A DNA stretch of 63,970 nucleotides, filler included, from Reclinomonas americana ATCC 50394 (Eukaryota): assembly GCA_048213135.1 (NCBI GenBank). It is 11 parts of 6 records of this genome, joined end to end, with 100 filler letters (N's around TTAATTAATTAA, not from the genome) between each part and the next. Parts side by side here need not be neighbours in the genome. Positions count along the whole stretch, not along the records: positions 1 to 15,715 come from PS015735.1; positions 15,816 to 24,784 come from PS015736.1; positions 24,885 to 32,264 come from PS015737.1; positions 32,365 to 37,154 come from PS015738.1; positions 37,255 to 39,526 come from PS015738.1; positions 39,627 to 41,840 come from AFZH01015331.1; positions 41,941 to 44,079 come from PS015739.1; positions 44,180 to 45,984 come from PS015739.1; 3 more parts are not named here. One strand, written 5' to 3'. The position numbers were made by a program, and so were the translations under genes. This document shows positions 1 to 63,970 of this stretch, in pieces; positions within the stretch are counted from its first letter, which is position 1, and each line of letters starts with the position of its first letter. Below the pieces are notes generated by a model, which worked only from the letters and a program-made list of their open reading frames with translations, was not told where the DNA came from and searched no databases.

Positions 1-1
1 T

Positions 2-2044
2 GTGCTCGATGCGCTGTCGCACGTACCGAATGCGCCTGTGCGCATCGATGTGAAGCGACCGAGTCGTGCGCTCAGCGACGAGCAGACCGAGTGGCGCGGT
101 GAGGTTGCCGTGCATGCGCGACAGGAGCGCCGGGAATTCGCGCAGCGCACAAGCGACGCAACGACGGCCTTCCGCACCAAGTGGCACTTGCCGGCCGCCA
201 ATCCGCCCATCGACACTGGCGAGTGGCCGGAGGGACCCCTCGCCCTGCCGCCCCCGCGACCGCGTGTGCCGTCGCCACCACCTGGCAGGGTGGAGCCTCC
301 GGAGGCGGCGTGGCACAGCGCCTGCACGCGCTGCTGGGTGCGCCAGTGCACCACCGCGTTCCGACCGTGCGGCCACGAAGTCATGTGTCGTGTTGCGTCG
401 TCGCCGCCTGTCGACTCCCGTGTCGTGGCGTGTCACNNNNNNNNNNNNNNNNNNNNNNNNNNNNNNNNNNNNNNNNNNNNNNNNNNNNNNNNNNNNNNNN
501 NNNNNNNNNNNNNNNNNNNNNNNNNNNNNNNNNNNNNNNNNNNNNNNNNNNNNNNNNNNNNNNNNNNNNNNNNNNNNNNNNNNNNNNNNNNNNNNNNNNN
601 NNNNNNNNNNNNNNNNNNNNNNNNNNNNNNNNNNNNNNNNNNNNNNNNNNNNNNNNNNNNNNNNNNNNNNNNNNNNNNNNNNNNNNNNNNNNNNNNNNNN
701 NNNNNNNNNNNNNNNNNNNNNNNNNNNNNNNNNNNNNNNNNNNNNNNNNNNNNNNNNNNNNNNNNNNNNNNNNNNNNNNNNNNNNNNNNNNNNNNNNNNN
801 NNNNNNNNNNNNNNNNNNNNNNNNNNNNNNNNNNNNNNNNNNNNNNNNNNNNNNNNNNNNNNNNNNNNNNNNNNNNNNNNNNNNNNNNNNNNNNNNNNNN
901 NNNNNNNNNNNNNNNNNNNNNNNNNNNNNNNNNNNNNNNNNNNNNNNNNNNNNNNNNNNNNNNNNNNNNNNNNNNNNNNNNNNNNNNNNNNNNNNNNNNN
1001 NNNNNNNNNNNNNNNNNNNNNNNNNNNNNNNNNNNNNNNNNNNNNNNNNNNNNNNNNNNNNNNNNNTGAAAAAACTTACTGTTTTGCATCACCGGGCAGG
1101 AATGTGCGACGGTGCTGATGGAGCAGCGCCCGGTGTGCCCCATTTGCCAGGCGGTGGTCAACCGGTTCGACGAGGACAGTGAGCGGTTCGGCCTGCACTT
1201 TGGGTACGAGGAGGCGGCGCGCAGACTGCCGCCGGAGGAGCTGATGCGTATCAAGCGAGACGAGCACTCGTGGGAGCTGCAAGTGGCGGACGGACCGCGC
1301 GAGGACGTCGCGGCCATGTCGACCCGCAGCCTGGCGCTCGTCATGTTGCAGGGTGTGGAGGAGCGGCATCGCACGACACGCGAAATGTACGGCGACAGCC
1401 ATCCGCAGACGCTGAACGCGCTGGTGGCGCTGGCCGACGCTCACCGCCGAGCCAAGCAGTACGACGTGGCGGCTGCCATGTACGAGCGGTGCCTGGAATC
1501 CAGGCGTCGTTCAGCGTCGGCCACCGCCGACACGGACGAGATTGTGTCGATCCTGTTTGCGCTGGCCGACGTGCGCCGATCGCAGAACCAGCTGCCGGAA
1601 GCCGCTCGTCTCTACCGCGAGTGCCTGCAGCTGCGCCGCGAGATTGAGCGCCGTGCTCTGGAGGCGGAGACGGCGGACGGCGACCACACCGTGTCGCTGC
1701 TCAAGGCCGACAAGTTGCGCGCCATGCAGGCGCTGGCCGACACGCTGCGGCTCATTGACGACCGCGACGCCCTGGAGGAGGCCGCCCTACTGAACGCCGA
1801 CTGCGTGGCGGAGCGAGTGGAGTTGCTCGGCGAACGGCACAACGACACGCTGGCGTCGCTGCGCGAACTCGGCATCACCTACTGCCGGCTCGGGCGGTTC
1901 GAGGAGAGCATCGAGACGCACCGCCGCCACTTTGACTTGTGCCGCGAGGTCTACGGCGCCGGCCATCGCGAGACGCAAAAGGCACTGTCGCTGCTATCGG
2001 CGGCGGTGGCTTACCGCGATGCAGGCGGCAGAGAGAGGCAGTGA
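2..2044 (+). CDS. RING-finger (C3HC4_3-type) + TPR_10/TPR_12 repeat protein, putative E3 ligase; 5' partial, one intron spanning the N gap
   Basis: CTRCWVRQCTTAFRPCGHEVMCR | ECATVLMEQRPVCPIC forms one RING when spliced 392-1099. It is followed by kinesin-light-chain-type TPRs (YGDSHPQTLNALVALA, LGERHNDTLASLRELGITY, YGAGHRETQKAL). Confidence 0.8.
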
Positions 2045-2495
2045 ATGAATATCAATTAATGATACAGAATGTATCGGTGTCGAGAATATCCGCAGCGATG
2101 CAAAGAGCGACGAAGTGAGTGTGTATGCTGATTCACGCTCACGAGGCACTCGCCCCCCTTGCAGCTGCAGCAACAGCGAAAGAGTGGCCACGATGATTAC
2201 GTGTGTTCGAAATTAGACAAGGTGCGTTCTCTTCACGGCCACACAGCCGCTGCCGCCACCGACTCGCCACCACAGCAGTGGTAGAGCAAGTATGCGCACA
2301 AGCCAGAGACACGGGGGAGAAGAAAAAGAAGGATCTGACAATCAATGACTTTTCAGACGCACAACTTCTCGCACTCTCTCGCACCCCCTCCTCTCTCTCT
2401 CGCCCCTGCTTGCTCACGTTATACCACCACGTGTGTCACTTTTTATTCACCGCACATTGACGGCACTCTCAACACACACACTCATTTGTTTCTCC

Positions 2496-3077
2496 TCACG
2501 AGGTCACATACAGCGACCCGCCACCCTTGATAAGGTAGCGCACATTCTGGTCCTCGATGACGATGCAGCCCTCGCTGGGGTTGGCGCCACAGCTGCCGCC
2601 ATGAATCAAGAAGCCGGAGCGGCCGCAGGCGTTGCCCGAGATCTGCGAGAGCGGGTAGCAGTACGCCATGCCCTTGAAGGTGGTCATCGAGCCGATGCGG
2701 TACGTGCCGCGTGGCAGCGGGCCCACGCCCACATCGCACTGGCACGAGGGGTTGTTGCGGCAACGGCCCGACTGTCCACTGCAGCCGTACACGTTGATCT
2801 GGCCCTTGTTGTCGAAGCGCGGGCCGGTGAAGTGGCCCGACGACTGGCTGTAGAAGTAGGCGTAGTCGGTAAGCGTCTGCTCGTCCACTGGCGGGAACAG
2901 CTCCTCCAGGGTCTTGTTGAAGAGCGCCATGGCGTTCGCCTCGGTCCACTCAAACTGACCCATGGGCGAGAAGTCGTCGCCGGCCGCGAAGGAGTTGGCG
3001 CTGAGGTCGTAGGCCGTGGCCAGCACGGTGGTCAGCGCGAGTGCGGCGATAAAGGTGAGCAGGAGACGAGCGCGCAT
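2496..3077 (-). CDS. Secreted Tlde1/DUF2778-family (L,D-transpeptidase-like fold) protein, intronless, 193 aa
   Basis: Signal peptide MRARLLLTFIAALALTTVLA. Family motifs YSQSSG, GCSG..G..RNNP, GPLPRGTYRIG, GRSGFLIHG and SEGCIV. Confidence 0.85.
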   Translation of the reverse strand: MRARLLLTFIAALALTTVLATAYDLSANSFAAGDDFSPMGQFEWTEANAMALFNKTLEELFPPVDEQTLTDYAYFYSQSSGHFTGPRFDNKGQINVYGCSGQSGRCRNNPSCQCDVGVGPLPRGTYRIGSMTTFKGMAYCYPLSQISGNACGRSGFLIHGGSCGANPSEGCIVIEDQNVRYLIKGGGSLYVTS

Positions 3078-4426
3078 GGGAGAAGGGGAATAGGGGAAAC
3101 GAGGTGTCCGGCAGGACTTCGGTTGGGCTGCGGAGAGGAACGATGGCCTCGAGCACACTGGCACTGATTGTGACCACTCTTGAAGGGATCCGTGACTTGT
3201 TGAGTCAACGCGATGTCAGACGTCGACTTCGACAAGCATTTACGGTGAGCTCGAGAAACTGAAATGAACCGCAGCGCAGCGGCCGAGAAGAAATAAACAC
3301 GGTCCGCTAACACAGCTAGGTGGAGGATGAGAACAACGATGCGCTTTCATGGGTGGTCGATGCGATCCGTTGCACTCCGCTCGCTGCGGAAACTCGCGAA
3401 CGTTAAATTGACGAGACACGTGCACGCTGCGCTGCGGTCGCGCGCTGCGCACGATCGCAGTTTGCCTCCACTCATCCAGCAAAGAGGCCTCGTCCATGTC
3501 AGAAAAGCACCCTCCCACTGCAGGGCTGAGAAGCGCTGTGATGACCAACTGCAAGTTCAACCNNNNNNNNNNNNNNNNNNNNNNNNNNNNNNNNNNNNNN
3601 NNNNNNNNNNNNNNNNNNNNNNNNNNNNNNNNNNNNNNNNNNNNNNNNNNNNNNNNNNNNNNNNNNNNNNNNNNNNNNNNNNNNNNNNNNNNNNNNNNNN
3701 NNNNNNNNNNNNNNNNNNNNNNNNNNNNNNNNNNNNNNNNNNNNNNNNNNNNNNNNNNNNNNNNNNNNNNNNNNNNNNNNNNNNNNNNNNNNNNNNNNNN
3801 NNNNNNNNNNNNNNNNNNNNNNNNNNNNNNNNNNNNNNNNNNNNNNNNNNNNNNNNNNNNNNNNNNNNNNNNNNNNNNNNNNNNNNNNNNNNNNTGATCA
3901 CCATCTTGAGTGAGCACCAGAAACTCAGACATCACGTGAACACTGAGAGAAAGTCGAGATGGCATGCTGTACACAATCTCCCTTTTTCTCGTTATCGACC
4001 ATGTCTCGACGGCCGCCACCTGCGAAAGAATAATTCACACCTCGCGCACGCCCTTTGATTTTTCCTTTTCACCATCTCGTTGCAACCAGATATCGTTTTA
4101 AAGAATATGCGGAAAGAATGATTCTTTTTTCTTCGTACAAACACTTTTTCGGAAGAAATCAGCTGCAGCGTGCGCTTTGTCCTCTATCTTACACTTACGT
4201 CGCTCGCCGATCCCCAGCGCCCACCCCAGGTCTGCCACTGATCGCTCATCTTGTACAACCCTCCAGTGGGACGTGACTAGTTGCCGAACGGAACGAGATT
4301 AATAAACACCAGCTCGCCGTTTTGATTGCACCTGTCCGGATTCACGATGATTCCCAAAACGGAAGAGAAAAACAGTGTGTGAGAGAGAGAAGGCAACGCC
4401 AATCAATCAATCTCGACCACCACACC

Positions 4427-5778
4427 ATGGGCTGCACTCCCAGCCTCCACATCCGCCAAGTAGGAGGCGCGACCACCATGGCCAGAAAACGAGTGATAGT
4501 GGCGGCGGTGACAGTGAACGTGGCGGCGACACCACAACACATGACGCCAGTGGCCGACAGTGGTGCGCTGCACCGCGACGAGCTGCTGCAGCAGAGTGCG
4601 CAGTGGGACGACGAGCCAGCACCACCGATGGTGCGTGTGTGTGTGAGAGAGAGAGAGGAGGCCTAGGGAGAGAAAAACTGGGTTGATTATCACTGCTCGG
4701 TTTCACTCATCTGATGTGCAGAGCACGCACACACGGGCGCGAAGCATGGCCTACACCACTCGCACCATGGACGACACAGCTGGCAGTGAGTGGACAGTGG
4801 GCTGCACCACCGAGTTGGTAACAATGGAAACCAGTCGCACGGATCACGAACGACGAAACCGACGACGCAGTTCAGCGTTTCCCGGGCGGCAGTTCAGCAC
4901 CGGTGGCGGTGACGGTGATGGCGACGATGATGATGATGACGACGGCGGCGAGCAGGTCGATGATGGCGACAACGATGGGGCGTTGTTTATGTGCGACGGC
5001 ACTGGCCAGTCGGTTTTTGACGTCGACGCGTGCAATAGGAAACAATCGGTCTGCACGCCGAACGGCAGCGAAAGAAAGGCCACGGCGGTTTCCATTAAGA
5101 CGAGTAGTGCGGCACGTATCGCTGTTGGTGGTGGCGGCGACGACACAGCAGGCGGTGATAATGTTGCGTACTCACCATGATCAAAAACTGCGCAGCTTGT
5201 CCGGCATCCCTGCTCACCTCCATTGGCATGTATAGGTGCGACCCACTGCAATGTCGGCGGTGCCGGTTATGCGGGCTCGCCGCGGACGGCAGCCGGTGAG
5301 GCTGGGCAGCAATGCACTGGGTGTTGGAGGACAGGCGGCGAGTGAGAGTGGCGGTGTGCATCGGTCCTCCTCGCCCGCGCCGGTGGCAGGCAGCAACCGC
5401 AGCGGCACGCCGGTGAAGAGCCTGATGCAAGCAGTCGGCAGCGACTCCAGCCGGAGAGAATCCATTTGCTCCATGTTGCGTGCCGTCATCATCGACACGT
5501 GCATCCGCACGCTCATCGTACGCTTACCGTTTGTGCAAACACATTGCAGTTTTTCGGCAAACAAGACCTGGCTGAGTGAGGACCTGCTGGTGAGCAGTGG
5601 TCTCAAGCAAACCGGATCGACACTGGCGTGCGATGACTACCGACCGCAAGCACCAGTGGACGCGGGAGCCGAACTGGTGCGTCTCGAAACCCGAATCAAT
5701 CAATGGATCGACACGCACGTCCTTGGCCCCGACGCGTACATGCACGACTACGATGCGCATGGTATCGCGGCCAGGTGA
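4427..5778 (+). CDS. Hypothetical protein with MGC N-terminus (possible myristoylation/palmitoylation), 3 exons
   Basis: ORFs join in frame across introns 4631-4721 and 5163-5235. No recognisable domain. Confidence 0.45.
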
Positions 5779-5839
5779 CAGCAGCGGGGAGAGAAAAGAG
5801 GAGAGAATGTAATGTACACGCGAATGTTATTTTGCCAAC

Positions 5840-7295
5840 TTACACATCATACACTTGTATGTGTGGCACGTCGCGAATGCCAAAATCGCGATACGCGCGC
5901 TTGGCAAAGAGCTCCCACGCCTGTGTGAGAGTCTCCTTGATCGTCTCTATGGGGTATGTGTTGCTGGAGTCGGCGGCTGCCACAAAATACGGGTTTCCGT
6001 TTAGTCTGGCCAAACTGCATCGCCACAAGTGAAAAAAGGGATGAGAAGACGGAAGTGTGTTTGTAGAGAGAGGACCGCCCAACGCAACTGCATGTAGTTG
6101 GTGTAGTGTGGTCGTTCGCCGGAGAAGAGCTCGATCACCACCGACGCCGGATGCAAGTTCACAATGTTGACGAGGTTCGCACCATGCTCACCAATCAGTA
6201 CGCCCGCCGAGCAGTAAAAGAAGCGCGTCTGCTGACCCACGCTCCAACTATGGCGATTCGCAGTGAGCTACGACAGCAACAACAAGAAGGCGCACAATGG
6301 TCTCGCAACTTTTGCAAGTCCACCAGGCTGAGGGGAATCTTGCGGAACTTGGCAAACTCCATCACCGCGTCCACCACCTCCTGCTGATTCACGCCGGTGC
6401 GCTTGTGCCGAACGGTCCACACCAAGTGCGGCGGCTTTTCTTCCCTGCAATAATAATTCGTCAGCTCCACGTACTGCGTGTGCGTCGCCACCACTGCACG
6501 CAACTCCTTGCCCTTGCACATGCGCTGCGTGAGCTCGCTGGGCGACAGCAGCGGTTCGTCGTGTCGCAGGCCGGCCTCCGAACGCAGCAGAGCGTTGCGC
6601 GCTGCGGCGAATGCCCACGGAGTCGGCTCGCCGTGATACACATGATTCATGTGCTGGTGGCCGGCGCTATGGAACGGTACATACAAGCGCTCCGTCACCT
6701 CCAAGTCCTCGTCACCGGCACCACCACGCTCCTCCGCTGTGTGTGCAGGCAGGTGAGTGAGAAGACATTACTCTTTCTCTCTCCATCCACCAGCACGCAA
6801 CAAATGTTCCAGTTCTTGAACGCAAACTCGCGATACCGTCGCTGCACGCCACGGTACTCGACGTGAGGCTTCTCCAGCAACACGGGCAACGCAGCCACCC
6901 ACTTCGGCAGCTGCTCCAACAGACTGTGCCAGTAGTTGTAGTAGTACTTGACGTGGAGCGTGACCAGCTCGGCGAACTGTGGGTGATCGGGATCGGGCGA
7001 CCGGTCGGTGGGCGGCGCACCCAGGCGATCGCACAGCAAGTTCTCCGCCTCGTGTACTGCGCGTGCGAGCAAAGGATTGAGTGCACGTGGACACACAATA
7101 GAGGATGCGGCGAGTGAGAGTCGACGAAACATCTCTCCCATTGGTACATGGGCGCCGAGAGAATCAGAGTGCCGGGCATGGTGTGATCGTGAGGCAGAAT
7201 GATGATCTCGCCCTCCTTCAGCAGGTACACGTCGGAGTTGATGTCGCGCGGACTGATTTCCGCCAGACCCTGCGGCACAAACGCATGCGGTGAGA

Positions 7296-7347
<52 letters not shown>

Positions 7348-8456
7348 AGGAGGGGAGAGTTCCGCACGTGGTACGCCCAGTCTCCCGAGTACTCCCACGA
7401 GGCGTCGCGAGGGAATTCGACAGCAGACTCGCACAACTCGCGCGTAAAGTAATTGGGTCGCGCCGTCCACCCCAGGCCCATGGCCACAAAGTCCAAGTGC
7501 CTCCAGTTCTGCGCACAGGTAAGAAACAAAAAGAAGCTGCACGTGCAAAAAAAGAATGACAGACGAGCGCAACACTTGACTGCCATCGCGACAACACGTC
7601 GGCATTGGACTGGAGACGCGGGCACGTGTCGCGCGGATGCACGGTGCGTGGTGCGCCAAACACAAGTTTTCGGTTCTTGCCGGTCGGATCGCTGTACATG
7701 TGCGCCGCCGACTGGCTTGCACACTCGGAGAATGCGTATCGCACCTTGGCCAACTACGTAAAGTGAAGCACACACAAGTCAGCAAATAAAAACACCCCTC
7801 GCGCTCTCACAGCATCGCCTTGACACACAACACACACCGGGCACGCCACAATGTCATAGTACACAATGTACTCTTTGCGAAACGAGCCTGCTCGCTGGCA
7901 CTTGAGCACCTCGTGATTGTGTCGCAGCGACACTTGCTCCATCACCAACTGCTCTAGTTGCCACTGCACGCGCAACAACAACAACGACGTCCATCAACAT
8001 CGCGCGACTCGACTTGTACCTCAACACATGCATGCTTCAAACCGTTCGAGCAAGTCGCCGCGACTCCTCCCGCGCGCTGCCGCCCAGCATCTCCCCAAGA
8101 CACTTTTCCACATCGGTTCCACTCTGAAACACGGTGGCATCACTCGCAGCTGGCGTCGATGTCACCGCGGGTGGTGGTGGTGGTAGTGGAGGCACCGAGG
8201 AGAACACCTTGGCGCCCTCCAACGCACGCGACTCCCACGACTTCCACACTGCAGTCTGTGTGTACACCTCTAGTCGGTTCCCGCGATGCACACCACCACC
8301 GATCCACTGTTGTGTGGCGGCAGATGATGATGACGAGGAGGGCGGCAATCGCATGTAAAACATGACCAGCAGCACAGTGACTACGGCCACGGCAGCGATT
8401 GCGGTGCCGTAGAAGAAGAGTGGGGAGCGTGGTCCACCACGCCCCAGTGCCAACAT
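5840..8456 (-). CDS. Glycosyltransferase family 61 (DUF563), type II membrane protein, multi-exon
   Basis: N-terminal TM anchor (FYGTAIAAVAVVTVLLVMFY). NYWHSLLE motif and the C-terminal GT61 signature QQTRFFYCSAGVLIGEHGANLVNIV..VIELF. Confidence 0.75.
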
Positions 8457-8523
8457 GACAGAAGGAGAGCGATGGAGACAGAGAGGGGGGACACGCACAC
8501 GTGGTGGGACATCACTTCTCGCG

Positions 8524-8582
8524 ATGTGGTGGACCGCAGCAGTGCCGCGCATTGGTGAGTGTATGCCTGTGCGCGACTCACA

Positions 8583-8614
<32 letters not shown>

Positions 8615-9093
8615 GCACAGCGCGTCGGCTGTTCTCCTCTGCACCATCGGCAACCGAACTGAAGAAGCCCAAGCTGGTTATTCTTGGTTGCGTTGTCTCT
8701 CTCCCTCTCTCGTGCGCACAACGTTCTCTGGTGACTCACACGTCGCTGTGCAGGCACGGGTTGGGGTGGCTTCCGAGTGCTCAAGGTCGGTGCTGCATGC
8801 GCGTGCTGTGCGAGGAGGCTTGCATTTTGTTCACTGCTGCATGTGTGTGACAGGGCATTGACATGGACAAGTTCCGTGTGACTGTGGTGAGTCGCGTGTG
8901 CTGCATAACGCACACGGAGAGCAGCAACTGAATGGATGACACGTAGATCTCGCCACGTAACTTTTTCCTGTTCACACCACTGCTGCCATCGACTGTGACT
9001 GGTCTGTGTGTCTGTGAATGTCTGCTGTCTGCAAGCTGCCCCCACTGATCATTGTTGTTGCATGGTGCATAGGTGTTGTCGAGTTCCGGTGCG

Positions 9094-9124
<31 letters not shown>

Positions 9125-11249
9125 TGTTATAATGTGGACAACTCGCTCATGTGTGTTTGTTTAAATGTGTGCAGATCGATCACGGAGCCCGTGCGCTCGG
9201 CGCGACGTCAGCCGTTCAACTTTATCGGTATGCCTACCTACCAGTCACACTTCGCTGTCAGTGCTGCTTCTCACGTCGCGATGCATGCATCAGAGGCATT
9301 CGCCACCGATATCGACGTGGTGAAGCAGACGGTGCGATGCCAGTTGGATCGACCGCGAGAGCCCGGCGAGCACGGCTCGCAACCGTTTGACGTGCGATAC
9401 GACCAGGTGCGATGCATGCACAGTCGTAGCTATGAGCAAGCTTCCGCTCACAGTCGGCGACGCAGCTGGTCATCTCTGTCGGTGCCAAGAACTCCACGCT
9501 CAACGTCCCCGGTGTCAAGGAGTATGCGTGTCATCTGAAGGTGCCGCTGCGCATGCCCCTCGCCCTTCTTGTGTTGTGAAAGTGCTTACCGATGTGCGCA
9601 CAGGAAGTGCACGAGGGTTCGCGTTGCGCTTCAACCTGCGGATATCCGCGACAACTCACTGTCGCGTCTGCACAGCCCGCGCACTGCGGTACAAGATTTT
9701 GGACTTGTTTGAGCACGCCGCCGATCCCAATTTGACACAGCAGCAGCGCAAGGAGTTGCGCATGCCTCTTACATTCTCCACTCCTCCTGCCATGTCTCTC
9801 ACTCTCGGTCATGCAGTCTGCTCCATTTCGTCATTGTTGGTGGTGGAGTTGCGCTCGCACTGTCTGCTGCGTAAGCTCCCTTCCTGTTCCCTCGCTCACC
9901 ATACCGTGTGTCAGCCAACGGGCGTGGAGACTGCGGCCGAGGTCGCTGACATGGTCAGCGAGGATCTTCGTCGACTGTATCCCGATATTTGGCAAGACTG
10001 TGTCATCTCGTTGTTCGAGGTGCGCCGTCTTTCCTTCTTTCGTGTGTCGTCGTTTGCCAAGGGTTCGTCGCACAGGGTCGTGCACTGCTGAGTGCATTCG
10101 ACCAAGATACGCAAAGTTCCGTGTCTCGTGCTGCTCGCTTGTGATGTGTGGCCAGTGCTGACCGGACCGTCGATTGCAGCCTATGTGGAGAGGTCGTTGA
10201 AGCGTTCCAACGTCGACGTGCGCATTGGTGTGCGTGTCAAGGAGGTACGCGAGAAGGAAGTGATTCTTGGCGACGGCACCGTGGAGAAGTGTGGCATCAT
10301 TCTGTGGTCCACCGGTGAGTGTTGATTTTGGGTGCCCGCCTGCTCGCCGTCACTCTCGACCTGACCAATCGCACAGGCATTGCACCTCGCGATTCCGTGC
10401 GCGGTACGCAATTGCGCCATTGTGCCTGTCGTTCTTTTTTGTGTGTTTATTCTCTCTGCAGGGTTCAAGAACATCCCGAAGAACGAGCGAGGCATGATTG
10501 TCACAAACGAGTTCTTGCAGGTGACAACCATGGGCTCCGAGTGATAGCGGCGCGATCTCACTGCGTGCATCGCAGGTGGTTGATGCGGACGGCACGACGG
10601 GGATCAACGCCGAGGCGCGCGAGGCGCTGAACACGCGACGCAACGTCTACGCCATCGGAGACTGCGCCACGATTGTCGGACGACCGCTGGCTGCGACTGC
10701 GCAGGTGGCACAGCAGGAGGGCAAGGTTCGCCACCATTGCTGTGCCCGTGTTCTCCCCAGCTGTGTGTCGATGACATGTGTGCTGTATGTCAACAAAAGT
10801 ACGTGGCCAAGATCTTGAACCGCGGCGACAAGCAGCCACCGTTCTCGTTTATCAATCGCGGCATGCTGGCCTATGTGGTGCGAACGCGGTTGCTTCTTTG
10901 TTGCGTATGCAAGTCTGTGACTCTTCACATGCAGGGCGGCTACCGTGCGATCGCCGACATCCCCAGTGCCTCTGTCAAGTCCAGTGGCTTCATGTCGTTC
11001 CTCTTCTGGCGCTCCGCCTACCTTACCATGCTTGTGTCGCTGCGCAACAAGGTGGGCGCCGCCACAGACACGTTGATGGGTGGATGACTCTGCACTGACT
11101 GTTTCCGCCGACAGATCCTTGTACCCATTGACTGGACCAAGACTCTGCTCTTTGGGTGCGTCAACACAAACACACTCGTGCACTGAAATCATCCGTCCGT
11201 TCCCGTCCCTCACATCTCACATGACAGACGGAATACGTCGAAATTCTGA
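8524..11249 (+). CDS. Type II (alternative) NADH:ubiquinone oxidoreductase, mitochondrial; ~21 introns
   Basis: The spliced product has KPKLVILGTGWGG, ISPRNFFLFTPLLPST, FVIVGGGPTGVETAAE, VYAIGDCA, ATAQVAQQEGKY, FLFWRSAYLT and DWTKTLLFGRNTSKF*. Confidence 0.95.
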
Positions 11250-11292
11250 CAACCGAGGAAGAGGGAGGCACCATCCACATTGACTATTAAAT

Positions 11293-14200
11293 TCATTGTT
11301 GCCAGGTGGAGCGGTGCGCAAAGAACGTGGTACCAAATTGTCTCGGGGTAGAGCTAGATTCACCCGAAGCAGCACCACCGTCGGTTTTCACCGATCCTGT
11401 TCGTGCACGTGCCGACTGCACACGACTGCCTGCATTGGAGCTCCCCCTTGGTCTCCCGGCGTTGATGGCCAGAATCTGCTCGGCAGGCGATGGTGGCGAC
11501 CGCGGAGCCTGGAATGCTATGCCGCGCGATACATCAATAGGCCCCACAGCAGCCGCTCCTCCTCCTCCTCCTCCTCCTCCACTGCCTCCACCTGCTGTTG
11601 CTTTCCCGGCGCCTTGTCTGGACGACAACTGACCCGAATAGCCACTTGCCGCAGCCGTCTGCAGATCAAAGTGGAACTGCGGTGCCGTGTCTTCCACAGC
11701 GGAGGCGGTGCTGGCCACCGAGCTGCACTCCAGACGTCAGTGTGTGATTCGTCGTCGATGCACGACACGCAATTGTTGGGACTCACCCCGTTTCGTGTCG
11801 GTCGGTCGCTGTGTCAGCTGGCGGCGGTGGTGCTTGGCCCGTCGTGTTCCAGAACGTAATCACTCGGTTCAGCTCGGCGTCAAGTTGGAGCTGCCACCGA
11901 TAACACATGTGAGCGGAAGCCGCCAAAGGAGACACCACACGGAATGCACTCAACAATTTCCTCGCGCAGCTTTTGCGCTTCACGGCTATCACTCGGCACG
12001 CGGCGCAGCTTCTCGTGGCGCTCCTCCAACTGCTCCACCAGCAGCTTCACGCCCGGATCGATGAGTACAAGACTCTTGCGGTTGATGACCCCCGACATTT
12101 TCTGGTCACTGTATCATCATTCAACGTCAGTCGCCACACAAGAAGCTGCGGGCGTCCAGTGGCATTCGCAACTAGGTGTCAGTGGCGGGCGTCAAGTCGC
12201 GGACCTGTGCCTTCAGTCGATCGACTTGCATGCGAAGCGAGTGCAGCTCGCTCTGCAAATCAAAGTACTCCTTGCTGTGCGTCACAAGAGGAGGTTGAGC
12301 AACGACAGCCAACAGGACCATCGAGAGCAAAGGCACGTACCGAGGCAGCGCCACGACCTGGGAGTCGAACTGCTCCTGCGGATTACCCTGCCCCAACGCC
12401 ACCAGTTGCGATCGCAGTGCTTCCTTCTCGGCCCACGTTCGATCGATTTCAGACTCGGCTATCACGGCGAAAGGTGAGAACCAGGCGCACGCAGGTGAGG
12501 GAGCGACGCAGATCACGCACCCTTGATCAGCAGCATTCGCAGCTGATTTTCCCTGTATGCCGCACTCCGACCAAACTGCACCCACCCCAGGCATCACGGT
12601 GAGCGCACATCGAGTAAAATACAAGACGTACACGCACGCAGTCCACCTCTTTCATGCTTGTCGCGGCGCCCTCGACAAACCTCGTAAAGCACATTCGATA
12701 TACACTGGCCACATCGTTCTGCTGCTTTGGTCCATTGGCCTGAATATCACCACACACCCGCGTGAGTACCCGTGATTCTCACCATCTCCCGTCTTGCAGT
12801 CAGACACTGACTCACCAACATGTAAGTGATGGCCGTTGTCGCAGAGCGTTTCCACAACTCGGCGACCTCGTCTGCCACGGCAACTCCGTTGGGGCCAGCA
12901 GGCATCCGTGGCGACGAACCGGAGCCGCCAGCAGACGACTGCCGTTTCTCCTTCTTGCCCCCTTGCCGCTGTCGCTGCATGCTGGCCATCACCGAGGCTG
13001 CCGCCACGGCCACTGCCGTGTCTTTGAACGCTGGCAGAGTGGCACGCAGCGCAGTAGGTGTCACCAGGCTTCCGTTACCATGTTCAGCGCCGCCGTTCTC
13101 GCCACCGTCGTCGCCCTCGTCCTCGCTGTCGGCCGCAAACCCTTGCGGAGGTGCATTGCCCGAAAATTGTCGGCATCGACGGACGCTGTCGGCCAGAGGG
13201 AACTCGAGTAGACTCGCCACACCCTGTGTCAGTGCCTCGCGTTTCTCCTTGGTCAGCTGCTGCGACGCCGAGGAAGGCCGATTATTGGCTTTGCCGGCTG
13301 CGAAGAAGTGTCGGTTACACAGGCACAAACACAGCAGAAGTCAACATGCGACTACAACACACATGGGTCGGCGCTGTACGGGCGCATGTTGGCACGAGGT
13401 GTGTCGCGCTCGGCCGCATGTCTCTCATCATGTGGCCCTCCCGGCACGCTGCATCCGTCGCCAGTGAGCACTCGCGAAAATCGAGCGACGAAGGAAGAGG
13501 ACGAAACAGGTGGACAGTGGACGATGTGAGCCGTGGGCCAGGAGAGGGTATGGTGTTGTGCGGAACCACGCCCACCGGCGCAGACGACATGGCGAAAGAC
13601 TGCAACATTGGTCGCCTGCCACCAGAAGGCGATGCCGTGAGTTGTGGCGGTGGAGCCACGCGGGAATCCATCATGCCCTCATCGTCGGAGAGTGGTGCAG
13701 GTGAGCCGTCGTCGTCAAAGAACGGCGAGCCACGCATCATGTCGAGCGATTGCATCGGCATGCCCTCAACTGCCGAATAAAAAACATAAGCAAGCGTCGC
13801 ATCTGTTGCGTGCACGACACANNNNNNNNNNNNNNNNNNNNNNNNNNNNNNNNNNNNNNNNNNNNNNNNNNNNNNNNNNNNNNNNNNNNNNNNNNNNNNN
13901 NNNNNNNNNNNNNNNNNNNNNNNNNNNNNNNNNNNNNNNNNNNNNNNNNNNNNNNNNNNNNNNNNNNNNNNNNNNNNNNNNNNNNNNNNNNNNNNNNNNN
14001 NNNNNNNNNNNNNNNNNNNNNNNNNNNNNNNNNNNNNNNNNNNNNNNNNNNNNNNNNNNNNNNNNNNNNNNNNNNNNNNNNNNNNNNNNNNNNNNNNNNN
14101 NNNNNNNNNNNNNNNNNNNNNNNNNNNNNNNNNNNNNNNNNNNCATGCATGCACACCAGCTTGCAAAATACGCTCAATATGCGTTGTCTTGCTCGGGGGT

Positions 14201-15490
14201 GGTGACGAGACGCGGAGCAGTTCGTCGTCCAACCCATCGCCACTGATAGAGTCCTGATAGCTGGAGTCACCTCCCTCCATGCCTGTTCTGCGAGCTGCGC
14301 GGATCAACTCCTCCTGCATCGACTGTGGTGAGTGATCCATCACTGCGTGGACTGGCATTGAAGACACGCACCGTATCACCGCTGTACTCGGTGCCGGTAC
14401 GTGCGCTCGGTGGCGCTGCGTCTGCCGGATGCAGTCGCCTGTACACCACTCGTCCAGGTGCCGTCGGCGCTCCNNNNNNNNNNNNNNNNNNNNGTCGGCA
14501 TCCATTTCGTCGGGTGGAACGCTGCGGGAGGTCTCCCGTCGCAACGCGTTGTCCACTCGCTCAAGAAGTCGCCGATGCGCCTCAGACCCAACACCCTTGG
14601 TGACTGACGGCGGCCGCGGCGCTGACTCTGTCAATCGCACAGGCTCCGCAGCCACAGGTGTCGGGGGCTCGGACGGCTCCGTAGGCGGTGGTGGTGACGA
14701 GGAGTCGTGTTGTTGTTGGTCGTCGTAACGGATCTGCAGACACTCGATGTGAGACGCGAAACAGAGGCAGTGGGGGTGGAATACATAATCTGATCCATAC
14801 CAATGTAAAGTTGGCGCTGGTGCCAAACGACGTCGGCAACTCCAGTGCCTGATTGAACTCGCCCAGCAAATCCAGAGTGACGGCAGAACTGCTTCCGGTC
14901 GACTGCCGCATGCGCCCACTACTGGTAGGCCGCGATCGCGGTGCTGACCGTGCACCACCCGCTGCACGGCCGCTGTCATTCTGCGGCAAGTACGCAGCGG
15001 GTGCCATGAGTCGGCTCGTGGCATCACGCCGCGGCATCGCATTGTGTGTCCGCACACTCACGCTGCGCACCATCACGGACGAATGAGAACCACATAACAC
15101 ATTGTCGTTCTCTTGCTCTCCTCCTTACCCGAGCACGGCAGAGTCGTTGCGCATGCGAGCGCTCCACGGCCGCGATTGTGGACCGGCACCGACAAAGGCC
15201 GGATCGGGAGGTGGCGCACCGGACGCGCGAGCGCTCTTCGGACGCTGCAGACCACCCTTGGGGAAGCCGGGTGGGCCAGCCATCTCCTTCTGCTCAGCAG
15301 CATTTGTCACCATCGCAGTCAGCGATCTCTCTCCCAAAACAAACGGACACTTCGAAGCTACACAACTTGCAAGTGTGCTCGAAAACTGCGTGGCGCCGAC
15401 GTCGGTGGTCGATTCTGCGACGCAGACGTCGGCGACAGTGCGAAATCATCAAGAGGCAGTGCCGGCACGTTGGCCGGGCGAGGTGGACCA
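11293..15490 (-). CDS. Large low-complexity/coiled-coil hypothetical protein, multi-exon, 5' partial and gapped
   Basis: Chain of minus-strand ORFs with GT..AG boundaries. Ser/Pro/Arg-rich (RPxSA motifs) with a C-terminal coiled coil. No domain recognised. Confidence 0.45.
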
Positions 15491-15529
15491 CCTGTGAAAC
15501 CGAGTGAGGGGAAGCGAGAGATGAGGAAA

Positions 15530-15715
15530 GAACGGAAGGAACAGGGGGGAAGGAGGAGATGGAAGGAACAGGGGGAAGGAGGAGAGGGGAAAGAACAGGG
15601 GGGAAGGAGGAGAGGGGGAAGGAACAGGTGGGAAGGAACAGGGGGGAGGAACAGGTGGGAAGGAACAGGGGGGAAGGAGGAGATGGAAGGAACAGGGGGA
15701 AGGGGGAAGGATTAG
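15530..15715 (+). repeat. Purine-rich imperfect tandem repeat (GGAAGGAACAGGGGG-like units)
   Basis: Repeated GGAAGGAACAGG(G/T)GG units directly visible, ending at a contig edge. Confidence 0.85.
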
Positions 15716-15815
15716 NNNNNNNNNNNNNNNNNNNNNNNNNNNNNNNNNNNNNNNNNNNNTTAATTAATTAANNNNNNNNNNNNNNNNNNNNNNNNNNNNN
15801 NNNNNNNNNNNNNNN
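15716..15815. other. Artificial assembly spacer N-TTAATTAATTAA-N (recurs ~24829, 32309, 37199, 39571, 41885, 44124, 46029, 51549, 56369)
   Basis: Identical 12-mer with stops in all six frames, embedded in N runs. Confidence 0.97.
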
Positions 15816-16400
15816 GGACTGACTGTGTGCGTGTGGCCGACTGGGCATCAGCCAGGAAACGAGACCTCGCTCGCGCCCATCGGTGGCCAGCAGACTCCAG
15901 TAGTACATGTACGTCTCCTGCGGCATGTACGAGCGCACAATCGCAGCGTACGACGGATCCTCGAGAATCTGTCGCATGACTCGAATGCTGCAGAGGACGA
16001 TCAGATCTCTCTCTCTCTCGAAAAGGCGAGAAAAAAGAGCATGACACACCGGCCAGTGGACGCTGCTCGTTTGAGCGTGTGCAGCAGGAACGCCACGTCG
16101 ACATAGCCATGAAAGTTGGCGTACAGACGCTGCGCCAGCATCTCGGGAGCCATGGATGACGACGCACCCTCATCTGCCGCACCATACGCCACCTTTGCCG
16201 TCTCCAGCAACTGCTCAGACGCTTGCTGCTGAGTGCGTGTCGGCTGTGTGGAGACCACCGACGGCTGCTTGCGATGTTGCGTCGTCTTCAACGAGCTTGG
16301 ATCAGCAGCTGAAGCATTGGTGGGTGGTGCGACGGGGGCCAGAGTCGGCAGTGGGCTTGCTGCTGGTGCGCTCACTGGGAACTCCAGATCGAGGCCCTGA
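15816..16400 (-). CDS. Hypothetical protein fragment, 3' truncated by gap
   Basis: Exons LAQRLYANFHGYVDVAFLLHTLK and DLIVLCSIRVMRQILEDPSYAAIVRSYMP separated by a short intron. Confidence 0.45.
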
Positions 16401-16653
16401 TGTGTGCGTTAGTGTGTGTGTGTGTGTATGTGTGTTTCTGATGATAAATCAGACGACGCAACGGGCGCTGGTCGCAGCTCTGACTGCGACGATTGCTGGT
16501 AGATGCCAGAGTTCACCACGACACGTGACTGCATCTGTGTGGCTTCGCCTCTCTTCGTGTCGCAGGAACTGTGCGCCCACGCCTCCTCTCGTTCTTTGTT
16601 ATGTTGTGTTATTGGTGCATAGGACAAACGGCCAACGTTCGATTACATACATT

Positions 16654-18333
16654 TTAGCCTTCGTCCTCTTCCTCCTCTTCCTCCTTTTTCTGTTTCCTCT
16701 TGGTCTTCTTGGCCTTCTTCTTCTGCTTCTTCTCCTTCTTCGTTGCCTCGTTGGTGGTGGTGTGCAGATCCAGAGTGCCATCCTCGTCCTCCTCCTCATC
16801 CTCATCCTCTTCATCCTCTTCGTCAGTCGACGTCGTCTTCTTCTTGCTCTTCATGGGCTCGTCAGCGGTCGCTCCATTCCGCTTGCTCTTTTCCTTCTTT
16901 TTCTTCTTCTTGCTCTCGCTCGCAGTTGCGGACGTGGTGGTGGTTGTGGTGGTGGCGGCGGCGCTCGTCGGTCTCCTATCGACAACGTCCACTTGCATGC
17001 TGCCGGCGGCGGCGGCGGCAGCGGAGCCGCGACCGACCTTCTTTGGTCTTAGTGCGTCCACCACCACCGCGCTCTCAATACCCTGCGCGGCGCCACTCGT
17101 GAGAGGATGCAATGAGAGGAACGAGAGAGGCAGGCAAACGCACCGCAAAAATGTCCATGCCCTGCTCGATGCACTCGATGAGCAGCGGGATGCGTCGCTC
17201 ACTAAAGTCGTCTGCTTGGCGGAAGGCGTCCAACTCGTCGCCAAAGCACTTGGTGAACTCGTCCAGGTACCACTCGGAGAACGACGGCAGCGCGCCAGCA
17301 TCGTCGCCAGACGAGGCTCGCGACGCATCGGCCAGCATGGCCGGCACACGACGCCCCAGCACCTGCATGTCACGATCGATGCGCTTCCACACCGCCGCAC
17401 TGGCGTAGCGCTGCAGCAGCGGCAACGTGGTGTTCAATCGCAAATCCTGTCGCGCACGAGGCCAGTCAGCAACGACAGAGAGAGAGAGAGGGAGGGAGGG
17501 AGAAGAGTGCTTGCTCTCAATGCTTCTCCTGTGACTCCTCTCTCTTCCTTGCTATGCATGATAACCTCTTCGCGTATGTCCATGCGCTCCAGATCCACCG
17601 CCAGCGCCGCAAACGAGGGCGCCTCCTTGACCGGCACGTGATTGAGATTGTGTAGGATGCAGTGTACGCGCTTCACCAGCGCCAGAATGCGCAGTGACAC
17701 GTCGGCCAGCTGGTGAACGTCACCCGCCGACGCACCTGTCGACAAAGGATCAGTGGGAGGTGAGAGAGAGAGAGGAGGGAGGGTGAAGGAGGGGTGTGAA
17801 TTCTCGCACGCACCACCCAGCGGCAGCCTGTGCATTGCCGACGCGCTGTCAGTGTCGGCGGTCCACACGCCCGGACTGACGCTGGAGGCCAGTTGCGCTG
17901 ACCACTCGACCAGTCGCTGTGCTTCACTCTGCTTGGCGTTGACTGGGTGCTCCTCTTCTTCCTCCTCTTCCTCATCGTCATCATCATCGTCATCTGCATG
18001 CATGCATTGTCAGTGACTGATCAATCACATCATCCATCGACGCACACACACACACACCGTCCATCGTCACATCGACTGGCATCGCATCGTCCTCCTCCTC
18101 CTCTTCGTCCTCCTCATCGTCATCGTCGTCGGCGTGAACGGGGCGGCTCTTCTTCACTTTCCGCTCCTGTCGTGAGCCATCTGCACATGCACATGCCCAA
18201 CACGCCCACAATGAGACAACCGGCATTTGCAGGCGACTGAACGCGCGTGCGGATGCGTACCATCGCTGCTGCTGCTACTACTACTGCTGCTGCTGCTGCT
18301 GCTGTCACTGTCGCTGCTGTCGCTGTCGCTCAT
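16654..18333 (-). CDS. Rsa3-domain (ribosome assembly) acidic/Lys-rich nucleolar-type protein
   Basis: FSEWYLDEFTKCFGDELDAFRQADDFSERRIPLLIECIEQGMDIF resembles the Rsa3 domain. SD-rich N-terminus and poly-E/poly-K tail. Confidence 0.65.
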
Positions 18334-19260
18334 GGTGGTGCTTGTGGACAAATGAATAACGCGCGAGTTTCCGGTTTTCGAAACGTGAAGCAGTCCACGA
18401 GACTGCCGATGACCGTCGTCATACACAGCTGCAGTGAGGACGCACGCGGCTTTGCTGCAAATCTGCTTGGTTGCAATCGATCGCAGCGCGCGATATTCGA
18501 ATTATCGCAGACTCGTACCACAAGCCCGTGAACGCTGCGCCCTTCGACGCCGACAGCGCACACTGCCTCGCTTCACACACACACACACACATCACGTCCT
18601 CCGCCGGCACACCGGCACAGGACGGCGTATGTGGCGGCCAAAAACTCCCATCGAATATTCTCGTTGCCTTTTTTGAGTTCACGCCGAGCGAAGAAGAATG
18701 AACGAGCCGACACACAACCCCGCCGCCACCACGCTGATGATGATGATGATGTCATCCTCGACAACCACAACCGCACGGACATGCGACATGCCGCCACCCG
18801 CGTCTTCGACGCGACTGAGACAGGTGAGTGTGCTTTTTGGTCGCAAAAAACATTCGCGAAATTTCTGCCTGTTTTTTGTCTGTCTTCTTGTGCGGCGCGT
18901 CTGTCGCTCGCTCGCCCTCTCTTTGTAGGTGCGTGTGCGTTTGTTCCAGTGTAGCCGTGCACACAGTTGGAGAGGGGAGAGAGAGGCTCTGAGAAAGTGA
19001 GTGCGCGAATCATTCCGTCGTGCGCACTGTTACAGCGCCAGGTGATGCATCACGCACACACACTGATTCACTTTTCACACTCAGCCGCGCTGACATAGAT
19101 ACACACACATTCGCATTGAGCAGTAGATCCATTCATCACTCTGCGCGCGCGTGTGCGTGCGTGTGTGCGTGTCAGAGCGACACTTTCGTCCACTTCTCAC
19201 ACGCTCTCTTACCACGCACAGTCGCCAGCCTCGCGCGCCACCCCATCAGCAGCCGTCAAC

Positions 19261-21719
19261 ATGCCGATGGAAGGAACCACCTTTGCCGAGTACGAGGCAC
19301 TCGTGCGAATACTCACCTCACAAGCAGCAGCGGCCAGCAGCAGTGGTGCAGCAGCCGCAGCCGCAGCCGCAGCAGCGGCCGCCACCTCCGCATCACCAGC
19401 AGGCTCCAGTTGTTCAGCGTCGCCTCTCATGCACCGACCACCCACCACACATCACGCCATGTCGTCTCCATCATCATCGTCATCGTCGTCGTCTTCCTCG
19501 TCGTCGTCTTCAGCTGCGGCCGCGTTGGCAGCCGCGGCAGCAGCAGTGGGCACGTCAGCGCCTCCGTCGCCTGCCTCCTCCGTCGTCTCTGACATTGACG
19601 ACGAGACTCGCCTGCAGAGGGTACGTCTTGTGTGTGTGCGGTGGTGGCATCATCGGTCATTCGGCGAAAAGCATAAGTGTCCTGATTTGACAACTGATGC
19701 ACAGGTTATCGGGTGGTGCGCATGCGCTTGATTGTTCTTCATATTTTCTGGTGCGAGGCGTTGCTCATGTGTGTGTGCGTTGGTGTGGTGACAGGGCTCC
19801 CAAGTTCATTCTGAAGGAGGTTCGATTGCATGACGGAACACCGATTGTGACGCCGGTTCGGATTGTGGACGGAAGATTTCTCGTGCCGCCGCTGCCGCCA
19901 GTTGCGTCTCGTGCGACTGCTTCCGACTGCTGCGTCTGCTGCTACTGCTGCTGCTGACCTATGTGCATGGCGNNNNNNNNNNNNNNNNNNNNCGATCAGG
20001 GCCCGCTTGATCCAGGATCGCTGACGGTCCGTGCGGTGATGGCGGCGCATGTGGCGTTGTCGCACTGCGGTGCGGACGAGACGCACGCGGAGCTGTCGGT
20101 GCACTGCGTCAACAATGTGCCGTTGGTGGATGTGGCGCACATCCTCCGCTCATGTTGTGCTCAATGTCATCCGCCACCGCTCGGCAGCGAGTCGGCGGCA
20201 CCGTCGCGCGGCACACCGCACGCCCACATGAGCGGCGTGCCGCCGTTTGTGCGCCTGCGTCGCTCGTGGCCGCGGCGATTGGCACTCTGCCATCGTGGCA
20301 CCGAGGAGAGGCAAGTGTCGGTCGATGTGTTGATGCCCGTCGCAGGGTGTGATGGGGGCGCGGCGGACGACAGCACGTGCGGCGACAGTGCTACTGGCAA
20401 CGAGAGCTCCATGCAGTGCGATGCACAGTCGGTGGCCTCGGCCTCGTCGTGCTCCTTCGATCCGCTGCAACACTCACGGCGGCANNNNNNNNNNNNNNNN
20501 NNNNGTTCTCCTCTTCGGCATCTCGCGCCGTGCAGTTGGCCTCGCTGGCCTTCAAGTGCGACGACGAAACCGGCGCCATTCTCACCGGCAACAAGGTGCG
20601 CAAGCTCGAGTACCTGCTTGCCGACGCCACGGATATGCACTGTCAAGTGATTATGACGTGTGGCGGAGTGGTGCGTCATGCTTTCGCCTGTTTTTTGCTC
20701 GCTCCCCCTCGGTGTTCTGATTCACTTGTTTGCGGTGTGACAGCAATCGAATCACTGCCGAGCCACGGCCGCCGCTTGTGCTCGTCTCGGTCTCCAGTGC
20801 CACGTATTCCTGCGTGGTCGCCCTCCTCGTGCGTCTCTTCGCCAGTGGTGCCATGTACTCTTTTGCTGTCTCGCATACTGACAGGAGCGTGTGGCAGACG
20901 ATGGTCTGTTGACCGGCAACCTTTTGCTAATGTCTATTTCCGGCGCCACCATCCACTACCTGGCGGAGGAGGACTATTATCACGGTGGCGTCGGTGATCG
21001 GATGCAGCAGATGGCTTCAGAGCTGGCCGCACATCAGGGCCTCATGAGCTACATTATCCCGTCGGGTGGCTCCAACGCTCTCGGCTGCTTCGGCTACGTC
21101 GACATGGTGGTGAGTCAAAAAATACGCGTGCACATTGTGTGGCACCACGAACTGCGTCGCTGACAACGTGTGACCCACCTGGCAGACGGAGGTGGTGGAG
21201 AGATGTTCGTCTGGCGGCGAACTTGCTGCCATTCACGGATTTCCGTACACGCACATTGCGGTGGCTGTCGGTTCGGGCGGCACGGTAGCCGGTGCGTCGC
21301 ATCGGAGGGGTGGGGAAACACAACTCTTCCGTTTGGTCGTGCAGCTGACCCGCTTTTTTCGTTGCCAGGCATTATTCTGGGTCTCGCGCTGCACGGCTTG
21401 TTGCCTCAAGTGCATGTAATCGGCTTCTCGGTGTGCGACAGCCGCGAGTACTTTGAGGAACACGTGTCGACCATTATTGACGATTTCCGACGGCGGTCGG
21501 GCGTGGAGGATTTGCAAGTGCCCCGTGAATCGTGGTCCATTATCGATGGTGCGCTGCCGTAGAGTATTCATGTGATCGTCGTGTGGGAAGCGCTGACGCT
21601 GGGTGGGTCGCGTAGTTGCTGGCGACGGGTATGGCATCGAGCTGCCGGGGGAAGCGGAGGCACTCAAGTCACTGGCACGACGCACTGGCGTCTTCCTCGA
21701 TCCGGTGTACGGCGGCAAG
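19261..21719 (+). CDS. PLP-dependent D-cysteine desulfhydrase / ACC deaminase family enzyme with N-terminal extension; 3' end lost in repeat/gap
   Basis: KCDD..GNKVRKLEYLLADA, TCGGVQSNHCRATA, GNLLL, IPSGGSNALG.FGYV, AVGSGGT.AG and LDPVY.GK. Confidence 0.9.
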
Positions 21720-21734
21720 GTGTGTACATGTCTG

Positions 21735-21736
<2 letters not shown>

Positions 21737-21816
<80 letters not shown>

Positions 21817-21905
21817 GTACGTACGTACCGTACCTACCTCCGTCCGTCCGTCCGTACGACGACGACGTCGTGTTGGTGGTCGTCGTACGACGTACGTACG
21901 TACGT
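21737..21905. repeat. (TG)n microsatellite followed by (TACG)n/(CCGT)n simple repeats, intronic
   Basis: Direct inspection. Confidence 0.95.
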
Positions 21906-22189
21906 NNNNNNNNNNNNNNNNNNNNNNNNNNNNNNNNNNNNNNNNNNNNNNNNNNNNNNNNNNNNNNNNNNNNNNNNNNNNNNNNNNNNNNNNNNNNNNN
22001 NNNNNNNNNNNNNNNNNNNNNNNNNNNNNNNNNNNNNNNNNNNNNNNNNNNNNNNNNNNNNNNNNNNNNNNNCCCGACCATGTTTTCTTGGTGGAGAGCG
22101 GCTTTAGTAAAATTAGACGGTGGCTGTCGTCTATTGCCGTTCTTTCGTCTATGTGGTTTCGTTCCCCTTCCTATCCCCTCCTCCCCACA

Positions 22190-22220
<31 letters not shown>

Positions 22221-22481
22221 TCATGGTACGTACCCCATTCCTGTGCCCTTGTGGTTGGCAATTTCGTTCCTTCTCTCTCTCTCTCTCTCTCTCCTCTCAT
22301 GTTTGTGCGTAGTATGTGTGTTTGTTTCTCGGTCAATGTGATGTGCCCGTGTACGATGTGTGTGTTGTGTGTGTGTGTGTCGAGCGTCCAATGAACTGCA
22401 GCCGACACGAATCAAGCCGCCAAACTCCATTCTTCATTTTGGCAGTGAGCACGCACACAAAAAGTGGAAACAATCAATCGA

Positions 22482-24085
22482 TTACTGCGGGTCACCGGCG
22501 GCGGCCGCCACCGCCACACTGTCTGATGCGACGACGTCGGCCGACACATTGGCGACCTCGGCTGGCGGCAATTGCGAGCACAGCGAGCATTCGGGGTTGG
22601 CTTCCATCTTCCACCGCTCAATCTGCGCGTGACACAACAGAAGTCAGGAACAAGTACGCACACAAACACGAGCGCGCGCGCGCGCATCTACATACCTGCC
22701 AGCTCATCATGTAGACGATCACGCGGTTCGGCTGGTCCATCTCCATGCGCGCTGGGTAGTCCAGCAAATGCTGCACGGCCAGGCCCACCATGGTGTGGCA
22801 CTGTCGAACACGAGAGAGCGTAAGTATTCTTGACCTCTTCCTTTTCTCGTCAGAAGCAACAGACCCCAACAGAGCACGAATAAATGGTGCTTCCGCCGCC
22901 CTGGTACAGATTGTCTGTGTGTGCGCGTGCGTGGTACGGTGAGAGATTGGAGGTACACACGACGAGCACTCTCGACAGACGGCAGACCTCGCGGAATAAA
23001 GTCGATTGTCTCCAGCTTGTCAATCACATCCAGTGACAGTCGCGCCTTGACCTCCTCGTTGGTCAAGTCAATCATGCACGCCCAGCAGGGGCGGCCAGTG
23101 GCGGTGGCGACTGACCGGTGGCACTCGAGTGAGGCGAACAGATTGAATGCATGAAAGAAACACGGAACGCAACAGTCAACAGTGAGCGTGTGACCGTAGA
23201 CGGGATCGGTGCCGCCGACCACGAGCGGAATGCGCAGCTTCAGTGCGAGCGACGCCACCGCATAGTCAAAGTAGTCACCTGTGGCGGGCGCACCCACATG
23301 AACACAGACAGGGACGTCGGTCAAATCGTGGAGATCAACATGGACCGCGGTGCACTCGACGACGAACCAACGTCGATGCCGTTGAAGAGAATGGTGCACT
23401 CGCGTGCGGCCTGCACCACGAGGTACCAGTTGATGACGGCTGCCGGTTTCAGCACACAGTGAGCAGGAGTGGAGGAGAGGAGGGCACAAGAAAGAAGAGA
23501 GTTAAAAAAAAGGCACCATCAGTGTGAATCGGAACAATTTCTGTGCCCAGATTGTGGCGCTCCAGCGAGTCCTTCGCGGCATCCACCTTGCGCCGACCCA
23601 CGTCGGCCTTGGAGTACAACATCTGACGATTGAGGTTGTGATAGTCGACCACATCTCGATCCTGTGACAATGGTTTCCCTCGGTGAGCATAGAGAGAAAG
23701 AAAGACGTGAACATGTGCTGTGCGTGTGTGACTCATGCACACCAAGATGAAGATCTTCTTGAAGCCGAGTCGCACACAGTCCATGGCACACGTGCAGCCC
23801 ACACCGCCTATGATGCGCATTTCAGGCTTTCTTGATTTGTCTCACAACTCCACCGTGTTACACGCACCCACACCCAGAATGAAGGCCACTTGCTCACGCA
23901 CAATCTCCTGGTCCCATCCGCGGCATCGGCGTTGACTGTGCACACACAGAGAGAGAGAGTGAGAAAGAGAGGTTGACTAACTGGATGCGCTCTTTTTCTC
24001 ACACACATTACACACACCGCTCAAAGTAGTCAACAGCGGGGTGCTCCGCTGCTGCAGCTGCGTGTGCGTGCTCCTCCCCGCTCAT
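22482..24085 (-). CDS. ThiF/MoeB/E1-like adenylyltransferase family protein, multi-exon
   Basis: DYFERQ, ILGVGGVGC, DRDVVDYHNLNRQMLYSKADVGRRKVDAA, GRPCWAC and C-terminal NPECSLC. Confidence 0.88.
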
Positions 24086-24361
24086 TTGCAAACCCACGGC
24101 GAAACTCCACGGTCCACCTCAATCGATTGGGGCGAGAAGATGACCGTTGCATCCTTTTTCAAGTTTTCGGTGAGCAAAAGCCACTTGTACTTCCCTCCCT
24201 CTCCCACTGCGGCACGCTCTCCATCTATACACGCGCTCTCCTCCTCCTCCTTCTCCTCACTTGCTCACTCACGCACTGCTGACAAAAGTTTGTTGTGTGC
24301 CACATACAGACTGCGCGCGCTCGTCTCCCTCAAGAAAACCCTCAACAAGACCAACTCAGAA

Positions 24362-24784
24362 ATGCGCGCTGCTGCACTGTGGATTGCGGTGGCGGTGATG
24401 CTCGTGGCGGTGGCCGCGGCACAGGAAAACCCGGGTTTCCGCAGAGAACGGTGCCCGACGCTCACTGATCGTCAGACACGCGCGGCAATGCAGTTTGACA
24501 TCTCCAAGTTCACTGGCCAGTGGTTCCAGGTGCTCGACTACGACCTGTCGCAGTCAGCCTTCAAGTGCCAGGTGAGCAACAGAGAGAGAGAGACACACAC
24601 ACAAGTGGCACTCGTTGTCGCACAAAATAATCCCCAACGGCTCATCATTTTTTGTTGTCATTCTCTCATTGTGCAGAGCGTGAACAACCAGCTGACGTTC
24701 GCCGACGACGGCTCCACCATCCCGCAGTCTGTGACGCAGACGCTGACCTACAAGGACACGTCGGATGGCAACTCGGTGCAGTCG
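24362..24784 (+). CDS. Secreted lipocalin-like protein, 3' partial
   Basis: Signal peptide, CPT, and the lipocalin SCR1-like motif FDISKFTGQWFQV followed by C. Confidence 0.6.
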
Positions 24785-24884
24785 NNNNNNNNNNNNNNNN
24801 NNNNNNNNNNNNNNNNNNNNNNNNNNNNTTAATTAATTAANNNNNNNNNNNNNNNNNNNNNNNNNNNNNNNNNNNNNNNNNNNN

Positions 24885-27800
24885 CTTGAAGGAGGGCTCG
24901 CAGGCAAGGTCTGTGACACAGTGACGACAGGCTAAGCAGTAGACATCTACAAGGGCCTCACTGTGCACCCCGGCAGAACGGTGGCGGCCACCAACATGAA
25001 TGCCACGTCGAGTCGCGCGCACACTATTTTCACGATGACATTCAGTCAGTCAGTTGTTGCGTGCAAGACGCGGTCGCAGTCTCGCCCACTTCTTCTTCAT
25101 CATCAGCACCGTCCTAAACCCCTCCATTTTCCGGCATGCAGTGGGACCCCGTGGTTCAGCGTTCGACCTCCAAGGCTTCCAAGATCCACCTTGTCGACTT
25201 GGCCGGCTCGGAGCGCGCGCGTTCGGCACAGAGTGTCGGCGATCGTCTGAAGGAGGGTTGCTCCATCAACCGATCCTTGTCGTGTCTCGGCAAGTGCATT
25301 CATGCTCTTGCCGACGCCTCGGAGAGCGGCGGAAGTGGAGCAGCTGCAGCAACGGGCAAGGCCGCGAAACCGTTTGTGCCGTACCGCGAGTCGGCTCTCA
25401 CGTGGTGCGTGCCGTGTGTGTACAGTACACTCTTCGTGGGGCGCCTGCCAGCATCTGACCCTTCACCCATGCAGGTTGTTGAAAGAGTCGCTCGGCGGCA
25501 ACTCGAAGACCGTCATGATTGCCACCATCTCGCCCGCCGACGTGCACTACGAGGAGACTCTGTCGACCCTCAAGTACGCCGACCGCGCCAAGCAGATTCG
25601 CACCAAGGCCGTGGTCAACGAGGATCCCAACGCCAAGCTCGTGCGCGAGCTGCGCATGGAGATTGAGAAGTTGCGGTCGCAGCTGACCGACACGCCCAAC
25701 AACCCACAAGACGAGGTTGCCTCGCTGCGCGAACAGTTGCAGCAGAGTGAGAAACTCATTGCGGAGCTGCGCATGACGGCCAAGGAGCGCAAGGCCGTGA
25801 CAGAGGCCATTAACAGAGAGCGTGCCGAGATTCTCAAGGTGTAGTGCGCTCACCGCTGCCTCCTTGTTGTATTTTCCGCCGCTTCTCTGACACTGCAGAG
25901 GTGTAGGGCGCGGGTTTGATGCTCTCGGAACTCGGTTTCGACCAGCGATCGACTCCACACTTTGTCAATCTCAACGAGGACCCGCTGATGTCCGAGTGTC
26001 TCGTGTACTTTATCAAGGAGGGCATCACGCACATTGGGCGCACCAACGTCAAGAACCCTCCAGACATTGAGCTCAGCGGCTCGTCGGTGGCCAAGGACCA
26101 CTGTGTGGTGGAACGCCAAGGCAACGATGTGTATCTGCGGCAAACATGCCAGGATCCGCGGTACCGTACTTTTGTGAATGGACAACTGGTGCAGGATGTG
26201 GTGCAGCTGCGGCAGGGCTTCCGAGTCATCATTGGTGGCAATCACATTTTCCGATTCAATCACCCGGCAGAGGTGGCCGCCATGTCTGGTCGACGCAAGC
26301 GCCGAGCCTCCTCTGCCGCCTCTGCCGCCTCACACATGAGTGAGGAGGGTGCGCCGGTGGACTCGGACGAGATTATCGACTGGGAGTTTGCGCAAAAGGC
26401 GAGCACAAGCACAACACTTCCGAAATCCTTGAGTTGTCGCTAATTGTGCTTTTGTCGACATTAGGAATGGATGCGTGCACAGGGCTTCATTCAATCCGAC
26501 GAGCTCGTACGGCAGATTGAGGAGGAGCGGCAAAAGGCACGGGAGGCGCTGGAGGAAGAGCATCGGCAACGTGAGCGTGAACTGCAACAGATGATGAAGA
26601 AGCAGGAGGAGCTGCTGCGTCTGAAGGAGGAAGAGGTGTGTGGCAGTCGCTTCTGTACGCTGCCCTGCGCAGTTGTTGTTCTCACTCTTCATTCTGTTTC
26701 TATCTTGCAGTTTGAGAAGCGACTGCAGTCGCTGCATCAGCGCGGAGCGGTGGCCGAGGAAGAAGAAGTCCGGAAAGAGAGGGTACGCATACATGGTGCC
26801 AGTGTGACACTCTGCCACGTGCTGACGGACTGTGCGTTACAGGCACGGGTGCACGAGCGCTTTCACAGCGAACGCACGGCACTCGAGCAGAAAAAGGATC
26901 GCCTGGCCGAGGAGAACGAGTGGCATCGACGCATGGAGGAGTATTCGGCGGCCGAAAGCAAGGCCAAGGTGGTCATCGAGGAGGCGCTGATGAAGGTGCG
27001 CCCGGGTGCTGTTGTTGCTGCTCTCCTCTTCCAGTCCCCCGCTCACTCGCACCACTACAGCTCATGCCGTTGATCACGCAAGCCAACTCGTGGGCCGAGG
27101 CGCTGCAGCGCCCGATGCGCTTCGAAGCCAAGATCGTCACGGCGTACGCCGAGATGAAGAGCATCATCAACCGTGATGCCTCCTCGACCGTCTCGCGCAA
27201 CTCCAAGCCAGACATTTCGTTCTTCAAGAACTTGGCCAACGTTGTCGTCCGGGTCAACAATTTGTGGAACGACACGAGCTGCATGTGGGAGGAGGGCAAG
27301 TTTGTCAATCGCTACTACATTATGCAAGAGGTGTACGAGCGGGCGCTGGACGCTGTCGACTGTCGCGAGCCGTACGTCCTCAGTCTGGAGGCCGACCCTT
27401 TTTACGATCCACCCGAGACGCAGATTATTGGCGTCGCCCTGCTGTACCTGCAGCCACTCGCCTACCGGCTCGACTCGATGTGCTCGACCCCGATTTTGGA
27501 CTACAAGGGCGCCGAGAAGGGCTACATCAACGCAGAGATGTTGCGTGCTCACGTGGAACACGTAGGGTGTGCAGATGATCGTTTGGTCTTACTCACTTTT
27601 GCGTCGCAGCATTCCGGTGACGGCCGACGGCGAGGAGGATGTGGATCCGGTGGCGTCGCCCAACGAATTGATCGGTCAGCGTCTCGACTTTGAACTGCGT
27701 GTGCACGAGCTGGAGGGTCTGGAGGACAGCATGGCCAACGACGTGTACGTGCACTACAAGCTGCTGGAGCAGTCGCTGGCGTCGGACTCGCATCTCGGCC

Positions 27801-29027
27801 ACGCCACCACTTTCACGCTGGGCTTCAACAAGCACTTCACCTTTAATCCAGTGACGAAGCAGCTACTTACCTTCCTCCAGCGCGAGGCGGTGGCGCTGGA
27901 GGTGTACGGACACGCCGACGAGACCAACAAGCCTCACGCACTGGCGCTGAATCAGCATCGGCGTAACGGGGGTGGTGCTGGCTACCGCCACGCGCATCTA
28001 GGATTGGACGAGAAGCGCGCAGCGGTGGCCGCCGAGGAGGCCGAGTTGAGCCGCAAGATTCAACAGTACGAGAGGAATTTGCACCAGCGCGGCGAGTCGA
28101 GTGTGGCCGCCGACGACGACGACGAAGAAGGTGGGGAGGACGACGAGGGCTACGGCACCGGCTACGGTCAATGGGGCTACGGTCTCGGTGGTGACGACGA
28201 AGAGGACGAGGAAGGTGTGGGTGCAGAGTACGACGACGACGACGACGAAGGGGACGCCGCATATGGTGAAGACGACATTATCGCTGGTGAGGTTTACGAG
28301 GGCGAAGGCGACGGTGAGTTTGACCGTGTCGGTGGCGACGAGGACGACGATGACGACGGCGGGGAGGAGACAGGCGGGCGGAGAAGGCATCGACGCCGCT
28401 CACGGTCGCCCGAGGTGCTGGAGCGTGAGCGTGAGCTGCGCGAGTTGCGCGAGAAGAACAATGTGATTGAGCGAGAGCGTGCACGGTACGAGTCGGAGCA
28501 CGAGCGACTCGAAAGGGAGCGCAAGGCCGCTGAAGACGAGAGGCAACGCCTGTTGGCTGAGCAGCAGCACTTGGAGCAAGTTAGGGAGCGTCGGCGGCAG
28601 CTGGAGGAGGAGGAGCTGCGACGTGTGGCGGAGATGGAGGCGAGGTTGCGAGTGGCGGAGCAAGCACTCTCCAAGTTGGGTGTGGTCATTCCGCCGTCGT
28701 CGCCACCGCCGCCACAGGCGGCCGATGGCAAGCACACGCCGGGCGTCAGTGGCGTCACAACGGACACACCAGCTGAGGCAGGCACGCCGTCGGCCAAGTC
28801 GCCGGCCGCTCTGGAGACGGAGAAGGCGCTGGAGGCGGAGCGGTTGCGCAACCAGCAACTGATGGAGGAAATGGAGCGCATGAAGCGCAGCCTGGAGGAG
28901 CGTCAGGTGAGCATCCCCTCTTTGAATGAGAGAGTGAGGGAGAGACAGGTCGCTGACTGGTGATTGGTGAATGCAGACGGCGGGCGCCAGCGGGAGCGGC
29001 AACTCGAAATCCTGTGTAGTCTTGTAG
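24885..29027 (+). CDS. Kinesin-3 (KIF1/KIF28/KLP-6-like) motor with FHA domain and C-terminal CAAX; 5' partial
   Basis: [68 protein letters not shown] (FHA), [29 protein letters not shown]; ends SKSCVVL*. Confidence 0.95.
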
Positions 29028-29202
29028 AATCGCTTCCACGCCAACACACAATTCCTGTTAGAAGCCTGTTGTAATGTACCACTGTTGCTGTTTGTTTGCT
29101 TGGTACTGTAGCTTAAAAGAGGCACGTCTGCAGCTATACACTGTTGTTTTTCACGGTCTCTTCCCTACTACTTCTGCCGACTGACGACGACTACGACTCT
29201 AC

Positions 29203-30476
29203 CTACATTATGGAGCAGTTCCGCTGCGCATCGCCCTCGGCAGCAGCAGAGCCACCGGTGCCACCGCCCTGGCCAGCATTCGCAAACGCCGCCAGCAATT
29301 CCGGTGGAAGCGCCTCGTCGCCACTGCCACTGAGACCACTGCAAGAGCGTGAGTCAACGAAAGAAAACGAGGATGCTCGTTGCACGCACCCAGTGACAGA
29401 CTCCATCAGCTCCTCTGGCGGTTGCCCGCACGCCTGCAACTCCTGCACCAGCTGCAGCAGCGTCTCCTGATCGTCGGGCGTGACCTCAAACGTGTGCACG
29501 ATTCTTCTCAACAGATGCAACTGCTTCTCGTACATGGCCGTCTGCTCCGCCGGCAGCGTCGCTCGATTCCGAGCGATATACTCGGGCAGCTGCTCCGAGA
29601 GCGCCTTGAACGGCGGATACAGCACATCCTTGGACAGCAGATGCTTCACGAGATTATCCATCACACCGCGCAACGACGGATCGGCGTCCATGCGCTCCAT
29701 TTGCTCCATGACACGCGCAAACAGCTCCTCCTCCGACGCATCCGCCGGCATGCCCTGCTGCACACCCTGCTCACCACCACGCCACCGGTCAGCCATCGAT
29801 CCACGCACCAACATATTACACAAATGGGAAGAACCTCAAACTGCTTGGCTGTCTCGGCAAGCATGCTCATGGTGCGCGTCAGAGTCTCCTGCAGCTTCTT
29901 GTCGGCATCGGGATCGCCTGTGCGCATCGTGTGAGCACTCTTGTTGAACTCGGCGCTCACACACACACACACATACTGACCAGAGCCATCGGGTGTAAAC
30001 GACTCGGCCAGCAGCTTCTCCAGCTCTGCGGCCAACTCGGGCGACAGACCGTCCGGAGCAGCGCCCTATGACACAATCATCATCATCATCATCTCGTCAT
30101 CCAATGACACACACATGGACACACACGCGCACACACGCACTGTTGCACTGATGCGCGGAGGAGGCGAGGACGAGGAGCCACTCGGAGCTGCTGCTCTTGC
30201 AGAGGCCGCAGGACGAGGCGGAGGTGACGACTGTGTCGCCCCTCCTGCTGCTGCTGCTGATGCTGATGCTGTGTGTGGATCGTATGGATCCGACTCTTCA
30301 AACTCATCCAGAGCGCCTGTGGTGTGCATGTGAGAGAGAGTGTGTGTGTGAGAGAAGAGAGACGCATGGCCGGACATCGACACACGTGGAAAGGAGCGTG
30401 TGTATGCGAGTGTGTGCGTATGGAGTGAGTAGACGTAACTCTCCAGCAGCGCGTCGAGGTCCTTTTGACTGCTCAT
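29203..30476 (-). CDS. PEX19: Peroxisomal membrane protein import receptor PEX19
   Basis: N-terminal DLDALLESALDEF, LLSKDVLYPPFK, ELQACGQPPEEL and C-terminal CAAX CSIM*. Confidence 0.93.
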
Positions 30477-30811
30477 CGTCGGCTGTCTGTGTGTGTGTGT
30501 TATGTTGTGACAAGTTTGTGTCCTGCGCTGACGATTTTGTTTGCACTCCGACGACGACGACAAGGTGAGTTGCACTCTCTCTGTTTGTTTGTCTCTCTCC
30601 CTCCTGTGGCCCTCTCTCTCTCTCTCTCTCTCCTCGCGCACTCCGACTTTGGGGGACAACTCCATGTGCGGTTTGAGAGTTGTCGTCAGTTGGTGTTGGC
30701 CATCGCCTCGTGCTCTCACTCTCACTCCTCTGTCTGCTCACGACTTGCTGCTGAAACGCTGTGTGTGTGTGTGTGTGTGTGTGTGGAGCAGTGTCATCAT
30801 CGCAGTGAGTC

Positions 30812-32264
30812 ATGAGTTCTGGTGACGAGGATGAGCGCATGAGCGTGGAGGAGGAAGAGGCAGACGAGATGGAAGAGGAGGCTGACAGTGACGATGAGCC
30901 AGTGGACATGGAGATGTCGGGAGGCGACGACGATGATGATGATGATGATGATGACGATGAGGTTGGTCGAAAAGATCGCATTCGTATAAACTGTGTCTGT
31001 GAATGTTGACGCGGAGTGAGGGTGCAGAGTGAGGAGGAGGAGCTGGAGTTTGAGATCGACTCGCCGTATCCGGTGGCGAGTGGGAGCGGAGGCATGTCGT
31101 CGCGTGCGGGTGGGCGTCCGGGCGAGACGTTTGTGGTGTTGGGAGCGGCGGACATTGTGGATCGGCAGCGGCGGGATGTGATGTGTGTGGCGGAGAGAGC
31201 CAATGTGCCACTGGGAGTGGCGGCGACGCTGTTGAGGCACTTCAAGTGGAATGTCGAGCAGTGCCTGCAGCGGTACTTTGATGACGAGGAGCGCACGTGT
31301 GCGGCGGCGCATGTGAGCACCGATGTGGAGTTCACACGCGGAGAGCCGGGAACAACTGTGTTGTGCGAGGTGTGCTTTGAGGAGTATCCGGGACTCGATA
31401 TGGTCGCACTGAGGTGAGTGTTGCCCGTCGTCCCATGGCCCCGGGCACCACCTGACGAAAGAGCCTTTTGCTGTGCAGCTGTCGACACTTTTTCTGCACC
31501 GGTTGCTGGAAGCAGTATCTGGCGGCGTCGGTGGAGGCCGGTTATGCGTGCATCTACTCGACGTGCATGTTCCCCAAGTGCGACAAGGTGGTCAGTGATC
31601 AGGTGTGGGCGGATCTGGCCGACCCCGAGGTCCGCGCCAAGTACACCAACTATCTGCTGCGCTCCTTTGTGGAAGATGTTGCGTCGTTTTTATGTGTACT
31701 CCCGTCTCTTGAAGTGACGCTGATGTGTGTGTGTGTGCGTTGCGCTGCAGAATCCCTACCTGCGATGGTGTCCGTTCCCCGACTGCGGGCGAGCCGTGTC
31801 GATTTCCAGCTCGGGTGTGCGCAACGTGCAGTGTGCCTGTGGATTTGAGTTTTGGTGCGGTGCTGTTGTTGCATGCACGAGTGCGGAGAAACACTCCCTC
31901 TCACTCTCCACACAGTTTTCAGTGCAACGAGGAGCAGCACGATCCGGCGTCCTGCGAAATGGTGTCTCTGTGGAAGCAGAAGGAATCCTCCGACAGCAGC
32001 AACGCACTGTGGCTGTCGGCGAATGTGAAGAACTGCCCAAAGTGCAAGTCACCGATCGAGAAGAACGGCGGTTGCATGCACATGACGTGCTCAAGATGCC
32101 GGTGCGTGACATGATGCACGCGATCAGTGATGCTCGTGTGTGTGTGTTTGGTGCTGAGTACGCTCGCCCTCAGCCACGAGTTCTGCTGGATCTGCACGGA
32201 GGACTGGACACGGCACAGCAACGAGACTGGTGGTTTCTACAAGTGCAATCGCTACCAACCGAAG
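30812..32264 (+). CDS. ARI: Ariadne-family RBR E3 ubiquitin ligase, 3' partial
   Basis: Acidic N-terminus, [14 protein letters not shown]1 [30 protein letters not shown], and RING2 [37 protein letters not shown]. Confidence 0.93.
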
Positions 32265-32521
32265 NNNNNNNNNNNNNNNNNNNNNNNNNNNNNNNNNNNN
32301 NNNNNNNNTTAATTAATTAANNNNNNNNNNNNNNNNNNNNNNNNNNNNNNNNNNNNNNNNNNNNGCGTGTCTACAGAGGCGTCTTGTGTTGTTTTGTTTT
32401 GTGTGTGTGTGTGTGTGTGTGTGTTGTTTTTCCGCTGTCTGTCTGCCACTCTTCCTCTTATCGTCCACGCACTCCCAACTCCCCTTCTTACACATCGTCG
32501 TGTTCATTTTTTCCCGCGCAG

Positions 32522-33370
32522 GTGGTTGTCGGTGGTGGTGGTGTGGGCAAGTCGGCGCTGACGATTCAGCTGATCCAGAACCACTTCATTGAGGGTGCGA
32601 CCGTATTTGTGTGTTTCTCCGCTCTCTCTTTCTTTTCACTCCCTGCTCACACTTGCGCGTGTTTGTGTGTGTCTCTCTTTCTCACAGACTACGATCCCAC
32701 CATTGAGGACTCGTACCGCAAGCAGTGCGTCTTCTCGCGTCGCATTCTTTTGTGTTTTTCATGGTAACTCATTTGCGTTGAAAAACAGAATCACAATCGA
32801 TGAGGAGACGTGCTTCCTCGACATTCTGGACACGGCCGGCCAAGAAGAGTACTCGGCGCTGCGCGACCAGTTGCGTGTTGTGTCTGTGTCAGTTTACTCT
32901 TGCGTTGTGGCTGATGGAGATTGTATCCACACGTGTACAGGTACATGCGATCTGGCCAGGGCTTCCTGTGCGTCTACTCGATCACCGAGCGCAAGTCGTT
33001 CGAGGAGATCACCACGTTCCGCGATCAAATTCTGCGTGTGAAGGATGCCGATCAAGTGCCGATGGTGCTGGTGGGCAACAAGTGCGATCTCGAAAAGGAC
33101 CGCAAGATTACCTCGTTCGAGGGTCAGCAACTGGCCAAGACGGTGTGTTCCACTCCTACCATCCTGCCTTGTCTTGTTTTTTTGGCTGATGTCATGTGTG
33201 CCTCATCAGTTCGGCTGCCCGCACTTTGAGACGTCGGCCAAGACTCGCCTGAATGTGGAGCAGTGCTTCATGGAGCTCGTGCGCGAGATCCGCCGCGACA
33301 AGATCCGCACCAGCGGTGACGCCAAGCCCGACAAGGGCAAGGCCAAGAAGGGTGGCTGCACGGTGCTGTA
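32522..33370 (+). CDS. RAS: Ras small GTPase (first exon missing)
   Basis: [63 protein letters not shown] and CAAX CTVL*. Confidence 0.97.
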
Positions 33371-33556
33371 AATCACCAGCCCCGCTGTTGTTTTCCCTTT
33401 TTTCTGCACGCAGAAAGAAGAAGAAGAAGTGCGTTGCGTGCGTGCGTTTTGGCGTGCTGCGTGTGGTGGTAGAGGCTTAGTCGTGAACGAGAACCAAGTG
33501 TATGTTATCAACATCGAAATCCATCAAATCGTCCATTGCTTCCTTTCGGTGTTTGA

Positions 33557-35629
33557 ATGGACGTGGAGGAGCGCAAGAAGCTGGCCAAGTTGATTAGCGA
33601 GGCCACCAGCACGGGCGAGCGTGTCTTGTCGCACGAGCATCTGGCGGTGCGTTGCAGTTGTCTGCGACACACACGCGCGCGCGCGCGCAGTGCCTTCTCA
33701 TCGCCTCCGACGTATGCAAGTGCAGAGCATCAAGGCAGTCGCACGACAGTCGCCGTCGCACGTGGAGGCGGCGGTGGACTTTGCCATGGGGCAACTGCGC
33801 AAGGAGCACGCGCAGATCCGCCTGCTGGCCATGCGCCTCCTTGATGAGCTGTTTCGACGCAGTCGCTCCGCCCGTCTGCGCGTGCAGGAGGTCATTGAGG
33901 AGGTGGTGCGACTGTCGCTAGGTGAGTGGGAGAAGGAGAGAGAGAGAGCAAGAACAAGAGGGAGTGTGTGGCTGTCGAGTGTGACTTGGATGAGGATAGG
34001 ATTTGATCGGCAACGACCGTGCCCGCTGCCGCCGCCCAAGTCGTGGGCCAAGGATCTGTATGAGTGCTCTGTACGTCTACTGCATGCGTGGCACAAGGAT
34101 CACGGACAGCAGCTGCCGCGGGTGAGTGCACCGGTGATTGCAAGAGTGAGTTGACTTGTCTTGTTGAAGTGCTGCTGCTGCGCAGCTGTCGGTCACCTAC
34201 TGCTTCCTGCGTGATACGGTGCGGGTGGACTTTGTGTCGGGCACGATGCCGACAGCCAGCGCGGCCGAGGAACAACGGCGGCGAGGCGTACGGCACGAAA
34301 TGTCGCGCATGAAATGCCTGGAACACTGCCGCGAAGTGGACGACGAGCTGCCTGGCATGCTGGCCGTGCTGGAATCAATGGTGCGTATGTGTGCTGCACC
34401 TCCCATTGACAAGCACTCATCCAGCATCATCGTTGGTGCAGCAAACATGTTTCGACTTGCTGAACGCGCCGACATCGCCGTCGGTCGCCGCCAGTCGCAT
34501 ACACTTTGATGTTGCGATTGCACAGTCGCCGCCTGAGAGGGTGGCCACGGCGGCCGACGATGTCGACAAGGACGCGGAGCAGGTGATGCGTGAAATCGGT
34601 TTGCTGGTGGCGTCGCCCACGGATCGTGACGCTGAGCCGCCACCACTGGCGACTGTCAGCAGTCCGGGAGCGGACTCGACCGGGAACGATGCAGTGTTGG
34701 ATGCACTGCGAGACCACTGGAAGGCGCTCGTGCACACGATCGAACCCAAGTTGCGCCAGTGGATGAATGCGTTCCTGGGATTCTTGCCTGGACCGTCCGC
34801 CGCCGCCGAGTCGACAGAAGACGCAGCGGTGCAAATCGTGCGCACTCACCTCGCGCCCGTCATGGACGCGTTGCACGGCGCCGAACGGCAGAAGGAACGC
34901 TGTGCAATGATTCGCCTCTTTGATCCCGCCGAGGCCAGTCACAGCAAGAGCAGCGGACAGACATTGCAGGCAGCGACGACTGCAGACGACGGCGATGACG
35001 ATGACGACGACAGTGATGACGAGGATGATGACTTTGAGGAGGTGCCGACTGACGGTGAGGAGGCGAAGCCTGTTGTGACTGCTCACTCCCAGCCTCCACC
35101 ACCGCGACCACCGCCGCCGCCAGCACCCGCCACCACAACCACTGCTGGCAAGCGAAGGCGCACAGCAGGTGCAGATGACGGTGAAGATGGTGAGGGTGGT
35201 GGTGGTGGTGGTGGTCTTGGGCGTGGATGGCAACCTCCCCGGGTGCCCCTGGCAGTGCCCGAGGCGTTGCGCACACTGCAACAGCACCGGCAGCAGGTGG
35301 CTGCGACGGGTGGCGCGATTATTCCCGAGTGTCGCGACGACGACGACTCACTGCTGGCGGAAGCCCCGGCACTGGCGTCCTTCCGTGCCGCTGTGCATCC
35401 GCAATCGGTGGCAGCGGCGACGACGACCGCGGTGGCACCCGATGTGGACACTCGCGGGTTTGAGTCGGTGCGCGACAAGGCGAAAGAGGAGGACCAGGGA
35501 CCGCCGCGCAAGCGTCGCAAGACAAAGGCGAAGAAGCCGCAGACGGCGCTGGTGGATCTCCGCGTTTTGCGCCGTCGCCAGCTGAGGAAGGAGTTGTTGT
35601 TGGATGGCCAGCCACCGTCGCCAGAGTGA
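33557..35629 (+). CDS. UVSSA: UV-stimulated scaffold protein A homolog
   Basis: VHS-like N-terminus (ATSTGE..IK..HAQIRLLA..LLDELFRRS..LPPPK..A). Acidic DDEDDDFEEVP resembles the TFIIH-interacting motif. Confidence 0.8.
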
Positions 35630-35708
35630 GCAAAGGGATGCAAGCAAACACGACGCCATTTGCGGTACATTTTTTCTGTGCATGGAAGGAGGAGGAGAAA
35701 GGACATTG

Positions 35709-36851
35709 TCAGATCTCCAGCTCTTCCTGCCCCAGCGGCTGATAACTTGTCATGGCTGTGGTGGAACAATGTGTGAGCAGAGTGCACTGCGGTGACTCTC
35801 GACATGGCGCATTCAACCACACACCTCGTTTGAGTTCTCGATAGAAGAGCCAGACGTAGTAGATCAGCACCGCCTTTTGTTATTTTCGTGCCACAACATG
35901 AGTGAAATGATAAGAGGAGAGTGTGATGCGATGGGTGGACCGCACCTGTGCAAGTGTATCCACCGTCCATGCCAACAACACGGTCCAAGGCCGTTTCATC
36001 GCCAAGAACACAATCACCATGACGGCACTGATGGCACAGTCGACAATGTTGCCGACGAAATACTGCGATGGGGTTTTTCTTTCTTCAGCGATCGACGCCC
36101 TCTCCCCTTCTGAGCAGCGTGCACGACAAACCCAAAACGTCAGCTTGGCCGACAGATTCTTCGCCCCAAAGTAACCGAGGAAGCCGAGAGGTAGTTTAAG
36201 CAGGTTCCACCACATGCTGAACACGACAAAGGCCAGCGACAACACCTGTTCCGCACACCGGTGAGATACACACCAAAGGACGACGACGACGGAGGAGAAG
36301 ACGCAACAATGTCGGCCAGGGCGAGCACAATTACCGTGCGACCCATGTGCATGAGGACTTCGTAGTGCTGCGTGTCAAGCGACACGGTCACCGGCTGATG
36401 ATGCGCACCAGCTGCGATCTCCGGCTCTGCGACACCCTCCTTTGTCAACTCCACACGCTCGTCTCTCTCACACGCACACACTCGCGCGTGGCACACGAAC
36501 CAGAGACGAGCAAGTGCGTCGGTTTGCGCGTTCCCTTGACCACTGCGCGCGATGGTGAACTGGAGAGAGGCGACGACGACGATGATGATGATGACGCGTG
36601 ACCAACGCGAGCACCACCGCTGCCACCACCACCGCCACCACCGCCATTCTCCGACGATAGGAAGCCCGTGAAGTTGAGCAGAGACCGTGGTTGCCCGCCG
36701 CCTACACGTTGAACGGATTTGAGCAGCACGCGAACTCACACACACGCACACATTGACGATCGCTTTCTCTCTTTCTCTCACGCACGGAGGAGGGAAAGAA
36801 AGGACGGAAGACACACAGAAGAGAGAACACGCCACCCAAGAACGCACTCAT
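35709..36851 (-). CDS. Small multi-pass membrane protein of unknown function with C-terminal YQPL sorting-like motif
   Basis: Several hydrophobic exons (VIVLALADIV, LSLAFVVFSMWW, AISAVMVIVFLAM, AVLIYYVWLFY) joined by GT-AG introns. Confidence 0.5.
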
Positions 36852-37555
36852 GATGTTGTGATTGTGTTTTGAATCGATTCGAGACACAGAGATGCGATAA
36901 CACGAGGTGGTCCACACGTGCACACGCACACACAGGTACGGAGCGCTGAGAGAGAGAGAGACGGAGAGACAGGTGGCGGGCACGTGCGATGGGACAGAGA
37001 CAGTTGGGTGATGCGTATGGCTCGCGGCCGTTTCCGTAGACTCACACAGTTTTCGCTGTTCATCGTTGCGCCGAGTTTACCCCGCTTGTCTCTCTCCTTT
37101 TTCCCTCTGTGCGTGTGCACGTGCGTGCTCTTTCTCCCCTTGTGTTCTGCGTGTNNNNNNNNNNNNNNNNNNNNNNNNNNNNNNNNNNNNNNNNNNNNTT
37201 AATTAATTAANNNNNNNNNNNNNNNNNNNNNNNNNNNNNNNNNNNNNNNNNNNNACTGTGTGAGGGGCGGGGGGCGAGTGAGTGGCGGACATGGTCAGGC
37301 GTTTTCCCCACGACCGTGCGTTATGGCCGTTTCTCACAACTCACCTCCTCGAGTCCCGACGGCGTCGAGTGCGGCACGTGGGCCACCGCAGTGCCACCGA
37401 CGTATGTGAGTGTCTGCTGCTTTCGCCTGGCCTCTTGGCCCTGCACACATGGAAGAGTATCAAGTTTGTCAGCCTCCCACATTCAACGTTCGTTTTGATG
37501 GCACGCGCGGAACAACAACTGCGCCACAGGCAGAGAGGGAGAGAGACGCACCGGC

Positions 37556-39951
37556 ATGAAGAATGTGTTGCCGGGGAGCAGAGGCAATTCTTGTGGTCGT
37601 GACATGATGCACGCTGCTGTTGGCAAGTTGGCAGTTCGGGGCGCAAGTGGAAAAAAAGTCTGCGATGTCGTGTGTCAGAGCACTCGCCCGCACCCAGCAA
37701 CACATGCAGACATNNNNNNNNNNNNNNNNNNNNCCTTCGCCCGCGCCACACTCTCCGCCTTCCCCACCGGCACCAGCACGTATCGCGATCTGCACGGTAC
37801 GGTCGAGAGTGCTGCGGCGGGTGCCAGCGGCTCGCGACCGCGCTGGATGGAGCACGAGAAGAAGGTGCTGCGCTTCTACGCCTTCTTCAAGGAGGGAGTG
37901 CATGAGAGCAACTTCGAGAACGAGCGCGTGCGCAAGTGCATCATCCACTATTACCTCGAGGACGGCACCGTCATGGTCAGCGAGCCCAAGGTCGACAACT
38001 CCGGCATTCCGCAGGGTGCACTGCTGAAGCGCAACAAGGTGCCCCACCCCGACCCATCGGAGGGCTACATCTCCGACCAGCACCTCAACGTCGGCGAGGA
38101 TGTCACCCTGTGGGGCAAGCGCATGCACATTTACGATTGCGATGCGTTTACTCGGGTGAGTGTTTGAAGAAACGGGCTTCTTCTCGAGCCGCACACTCGC
38201 TCACCACCGTTCGTTGCGCAGGACGAGCTCGAGTCACAGGGCCGCTCGGTCGCCGAGCCAGAGGATTCGCCGGCCGACCAGTACACCACTCTGCGCCAGT
38301 CTCGCGCGCCCGGTGGCCCGAAGCAGCCGTCGGATGTGCACGAACTGAAGCGTTTCCTGGAGATCTCGCATCACGGCCGTGGTTCGGCGCCGACGCAGCA
38401 CGAGAAGGTCGGGTGCCAGAAGTTCTTGGAGCATGACCGCAAGGTTCTGCGTTTCCGCGCCGTGTGGGACGATCGCAGCACGCTGTACGGCCAACTGCGT
38501 TTCCTGGTTGCGTTTTCTCCCCTGTCCTGGCTTCTCATGTTCACGTCACTCACTTTTTTCCTTCGCGCGCTGCAGACGTTCTACTACTTCCTGTCAGACG
38601 ACACGATCGAGGTCACGGAGCTGGTGGAGCAGAACTCGGGCTTCGATCCGTTCACCGTCTTCACTCGCCGTTCGCGTGTTCCGCGCACGTTCCGCGGACT
38701 CACCGACACACACTCGGGCGACTACATCACCGATGCCGACTTGCGCATCGGCGCCATGGTCAACCTGTACGGTCGCGAAGTGCTGCTGTTTCGTCCACCG
38801 CGACCTTTCCACCTTGCCGATGGATTTTTTCGTGACTGACACTCATCGGTGCACAGGGTGGACTGCGACGAGTATACGCAGGACTACTACCGCGAGAAGT
38901 ACGGCATTGACGACTTTACCCCGATCCGCCTGGAGGTGGAGTCGGCCGAGACCTCGCAGTTGGTGAGTGCAATTGTGGCCACCTCATTTGATACTGTGCG
39001 CACTAACACAACTGTTCGTGGTCAGTCGCCGCCGCCGTACAACGGGTTCGGCACAGAGGAGGACTCACTGCAGTCGTGGAAGCACTTGGTGCTCAAGCCA
39101 CCGAAGAAGGACGTCAAGGTTTGCGCGTGTGACGACGCACGCGCACTTTCGCAACCACTTCGAAGCACTCACACTCTCTTTCGCAGAGGATGATGGCCAA
39201 CGAGAAGATCAACCTGCGCTTCCGCGCCAAGATGGCCACCACTCGACCGGAGGATCGCGACCGTGTGTTCCTCATCACCTTCTTCACCGCCGACGACACC
39301 CTCACCATCTACGAGCCACCACAGCGGTGAGTTTGGTGGATGGCCTGTTGACCTGTATCAAGTGGTTTGTGCTGACACTGCTTGGTGATCGTGCAGCAAC
39401 TCTGGCATCATTGGCGGCAAGTTCCTCGAGCGCCGCAAGGTGAAGAAGAACGCCGACGAGTGGTACGGCGCGCCGGACTTTGTCGTCGGCGCCCAGCTGA
39501 CGATCCACGGTCACTGGTGAGCCCCCNNNNNNNNNNNNNNNNNNNNNNNNNNNNNNNNNNNNNNNNNNNNTTAATTAATTAANNNNNNNNNNNNNNNNNN
39601 NNNNNNNNNNNNNNNNNNNNNNNNNNTATGATTGGTCAGACCGAGTTCAGGAAAGTGCTGGAGAAGGACCTGCACTTGAGCATGGAGAAGGAGGAGGTGA
39701 GAGGCGACACATTGATCGATTAGTCATGTTCGTCGTTCCCTTGGTGGCTCATCTGCATTGCCACACATAGACCGAGGCCCTGGTGCGCAAGTTCTTCCCG
39801 CACCCGACCACCCGTCTCACGTTCAACAGCTTCCTCAAGGTCATCGAGGGCATGGAGACATGGGGCGTCAAGTTGCGCACACTGTGTTTGTTAGTTTCTG
39901 TCTGTCATGCATTGAACTCACTGTGTACGATTGCCGACCAGGTACAACTAA
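37556..39951 (+). CDS. EFHC1/EFHC2/Rib72-type axonemal microtubule inner protein (3 DM10 domains + EF-hand-like tail); gapped
   Basis: KVLRFYAFFKE..YYLEDGT..EPKVDNSGIPQG, DRKVLRF.AVWDD..YFLSDDTIEV, PPYNGFGTEEDSL, and LRFRAK..ADDTL.IYEP..NSGIIGGKFLER. Confidence 0.93.
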
Positions 39952-40095
39952 GCATATACACACACAGAAAACCCCCCAAGTCTTGTTATACCTGCGCCGT
40001 CAGTAGGAGCAGCCGCAATCGCCGCCAGCGAGAGCGTGTTTCCATCTTCAATGAATGTAAAATTGCAGCCGTTTCCATTGTTTGTTTGTTGCGCC

Positions 40096-42723
40096 ATGCG
40101 AGAGCCACTGTCGTGGGAGGCCTTCCGTGGTGTCTTTGCCACCGACAGCGACTGTGATCAGAGCCAGAGTGAGGTGGGCCGTTGGAGGGAAAGGCACACA
40201 TGCAGCAGCTACTATACCTCTCACTGCCGACAACGACAGGTCGCACTGGGTGTGTTTGAGGGACGGGTTGCCGTGCTCAAGACAGTCAGCTGGCGACGCG
40301 CGAAGCGTCTCGCTGGTGGCGATGCAGCAGCAATGCTGTTGCACACACTGCAGCAGTGCGATGCATTTCGGTGTGTGTGTGCGTGTGTGAGAGATACTGT
40401 AAGGAGAAGTGTGAGACAAGGAAGGAGAGAGCTCATCCGCCTCTCCGCAGTGCGGATTCTCATCTGCTGCTACCAGAGGCCATTGTGTGTGATCCGCACT
40501 CCGATGCCGTCGGTGTGGTAATGTTCCGATCGCACAGCGTGGCATCATCGTGCGATTCTGTGCGCGATGTGATCGACTTGTCGCTGGTCGATGCGTGTCG
40601 TGTGGCTGTTAGTGTTGCTCGTGCGCTCTGCGTGCTGCACGAGTTGGGCATTGTGCATGGCCGCGTGCATCCGTGGAATGTGTTTGTCGATCGTGCCAGC
40701 AGCGAGGGTGGCATCTCGGCGCGCTTGGCGTTTGGTGACTCGCCGTGGACGGGCGGCGCGGCGAGGTGTGTTTTCTGCGCTCGTACACACACACATACCA
40801 TCATTGCCTGCCGTATGTGTGTGTGCGCGCGCTCACACGGGAAGGTGCAAGGGCCGTGTGTGACGCGCGAACGGCCGTCTTCATGGCGCCTGATCCGCGG
40901 GCGAGCGGTGCATCCGACGTGTGGGCCCTCGGCATGCTGCTGCTTGCCCTGTGCACAGGCGTGATTCCTGAGTGTACAGGTGGTACGTCAGGCGATGTTG
41001 TCGCGACGGTGCTGGCGTTGCGGAGTGGAGCGCGGCCGGTGCTGCCGTCCACGCTTCCCGTCTCGCTTCGTTCGCTTATCGAGGCGTGTTGGGACGATGA
41101 TCCGCACAGGAGACCGTCGCCAGGTGATATGTGGTGCCACCATCGTCATCATCGTGTTGGCTCCTGCCTGACTGTCATCTTGCTGTCAGCTGCCGCATGC
41201 CAGGCTCTGCAGTCAATTGTCGACGAGCTTGACCGACCCCAGCTGACTCCACCACCTCCGCCGCCTCCTCCGCCTCTGCTATCGACGGCAGTGCCGTCGG
41301 GGACAGACACAAGTGCTATTGTGTCACCGCGCTCCGAGTCGTGTGGCGAGGTGCTGCGGGCGATTGATGTGGCCGTGGAGGACGCCGACGTGGATAGCGC
41401 GCTGGAGTTGTGCTCGCAGCTGATCGAGGAACATGAGATTGACACGGCGTCGCCCGGTGTGCAGGTGCGTTTTTCACGTGCTCACCGATTGTGCTTGTTG
41501 AGTTTCTACTTACTCCGGTCGCGGGCGACTGCAGCAATGCCTGGTGCAGGCCCATTGCACGCGTGCACAATTGCTGTGTTTCCAAGGACAGCCGGCCGAG
41601 GGATTGCTGGACGCCGAGGTGGCCATTCGCGTGGCTCCGCAGCATGCGCAGGCGTACACGGCACGTGCCAATTGTCGCGAGGCTCTGGGCCTGGTGGCAG
41701 AAGTTGCATTCCTCTGCGTGTGCGTGTGCATGCGTCTCTTCAGTATTGTTTCTCACGGCTTGCAGGCCGCCGACGATGCTCGGCATGCCGTCACCCTCAA
41801 TCCGCGCAGTGCCGATGCCCACTACGATCTGGGATCGCTGNNNNNNNNNNNNNNNNNNNNNNNNNNNNNNNNNNNNNNNNNNNNTTAATTAATTAANNNN
41901 NNNNNNNNNNNNNNNNNNNNNNNNNNNNNNNNNNNNNNNNCTGGTGGAGTTGGGCGAAGTCGAAGCCGCGCTAATGTCCCTCAACCAGGCCCTCGAGTTG
42001 AACGACAGTCTCCTCGGCGCCATGGTCGCTCGTTCCAAAGGTGTGCGCGGCTGTCGAGTGAGTGAGTGAGTGAGTGAGTGAGTGAGCGAGCGAGTGGCTG
42101 ACTCTTTCCTGTTGGGGTGGCATCGGCGTCACAGTTCTCCGCACTCTCGGCGACTTGCCTGCCGCGCTGGTCGACGTGGAGCGTTGCCTGCTGCAGGATC
42201 CTACCGACTCGGAAGCGCTGCGACTCGAGGCCCGTCTCTGCATGGATCTCGACAATCCCACGCGGGTTCGTGACTCACTGTGAGCGCCACGTGCATGCAC
42301 CACCACCCAATACTCGTTTTCTTTCTTTTGCCACAGGCGGTGCGTAGCTACAACCAGCTGCTGGAGATCGACGACACTGATATTCCGGCTCGACTCGGGC
42401 GCGGCGCGGTGCTGGAAAAGGTGGGCGATCGACGCGGCGCCGAGCGCGACTACTCGTACGTCGTCGACTTTGTGGAGAGTCGCTGGTCGGAGGAGGCCAT
42501 GGCCGCACTCGACGATCCCGTGGTGGCCGCCGCAGTGCACGCCGCCTCGGTGGCCAATGCCAGCAGTGGCGAGTCACCGCTGGAGACCACACGCCTTGCG
42601 CTGCTGCAACGTGCGCTGTTGCAGCGTGCCATGCTGCTGCAGACCGATCCACGTCGTGCCGCCGACGCGCACCGCGATTTCGATCGTGCAAAGTCTTTGC
42701 TGCGATCATCATCGTCAATGTAA
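40096..42723 (+). CDS. TKL-like pseudokinase fused to C-terminal TPR repeats; gapped
   Basis: AVLK, ALCVLHELGIVHGRVHPWNV, FMAP..SDVWALG and LIEACWDDDPHRRPS, followed by TPRs (APQHAQAYTARA, NPRSADAHYDLG). Confidence 0.75.
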
Positions 42724-43174
42724 TCGCATCGAGGTCGATGTCGACCTGACGTCACAAATTGCAACGAACTCACGCTTTCTGTCTCTCTCTTGTCTCCGTC
42801 GCCCATGCGTGTTCCTCTGTCTCTCATGAGTGAGAGGGAGAGAGGGAGTGAGAGAGCAGGGACCAGAGAGAGTGAGAGACAATGGGCGGAGTGTCGTTAG
42901 TGAGTGGCAAGTACTGACTTTTTTTTTTAGAGTGCGTGTTTTGTGGCGAGTGAGCTGTTGTTCCGGTGCGAATTCGTTTTCACCCGCAGTGTGCACATTG
43001 GCAAGCGTGACCACACCAGAGTGCTCTCTTGGCATCAGTAATCCCGCGCTTGTGTGTCGTCGGAGGGTGGACACAGGGAACAAGTCGAGTTGTTCCTCGC
43101 GGTGGGGCGAGCACACAGAGACACACACACACACACAGACAAGTGGGAGAGTGTGTTGATCTTCTTCATCGGCC

Positions 43175-45354
43175 ATGGGAAACGCGTGCGCGGGCCAGAG
43201 TGCGGTCGCCACTTCGCCACCACGACGCGCGTCGAGTAACGGAGGAGGAGGTGGAGGTGGGATCACAGCAGCTGCGGTGGTCACTGCGCCCACTGCCACC
43301 ATTGTAATCACACCGGCTGCTACTTCGACGGCACCAGTGGCGGGTGCGTCGTCAGCACGTGCAATCACACCGCGATCTAACGAAAGTGAGTAGGCAGGCA
43401 CGTGATGGGGGGGCGCGTTGGGTGGCGTGCGTGTGATTAACACTGTGCTCAGATCGCGAGGGAGGAGAGACGGCGGTGCTGCCGATTTCGCTGCCGGCGA
43501 CCATGAGTGACGAGGAGCGGCAGCTGTTGGAGTTTGTGGTGCAGGCGCTGGCTGCTGTGCGAGAGCAAGTGGCGAGTGCCGGGAGCAGCAGTCCGCCACC
43601 TGCCGATGGCGACGATGATGCTCTGAGCGACGCGTCGTCGGCCAGTCGCGGCAGCGGTCAGGAGAAGGCGGTGGTGATGCAGACTCGCAACAATATGCTG
43701 GACGTGCCCGGGCAGCAGCATCAGCAGCAGGATTTGTCGTCGAGTGCCTCGTCGTCCTCGGACGACGATCAGGCGGATCAGGAGTCGCGAGAGGGCCGTG
43801 TGGCTCCACTGATGGTGGCCGTGCGAGTCAGTGAGTTGGCGAGGGCCATTCGTCGCTTCGAAACGGTGCACACGAAGCGACAGCGCGAGGCGTCGTTGCA
43901 GAGTCCCGGTCGCAAGTCCACCATTCGTGATGTTCTGCGCGTCCTCGAAGGCTACGGCACGCTGGCCACCGTTGTCAGCAAAGTGGATCACCCGGCGACC
44001 ATGGTCGAATTGTTGTCGTTCCTGTTTCCTCGACTGGAGACGAGTTGCGTTGGCGTTGGCGAGCGTCAGCAGCAGTGGGNNNNNNNNNNNNNNNNNNNNN
44101 NNNNNNNNNNNNNNNNNNNNNNNTTAATTAATTAANNNNNNNNNNNNNNNNNNNNNNNNNNNNNNNNNNNNNNNNNNNNCATGTGTTTCGCTCACCCTCG
44201 TATGTACACAGATGAGGACTGCCGGCGGTACGCTGGGCGATACGGCATTGTGTCAGCGCTCCTGCGCGCGATTCGCAAGCCCTTCAGCTCTATTGTGGAA
44301 TCCAACGAAGCACGGCGCCTGTGTGTCATGTGCCTGTACGCCGCCCTCTACTACAGTCCCGAGAATCAATTGATTTTCCACGCGGATGGTGGACTCGACT
44401 GGTGCCTCTCGAAGCTCTCGGCCAAGCGCCGTGGAGTGACTGGCGGCGCAGGTGGCAGCCGCTCGAGGAGACGTGGACGCCGTGGAGAATCCCCGCGGGC
44501 GGTCAGCCGCTCGTCGTCCACACTCAACAGTATCAACGCCACGGCTGCCGACTGGTTCCAGCAGGATAAAGCGAACCAGTCCACCAGCGACGTCAGTCTG
44601 GTGCTGCTGTTGCTCGCCGCCGGCATTCACAGTTGCGTCTGCACTGCAGTCCGTGTTCCTCTCTCTTGTTCCTCCGTCTCATCGCGTGCGCAGACAACCA
44701 AACCAACAAGGACGAGTTGAATGCTTCGCGCAATGCGCTTTCCTCGCTCTGCCGCCTGGTTCGCGTCAGCGACGCAGCCGAGAGGAGGAATGCTCTCAGT
44801 GCCGCGCAAGTTTTGCGAGAGGCCGTGTTGAGTTGCGTTGGAGTACCAAGTTCATCAAACGGCGAGGAACACAAAAAGTCTCACCACCCGCGTCAGCAGA
44901 TCACCCGGCCAACCTGAAGAGCGTCGAGGATGCCGACCTGGTGCTGCACCTGGTTGAAATGTGGGACGAGTTGGAGTTGCGCGTGCAACGGCGTGAGACG
45001 ACGCACGACATTGTCGAAACGGAACGCGTGTTGATCGTGTCCACGATTGAGGCGCTCACTCGTGGCTCCGAGGCGCACCGCGCCGCATTCATGTCGAGTG
45101 TGGGACTGCGCACGGCCTCCTTCTTTATCCGCAGCTGGTACTACGTGCCCAACCTGTCTGCCTCGCCACTGGCCGTGCTCTCCATGCTGGAGGGCGTCCT
45201 CACGCCCGAGCACGCCTCCGAGTTTATCCACGAGGTTGTCGAGCTGCGCATCATGGAGCGCATTGAGCAGATGATTCGTGACCGAGCACACCCCGAGGTG
45301 TCGAAGCGCGGCAACGCCTTCCTCCAACTGCTGAAGAGTGCGTCGCTCACGTGA
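43175..45354 (+). CDS. ARM/helical-repeat hypothetical protein with MGNAC N-terminus; gapped
   Basis: ARM-like segments (SPENQLIFHADGGLDWCL, HNNQTNKDEL, GSEAHRAAF). Exons join in frame. Confidence 0.5.
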
Positions 45355-46084
45355 TTGTATGGTCCTCTCTATTTCACTACGAGCTCACCAATTCTGCAAT
45401 CCANNNNNNNNNNNNNNNNNNNNNNNNNNNNNNNNNNNNNNNNNNNNNNNNNNNNNNNNNNNNNNNNNNNNNNNNNNNNNNNNNNNNNNNNNNNNNNNNN
45501 NNNNNNNNNNNNNNNNNNNNNNNNNNNNNNNNNNNNNNNNNNNNNNNNNNNNNNNNNNNNNNNNNNNNNNNNNNNNNNNNNNNNNNNNNNNNNNNNNNNN
45601 NNNNNNNNNNNNNNNNNNNNNNNNNNNNNNNNNNNNNNNNNNNNNNNNNNNNNNNNNNNNNNNNNNNNNNNNNNNNNNNNNNNNNNNNNNNNNNNNNNNN
45701 NNNNNNCGCACTGGCACCAGCGCCGGCAGCCGATGCCGTCGTCGCCGTCGCCGCCGTCGGTGGCACAGTGCCGGCCGCCATGGCCGCCACCGTCGCCGCA
45801 CTGCCATCCATCGACATGTCGAGCGAGGCGCGACGCATTCGATGCACGTGCTCCATGACCAGCTGCCGCCTCGGCGTCTGCTCGCGGTCGCTGTAGTCAT
45901 CGTCGTCATCGTCGTCGTCGTTGCGACCGCCGCGACTGTCGCCGTCGGTTGAGCCCACCATGTCGGCCGGCATCGGGTACGCTGNNNNNNNNNNNNNNNN
46001 NNNNNNNNNNNNNNNNNNNNNNNNNNNNTTAATTAATTAANNNNNNNNNNNNNNNNNNNNNNNNNNNNNNNNNNNNNNNNNNNN

Positions 46085-47781
46085 TCGCTGTTGAGTCGCC
46101 GCCTCGGCAGTGCGAACGGCTTGGCGCTGGCGCTGAGTCCGATGAGCACCGGCACAACAACGGAGGATGCCTCGACCCCGAGTGGCATTCTGAAGCGCCT
46201 GGGATCTCGCGCGCAGCTTCAAGTGAATTCCGACTCGGTGTCGCCACGCTGTGACCTGAGTCCGCGCAAGAGCGTCACCTGGTTCGACAATCCACCGGGC
46301 GACGGCAAGTCGGTGCCTGCAGCCGATCAGCAGCAGCCGCAGCAACCGCAGCAACCGCAGCAGTCGGCACACCGGCAGCAGGCGGCAGGCACGGTCACCT
46401 CACCGGGGTCGGCAGCTGCTGCCGGAGCCACGCATGCGCCGCCACCGCAGTTGCTGGTCACCAGCCTCACGGGTGCGACTGTGGCCGCCGAGAGCTGCCC
46501 GATTACCGCCACGGAGGGTGCTGAGTCGTTGAAGAAGCGACGGATTGTGCGCAAGCGCAAGGTGGTCAAGGGTGCGGAGGAAGACAACGCCGCCACCGCC
46601 GCCGGCAGCGTGGGATCCAGTGGTGTGATGGCCAGCGAGGCGACTGCATACGGACGAGCTGGCGGTGAGGATCGCAGTTCGATTGTGTCTGTGGCCCCGG
46701 ACAACGCGATCTCCGGTCGTACGGATGACGACTGTGACGGTGACGACGATGACGACGATTTGGCGTCGGCGTCGATTGAGCCGGAGCTGTCGGCCCGCTC
46801 GACCAGCAGCCCTGTGCCGGTGGTCCTCGTGGGCAAGGCCAAGGCTGCGGGCAAGCAAAAGGAGACGGTGCTGGCTGTGATGCACGCTCCGGGAGCCATT
46901 AGCCGCGAGCTGTCGCCGAATGCCGACCAAGACGAACTGCACCATCGTGGACGCGGTGTCCCCAGTGGCTCGGCGAGCAGCATTCTTGCTCTGCTGGCTC
47001 CGCCCACCGGCAATGGTGGTGGCAAGAGTGGCGGCAGTAATTCGTCGTCATCGTCATCGTCCTCCTCCTTGTCGACGGCTCAACTGGCCGGTCTGACTCC
47101 ACGCACGGCCGCACTCGTGACAAGTGATGATGTGTTTCTGAAGGTCGGATACGCCGGCGACGACACGCCCAGCATTGTCAGCATCAGTGGGAGCGACACT
47201 GAGGAGTCGGTGCCCGATTACTTTGCTCGCTTCGCGGCGGTGCACCCCACTTCGCGACGACGCATCACGGAGACGTCGCCGCACCGTGTGGTTGCCGTCT
47301 CTGCGCCCGCTGTGCCTTCGGCGGCTGCGAGCGGCAGTCACTCTGGCGCCGGCGCGGTGGACATGAACTTGCGCAATCCGCGTCGCACCACACCGGCTGC
47401 CATGCAGCTGCAGTTGGTGAGTATTTGGCGATTGATTGCTCTCCTCTTGTCATGGTTGTGACTAATTTTTCCGATGTGCAGGAACGACGGTTGCGTGCCA
47501 AGCGCTCCAAGCAAGCGCGGCAGGCCAAGCAGCAAGCGCATCCACCCCAGCAGCAACAACAACAACCTCATCACCCAGTGCAGCAGCACTCGCCCACCAG
47601 TGCCAGTGACAGTCGGCGGCCGGCCTCACTCGATCTGGCCCTGCTGTCGCCGGCGTCGATCCTGAAGGGTCCCGACGCACGACCACCGCAGCCGTCGCCA
47701 CGCTCGTTGATACTTGACGGCGAGTGCCTCATCAGTCCGCGAACAGGGCGGCGAATCCGATTTGCCTCCGCTGCCCAGTAG
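46085..47781 (+). CDS. Low-complexity Ser/Ala-rich hypothetical protein, 5' partial
   Basis: 1.3 kb ORF plus a terminal exon after intron ~47417-47481. Contains SILK..KSVTW and RRIRF motifs. Confidence 0.5.
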
Positions 47782-47937
47782 TCAGTGAGAGGATGAGGGG
47801 GTGGTTTTTTTGTTGTTGAGGGTTTTGCGTGTCCGCCGCAATCGCCGCCGTTACGAGAAGTGCATTATGAATGTTGCCTTTATTACACACATTGTGATCG
47901 CACGAGGGGGGAGGAGGAGAGCGCGGCGAGGATCCAC

Positions 47938-49505
47938 TCATACGACCACCGTCGAGCGCATTGAACGGGGTGATTTTGATCGGAGTGACCTCGGTGATTT
48001 CTGCCGCCGCACCAGACTCATCACATCAGATGCTGCACCACCACACAGAGAGAGAGTCAGATAGTGGAGACGCGTGTGAGCTCACACGACTGCACGCACC
48101 CATGCTCATCAACTGGACGGTGCTGTCGACAGTGACCGAGTCGTGGCCGAGTGTGCGACCGGGTGAGTGCAGCATTTGTTCCACGGCCTTGAAGTATCTG
48201 CAACAGGAGACACACTTCCTTTCAGCACGGGTGGAAATGCAGCCGAAGAATATAAATCAACGCAACGTCTTCGGCAGAGGAGCCGGCTGCGGTGTGCCCT
48301 TGTCGCGCGGACTGGTGATGCGTCTGTCGCCCGGAATCATCGACTCGAAGAGCGGACCCACTTCTAGGTCTGGCGACCTCCGGCCGCGCATCTGGTTGGT
48401 GGCCACCATACCGTAGGTGGCCGAGTCGGGTGGGTTCTTGTACACGGGCTGCGGCAGGAATTCCGGCTTGTTGAAGGCTGACTCGGGTCGCGTGGCCGTG
48501 CGGAATTCAGCCGTGCCCTTCCACAGCGACTTGGTGACAGGCCGGATCGGCTCGTCGGGCTTCGCCTCCATCGGCGCCATGTGAATCACACCGTGCTTGC
48601 GAATCTCGTCGCGGATGCGTTCATCCTGTGTCCGCGGTCCGAAGCGGAACGGGCCGCGGATCTGCACGGCCGGCTGATCGCGTCGCAAGTCGTACACGGT
48701 GGGATGCAGCAGATTGCCGACATTCTGCTCATTCTGCGTAATGAGCCCGTACCGTGGCTGCTGAATGCGAACCTCATTGCTCTTCTCCACAGCGGCCACG
48801 CGCTCTCGTTCGGTCACATATCGACTCGGAGAGACGCACGAGTGAGCAATCTCCAAGTCGGGATTGCGATCCCGGAAGTGGTGGTGTGCCGGGTGCGCCA
48901 GCAGCAGAGCATCATTGAAACGAACTGCAACACACCGGGCGCGTCAACACGAGGACAGCCACAGGGGGAAAGGCGCGAGCTCGCTGTGGACAGAGGTGAC
49001 TGACCTCGAATGGTATCATTCGCCACCTGCTCCACAAACTTCTCCATGCGCTCTCGCGCCTTGGCCGCCAGCTGCTCCCGCTTGGACGAGTGACGCAACG
49101 ACGACGACGACGGTGACAGCGCAGTCACACTGCGCCCGGCCTCACTCGCCGCATCCCGCGCCTGCAGCTCTCCACCCGGACCATGAGTGCCCAAGCTCCT
49201 GTGTCGTACACCATGAGCGACAATGAGTGAGCAAGAGAAGCATGCGTGTGAGCAACGTACGTGTAGGCGCGTGACACGGGCGAGTCGCTGACTGCGGTGG
49301 AGAAGGCGCTGCCTGCGGGTGATTGTGGGTGTTGTTGTTGTTGTGAGGCAGCTGCTGTGTTGACTCTGCGACGACCGGCGACTGGATTGGCAGAGGTCGT
49401 TGTGCTTGGTGTTGTCATGTACTCTGCTTGCTGTTGCTGCTGTTCTCGTTGTTGTTGCTGTGCGGCCTCTTGGCGCCGCCGACGGATTTGATGTGCGTTG
49501 ATCAT
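47938..49505 (-). CDS. Hypothetical protein (possibly ciliary), multi-exon
   Basis: Exons join in frame: LRRDQPAVQIRGPFRFGPRTQDERIRDEI ... PKTYFKAVEQML ... KSPRSLRSKSPRS. Confidence 0.5.
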
Positions 49506-49719
49506 TGAGGAGAGAGAGCCTCGGACACTGTCACACACACACACGCACGAGCGACGAGAGAGGAGATAGAGAGAGACACACACGCGCGCGCACACACAGA
49601 GCACAGTGGGCGAGAGAAGAAGAGAGATGAGAGAGAGACCTTGCGGTTGTGATTCGATATTAAGAAGAGAGTCGTTTTCATTTGCTCGCGCGCCGACTGA
49701 CTGAATGCGTTGAAGGTTG

Positions 49720-52214
49720 TCATCGCGCGACCAGGGCATTGGCGCGTCGCAGCTTCTCCTTGAGGGCGCTGTGCAATTAACAACAAGGCAACAACAAGCA
49801 GAACAACATTACTTGTCAGCTGCGTGAAAGAGAGCGACTGCGACAGGGGAATTGTTTCGCACCGGATTTGGCTGAAAATGGCGGTAAGCAACTGCTTGAC
49901 TTGGGCCAGCAGTTTGGTGCGGCCGGCAAAGCAGTCGCGCAGCTCAAAGTACCGTCGCTGGGAGTAGTCGTTGAAGGCGTGCAGAGCTTGGATGTCGCTC
50001 TGCATTTGCTGGTAGCTGCGAAACGGGAGGAAACGGTCGGAATAATGTGTGCGAAAAGACAAGGAGCGTTCAGGTACAACGCAACGTTTCCCACTGCAGT
50101 CGCTGGATGCGGAGCATGGCGTCGTCCTGGATGATGGTGTCGAGAATGTGCGAGACTGCTGCGGCACCGGGTCCGACAGCGGGCGGGGCGAATTCGTCTG
50201 TGTGCACAACAACGCGATCAGCATGGTGGTCACAGGTCGGTCACACGCAGAACGGGGCGGCCACCACACCTTGCTCCAGCGACGATGGTTCGGCCGTGTC
50301 GTCGGTAGTCATGTGATCCGCAGGCTGTGGCGGCGGAACGGACGTTTGCCCGCGATTGGGTGGTGGTTCGGCGGCTGCCGATGCCGTGGCCGCAGCAAAC
50401 GATGCGGCAGCGGCGGAGAGTCGCTCGCGTTCAGCAGCTGCCGCCTGTTTCTTGGCAGCTTCGGCGGCGGCTTCGGCTTCTGCTGCTGCGGCGGCGGCAG
50501 CGGCCTCGGCCTCGGCTTTCGCAGCCGCCTCGGCAGCCGCGGCTTGTTCGCGCGCACGCGCGGCGGTCATCTTGCGATGTTCGAGCTCGGCCGGGTTCTC
50601 CTGCGCGCCCTGCTGCATCCGGCGCAATTCCTCCAGCGTGTAGCCGCGTCCTTTGGAGTTACGCTTGCCATCGGTGGCGGTGGTGGTGGTGGCGGCTGCA
50701 GCAGAGGCGGAAGGTGTGAATGAAATTGGCGCGGCGCGCGCAGGCGGCTGAAATGCCGAAGCGGGAGCTGAAGCAGCAGCAGATTGAGCGGCAGCAGCAG
50801 GAGCAGGTGGAGCAGGAGCCGGTTGTGCAACGGCGGGCAGCACAGAAGCAGCTGGCTGTGCCACGGCGACAGGCTGCGCCACAGCAACAGCAGGAGCTGG
50901 CGGAACTGAAGCAGCTGGCTGTGCCACCGCGACAGCAGCGGCAGGTGGTGGAACAGGCTGCGCCGCGGGTTGTACTGGAACTGGAGCTGGGGCTGGGGCC
51001 GGTGATTGCGCCAAAGCAGCAGCAGGAGCAGCGGCAGGAGCAGCGGCGGCCGGAGCAGCAGCAGCAGCAGCAGCAGGAGCAGCAGCAGCAGCAGCAGGAG
51101 CAGGAACAGCAGCAGCAGCAGGAACAGCAGCAGGAACAGCAGCAGGAACAGCAGCAGCAGGAGCAGCAGCAGCAGGAGCAGCAGCAGCAGCAGCAGCAGG
51201 AACAGCAGCAGCAGCAGAAGCAGCAGCAGGAGCAGCAGCAGCAGGAGCAGCAGCAGCAGGAGCAGCAGCAGGAGCAGCAGCAGCAGGGGCAGCAGCAGGA
51301 GCAGGAGCAGCAGGAGCAGGAGCAGGAGCAGCAGCAGGAGCAGCAACAGCTGCTGATGGCTGCGCTGGAGCAGCAGCAGGAGCAGCAGGAGCAGGAGCAG
51401 CAGGAGCAGGAGCAGCAGCAGCAGGAGCAGCAGCAGCAGCAGGAGCAGCAGCAGCAGGAGCAGCAGCAGGAGGAGCAGCAGCAGCAGCAGGAGCAGCAGC
51501 AGGANNNNNNNNNNNNNNNNNNNNNNNNNNNNNNNNNNNNNNNNNNNNTTAATTAATTAANNNNNNNNNNNNNNNNNNNNNNNNNNNNNNNNNNNNNNNN
51601 NNNNCAGGAGCAGCAGCAGCCGCTGCTACTGGCTGCGCTGGAGCAGGGCGGGAGCAGCAACAGCAGGCAATGCTGGAGCAGGAGCAGCGGGACTAGGAGC
51701 AGGCCGCACAACAGCAGGAGCAGCAGCAGGCGGCTGCGCTGCGGACACCGGCTTCGCATCTTCAATCACCACTGTCGTCGTCGCTGTCGTCGTCACCACC
51801 GCTGCCTCCTCCTCGTCCTCTGCCACCTCACCAGCAGCCTCCACAGTCTCCTCGTCATCCACTCGACTCTTCTCACCTGCCTCTTCCTCCTCCTCCTCCT
51901 GATGTTGAATGCTCGTCAAACACAAGTGACACACACACACATCAATCACACACGCATACCTCTATTGGTGGTGGCGGTGGTGGTGGTGGCGGAGGTGCTA
52001 GTGACGGTGCTGCCGGAGTCGCCACAGCCACTGACACTGGCGCTTTCACAGAGGGTTTCGGTGGCTTGCTCTCCACTGCGGGTTGTGGTGGAGGCGGAGC
52101 AGGTGCATCAAAGGAACGCGGTGTCAAGCCAAAGTCATCGTCGTCGATGACTGCCTGGCGCTTGGTGGCCTTGCCTCCTCCACTGCCACTCTTCTTCTTG
52201 CCTTTGCCACTCAT
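49720..52214 (-). CDS. KxDL-domain (KXD1/BORCS4-like) protein with very long Ala/Pro-rich linker; gapped
   Basis: C-terminus LHAFNDYSQRRYFELRDCFAGRTKLLAQVKQLLTAIFSQIRALKEKL matches the KxDL pattern. Start MSGKGKKKS. Confidence 0.65.
51010..51504. repeat. Coding (GCA/GGAGCA)n repeat encoding (A)nP on the minus strand
   Basis: CAG/GAG-CAG tandem array inside the KxDL gene; breaks the assembly. Confidence 0.9.
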
Positions 52215-52563
52215 CACACGCGAGAGCTCGAGGAATAAGTGAAGGGGACAGGACGCGCACTTGTTGGAGAAGTAAAGTAAGGTGCTGGCTGTGCAACGCA
52301 AGGTTAATAGAGTAGTCGATGTATCCAGTGTATGTGCCGGAGGGATGCCAGGTGCGTATCGGAGGGCTACTGGATGTGCAGAGATCGACGTACGCGTCAC
52401 ATGCAGTCAATCTGCAACTCTTACTGTGTCGCGTCTCCACAGCTGCCAAACAGGGTCCTAGGTGACCAGTACTGCAGGCAAGCATCTACACTCTCCACCA
52501 GAGCAGCAGCAGAAGTGAGGCAAGACGAACGAACGTCGGTCGTCCCTCTCCGTTTCGTGAGAG

Positions 52564-53263
52564 ATGCAGTCGACACGGGCGAACGGGCTATCGTCCTCCA
52601 CCGCCTCCTCCGCCTCCTCCCACTCCTCCTCCCTGTCGCTCTCAGCAGCGATGAGCAACGGAGGAGTTGTGCACAAGTCGGCGCCACTGGGCGACACTGA
52701 GCGGTCGCTGTTTCGCGCTGTGCTGGCCGACTTGCGACCTGTCTCGTTTGCGTCACTCACTTGCTGCTGCTGCTTCTCCTTGTCCTCCAGCTGCACTCAC
52801 TGCATCGCAGACGACCACTGGCATCGTCAGCATTGCATCGTCGCGCATTGCAACAGCAACAACAACAGTTGGGCGAAGAGCGCGTGGTGCGACTGCCTGC
52901 ACGTGCGCTGGAGACGGGCATTGCGGAGCAGTTGGCCGCGCTGACGTCATCGTCGTCGTCGTCGTCGACGGGGAGAAGCGGATACGCACCTGCACCGTTT
53001 CGTTGTCCACGATTGCTGCCCTTCTCACCACTGAGGAGGAAGAGCTCATGTGGTGTTTCGTCCGCAGAGCAATGCCAGTGGTGGAGGTACAGGAGAGTGC
53101 GTTGCGCGAGGCCATGGCGTCGCTGCTGGCCAAGGTCGAGGCTCGGCAACAGGAGCTTGTGCGGGGCATCATGGTGCCGTCGTCGGCGCCGATGAGCATT
53201 CCCGTGCAGGCTCCTCGCGGTAATCAGCACCACCATCATCACCATCACGACGAGGATGGTGAC
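52564..53263 (+). CDS. Hypothetical protein N-terminal part (inverted copy at ~53638-54343 minus)
   Basis: MQSTRANGLSSS...; later EEELMWCFVRRAMPVVEVQESALREAMASLL. Truncated by the gap. Confidence 0.4.
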
Positions 53264-54686
53264 NNNNNNNNNNNNNNNNNNNNNNNNNNNNNNNNNNNNN
53301 NNNNNNNNNNNNNNNNNNNNNNNNNNNNNNNNNNNNNNNNNNNNNNNNNNNNNNNNNNNNNNNNNNNNNNNNNNNNNNNNNNNNNNNNNNNNNNNNNNNN
53401 NNNNNNNNNNNNNNNNNNNNNNNNNNNNNNNNNNNNNNNNNNNNNNNNNNNNNNNNNNNNNNNNNNNNNNNNNNNNNNNNNNNNNNNNNNNNNNNNNNNN
53501 NNNNNNNNNNNNNNNNNNNNNNNNNNNNNNNNNNNNNNNNNNNNNNNNNNNNNNNNNNNNNNNNNNNNNNNNNNNNNNNNNNNNNNNNNNNNNNNNNNNN
53601 NNNNNNNNNNNNNNNNNNNNNNNNNNNNNNNNNNNNNATCACCGTCCTCGTCGTGATGGTGATGATGGTGGTGCTGATTACCGCGAGCAGCCTGCACGGG
53701 AATGCTCATCGACGCCGACGACGGCACCATGATGCCCCGCACAAGCTCCTGTTGCCGAGCCTCGACCTTGGCCAGCAGCGACGCCATGGCCTCGCGTAAC
53801 GCACTCTCCTGTACCTCCACCACTGGCATTGCTCTGCGGACGAAACACCACATGAGCTCTTACTCCTCAGTGGTGGTAAGGGCAGCAATTGTGGACAACG
53901 AAACGGTGCAGGTGCGTATCCGCTTCTCCCCGTCGACGACGACGACGACGATGACGTCAGCGCGGCCAACTGCTCTGCAATGCCAGTCTCCAGTGCACGT
54001 GCAGGCAGTCGCACCACGCGCTCTTCGCCCAACTGTTGTTGTTGCTGTTGCTGTTGCAATGCGCGACGATGCAATGCTGACGATGCCAGTGGTCGTCTGC
54101 GATGCAGTGAGTGCAGCTGGAGGACAAGGAGAAGCAGCAGCAGCAAGAGAGTGACGCAAACGAGACAGGTCGCAAGTCGGCCAACACAGCGCGCAGCAGC
54201 GACCGCTCAGTGTCGCCCAGTGGCGCCGACTTGTGCACGACCCCTCCGTTGCTCATCGCTGCTGAGAGCGACAGGGAGGAGGAGTGGGAGGAGGCGGAGG
54301 AGGCAGTGGAGGACGATAGCCCGTTCGCCCGTGTCGACTGCATCTCTATCTCACGACGGAGAGGGACGGCCGACGTTCGTTTGTCTTGCCTCACTTCTGC
54401 TGCTGCTCTGGTGGTGAGCGTAGATGCTTGCCTGCAGTACTGGTCACCTAGGACCGTGCTTGGCAGCTGTGGAGACGCGACACACTGACCAGTTGCATGT
54501 TGATTGCATGTGACGTCGATCTCTGCACATCCAGCAGCCCTCCAATACGCACCTGGCATCCCTCCGGCACATACACTGGATACACCGACTACTCTCTTAA
54601 CCTTGCGTTGCACAGCCAGCACCTTACTTCTCCAACAAGTGCGCGTCCTGTCCCCTTCACTTGCATTCCTCGAGCTCTCGCGTGCG

Positions 54687-55427
54687 ATGAGTGGCAAAGG
54701 CAAGAAGAAGAGTGGCAGTGGAGGAGGCAAGGCCACCAAGCGCCAGGCAGTCATCGACGACGATGACTTTGGCTTGACACCGCGTTCCTTTGATGCGCCT
54801 GCTGCTCCACCTCCGCCTCCACCACAATCCGCAGTGGAGAGCAAGCCACCGAAACCCTCTGTGAAAGCGCCAGTGTCAGTGGCTGTGGCGACTCCGGCAG
54901 CACCGTCACTAGCACCTCCGCCACCACCACCGCCCCCACCAATAGAGGTATGCGTGTGATTGTGCGTGTGTGTGTGTGTCACTCGTGTTTGACGAGCATT
55001 CAACATCAGGAGGAGGAGGAGGAGGAGGAGGCAGGCGAGAAGAGTCGAGTGGATGACGAGGAGACTGTGGAGGCTGCTGGTGAGGTGGCAGAGGTCGAGG
55101 AAGAGGCAGCGGTGGTGACGACGACAGCGACGACGACAGTGGTGATTGAAGATGCGAAGCCGGTGTCCGCAGCGCAGCCGCCTGCTGCTGCTCCTGTTGT
55201 TGTGCGGCCTGCTCCTAGTCCCGCTGCTCCTGCTCCAGCACTGCCTGCTGTTGCTGCTCCAGCGCAGCCAGTAGCAGCGGCTGTTGTTGCTCCTGCTGCT
55301 GCTCCTGCTGCTGCTGCTGCTGCTCCTGCCGCTGTTGCTGCTGCTCCTGCCGCCGCTGCTCCTGCTGCTGCTGCTCCTGCTGCTGCTGCTCCTGCTGCTG
55401 CTGCTGCCGCCGCCGCTGCTCCTGCCG
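54687..55427 (+). CDS. Second copy of the 5' part of the KxDL/Ala-Pro-rich gene
   Basis: MSGKGKKKSGSGG... with the same intron position as the minus-strand copy. Confidence 0.55.
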
Positions 55428-56542
55428 NNNNNNNNNNNNNNNNNNNNNNNNNNNNNNNNNNNNNNNNNNNNNNNNNNNNNNNNNNNNNNNNNNNNNNNNN
55501 NNNNNNNNNNNNNNNNNNNNNNNNNNNNNNNNNNNNNNNNNNNNNNNNNNNNNNNNNNNNNNNNNNNNNNNNNNNNNNNNNNNNNNNNNNNNNNNNNNNN
55601 NNNNNNNNNNNNNNNNNNNNNNNNNNNNNNNNNNNNNNNNNNNNNNNNNNNNNNNNNNNNNNNNNNNNNNNNNNNNNNNNNNNNNNNNNNNNNNNNNNNN
55701 NNNNNNNNNNNNNNNNNNNNNNNNNNNNNNNNNNNNNNNNNNNNNNNNNNNNNNNNNNNNNNNNNNNNNNNNNNNNNNNNNNNNNNNNNNNNNNNNNNNN
55801 NNNNNNNNNNNNNNNNNNNNNNNNNNNNNNNNNNNNNNNNNNNNNNNNNNNNNNNNNNNNNNNNNNNNNNNNNNNNNNNNNNNNNNNNNNNNNNNNNNNN
55901 NNNNNNNNNNNNNNNNNNNNNNNNNNNNNNNNNNNNNNNNNNNNNNNNNNNNNNNNNNNNNNNNNNNNNNNNNNNNNNNNNGCACTCATCCCTGCCTTCC
56001 TCTATCCGAGAGTGCATGGAAGGTGGCTGCTGCTCTACAGTATGCGAGAGCTAGCCCCAGCCGCACACAGAGTGCACGTGAAAAAAGAAGGAAAAAGAAG
56101 TACAATACACGTGATATGAATGAGTGGACTCACGATCGCCGCCTGGGGAACGAATGCCTGCTGAGCACCGTCGGTGGCGCCGACAGCACAGCTGCACTCA
56201 GCTCATCGTCCTCACGCCGACGATCGCGATCTGCTGCTGCTGCCGACAACGCCGCGGCCGGGGAACGCGGTGGCGAATCCCCAGACAACATGCTCACCGT
56301 GTCACTCGGACTGAGACTGAGACTNNNNNNNNNNNNNNNNNNNNNNNNNNNNNNNNNNNNNNNNNNNNTTAATTAATTAANNNNNNNNNNNNNNNNNNNN
56401 NNNNNNNNNNNNNNNNNNNNNNNNAAGAGGGTGGGAGAAAGAGTACGGAAACAGAGAGATGTGCAAGTCAACAGGCGGCTTGTGTGTCGACTGCACAACT
56501 CTGTAACGACGGTGACGGTGACAGTGACAGTGGATCCTGCGC

Positions 56543-59276
56543 TCAATCGGCTCCTCCGCGATTGCGTGGATGTCCGCGGTTTGGAGGTGGCGTCGAAGCC
56601 GACGCCGGTCGCTGTTGCACGTGTCTGACGCGGAAGGGTGAGCAGAGTGCCCAACTGTACATGTCACTGGGAGCAATACAATTCGACGCAACTGGCTCAT
56701 CTTTTGCACGGTGCGACTGAACTCCAGCACCGGAGGGGAACGCTCCAAGTCGGCCCACGTGCGCGACGCACCCGCCATCCTGCCGGCGCATCACATTGTT
56801 AAGTCTCAGCTCAGCTTCTTCGTGATTCACGAGCTACACACACCAGCCATCTTCGGTACGCGTCCGTCCCAACGAGGCGACCTCGGCACGCCTTCTGGCC
56901 AACTCCACACGCGGGCCCTCCAACGCTTGCTGGTACTCAACCGCGCTGGCTGGATCGTCGTCGGCGACAGTCGGCAAAAAGTGCACAGACACCTCACTGC
57001 TGCCACGCGCTGCACACCGCAACAGCGTGTGAGGCCAGCACAACTGACGCGCGTCACCTCTACGCCACGAACCAAACGAGGTGTGCTGCAGCACCGAGTT
57101 CAGGTAGCGGCGCACGTCTTGGTGGTGTGTCGACGAAGAGTAGCGATCGCCGCGGGTGCGGTTCATCAGAAAAGCTGTGGTGCCAGTCAGGTGTGCACAC
57201 CACACGACGAGCACACGGCGATTCAACGCAACAGACACTGGCACGATGCTTGGGAGGCACCTCAGAGAGCATGTCGGCGCGAATGAGGAGCCGCAAAACA
57301 GCGTCGTCCCACGGCTGATCGAGCACCACAAAGACGTGGTGGCAGGTGGAGAGCAAGAAAATGGCCAGTTGAAGCGACTGGCCAGCGACACGGATGTGAG
57401 GGCAGGGAAGGAAGCATAACACGCAGACGACCAGCTGCGACGCAACATGCAGTTCGACGACATTCTCCAGCGACCCAGCCTCGTCGATCAGCTCCACATC
57501 CCTCTTTAGCAGCGAGTACAGCAACGAGACACTCATCAGTGGCTGAGAGAGAGAGAGAGAGGGGAGAGAGTGAGATACATAATCTTTGCATGCGGGTTCA
57601 AGCACCTCACCTGTGAGTCCAACACAAAGAGACGATCGCGATTGATGCACATGTCGACACCGTCGGTGCCGTGCTGTGACGCCACCATGTCGGCGGCCGT
57701 CTGCATCTTGAACCACAACGAACGCTGCAATCACATCACAATGAGTGCGACGAGAGGCACGATCGAGAAAGATCCAGGCACACACACACACACACACACC
57801 GGCACATCGGCCAAGCAGGTGGCTACGAACGACTTGCCGCTGCCCTGTGCGCCGAGAACGCCGACAACCTGAAACTCGGTGTTTCTCTGGCTCACAAACG
57901 GTTTCCAGTGGTCACCCATAAAGTGCATGTCGCTTCCGATGAGACTTCGCTGTGCCAGTGGCAGCGACTCGCCGCTGACCCACACACGTGTCTGGCCGGC
58001 ATCGTCTTTCGTTACAGTCACAGGTGGCGACACGGCCGTGCCATGCACCTCTGCGAGAGGGAGAGTCGGATACGGAACAATGTCAATGTGCAAACACGCA
58101 CCACACACCCACCTCCATCAGCCGGCAACTCTTCCAAGTAGTCGGCATCGCCACCTGCCGCACCGGCTCCCAGGGAAGACGATGGCTGCAACGAGGCACC
58201 GCTGCCGCTGCCACTGCCACCGGCTGCAGACTGCGAGGCACCAGGTGGTCCTTTGCGAGCGCGTTGCCGGTCGCGTCGCGTCTGCTTCTTGGGCGACACC
58301 ATCGCATTCCCGGCACCACCTTCGGCGTTGCGCGACGAGGGGCGCGGAGGAACACGACCCATGCCATGCGGGCCTGGGTGCGGCACATTGGACGGCAGAA
58401 CGGGTCGCGGAGCAGCCATAACCGGTGGCTGTGGTGGTGGTGGCGGTGGTGGCGGCGGCGGTGGTGTAGGATCAGACACGGCAGCGGCCGCAGCCGGCGC
58501 TGCGAGTCACTGATGAGAGAAAGAGTCGTGGCAGCAGCGAAGCGATGCATACCAGGTGGTCGCGGAAGCACTCGTCGCATGGCGCCACCATCCTCGTCAC
58601 CAGCACCGGCAGCCGGCACTGCAGCATCAACCGGACGACGCTCCTTTCGCCGTCGCCCTCCACGCGCCAAGCCTGCACGTGCACGCCACACCATGAGCAT
58701 CGTCGACACGCATTCACCATTGCAACGAAAAAAAACACTCACCAGGCGGTCCTCGCATCGGCGGTGGCGGTGTCTGCGATGCCGGAGGAGGAGGAGCAGC
58801 AGGCATCGGCCTCGCAACAACCGCAGGAGCACTGGTGGGTCGGAACTCAGGCACCGCCAACAGCGACGCCACTGCCTCGGCATTCGCCTGCCCGAATGCA
58901 CACTCAGTCACCTGACCAAAACACTGAGGAGAACGCGCGCAAGTACCTCACGCTTGAGCAACGAGAACGCCGTCGAAGGCAGCGGCCGCATCATGCCCTT
59001 GTGCGAGAGAGAGAGAATGAGCAGCAGCAATCACACATGCACACACACACACGCGTACTCACTGATGATGCAGGTGGTTGAAGAGGAGGCGGAGGTGCTG
59101 CTCGTCGTCGCCGATAGTCGCCCTCACTATCCTCCTCGGCATCGTCCTCCTCGCGTCGCTGCCTGCCGCCTCCTCCGCGACCCACTGAGAATGCAATGTG
59201 AGTGAACATGGAGCACACAGAGAGAAGACAGAGGAGAAGACAGACCTTTGCGGCGCGCGGCCACAAGATCGCTCAT
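56543..59276 (-). CDS. SMG9: Nonsense-mediated decay factor SMG9
   Basis: FQVVGVLGAQGSGKS, HGTDGVDM..RLFVLDSQPLMS, ELHSLQLAIFLLSTCHHVFVV and TE..W...ASRTW..LERS, preceded by a Pro/Gly-rich N-terminus. Confidence 0.85.
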
Positions 59277-59326
59277 TGCGCGCGTGAGAAGAGGATGACA
59301 CAAATTTTCAAGTCACTCTCTTCGCA

Positions 59327-61418
59327 ATGTCGGATAAGGCGCGCTCACTGCCTCACTCATGCCACACACGCACATGCCCTCACTGACTTTGCTGTGTGTA
59401 TGCAGAGAGGCAGCTCGCTCAGCTCATTTCGCCCTGCGCCTGGGTCGCCTCGTCGCCCGAGTCCCTATGTCGGTGTCGACGAGTATGATCTTGTGAGTCT
59501 CTTTCTCTCGCCCTCTTACAAACACACACACACAGACACACAGTGCATGTGCTCACTGATGCACAGCCGTCGCCTGCAACATTTGTGACACGCGAGGCTC
59601 CGGCGAGATGCAAGGTGCTGATTTTGGCGCGATGTAACAAATGAGGATCACACTCTCATACTTGTTTTGTGTCTCTGTGAAAGGACTGGTGGGGCGCGCT
59701 GTTCTTTGTCGCTCAAGTGTCGCTGGTGATTGTGGCGGCCGTCAAGGGCGCCATTCATTTGCCTCTGCCCAAACCCGACACGCAGTACCCATGTTCGCCT
59801 TCATTTTCGTTCAGTCTCCGTTCCTTGCTCTTATGCGTCTGTTGTTGCGCACAGTTGATGTTACGCCGCAGCATGCGGGGCAGTACGCGTATGTACTGGC
59901 AGTGGTCGTCGTGCAAAGTGCAGTGCTGTCGGCGGTGTTTGTTGTGGCGTCGCACTTTGCCAGCAAGCTGCTGTTGTACACGTCGGGAATGATCTGCTTG
60001 TTCATCTACGGTGGCATCGGCATGCTGCTGGTGTTTGATGTCGAAAAGTACCGGCCGTACTCGGCGGTGCCGTTTGCCATTGGCGCCATTGTGCTGCTCT
60101 ACAGCTTGTACCTGTGCGCGCGTGTCGACCTCACGTGTCACTTGACGAAGATTGTCGGCGCCGTCTGTGTCAAGTTCCCGGCGCTGATTGGCTCGGCGAT
60201 TCTCGTGCTCGTGTTGCAGGTGTGTCTGCGAGTTAGTAGCGACACATGCATTCTGTGGCTGTGGCGACTCACTGTCTGCCCCCCGCAGCTGTCGTACTCG
60301 TGCGTGTTCCTGCTGTCGGTGTTCACGCTCACCGAGAGCAGCCTGCTGCCGGTGTTCCTGCCGCTTCTCATCATCAGCTTCCTGTACACGTTGCAAAGTG
60401 CGTCTCTCTCTATTCCCTCTACGCACCAACGAGGATCCCCACCCCTCTCTTTGGCTGTGGTGCAGCGTTCAGCAACATTCTTGTGGTGGTCGTCAGCGGC
60501 ACCATCGGCGCTCGGTTGTATGCTCTCGAGAGCACGCCCGGGAGGGTGCTGGGCAGGTACGTTCCGCTGTTTGCGTGCGTCAGGAGCGCAGTGGACCAAT
60601 GTCGTGCTTGCAGAGCTCTCGGCAAGAGTTTCGGCAGCATCTGCGTCGGCTCGCTCTTCAGTGGACCAGTGACCTTCTTCCACTCGCTCGGCCGGCTGCT
60701 CAGGTCTGTTGTCGCGCGCGCGCGCGCGCGCATGGGACAGCGGTGTGGCTCCGGTTACTCACCCCAGTGCGCCTGCAGATGCAGCAGCTCAAAGTGCTGC
60801 TGCTGCTGCCGATGTTCGGGGTGCTGCAGGTCGTGCGGCGAGTCGATTGCGCGCACCTTCAACCAGTACGCCTACGTGCATGTGGCGCTGTATGGAAAGG
60901 GATACTTTAGGGCGGCAAAGGACACGTGGGTCGCCATTAGCGAGTCCAATGTCGGTGCGGTCACCGCCTTTTGTCGCGCGCTCTCTCTGTGCCTTGGCTC
61001 ACCACTCGACAACGCAGACTCGATCATCAATCTGGTGAGCGTCAACATTCTGGCTTTTGTGTTCTCCATGAACGCCGCAGGTGTGCTCTTCCCCCCACCC
61101 CTCTCCACTCGTTTGATTCGTGTCGGCTTGGTGACCGCAGATTGATGTGCAGGTGCGGGCTTCTTGGTCGGCATGATGTGGACGAAATCGCTGTTCCCGG
61201 CCGCCGAGTCGCTAGAGTGGGCCGTCGTTGGCACTTGCGGAGCGCTGCTGGCCTTCTTTGTCTCCTACTCCATGTCGCGCATTATCACGGCCGGTGTGAT
61301 GACCACGTTTGTGTGCTTTGCTCACGACGAGAATATGGATTTGAGCGTGGAGGCACTTGGCGCACTGCGTTCTGCCATGCGCGAGCAGCAGTATACGAAG
61401 CTCATGTCGGGCAGGTGA
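59327..61418 (+). CDS. Choline transporter-like (SLC44/CTL/Pns1) membrane protein
   Basis: CKDWWGALFF, many TM exons, RALGKSFGSICVGSL, FNQYAYVHVALYGKGYFRAAKDTW and TTFVCFAHD. Confidence 0.88.
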
Positions 61419-61678
61419 GATCCAAGAGTATGCTACTGCTAACACACACCTTCAGTTCCTCACCGCGTTCGTGCACACAGAAACACCGAGTACGACGCCA
61501 ATGTGAATACGGTGGCATGAGGATGAATAACAAGAGTACAAAAGGAACCATGTTGTTATTTCTGTTCTCTTTTCCCATCATCATTCCCGACTCCACGGGC
61601 TGCGTGGTGAAAGGATGTTGAGTAAGCAGTGTGTGTTCAAGGCAGCAAAATGCTCAGGCAGTACCTGCATCACAACAA

Positions 61679-63287
61679 TCATCTGCCGTAACCGTAGCCG
61701 CCGGCGCCCGGAGGATAGCCCGGTGGCTAGAGAGGCAAGTCAGGCGCAAGAGAGATAGAGACAAAAAGGGAAAGCACTCACCATCACTTGTGAGCCGTGA
61801 CCGCCCGGTGGCGCCACCTGTGTCACACATCGTCATTGATCATCATCACGTACACTCGACAAGGAGACAGCAAAATAACGCACTGGGGGGTAATACGGCT
61901 GTGGTGGTTGCACTTGCGACATTGGTGGCTGCGCTTGCTGTGGCGGTTGCACCAGCGGCAGCATGGCCGCGCCATGCCCGTAAGCGTGCATGCCGGCGCC
62001 GGGAGGAGCGACACCAGCACCCAGCGGAGCAAAGCCCGGTGCCGGCGGCGGCGGGGACATTGCGAAACCAGGCCGCCCCGGAACTGGCATGCCTGGCACC
62101 GCGGCACTAAAGCCGCCCGCGCCGTGCGACACGTGCAGTGGAGACGAGAAAGCGGGCGGAGCCACAGAAGAAGCGCCGCCACCAACTCGTGGCGCATATC
62201 CCGAGTAGCCGTGCGGCTCAGGTGGGGACACGCTGCCGGCCGCCCTCGCTTGACTTGCGTCTACCATCTCCCAGCTTTCGTCGGCGCCGCCATCAGCCTC
62301 GGCAGCGTCTCCCCGCGGAACACGCTCCAGCAGCTCGTCCAGCGAGAACGTCTGGTCATTGCCATCCGCTCCGAGAGGGAACAGTTCATCAAACTGCAGC
62401 TAGAGTGTGAGCAGTCGCCGATCGGCGATACTTTTGTGACGCACGCAACTTGCTGCGCAAACACGGTGGTTGTCGGCATGTCAAAGCTGACAAAGCGCAC
62501 TTGGGTGATCTGCGTGGTCTCGCGGTGTCGTGCATAGTACTCCACGACGCTGTCCAGCAGCGCCTCGGCCGACACGACCTTGGGCACGCCAAAGATGCCA
62601 CTGCTAATGGCCATGAACGACACCGTCTTCAGCTTCTCCTCGTCGCACAGCCGGAGCACCGAGTGCGCACACTGCCGCAGCAGTCGTCGGCACTCTGCAG
62701 GCGTGTGATCCGACCAGCGCGGTCCGACCACGTGCACAACGCGTCTGCACGGCAAGCGACCGCCAGTAGTCGACATGGCCTGTTCGTTCGAGCATGAGAT
62801 GGTGAGGAAAGAGGAGGCAGGAGGCAGAAGGAGACGAAGGAAGGAGGAAAGTACCGTGCCGACGGCCAGGCGACCCGTCCGCTGTCTTCTCAGCCATGTC
62901 GAGCACTCCGTGTCGATATCCCTGCCTCCCTTGTCGACAATCATGCGAGCAACGCCTGTGCGTGAGAGCGAGTGAGCGAGTGAGTGAGTGAATGAATGAG
63001 AAAGAGGCATTGATGTTCACGCACCGCCGCCGTGATTGAGATCCTCATTTGCCGCATTGACAATGGCGTCGACATCCTCCGAGGTAATGTCGCCGTCACG
63101 GATCTTTGTGTGCGCGCGTGTGTGTGAGAGAGAAAGGGAGAGGGAGAGTCTGACGACAGCCGTATCTCATGCAACACACCTGCAAGTAGCGATTGTGTGA
63201 GGTGCGCAGCTGGCGCACGATGAGACTCTCGCTGCCGTCGTCCGCCGAGTTGGACACCATCTCCTGTGAGGAGCTGACGTTGCCCAT
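61679..63287 (-). CDS. Macrodomain (MacroD/Appr-1''-p-processing type) protein with MG N-terminus and Pro/Gly-rich tail
   Basis: GDITSEDVDAIVNAANEDLNHGGGVARMI, TTGGRLPCRRVVHVVGPRW and VSFMAISSGIFG. Confidence 0.9.
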
Positions 63288-63481
63288 GCCGCTTTGCTCT
63301 CCCCGTTTGTTGCCTTTCTGTTAATGTCCCGCGCTCGATTTCCGGCAACCCGGCAACAACGCTGCGACAAATGAGTGTTTTAGCATTTTTTCTTTTTTGT
63401 TTACTTGCCACTCTGCTGCAACTCCTCCACACGCACGTGCTATGTCATTCGTAACCCCTTTGTGTGTGTGTGCGTGCCCTT

Positions 63482-63838
63482 CTACATGTCTCCGGGCATG
63501 CCGCGGCGCTGCGGCTGCTCCTTCGGATTGATCTTGATAAAGTCGTCAATGCGCAAAATTGACGTTGCTGCCTCGGCGGCCAGACCCAGCGCCTTGATCT
63601 TGCTCATGGCCGGCTCCAACACTCCCCTCTCCAAGTTGTTCACCACTGTGCCCGCAAACACGTCCAGACCGAATCGCTGGTACCCCTTCTTGTCGGGGTT
63701 GCTCTGCGCCAGATGGTGGTACGCGCGCAGTGCGGCCACCAATTCAGTGGCGTCGAGTGCGGCATTCACGGCCAGCGTCTTGGGGATGACCAGCAGCGCC
63801 TCGGCGAACTCTGCAATGGCCAGTTGCTCACGCGAACC
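63482..63838 (-). CDS. TCP1: T-complex protein 1 subunit alpha (CCT1), last exon
   Basis: GSREQLAIAEFAEALLVIPKTLAVNAALDATELVAALRAYH...GVLEPAMSKIK...ILRIDDFIKI. Confidence 0.92.
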   Translation of the reverse strand, partial: GSREQLAIAEFAEALLVIPKTLAVNAALDATELVAALRAYHHLAQSNPDKKGYQRFGLDVFAGTVVNNLERGVLEPAMSKIKALGLAAEAATSILRIDDFIKINPKEQPQRRGMPGDM

Positions 63839-63900
63839 CTGCCCCCGACGACACAGTAACATGAGTGCATGTCGTGGATAAAGAAAACCAAAAAATCGGA

Positions 63901-63901
<1 letters not shown>

Positions 63902-63953
<52 letters not shown>
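63902..63953. repeat. (CA)n microsatellite in TCP1 intron
   Basis: Direct inspection. Similar (CA/TG)n and (GA)n tracts occur in many introns. Confidence 0.95.
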
Positions 63954-63955
<2 letters not shown>

Positions 63956-63970
63956 CGACGGACTAACGTT

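Follow-up and report, generated by a model that had tools for sequence, protein, structure and literature searches.

The question raised by this DNA is whether introns beginning with GTTGCG form a 5′ splice-site class of their own and, if so, how such donors would be recognised. A preliminary description of the window (the whole stretch of DNA analysed, 63,970 nt) had listed about 20 of these sites and proposed a common donor class in which the consensus is shifted by one nucleotide. The host is an intron-rich, gene-dense protist, one of whose genes has a jakobid as its best named match.

Frequency of GTTGCG donors among predicted introns

All 20 listed coordinates were checked directly against the window and carry GTTGCG on the given strand with the given flanking bases; the accompanying tallies were exact (+7: T in 16 and C in 4; −1: A in 10, T in 7, G in 2 and C in 1). 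Introns were predicted with a purpose-written gene finder, on which all intron counts below depend. In its first counted pass, which was donor-agnostic (the donor score knew nothing beyond GT), GTTGCG began 11 of the 84 introns predicted, compared with 0.95% (0.0095) of GT sites (binomial p = 5.6e-10). After retraining by EM on donor hexamers, it began 21 of 102, seven of them new, a count that may be inflated because this pass favours frequent hexamers. GTTGCG was the most frequent donor hexamer in both passes, which bears out the proposal of a common donor class. The finder mis-calls micro-exons; for example, a 146-nt intron predicted in the NDH2 gene (9530-9675) probably conceals an exon.

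Fourteen of the 20 listed sites were recovered in the retrained model, and the one at 8687 was verified by hand modelling. Nine additional donors were found, at 5475 on the plus strand and at 57232, 16462, 12172, 6801, 6309, 6088, 36307 and 50085 on the minus strand; the last two came from separate inspection and the other seven from the retrained model.

The heptamer GTTGCGT occurs 33 times in the window, compared with 15.5 ± 3.9 times after shuffling (0 of 100 shuffles reached 33), and 18 of these occurrences are well-supported intron starts, with 5 less certain ones. The bare hexamer GTTGCG is not enriched (77 versus 66.0 ± 7.5, a value reached by 10 of 100 shuffles), and 27% of its occurrences are used as predicted donors, compared with 12% for GTGAGT and 10% for GTGCGT. 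Judged from these predicted junctions, W|GUUGCGU is a separate and abundant 5′ splice-site class, accounting for ~13–21% of predicted introns in a single 64-kb window that may not represent the genome. That the GTTGCG(T) class itself is real appears highly probable. A literature search found no description of such a GUUGCGU donor class.

Individual GTTGCG introns and their junctions

At several introns, removal restores both the reading frame and a conserved protein; donors below are GTTGCGT unless stated otherwise. In the Ras gene (plus strand, 32870..32940, 71 nt, A at −1, both passes), 4 of 4 homologues align without a gap through YSALRDQ|YMRSG. In the NDH2 gene, two plus-strand GTTGCGC introns with A at −1 from the retrained model are gap-free across the junction against P0001, namely 9755..9816 (62 nt) and 9848..9914 (67 nt), which follows a 31-nt exon and joins VGGG|PTGVE. 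For the Ariadne-type RBR ligase (plus strand, 31678..31750, 73 nt, T at −1, both passes), residues 1-65 of the 66 in the upstream exon match ARIH1 (4kbl_A) 205-270 and residues 2-19 of the downstream exon match 273-290 (E 0.15), so that by ARIH1 numbering 0 residues are lost or gained. In an EFHC-like (DM10) gene (plus strand, 38507..38575, 69 nt, G at −1, retrained model), the DM10 profile is continuous: positions 2-29 stop 3 residues short of the exon end, and the next exon provides 34-96 from its residue 2.

The preliminary description had regarded several junctions as forced by invariant motifs. Alignments uphold this for Ras, VGGG|PTGVE of NDH2 and Ariadne. At VILG|TGWG of NDH2 (plus strand, 8687..8753, 67 nt, G at −1), the junction comes from the hand model, which joins KLVILG to TGWGGF and gives an open 17-exon CDS; the sole homologue compared does not span this part. 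In the SMG9-like gene (minus strand, 57378..57446, 69 nt, T at −1, retrained model), homology fixes the acceptor side: the alignment of the downstream exon to human SMG9 304-350 (E 0.006-0.013) starts at the first residue of that exon, and a homology search with the upstream exon gave no match. The same gene contains a new 58-nt intron with T at −1 (minus strand, 57175..57232, retrained model).

The remaining introns are based on reading frame and coding score. On the plus strand, both passes predicted the intron of a kinesin-3-like gene (27540..27609, 70 nt, T at −1) and those at 44632..44693 (62 nt) and 44832..44896 (65 nt), each with A at −1. The retrained model added 5163..5235 (73 nt, T at −1, with a CTCAC branch and a TAG end), the new 5475..5549 (75 nt, T at −1) and a weakly supported GTTGCGC intron at 39872..39941 (70 nt, A at −1), whose last exon has just 3 codons.

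On the minus strand, an intron after a Macro domain exon (62400..62449, 50 nt, A at −1) was found in both passes, as were four new ones: 12109..12172 (GTTGCGA, 64 nt, A at −1), 6737..6801 (65 nt, T at −1), 6248..6309 (GTTGCGA, 62 nt, A at −1) and, in a GT61-like gene, 6006..6088 (83 nt, A at −1). The retrained model gave 23111..23173 in a ThiF-family gene (63 nt, T at −1), the new 16397..16462 (66 nt, C at −1) and 7509..7573 (GTTGCGC, 65 nt, T at −1). Two further new introns are likely, at 50016..50085 (70 nt, C at −1; 51 codons upstream and 170 downstream, with a positive coding score in both) and 36246..36307 (62 nt, T at −1; 180 codons upstream, 121 downstream and a CTCAC branch). A candidate at 48198..48266 (69 nt, C at −1) is plausible, with 225 open codons upstream and 56 downstream and an unspliced frame that stops after 10 nt. 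The site at 56625..56692, followed by 26 codons with a negative coding score, is weak as a coding intron and possibly lies in a UTR. Three plus-strand sites of the original list run into N gaps (392..436, 19901..19972 and 44044..44079).

3′ signals and flanking bases

The modelled GTTGCG introns all have GT at +1/+2 and AG at the 3′ end, which holds by construction because the gene finder permitted only GT..AG. A branch-like CTNAY motif (CT.A[CT]) is present in 21 of 21, as CTCAC in 12 and at a median of 17 nt from the end, a result partly built in because the 3′ score rewards branch motifs; among ordinary introns, 12 of 38 lack the motif. Donors of both kinds coexist side by side within the same genes. 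As far as the gene models tell, GTTGCG introns are genuine major-type GT-AG introns with a CTNAY branch and 3′ signals common to ordinary introns. They fall into the three phases as 8/5/8, and GTT is invariant in every phase; it is therefore not a coding signal.

U12-type introns have an RTATCCTT donor and a TCCTTAAC branch near the 3′ end. The GTTGCG class resembles them as a second class in the same genes, with a much tighter 5′ motif and no preference for G at −1, but it differs in its donor motif, and its branch motif and distance are those of the ordinary class. We rejected a U12 type on the GTTGCGT donor and on the branch, which is CTCAC, CTGAC or CTTAC as in ordinary introns and never TCCTTAAC-like. 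Introner-like mobile introns were likewise rejected, as the 21 intron bodies share only 8–10 nt matches (blastn-short, best E 0.036).

The bases around the cut set the two donor classes apart. G stands at −1 at 2 of 27 GTTGCG donor sites, compared with 29 of 38 ordinary GTNNGT donors (Fisher p = 2.8e-8), a result that confirms that ordinary donors often follow G and is consistent with the proposal that +1 G replaces −1 G. Unused GTTGCG sites, too, seldom have G at −1 (6 of 50). The preceding base is A at 13 of the 27 donor sites (10 of 50 before unused sites) and T at 10; in phase-0 introns, the last codon ends in A or T in 6 of 8 cases, versus 24% of third positions (p = 0.0035). At +7, T is found in 21 of 27. 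Five of the 6 sites with a base other than T at +7 have A at −1, but compensation between the two positions is not significant at such numbers.

The motif is also internally tight. GTTNNGT donors comprise 15 GTTGCGT, 2 GTTTCGT and 1 GTTGAGT (NN = GC, TC and GA, respectively), whereas NN is more spread in ordinary GTNNGT donors (GC 12, GA 9, GT 6, TC 6). Correspondingly, C is found at +5 in 17 of 18 GTTNNGT donors, whereas 18 of the 38 ordinary donors have C at +4. When GTTGCGT is slid by one base against the local GGTGCGT, 6 of 7 bases agree and G+1 takes the place of the −1 G. The idea of a consensus shifted by one thus stands in that the motif reads as the local G|GTGCGT cut one base upstream; it falls short in that NN is tighter than in ordinary donors and textbook U1 pairs poorly with these sites. 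The GTTGCG class is more than the ordinary consensus slid by one base.

The ordinary donors here (GTGCGT, GTGAGT) resemble the GC-rich, canonical-register donors of green algae, with G at +5; strict GTGCG(T/C) donors are reportedly found in small green algae, which Irimia and Roy are said to have described in 2008.

How GTTGCG donors may be read

While the existence, frequency, flanking grammar and 3′ signals of the class were read from the predicted introns, its register and RNA partner are what we infer from them. With the textbook U1 arm AUACUUACCUG, the mean duplex energy was −1.2 kcal/mol for GTTGCG sites, −2.8 kcal/mol for random GT sites and −6.4 kcal/mol for ordinary donors, in nearest-neighbour energies that leave aside U1C and other proteins. 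G+1 folds on C9 of this arm in only 3 of 21 GTTGCG sites, which is not adequate shifted pairing. Since textbook U1 pairs with GTTGCG worse than with random GT, shifted pairing of a standard U1 does not explain the selection of these sites. The near-strict GCG(U), together with this poor pairing, points to a reading arm other than the textbook ACUUACC, and the class is probably read by a modified snRNA arm, either adapted or variant. Few known RNA sequences are as conserved as the U1 5′ arm, which is regarded as nearly invariant, and proposing a changed one is therefore a strong claim. The search of the 64-kb window for snRNA genes found none.

We put at about even the chance that the donor is read by a U1-type arm in a register displaced by one base. 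Measured from the cut, the recognition helix would then lie one base deeper in the intron than at the local G|GUGCGU. G+1 would take the usual position of the −1 G, opposite U1 C9, and the −1 base would face U10, favouring A; the T at −1 (10 of 27) is left unexplained by pairing to U10. GCGU at +4..+7 would do the job of GCGU at +3..+6 in ordinary donors, and the cut would fall at the sole GU, as happens at human sites in the shifted register. The reading arm, rather than ACUUACCUG, may belong to the organism's own U1, adapted to GC, or to a variant U1.

A shifted (+1) U1 register operates at rare human sites (Roca and Krainer 2009, ref. 10 in PMC4856993). There, as in the GTTGCG class, the cut is at a GU whose G pairs in the usual place of the −1 G, the remaining consensus lies one base downstream and the −1 G is absent; the shifted-register test oligo ACA|GUCAAGUAUA has no G at −1 (PMC4856993). 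All noncanonical registers together make up ~2% of human 5′ splice sites (PMC4856993), whereas here a single heptamer opens ~13–21% of predicted introns, more than any other donor. The intronic sequence differs as well, being GCGU here and AAGU in the human shifted sites, and pairing with the textbook arm is poor here.

It is possible, though we would give it the smaller chance, that a dedicated second reader serves the class. This would be a variant U1, perhaps paired with a U6 variant to match, and its ACGCAAC-like arm, complementary to GUUGCGU in full, would recognise this class only, leaving GTNNGT to the ordinary U1. Seven near-invariant bases, tighter than in the ordinary class, would fit such a reader, as would the C at +5, to which the textbook arm offers no G partner, and binding to the standard arm below that of random sites. 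A hypothetical complementary arm discriminates the class well (−11.4 versus −4.8 kcal/mol for random GT), but this is a what-if calculation and not data. The window holds no candidate RNA, the 3′ signals are identical to those of other introns, and both donor classes adjoin within the same genes.

Recognition by a textbook U1 around a single bulged U (+2 or +3) is improbable. GUUGCGU is GUGCGU plus one U, and the human bulge +2/+3 register, likewise a canonical site with an extra U after GU, has been proven experimentally in human cells (ref. 16 in PMC4856993). That register retains the −1 G:C9 pair, keeping +1 G:C8 with one U looped out, so G would still be expected at −1; its near-absence from the GTTGCG class argues against a simple bulged-U register. 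GTTGAGT and GTTGCGT would also be expected in a ratio similar to that of GTGAGT and GTGCGT (9:12), but the ratio is 1:15, and the predicted pairing is very weak.

We also hold it unlikely that recognition is independent of U1 pairing, with proteins, U6 or U5 reading GUUGCGU directly and its resemblance to a shifted consensus being incidental. That the standard arm pairs very weakly and that the A/T preference at −1 is unexplained would suit such recognition, but a requirement for seven bases, one of them a specific C, is more in keeping with RNA-RNA pairing, and neither a protein nor an RNA candidate was seen.

An artefact (chance GTTGCG beside real donors, GC-AG introns 3 nt later as GTT|GCGT, mobile-intron copies or U12-type introns) is largely refuted and very improbable. 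In its favour, GTTGCG on its own is not enriched in the window, every site has an in-phase GC at +4, and a first pass allowing GC donors picked GC at 4 sites; against it stand the enrichment at intron starts, the gap that appears when the Ras donor is moved 3 nt (score 710 to 699), NDH2 and ARIH1 numbering that leaves no space for an extra residue, the GTT that is invariant in all phases, and the intron comparison, donor and branch motif that exclude mobile copies and a U12 type.

Gene finders trained on GTRAGT-type donors would mis-annotate ~1/5 of the introns in this genome. If a second reader exists, major-type introns would comprise two recognition classes that coexist in individual genes. 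The recognition of 5′ splice sites would then be split naturally across the whole genome, in a way that is distinct from the U2/U12 division and parallels it at the 5′ site only. To our knowledge, U1 registers that are displaced or contain a bulge have been described only in humans, where they act as a rare rescue mode. An organism in which introns most often start at such a site would offer a natural setting for questions of U1/U6 recognition: how the cut is placed independently of the U1 helix, how U6 handles a G moved from +5 to +6, and whether the U1 arm, regarded as nearly invariant, can co-evolve with its splice sites.

Use of GTTGCG as an intron start

A preliminary description had placed introns starting with GTTGCG at 20 sites. 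The hexamer was present on the expected strand at all 20, and the reported tallies of the seventh intronic base (+7) and the last exonic base (−1) were exact on recount. As a bare hexamer, GTTGCG is not over-represented in the window (77 copies vs 66.0±7.5 in shuffles); the heptamer GTTGCGT is (33 vs 15.5±3.9), and none of 100 shuffles reached 33.

Donor use was tested with a purpose-written gene finder that did not presuppose GTTGCG. Its coding score consisted of codon log-odds trained on Pfam-supported stretches. In the agnostic pass, any GT could serve as a donor, donors were unscored, intron length was set at 40–220 nt, and AG acceptors earned a generic bonus for YAG and for a CTNAY branch. 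The second pass was retrained on codons, on the composition of introns, and on a smoothed table of donor hexamers. GTTGCG was the top donor hexamer in both, starting 11 of 84 predicted introns in the agnostic pass (GTGCGT 5, GTGTGT 4) and 21 of 102 in the retrained pass (GTGCGT 12, GTGAGT 9, GTTCGT 6, GTGTGT 6). With GTTGCG making up 0.95% of the 8,102 GT sites, the agnostic count corresponds to a binomial p of 5.6e-10. Since retraining can favour hexamers that are already frequent, we regard the agnostic figure as the conservative one. The share of copies used as predicted donors was 27% for GTTGCG, 12% for GTGAGT, and 10% for GTGCGT. Three other approaches were set aside: a test for k-mers enriched before loosely defined branch-plus-AG anchors was too permissive (TTGCGT ranked second, with weak z-scores), a first gene-finder pass that allowed GC donors and had no 3′ model was too noisy, and a GC3 filter on ORFs gave no discrimination.

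The retrained model included 14 of the 20 sites and added seven new GTTGCG donors, and a hand-built model supported site 8687. Site 48266 is a plausible donor and 56692 a weak one; 392, 19901, and 44044 run into N gaps, and 39872 gives a last exon of three codons. Inspection of the remaining GTTGCGT copies yielded two further likely members, at 36307 and 50085 (both minus strand). Judged from gene models, the GTTGCG donor class is very probably real, and at this level the original observation is confirmed and extended.

Gene content and junctions fixed by homology

The DNA is eukaryotic, gene-dense, and intron-rich (63,970 bases, about 47–60% G+C, 3,642 N across 31 gaps). A Pfam search of stop-to-stop frames identified, on the plus strand, genes for a TPR protein (1.1–2.0 kb), NDH2 (8.5–11.1 kb), Kinesin-3 (24.4–29 kb), an Ariadne-type RBR ligase (30.8–32.1 kb), Ras (32.4–33.4 kb), UVSSA (33.5 kb), a DM10/EFHC-like flagellar protein (37.7–39.5 kb), a kinase (41 kb), and a choline-transporter-like protein (60–61 kb). 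On the minus strand were Rsa3 (17 kb), a ThiF-family gene (23 kb), Pex19 (29–30 kb), an SMG9-like gene (57 kb), a macro domain protein (62–63 kb), and the 3′ end of TCP1-alpha (63.5 kb). The top named protein match of the TCP1-alpha exon was from the jakobid Seculamonas ecuadoriensis (79%), no more than a hint of a jakobid-like source. The best Ras match was also 79%, and one NDH2 exon had a single match, at 34%. The DNA does not come from Andalucia godoyi, which is intron-poor, with introns in only 12% of 864 genes (PMC7050145).

Thirteen gaps have the form N44-TTAATTAATTAA-N44 (e.g. 15716–15815, 24785–24884, and 44080–44179), in which the linker carries stops in all six frames; plain gaps of 20 N and of 167–630 N also occur. 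One gap (53264–53637) forms the centre of a large inverted duplication at 51605–55427, whose arms of ~1.8 kb are 92–98% complementary in seven blocks and carry mirror-image gene models; this may be a genuine palindrome or may have arisen in the assembly. The lowest-GC region (47%) holds an intronless frame at 2499–3215 (minus strand) with a match to the Tlde1 domain (E 1.9e-11), known chiefly from bacteria. At 5840–7942 (minus strand), a gene of eight exons contains four GTTGCG introns; its long frames had no Pfam matches, and an exon of 52 residues aligned with the end of Glyco_transf_61 (E 5.5e-4, under the curated cut-off).

Several junctions had been considered forced by invariant motifs, and this held for Ras and for NDH2 intron 9848. 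The spliced Ras product aligned without gaps through the junction with all four homologues tried (133–138 identities over 179–187 columns). Moving the donor to an in-phase GC three bases downstream introduced a gap and lowered the score from 710 to 699. The NDH2 gene (8524–11087, plus strand) is divided among 17 or more exons, with small ones of 16, 31, 32, and 33 nt among them, and the 17-exon model gives a single open reading frame of 431 codons. Its product is identical at 149 of 383 columns to P0001, the sole NDH2 homologue compared. This alignment is gap-free across introns 9755 and 9848, which flank the 31-nt exon (QQRKD/LLHFVIVGGG/PTGVETAAEV). An 8-residue alignment gap indicates that the 146-nt intron 9530–9675 probably hides another small exon. 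As P0001 is without an N-terminus, the junction at 8687 rests on the reading frame and a known glycine-rich motif.

The Ariadne junction at 31678, also described as forced, is supported by continuous human ARIH1 (4kbl_A) numbering, with no residue lost or gained: residues 1–65 of the 66 in the upstream exon match ARIH1 205–270, and residues 2–19 of the downstream exon match 273–290, the latter weakly (E 0.15). In the EFHC-like gene, the match to DM10 profile positions 2–29 stops three residues short of the exon end and resumes at position 34 with residue 2 of the next exon. In the SMG9-like gene, the exon after 57446 matched human SMG9 304–350 starting at exon residue 1, with SMG9 chains as the sole hits (E 0.006–0.013); a homology search with the upstream exon gave nothing meaningful. 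An ESM Atlas search with the DM10 exon gave a family assignment only. A metagenome scan with the same exon returned one locus at 46% identity, not from a close relative, and another, for Ras genes sharing both the intron and its donor, returned no matches.

Sequence features of the class

We then compared 27 GTTGCG sites (21 modelled and six from the preliminary description) with 38 ordinary GTNNGT donors. The −1 base was A in 13, T in 10, G in two, and C in two of the GTTGCG sites, compared with G in 29, T in four, A in three, and C in two of the ordinary donors, in agreement with the earlier remark that the latter often follow G. The contrast in G (Fisher p = 2.8e-8) is independent of the gene model, because exon bases were not used in donor scoring. 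Before the 50 GTTGCG copies unused as donors, the base was C in 19, T in 15, A in 10, and G in six; by this comparison, A is enriched and C depleted at the donors, and G is scarce at both alike. Among phase-0 members, the last codon ended in A or T in six of eight (AAT, GGA, GAT, CAA, CAT, AGT), against 24% of third positions (p = 0.0035), and this synonymous position seems to be under selection. At +7, T occurred in 21, C in four, and A in two; where +7 was not T, −1 was A in five of six members, which is suggestive but not significant.

The 21 modelled introns fall into phases as 8/5/8, which shows that the invariant GTT does not reflect coding. Lengths ranged from 50 to 83 nt (median 66). 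All 21 carried a CT.A[CT] motif ~17 nt from the end, as in other introns, although the 3′ score itself rewards CTNAY. The commonest branch-like motif was CTCAC rather than CTAAC or CTGAC (12 of 21 GTTGCG introns and 10 of 38 ordinary introns). Members occurred in 14 of 31 multi-exon gene models, and a copied mobile intron is excluded as their source, since shared sequence does not exceed 8–10 nt.

Other donors in the gene models also appear to carry extra T. Two GTTTCGT and one GTTGAGT, each after T, look like GTTCGT and GTGAGT shifted by one base, and aag/GTTTGCGC looks shifted by two; these introns lie at 7057–7130 (minus), 38788–38856 (plus), 11891–11954 (minus), and 39119–39186 (plus). In the GT61-like gene, a stretch inside a coding exon (6445–6504, minus strand) reads GTTGCGT...CTGAC...TTGCAG; its length is exactly 60 nt, and it stays open in the frame of the exon. 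This stretch may be an intron of the class that is retained or spliced only optionally, or it may be plain exon.

Recognition of GTTGCG donors

The class had been interpreted as the consensus donor shifted by one nucleotide, with G+1 in place of the −1 G, and this was supported in part. Cut one base earlier, GTTGCGT agrees with the local GGTGCGT at six of seven bases, and the loss of the −1 G fits a G+1 that stands in for it. However, the class is more than a mere shift of the consensus. The two variable bases of GTTNNGT donors were GC in 15, TC in two, and GA in one (retrained pass; 8, 2, and 1 in the agnostic pass), far tighter than the ordinary spread at +3/+4 (GC 12, GA 9, GT 6, TC 6). Moreover, with the textbook U1 arm AUACUUACCUG, taken as printed in PMC4856993, predicted duplexes averaged −1.2 kcal/mol for the class, −6.4 for ordinary donors, and −2.8 for 400 GT sites drawn at random from the window, and G+1 was placed on C9 in only three of 21 members. 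A hypothetical arm with UU changed to GC gave −7.3 kcal/mol for the class and −5.7 for random sites, and one fully complementary to GUUGCGU gave −11.4 and −4.8.

From this one 64-kb window, we infer that the recognition helix would, most simply, lie one base deeper in the intron than is typical. Such a displacement would account for the lack of a −1 G and the preference for A at −1, but not for the preference for T there (10 of 27). A register in which one U is bulged should retain the −1 G, which the class does not. Under the displaced helix, the shifted site would have one mismatch more than an ordinary site and would need every remaining pair, which could account for the tightness of the class. 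The strict GCGU, in which the C is base-specific, and the poor fit of the textbook arm point to another reader, perhaps a variant U1 or a U1 whose arm has adapted. An Rfam search of the window found no snRNA gene and nothing else at gathering score; at E≤0.1, it gave only three matches, two like mir-598 and one like isrG, each of which fell far short of its gathering score.

Like U12-type introns, the GTTGCG class has a tight motif and no −1 G, but it differs from them in donor sequence and branch site. Text searches of largely open-access literature, covering the motif in splicing, the CTCAC branch, and jakobid introns or U1, returned no description of a GTTGCG/GUUGCGU donor class. In humans, the shifted register and one-base bulges have been proven by suppressor U1 experiments, and all noncanonical registers together comprise ~2% of sites (4,270 sites; PMC4856993). 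Here, one heptamer is the most common intron start.

Follow-up and report, generated by a model that had tools for sequence, protein, structure and literature searches.

Introns that begin with GTT and carry the usual donor signal one base further on seem, from junctions placed throughout by homology, reading frame and the GT-AG rule, to make up about one quarter of the introns in the DNA analysed here. The window, meaning the whole stretch of 63,970 nucleotides (filler included) from Reclinomonas americana ATCC 50394, is GC-rich and intron-dense, with short introns, and all counts for this organism come from these 64 kb. We define a shifted donor as GTT with G at +6 and without G at +5, and an ordinary donor by G at +5. 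Of 36 homology-supported introns in NDH2, EFHC, kinesin-3, PEX19 and Ras, located by donor-agnostic protein-to-genome alignment and Pfam coordinates, 9 have shifted donors, 23 have ordinary donors and 4 have neither. As a method control, the same aligner was run on kinesin-3 loci of other eukaryotes (20 out of 80); it placed 254 introns, none of them with a shifted donor, versus 9/36 here (p = 2.7e-9). Both donor classes occur within single genes (EFHC, NDH2 and Ras). Together with the motif counts below, these data show, at the level of predicted junctions, that the class exists, is frequent, accepts U alone as the added base and stands beside ordinary introns in the same genes, and they confirm that the observation of shifted donors made in an earlier inspection of this DNA is real.

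A gene-model run was made donor-agnostic by counting any GT equally, with no other donor preference. Among 145 introns in its genes scoring at least 30, GTTGCG is the top donor hexamer, with 15 occurrences versus 7 for GTGCGT and 6 for GTGAGT. GTTGCGT, which is GTGCGT with one added T, is the commonest donor in these models and the dominant member of the class, missed by the original prediction; 12 of its 33 copies in the window, which lie on both strands, are used. When the motif is widened to GTT[AG][ACT]GT, 14 of 59 copies serve as donors in this run. Placing another extra base before the same core nearly abolishes use (0/15 for GTA, 1/82 for GTC and 1/79 for GTG), giving 14/59 for T versus 2/176 for A, C or G, as expected from the earlier proposal of a general rule, and supporting a sequence-independent class with one extra T after GT. 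The proposal that shifted donors mirror each canonical type does not hold equally for all types: C occupies the +4-equivalent position in 9/9 validated shifted donors versus 12/23 ordinary ones, and GTTGTGT is used at 0 of 11 copies in the donor-agnostic run. There GTTGAGT is used at 1 of 8 copies, the putative donor at 11954, and GTTACGT at 1 of 3, both heptamers being rare.

Alignment of the GTT donors with a 1-nt offset, the check suggested at the outset, fits the main consensus better than alignment without it. In the donor-agnostic run, 17 of 40 GTT donors have G at +6 with T at +7, versus 85 of the 1321 remaining GTT sites (p = 4e-10), and there is no enrichment of G at +5 with T at +6 among GTT donors (5/40 versus 101/1321); the mean PWM score of GTT donors is +0.33 when shifted and -0.81 when unshifted. 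The ordinary consensus is G|GU-N-N-G-U, with an exon-final G, G at +5 and U at +6. That of the shifted class is |GUU-N-C-G-U, in which +3 is always U, G and U are conserved at +6 and +7, and the preceding exon usually ends in A or U, not G. In the homology-supported set, G at -1 accompanies 21/23 ordinary versus 2/9 shifted donors (p = 3.3e-4). Corresponding figures are 18/22 versus 2/14 (p = 1e-4) in the donor-agnostic run and 27/35 versus 1/18 (p = 7e-7) in a self-trained run, which is circular on donor motifs and serves as a secondary count only. Because ordinary donors keep the exonic G and shifted donors rarely have it, both classes can be written as G-(G/U)-U-N-N-G-U, cut before the first GU.

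Four motifs were named in the original prediction, GTTGAGT at 11954 and GTTACGT at 30439 on the minus strand and GTTGCA at 41703 and GTTTGCG at 39119 on the plus strand, and all four are present at these places. GTTACGT, a homology-supported shifted-type donor, opens the 123-nt first intron of PEX19 (30317..30439, minus strand, phase 1), with A at -1, after CTG CTG GAG A. As had been proposed, the junction falls at a conserved motif: [LI]L[DN][SGN]AL[DES][DE]F is contiguous in 12/14 homologues, and the donor-agnostic aligner picked 30439..30317 with 9/14 guides, the runner-up donor at 30434 receiving 2. This intron is in frame and stop-free if retained. GTTGAGT, with T at -1, is shifted-type by sequence and lies in a small gene at a 64-nt intron (11891..11954, minus strand), where ...GAG GAA ATT (EEI) is followed 64 nt downstream by ...TGGCAG|CTC CAA CTT GAC (LQLD). 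The intron is in frame, has typical architecture and was chosen in the donor-agnostic run; a search for a strict canonical alternative donor found none. Exon 2 of this gene has near-zero coding potential (log-odds -1.8, versus +15.4 for exon 1), and a search for a homologue or family returned no match. A shifted donor at this site is plausible.

GTTGCA, with A at -1 and A instead of G at +6, begins an intron of 63 nt within the TPR portion of a kinase-TPR gene (41703..41765, plus strand). The Pfam TPR_16 match in the read-through ORF stops exactly at base 41702 (residue 67); the flanking exons match TPR models, and by our own count splicing would give the exact 34-residue TPR spacing. The intron is in frame and stop-free if retained, and GTTGCA is a weakly supported candidate for a weak shifted-type donor. 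GTTTGCG, which opens a 68-nt intron of EFHC/Rib72 (39119..39186, plus strand), had been read as containing two inserted T residues. That reading does not hold: G at +5 and at -1 place this donor in the ordinary register, with U at +3, as at 9617 and 10726 described below. The junction PPKKDVK|R is gapless in 12/12 aligned EFHC homologues and was chosen by 18+2 of 21 guides.

Further homology-supported shifted donors, all on the plus strand, come from the remaining genes, with the reservation that junctions placed by homology are compatible with a 1-base slide at both ends (TT...N). NDH2 contains four: GTTGCGT at 8687..8753, which rebuilds KPKLVILG|TGWGG and was chosen by 10/12 guides (the other two fell short of the site), GTTGCGC at 9755..9816 (12/12 guides), GTTGCGC at 9848..9914, which rebuilds FVIVGGG|PTGVE (12/12), and GTTCCGT at 10116..10179 (11/12). 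GTTGCGT also begins an intron in the kinesin-3 motor domain (25056..25141, 12/12 guides) and one in EFHC (38507..38575), and GTTTCGT, that is GT+T+TCGT, begins another EFHC intron (38788..38856); both EFHC junctions are gapless in 12/12 homologues and were chosen by 21/21 guides. In Ras, the GTTGCGT intron at 32870..32940 has a junction that rebuilds a 17-residue stretch. Its upstream exon matches Ras profile positions 41-65 over residues 1-25 of 26 and its downstream exon matches 68-132 from residue 1, and the exons are contiguous on the profile once the split codon is counted. Two NDH2 introns have G at -1 and +5 and belong to the ordinary register with U at +3, GTTCGCG at 9617..9675 (plus strand, 11/12 guides) and GTTCGCC at 10726..10799 (plus strand, 12/12 guides). 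A GTTGCGC lies in frame at 9623, 6 nt downstream of 9617, and was chosen by 0 guides; in variable regions homology does not separate donors 1-2 residues apart, and these two sites are an example.

Gene-finder predictions extend the candidate class to 35 shifted donors among 158-172 predicted introns. GTTGCGT at 31678..31750 (plus strand), in an ARIH1-like RBR ligase, is predicted to be shifted-type from the gene model and the IBR profile, on which the downstream exon begins at position 15 from its first residue. About 20 more, between 5163 and 62449 on both strands, are called by the gene finder only, some solely in the self-trained run. They include candidates at 6088, 6309, 6504, 6801, 7130, 16462, 23173, 36307, 48266, 50085, 56692, 57232, 57446 and 62449 on the minus strand and at 27540, 39872, 44632 and 44832 on the plus strand.

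Apart from the donor, introns of the two classes are alike. Median length is 67-70 nt in both (p = 0.4-0.6), as are the frequency of C at acceptor -3 and the branch-like motif, CT[GC]AC about 16-20 nt from the acceptor. The introns have the features of spliceosomal GT-AG introns, with GT...AG ends, a branch-like motif, a restored frame and protein contiguous with homologues. U12-type introns have the donor consensus [AG]TATCCTT and the branch consensus TCCTTAAC; none of the donors listed begins with GTATCC and the branch-like motifs are CT[GC]AC, so identity as minor-spliceosome introns was rejected. An Rfam search for U1 and U6 snRNA genes gave 0 matches within the window.

We consider it probable, at somewhat better than an even chance, that donors in this genome come in two registers, the second class being read by U1 in a shifted register and cut at the only GU. 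U1 snRNP would bind G-(G/U)-U-N-N-G-U alike in both classes. In the shifted class the intron G at +1 would stand in for the exonic G at -1, with one mismatch at U+2, and the later catalytic steps (U6, U5, Prp8) would cut before the only available GU, one base upstream relative to U1. Counter-cases to this reading are the 2/9 validated shifted donors that have G at -1 and the 4/36 supported donors that lie in neither register. Against a human-type U1 5′ end, in any register, the shifted consensus pairs very weakly, at -1.4 kcal/mol versus -7.8 for the ordinary one; with such pairing, the U1 step would depend either on another kind of U1 5′ end or on assistance from proteins. A bolder extension, to which we give slightly less than even weight, is a genome-wide dual-register donor code in which about 1 in 4-5 introns is cut one base upstream and the U1 5′ end has co-evolved, for example by placing a G against the near-invariant C in N-C-G-U.

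The chief alternative is a simple bulge, in which U1 and U6 pair in the normal register, the additional U loops out at +2/+3 and the exon end keeps its normal role. GUU followed by RNGU matches exactly what Tan et al. 2016 (PMC4856993) describe as the human bulge 1 (+2/+3) register, and a bulge would be required at the U6 step anyway if U6 pairs with G+6 and U+7. Tolerance of U alone as the extra base fits both the bulged and the shifted model. A bulge keeps the pair between -1G and C9, however, and so predicts -1G at the ordinary frequency of 21/23, whereas it is found in 2/9 validated and in 1/18 to 2/14 predicted shifted donors. Because -1G is lost, a shift of the whole register by one base fits better than a U bulged after GU, and we regard the bulge as unlikely. 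The original interpretation, a rule allowing an extra U after GU, is partly supported, the extra U standing and the simple bulge fitting less well. Another possibility is that a second species of U1 snRNA, or a U1 whose altered 5′ end carries an additional A, pairs perfectly with GUUGCGU, in which case two U1 species would serve the two donor classes. The poor pairing of the shifted consensus with a human-type U1 5′ end favours this, as does the C at the +4-equivalent position in 9/9 shifted donors, as if matching a fixed partner, and variant U1 genes are described in humans. Yet the two donor classes share single genes, and a variant U1 would not account for the missing -1G unless C9 were absent from it as well; we judge such a second species to be quite improbable.

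The shifted donors might also be artefacts, either of wrong gene models with ordinary donors nearby or of T-to-TT assembly errors at GTGCGT donors. The assembly is a gapped draft with 31 N runs, the two originally named introns in PEX19 and the kinase-TPR gene are in frame and stop-free if retained, and this leaves room for other donors in frame, GTGTGT at 30385 for instance. Nevertheless, the donor-blind aligner took the GTT sites with 9-21 guides each and gave none in the control introns, and for 18 introns of the donor-agnostic run the strict criteria yield a candidate of the GTT type but no ordinary one within reach. Sequencing errors would, moreover, leave -1G at its ordinary frequency, which is not observed, and T errors would strike all GT sites, not donors alone, making an artefact very improbable. 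Least credible of all is a family of mobile introns, similar to introners, in which GTTGCGT would be the terminus of the element itself, in spite of the frequency of this heptamer on both strands. All-against-all blastn of 158 predicted introns, with the low-complexity filter on, found no match between any two of the 29 GTT[AG][ACT]G introns, whose likeness ends after position +7. Since the bodies share no similarity, they are not one introner family, in agreement with the original prediction. The strong matches between introns all trace back to CA/GT repeats or to a single inverted gene duplication.

What sets the precise 5′ cut site after the departure of U1 is understood in part, and to our knowledge shifted and bulged registers have been studied so far with minigenes on a handful of human sites. 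If the genome-wide dual-register code is correct, U1 binding register and cleavage-site choice would be naturally uncoupled on thousands of introns, providing a ready-made organism in which to study the placing of the cut by U6, U5 and Prp8, and many donors would be put in the wrong place by standard gene finders. A genome with a quarter of its donors in such a register, within ordinary housekeeping genes, would supply natural statistics on the needs of the later steps, allow a test of U1 or U6 co-evolution and show how introns could slide by one base. The introns of PEX19 and Ras were mis-called when donors were scored by a canonical model; since a single-matrix donor model misplaces shifted donors, annotation of this lineage needs a two-register model.

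Among known systems, introner elements, the mobile introns of some algae and fungi, resemble the present case in that short introns in large numbers share a motif at their end, but here the bodies share no sequence and the motif is 7 bases within the donor. Entamoeba-type donors have U at +3, with the consensus GUUUGU, and are resembled by GTTCGC at 9617 and 10726 and by GTTTGCG at 39119, which have G at +5 and -1; tolerance of U at +3 does not explain the shifted class, in which +5 is C and +6 is G. Both the shifted and the bulge (+2/+3) registers are established for human U1 in Tan et al. 2016 (PMC4856993), where predictions of the bulge register number 68 human sites, of which 54 remain after curation, and non-canonical U6 registers are reported for the STAT3 tandem donor (PMC11162779). 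Human bulge 1 (Roca et al. 2012, via Tan et al. 2016) has the same GUU plus the ordinary +3 to +6 block found here; as described there, it keeps the -1G pair, whereas the class in this window has no -1G preference. In the shifted-register human 5′ splice sites (Roca & Krainer 2009, via Tan et al. 2016, PMC4856993), all U1:5′ss pairs are moved by one position, as in the example oligonucleotide ACA/GUCAAGUAUA with its non-G exon end. The present class shares with these sites a putative use of G+1 in place of -1G, a block one base deeper (G and U at +6/+7), a cut at GU and an exon end without G preference. It differs in that U at +3 would, from sequence, restore pairing with A7, absent from the human example as printed, which has GUC. 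As presented in that article, the human sites are exceptions at individual atypical positions, whereas here the proportion is about 25% (9/36) with a tight GUU-N-C-G-U. A layout known from a few dozen predicted human sites thus seems, in this genome, to be a major class of putative donors.

The window, 63,970 bases long, is eukaryotic nuclear sequence in gapped draft form, with 31 runs of N. Many of these are paired blocks of 44 N flanking the six-frame stop linker TTAATTAATTAA (for example at 41841–41940), and the window is thus a stitched draft. Gaps interrupt several genes, and the start of the kinesin-3 motor is absent upstream of 24785–24884. G+C content is approximately 57%, genes are dense and introns are short. 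Searching Pfam with every stop-to-stop ORF of at least 80 residues (447 in all) identified a TPR protein, an NDH2-type NADH dehydrogenase (8524–11290, plus strand), Rsa3, a ThiF-family enzyme, a kinesin-3 with an FHA domain, PEX19 (minus strand), an ARIH1-like RBR ligase, a Ras GTPase, UVSSA, an EFHC/Rib72 protein with DM10 domains, a kinase-TPR protein, KxDL, a choline-transporter-like protein, a Macro-domain protein and a CCT subunit. An intronless ORF at 2499–3215 (minus strand) matched Tlde1 (E = 1.9e-11), with a weak YkuD/L,D-transpeptidase match besides; the domain is of bacterial type although the window is eukaryotic, so the ORF may have arrived by gene transfer or represent contamination. 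Best protein matches to the window's genes reach only 33–58% identity. When a kinesin exon was used to scan metagenomes, the top full-length identity was 55%, values of 72–77% were confined to the first 68–78 residues, and no close relative was found among the 80 matching loci. Searches of the window returned no Rfam matches and no tRNAs.

Genes were modeled with a small dynamic-programming program combining codon usage, trained on Pfam-matched stretches (third-position G+C of 0.78), with intron length and a heuristic score for branch motif and acceptor. So that no donor consensus was assumed, the donor term was kept flat, every GT being scored equally (the flat run). Among 145 introns in genes scoring at least 30, the top donor hexamer was GTTGCG (15), followed by GTGCGT (7), GTGAGT (6) and GTGTGT (6). 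Many GTTGCG sites in the window mark obvious introns whose removal restores conserved motifs, as at KPKLVILG/TGWGG and FVIVGGG/PTGVE in NDH2 (slash, junction) and at junctions in Ras and the RBR ligase. We refer to donors with G at +5 as ordinary, and to GTT donors with G at +6 but without G at +5 as shifted. The original prediction had proposed a rule allowing an extra T after GT; the rule is supported, and the dominant member, GTTGCGT, which equals the commonest ordinary donor GTGCGT plus one T, was missing from its list. The classic donor core of eukaryotes, GTAAGT, is nearly absent, with 7 copies on both strands of the window and none used as a donor, and GTGTGT occurs 318 times, mainly in GT/CA microsatellites within introns.

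Of 59 copies of GTT[AG][ACT]GT, the flat run used 14 as donors; for GTTGCGT alone it used 12 of 33. With other inserted bases the corresponding figures were 0/15 for GTA, 1/82 for GTC and 1/79 for GTG; a class of GTC plus core that had emerged from self-training was rejected on this count. Ordinary GT[AG][ACT]GT was used at 22 of 572 copies, many of which sit in GT repeats. For every flat-run intron, alternative donors up to 48 nt away that preserve the frame without introducing a stop were compiled: 32 introns had a strict ordinary candidate only, 18 a strict GTT-type candidate only and 2 a GTC type only, and none had a GTA or GTG type only. A second, self-trained run with learned donor motifs is circular with respect to those motifs and served for secondary counts only. 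At least two of its calls are doubtful, at 9623, where homology prefers 9617, and at the GTC-type donor 60973, where Pfam spacing prefers the ordinary donor 60955. At 44827–44838 (plus strand; GTTGAGTTGCGT), GTTGAGT and GTTGCGT overlap, and the gene finder takes the second, with the donor at 44832. NDH2 comprises approximately 21 exons, many of just 5–40 codons, and some 20 introns of 56–103 nt; the gene finder split it into two genes and skipped the exon ISPRNFFLFTPLLPSTVTG (approximately 8947–9001).

The offset alignment suggested in the original prediction bore out a displacement of 1 nt. The 80 flat-run donors carrying a purine at +3 supplied a position matrix for +4 to +7, and registers were compared over equal columns with +3 left out. 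The mean score of the 40 flat-run GTT donors rose from −0.81 bits in the unshifted register to +0.33 bits after a shift of one (Wilcoxon p = 0.03), whereas ordinary donors showed the opposite pattern (+0.49 unshifted, −0.96 shifted). G at +6 with T at +7 was found in 17 of 40 GTT donors versus 85 of the 1321 remaining GTT sites (p = 4e-10), and G at +5 with T at +6 was not enriched among GTT donors (5/40 versus 101/1321, p = 0.23). GTT donors are therefore mixed: many are shifted, a few are ordinary with U at +3 (GTTCGY, GTTTGC), and some are noise from the gene finder.

Junctions were next placed by homology, using a protein-to-genome spliced aligner whose only splice-site requirement is GT...AG. 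Guides were all 12 homologues for NDH2, 21 of 25 for EFHC, all 14 for PEX19 and, for kinesin-3, the first 1100 residues of 12 long proteins out of the 150 listed. For Ras we used Pfam profile coordinates of exact exons (within 102 of 146 predicted exons searched); profile positions 41–65 and 68–132 adjoin across its GTTGCGT intron when the split codon is counted. The resulting set comprises 36 introns. Nine have shifted donors (8687, 9755, 9848, 10116, 25056, 30439, 32870, 38507 and 38788), 20 are ordinary with G at +5, and 3 are ordinary with T at +3 (9617, 10726 and 39119). The remaining four fit neither register: GTGCCGC at 9541, GTGACAA at 10521 and GTGTAGT at 25839 (all plus strand), and GTTCTTC at 29834 (minus strand). 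Each of these is preceded by an exonic G, and the donor at 25839, with G at +6 and T at +7 after GTG, might be a shifted donor with G in place of U at +3. As a control, the same aligner was applied with 3 guides to 20 of the 80 kinesin-3 metagenome loci of other eukaryotes, keeping introns called by 2 or more of the guides. Among 254 introns, 18 had T at +3, 206 had G at +5 and none was of the shifted type (9/36 versus 0/254, p = 2.7e-9). Taken together, the two gene-finder runs gave 35 candidate shifted donors among 158–172 predicted introns, and this share of about one fifth is in line with 9 of 36.

Four donors had been named at the outset, and reading the sequence confirmed each motif at its position: GTTGAGT at 11954, GTTACGT at 30439, GTTGCA at 41703 and GTTTGCG at 39119. 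Retaining the PEX19 intron (30439..30317, minus strand, 123 nt) would neither shift the frame nor introduce a stop, so the in-frame GTGTGT at 30385 is a formal alternative donor, and a first-pass gene model with canonical donor scores picked it. Only the GTTACGT donor restores LLES/ALDEF, and the motif [LI]L[DN][SGN]AL[DES][DE]F is uninterrupted in 12 of 14 PEX19 homologues; the aligner, blind to donor sequence, chose 30439 with 9 of 14 guides. A PDB search with the N-terminal read-through of PEX19 returned no matches. Other stop-free introns with lengths that are multiples of three lie at 41703–41765 (63 nt) and 10878–10934 (57 nt), both on the plus strand; stop-to-stop ORFs and tblastn run uninterrupted through introns of this kind. 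At 39119 the EFHC junction PPKKDVK/RMMANEK is gapless against all 12 aligned homologues (of 25 returned), and 18 of 21 guides chose this donor with the proposed acceptor and 2 more with a different one, which rules out in-frame donors lying 6 nt upstream or 9 nt downstream. This donor has G at both +5 and −1, and the reading of GTTTGCG as a core with two inserted T fails. At 41703, a TPR_16 Pfam match in the read-through ORF ends at the residue finishing at 41702, and splicing gives a 34-residue TPR repeat with A20, A27 and P32 at their usual positions by our manual count. The 64-nt intron at 11954 has an in-frame junction and CTCAC 18 nt upstream of CAG, with no alternative donor of strict canonical form. 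Coding log-odds of this gene are near zero in exon 2 (−1.8) versus +15.4 in exon 1, and neither a family (nothing meaningful in Pfam) nor a look-alike (no usable match in a protein atlas) was found for it. Judged from sequence, GTTGAGT at 11954 is a plausible donor. It is the sole candidate case of GTTGAGT, and none of 11 GTTGTGT copies is used, so that the proposed mirroring of each ordinary type holds unequally.

An introner family, in which one mobile intron would have carried the motif to many sites, predicts similar intron bodies. All-against-all blastn of 158 predicted introns with the low-complexity filter on gave no match within the 29 GTT[AG][ACT]G introns, and likeness between GTTGCGT introns stops at +7. 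This explanation was rejected, as the original prediction had anticipated. All strong intron-intron matches trace to CA/GT repeats or to a single inverted gene duplication. The duplicates, copies of one multi-intron gene at 51626–53199 (minus strand) and 53702–55427 (plus strand), face each other across a gap, with introns 90–100% identical (52576− versus 54331+, 90% over 382 nt; 51796− versus 55115+, 100% over 58 nt).

The two classes differ at the exon end. Among homology-supported introns, G at −1 precedes 21 of 23 ordinary donors versus 2 of 9 shifted donors (p = 3.3e-4), the latter having A in 5 cases, T in 2 and G in 2; predicted sets gave 18/22 versus 2/14 in the flat run and 27/35 versus 1/18 in the self-trained run. 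No class difference was found in intron length (median 67–70 nt), branch-like motif and its distance, or acceptor, and both kinds of donor co-occur within single genes. Both share a seven-base word, G-(G/U)-U-N-N-G-U, with the cut before the first GU. With a human-type U1 5′ end, which may not be this organism's, predicted pairing of the shifted consensus is −1.4 kcal/mol in any register, the window's ordinary consensus reaching −7.8 and the human one −14.0. C occupies the +4-equivalent position in 9 of 9 homology-supported shifted donors versus 12 of 23 ordinary donors (p = 0.013). Taken together, the weak pairing and the uniform C point to a possibly divergent U1 5′ end in this organism, for instance one with G facing the core C; the same two observations leave room for a second U1 species that would serve shifted donors.

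We found no description of GTTGCGT or GTTGCG as an intron donor in open-access full text, where GUUGCGU appeared, among the matches listed, in unrelated RNAs only. A genome-scale class of shifted-register donors was likewise absent among the matches listed, though an account may exist under the organism's name, and a cross-kingdom survey of 5′ splice sites (PMC10599564) mentions neither registers nor bulges. Use of this register as a major, tightly defined donor class thus appears new. The family of mechanisms is already known from rare human sites, described by Tan et al. (2016, PMC4856993), who credit Roca & Krainer (2009) and Roca et al. (2012). At a human tandem donor, a U6 register departing from the canonical one has also been reported (PMC11162779). 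At shifted donors in the window, U1 pairing would be moved by one position, and if U6 pairs with G+6/U+7, a bulge or other adjustment would be needed at that step. The human bulge (+2/+3) register, with 68 predicted sites, 54 after curation (Tan et al.), yields an identical string pattern, but exonic pairs are retained there, whereas G at −1 is lost here; this loss favors the shifted reading over a bulge at the U1 step. In the human shifted register, each pair is displaced by one position (Tan et al.), the same logic as that of the window's seven-base word with the cut at the first GU.
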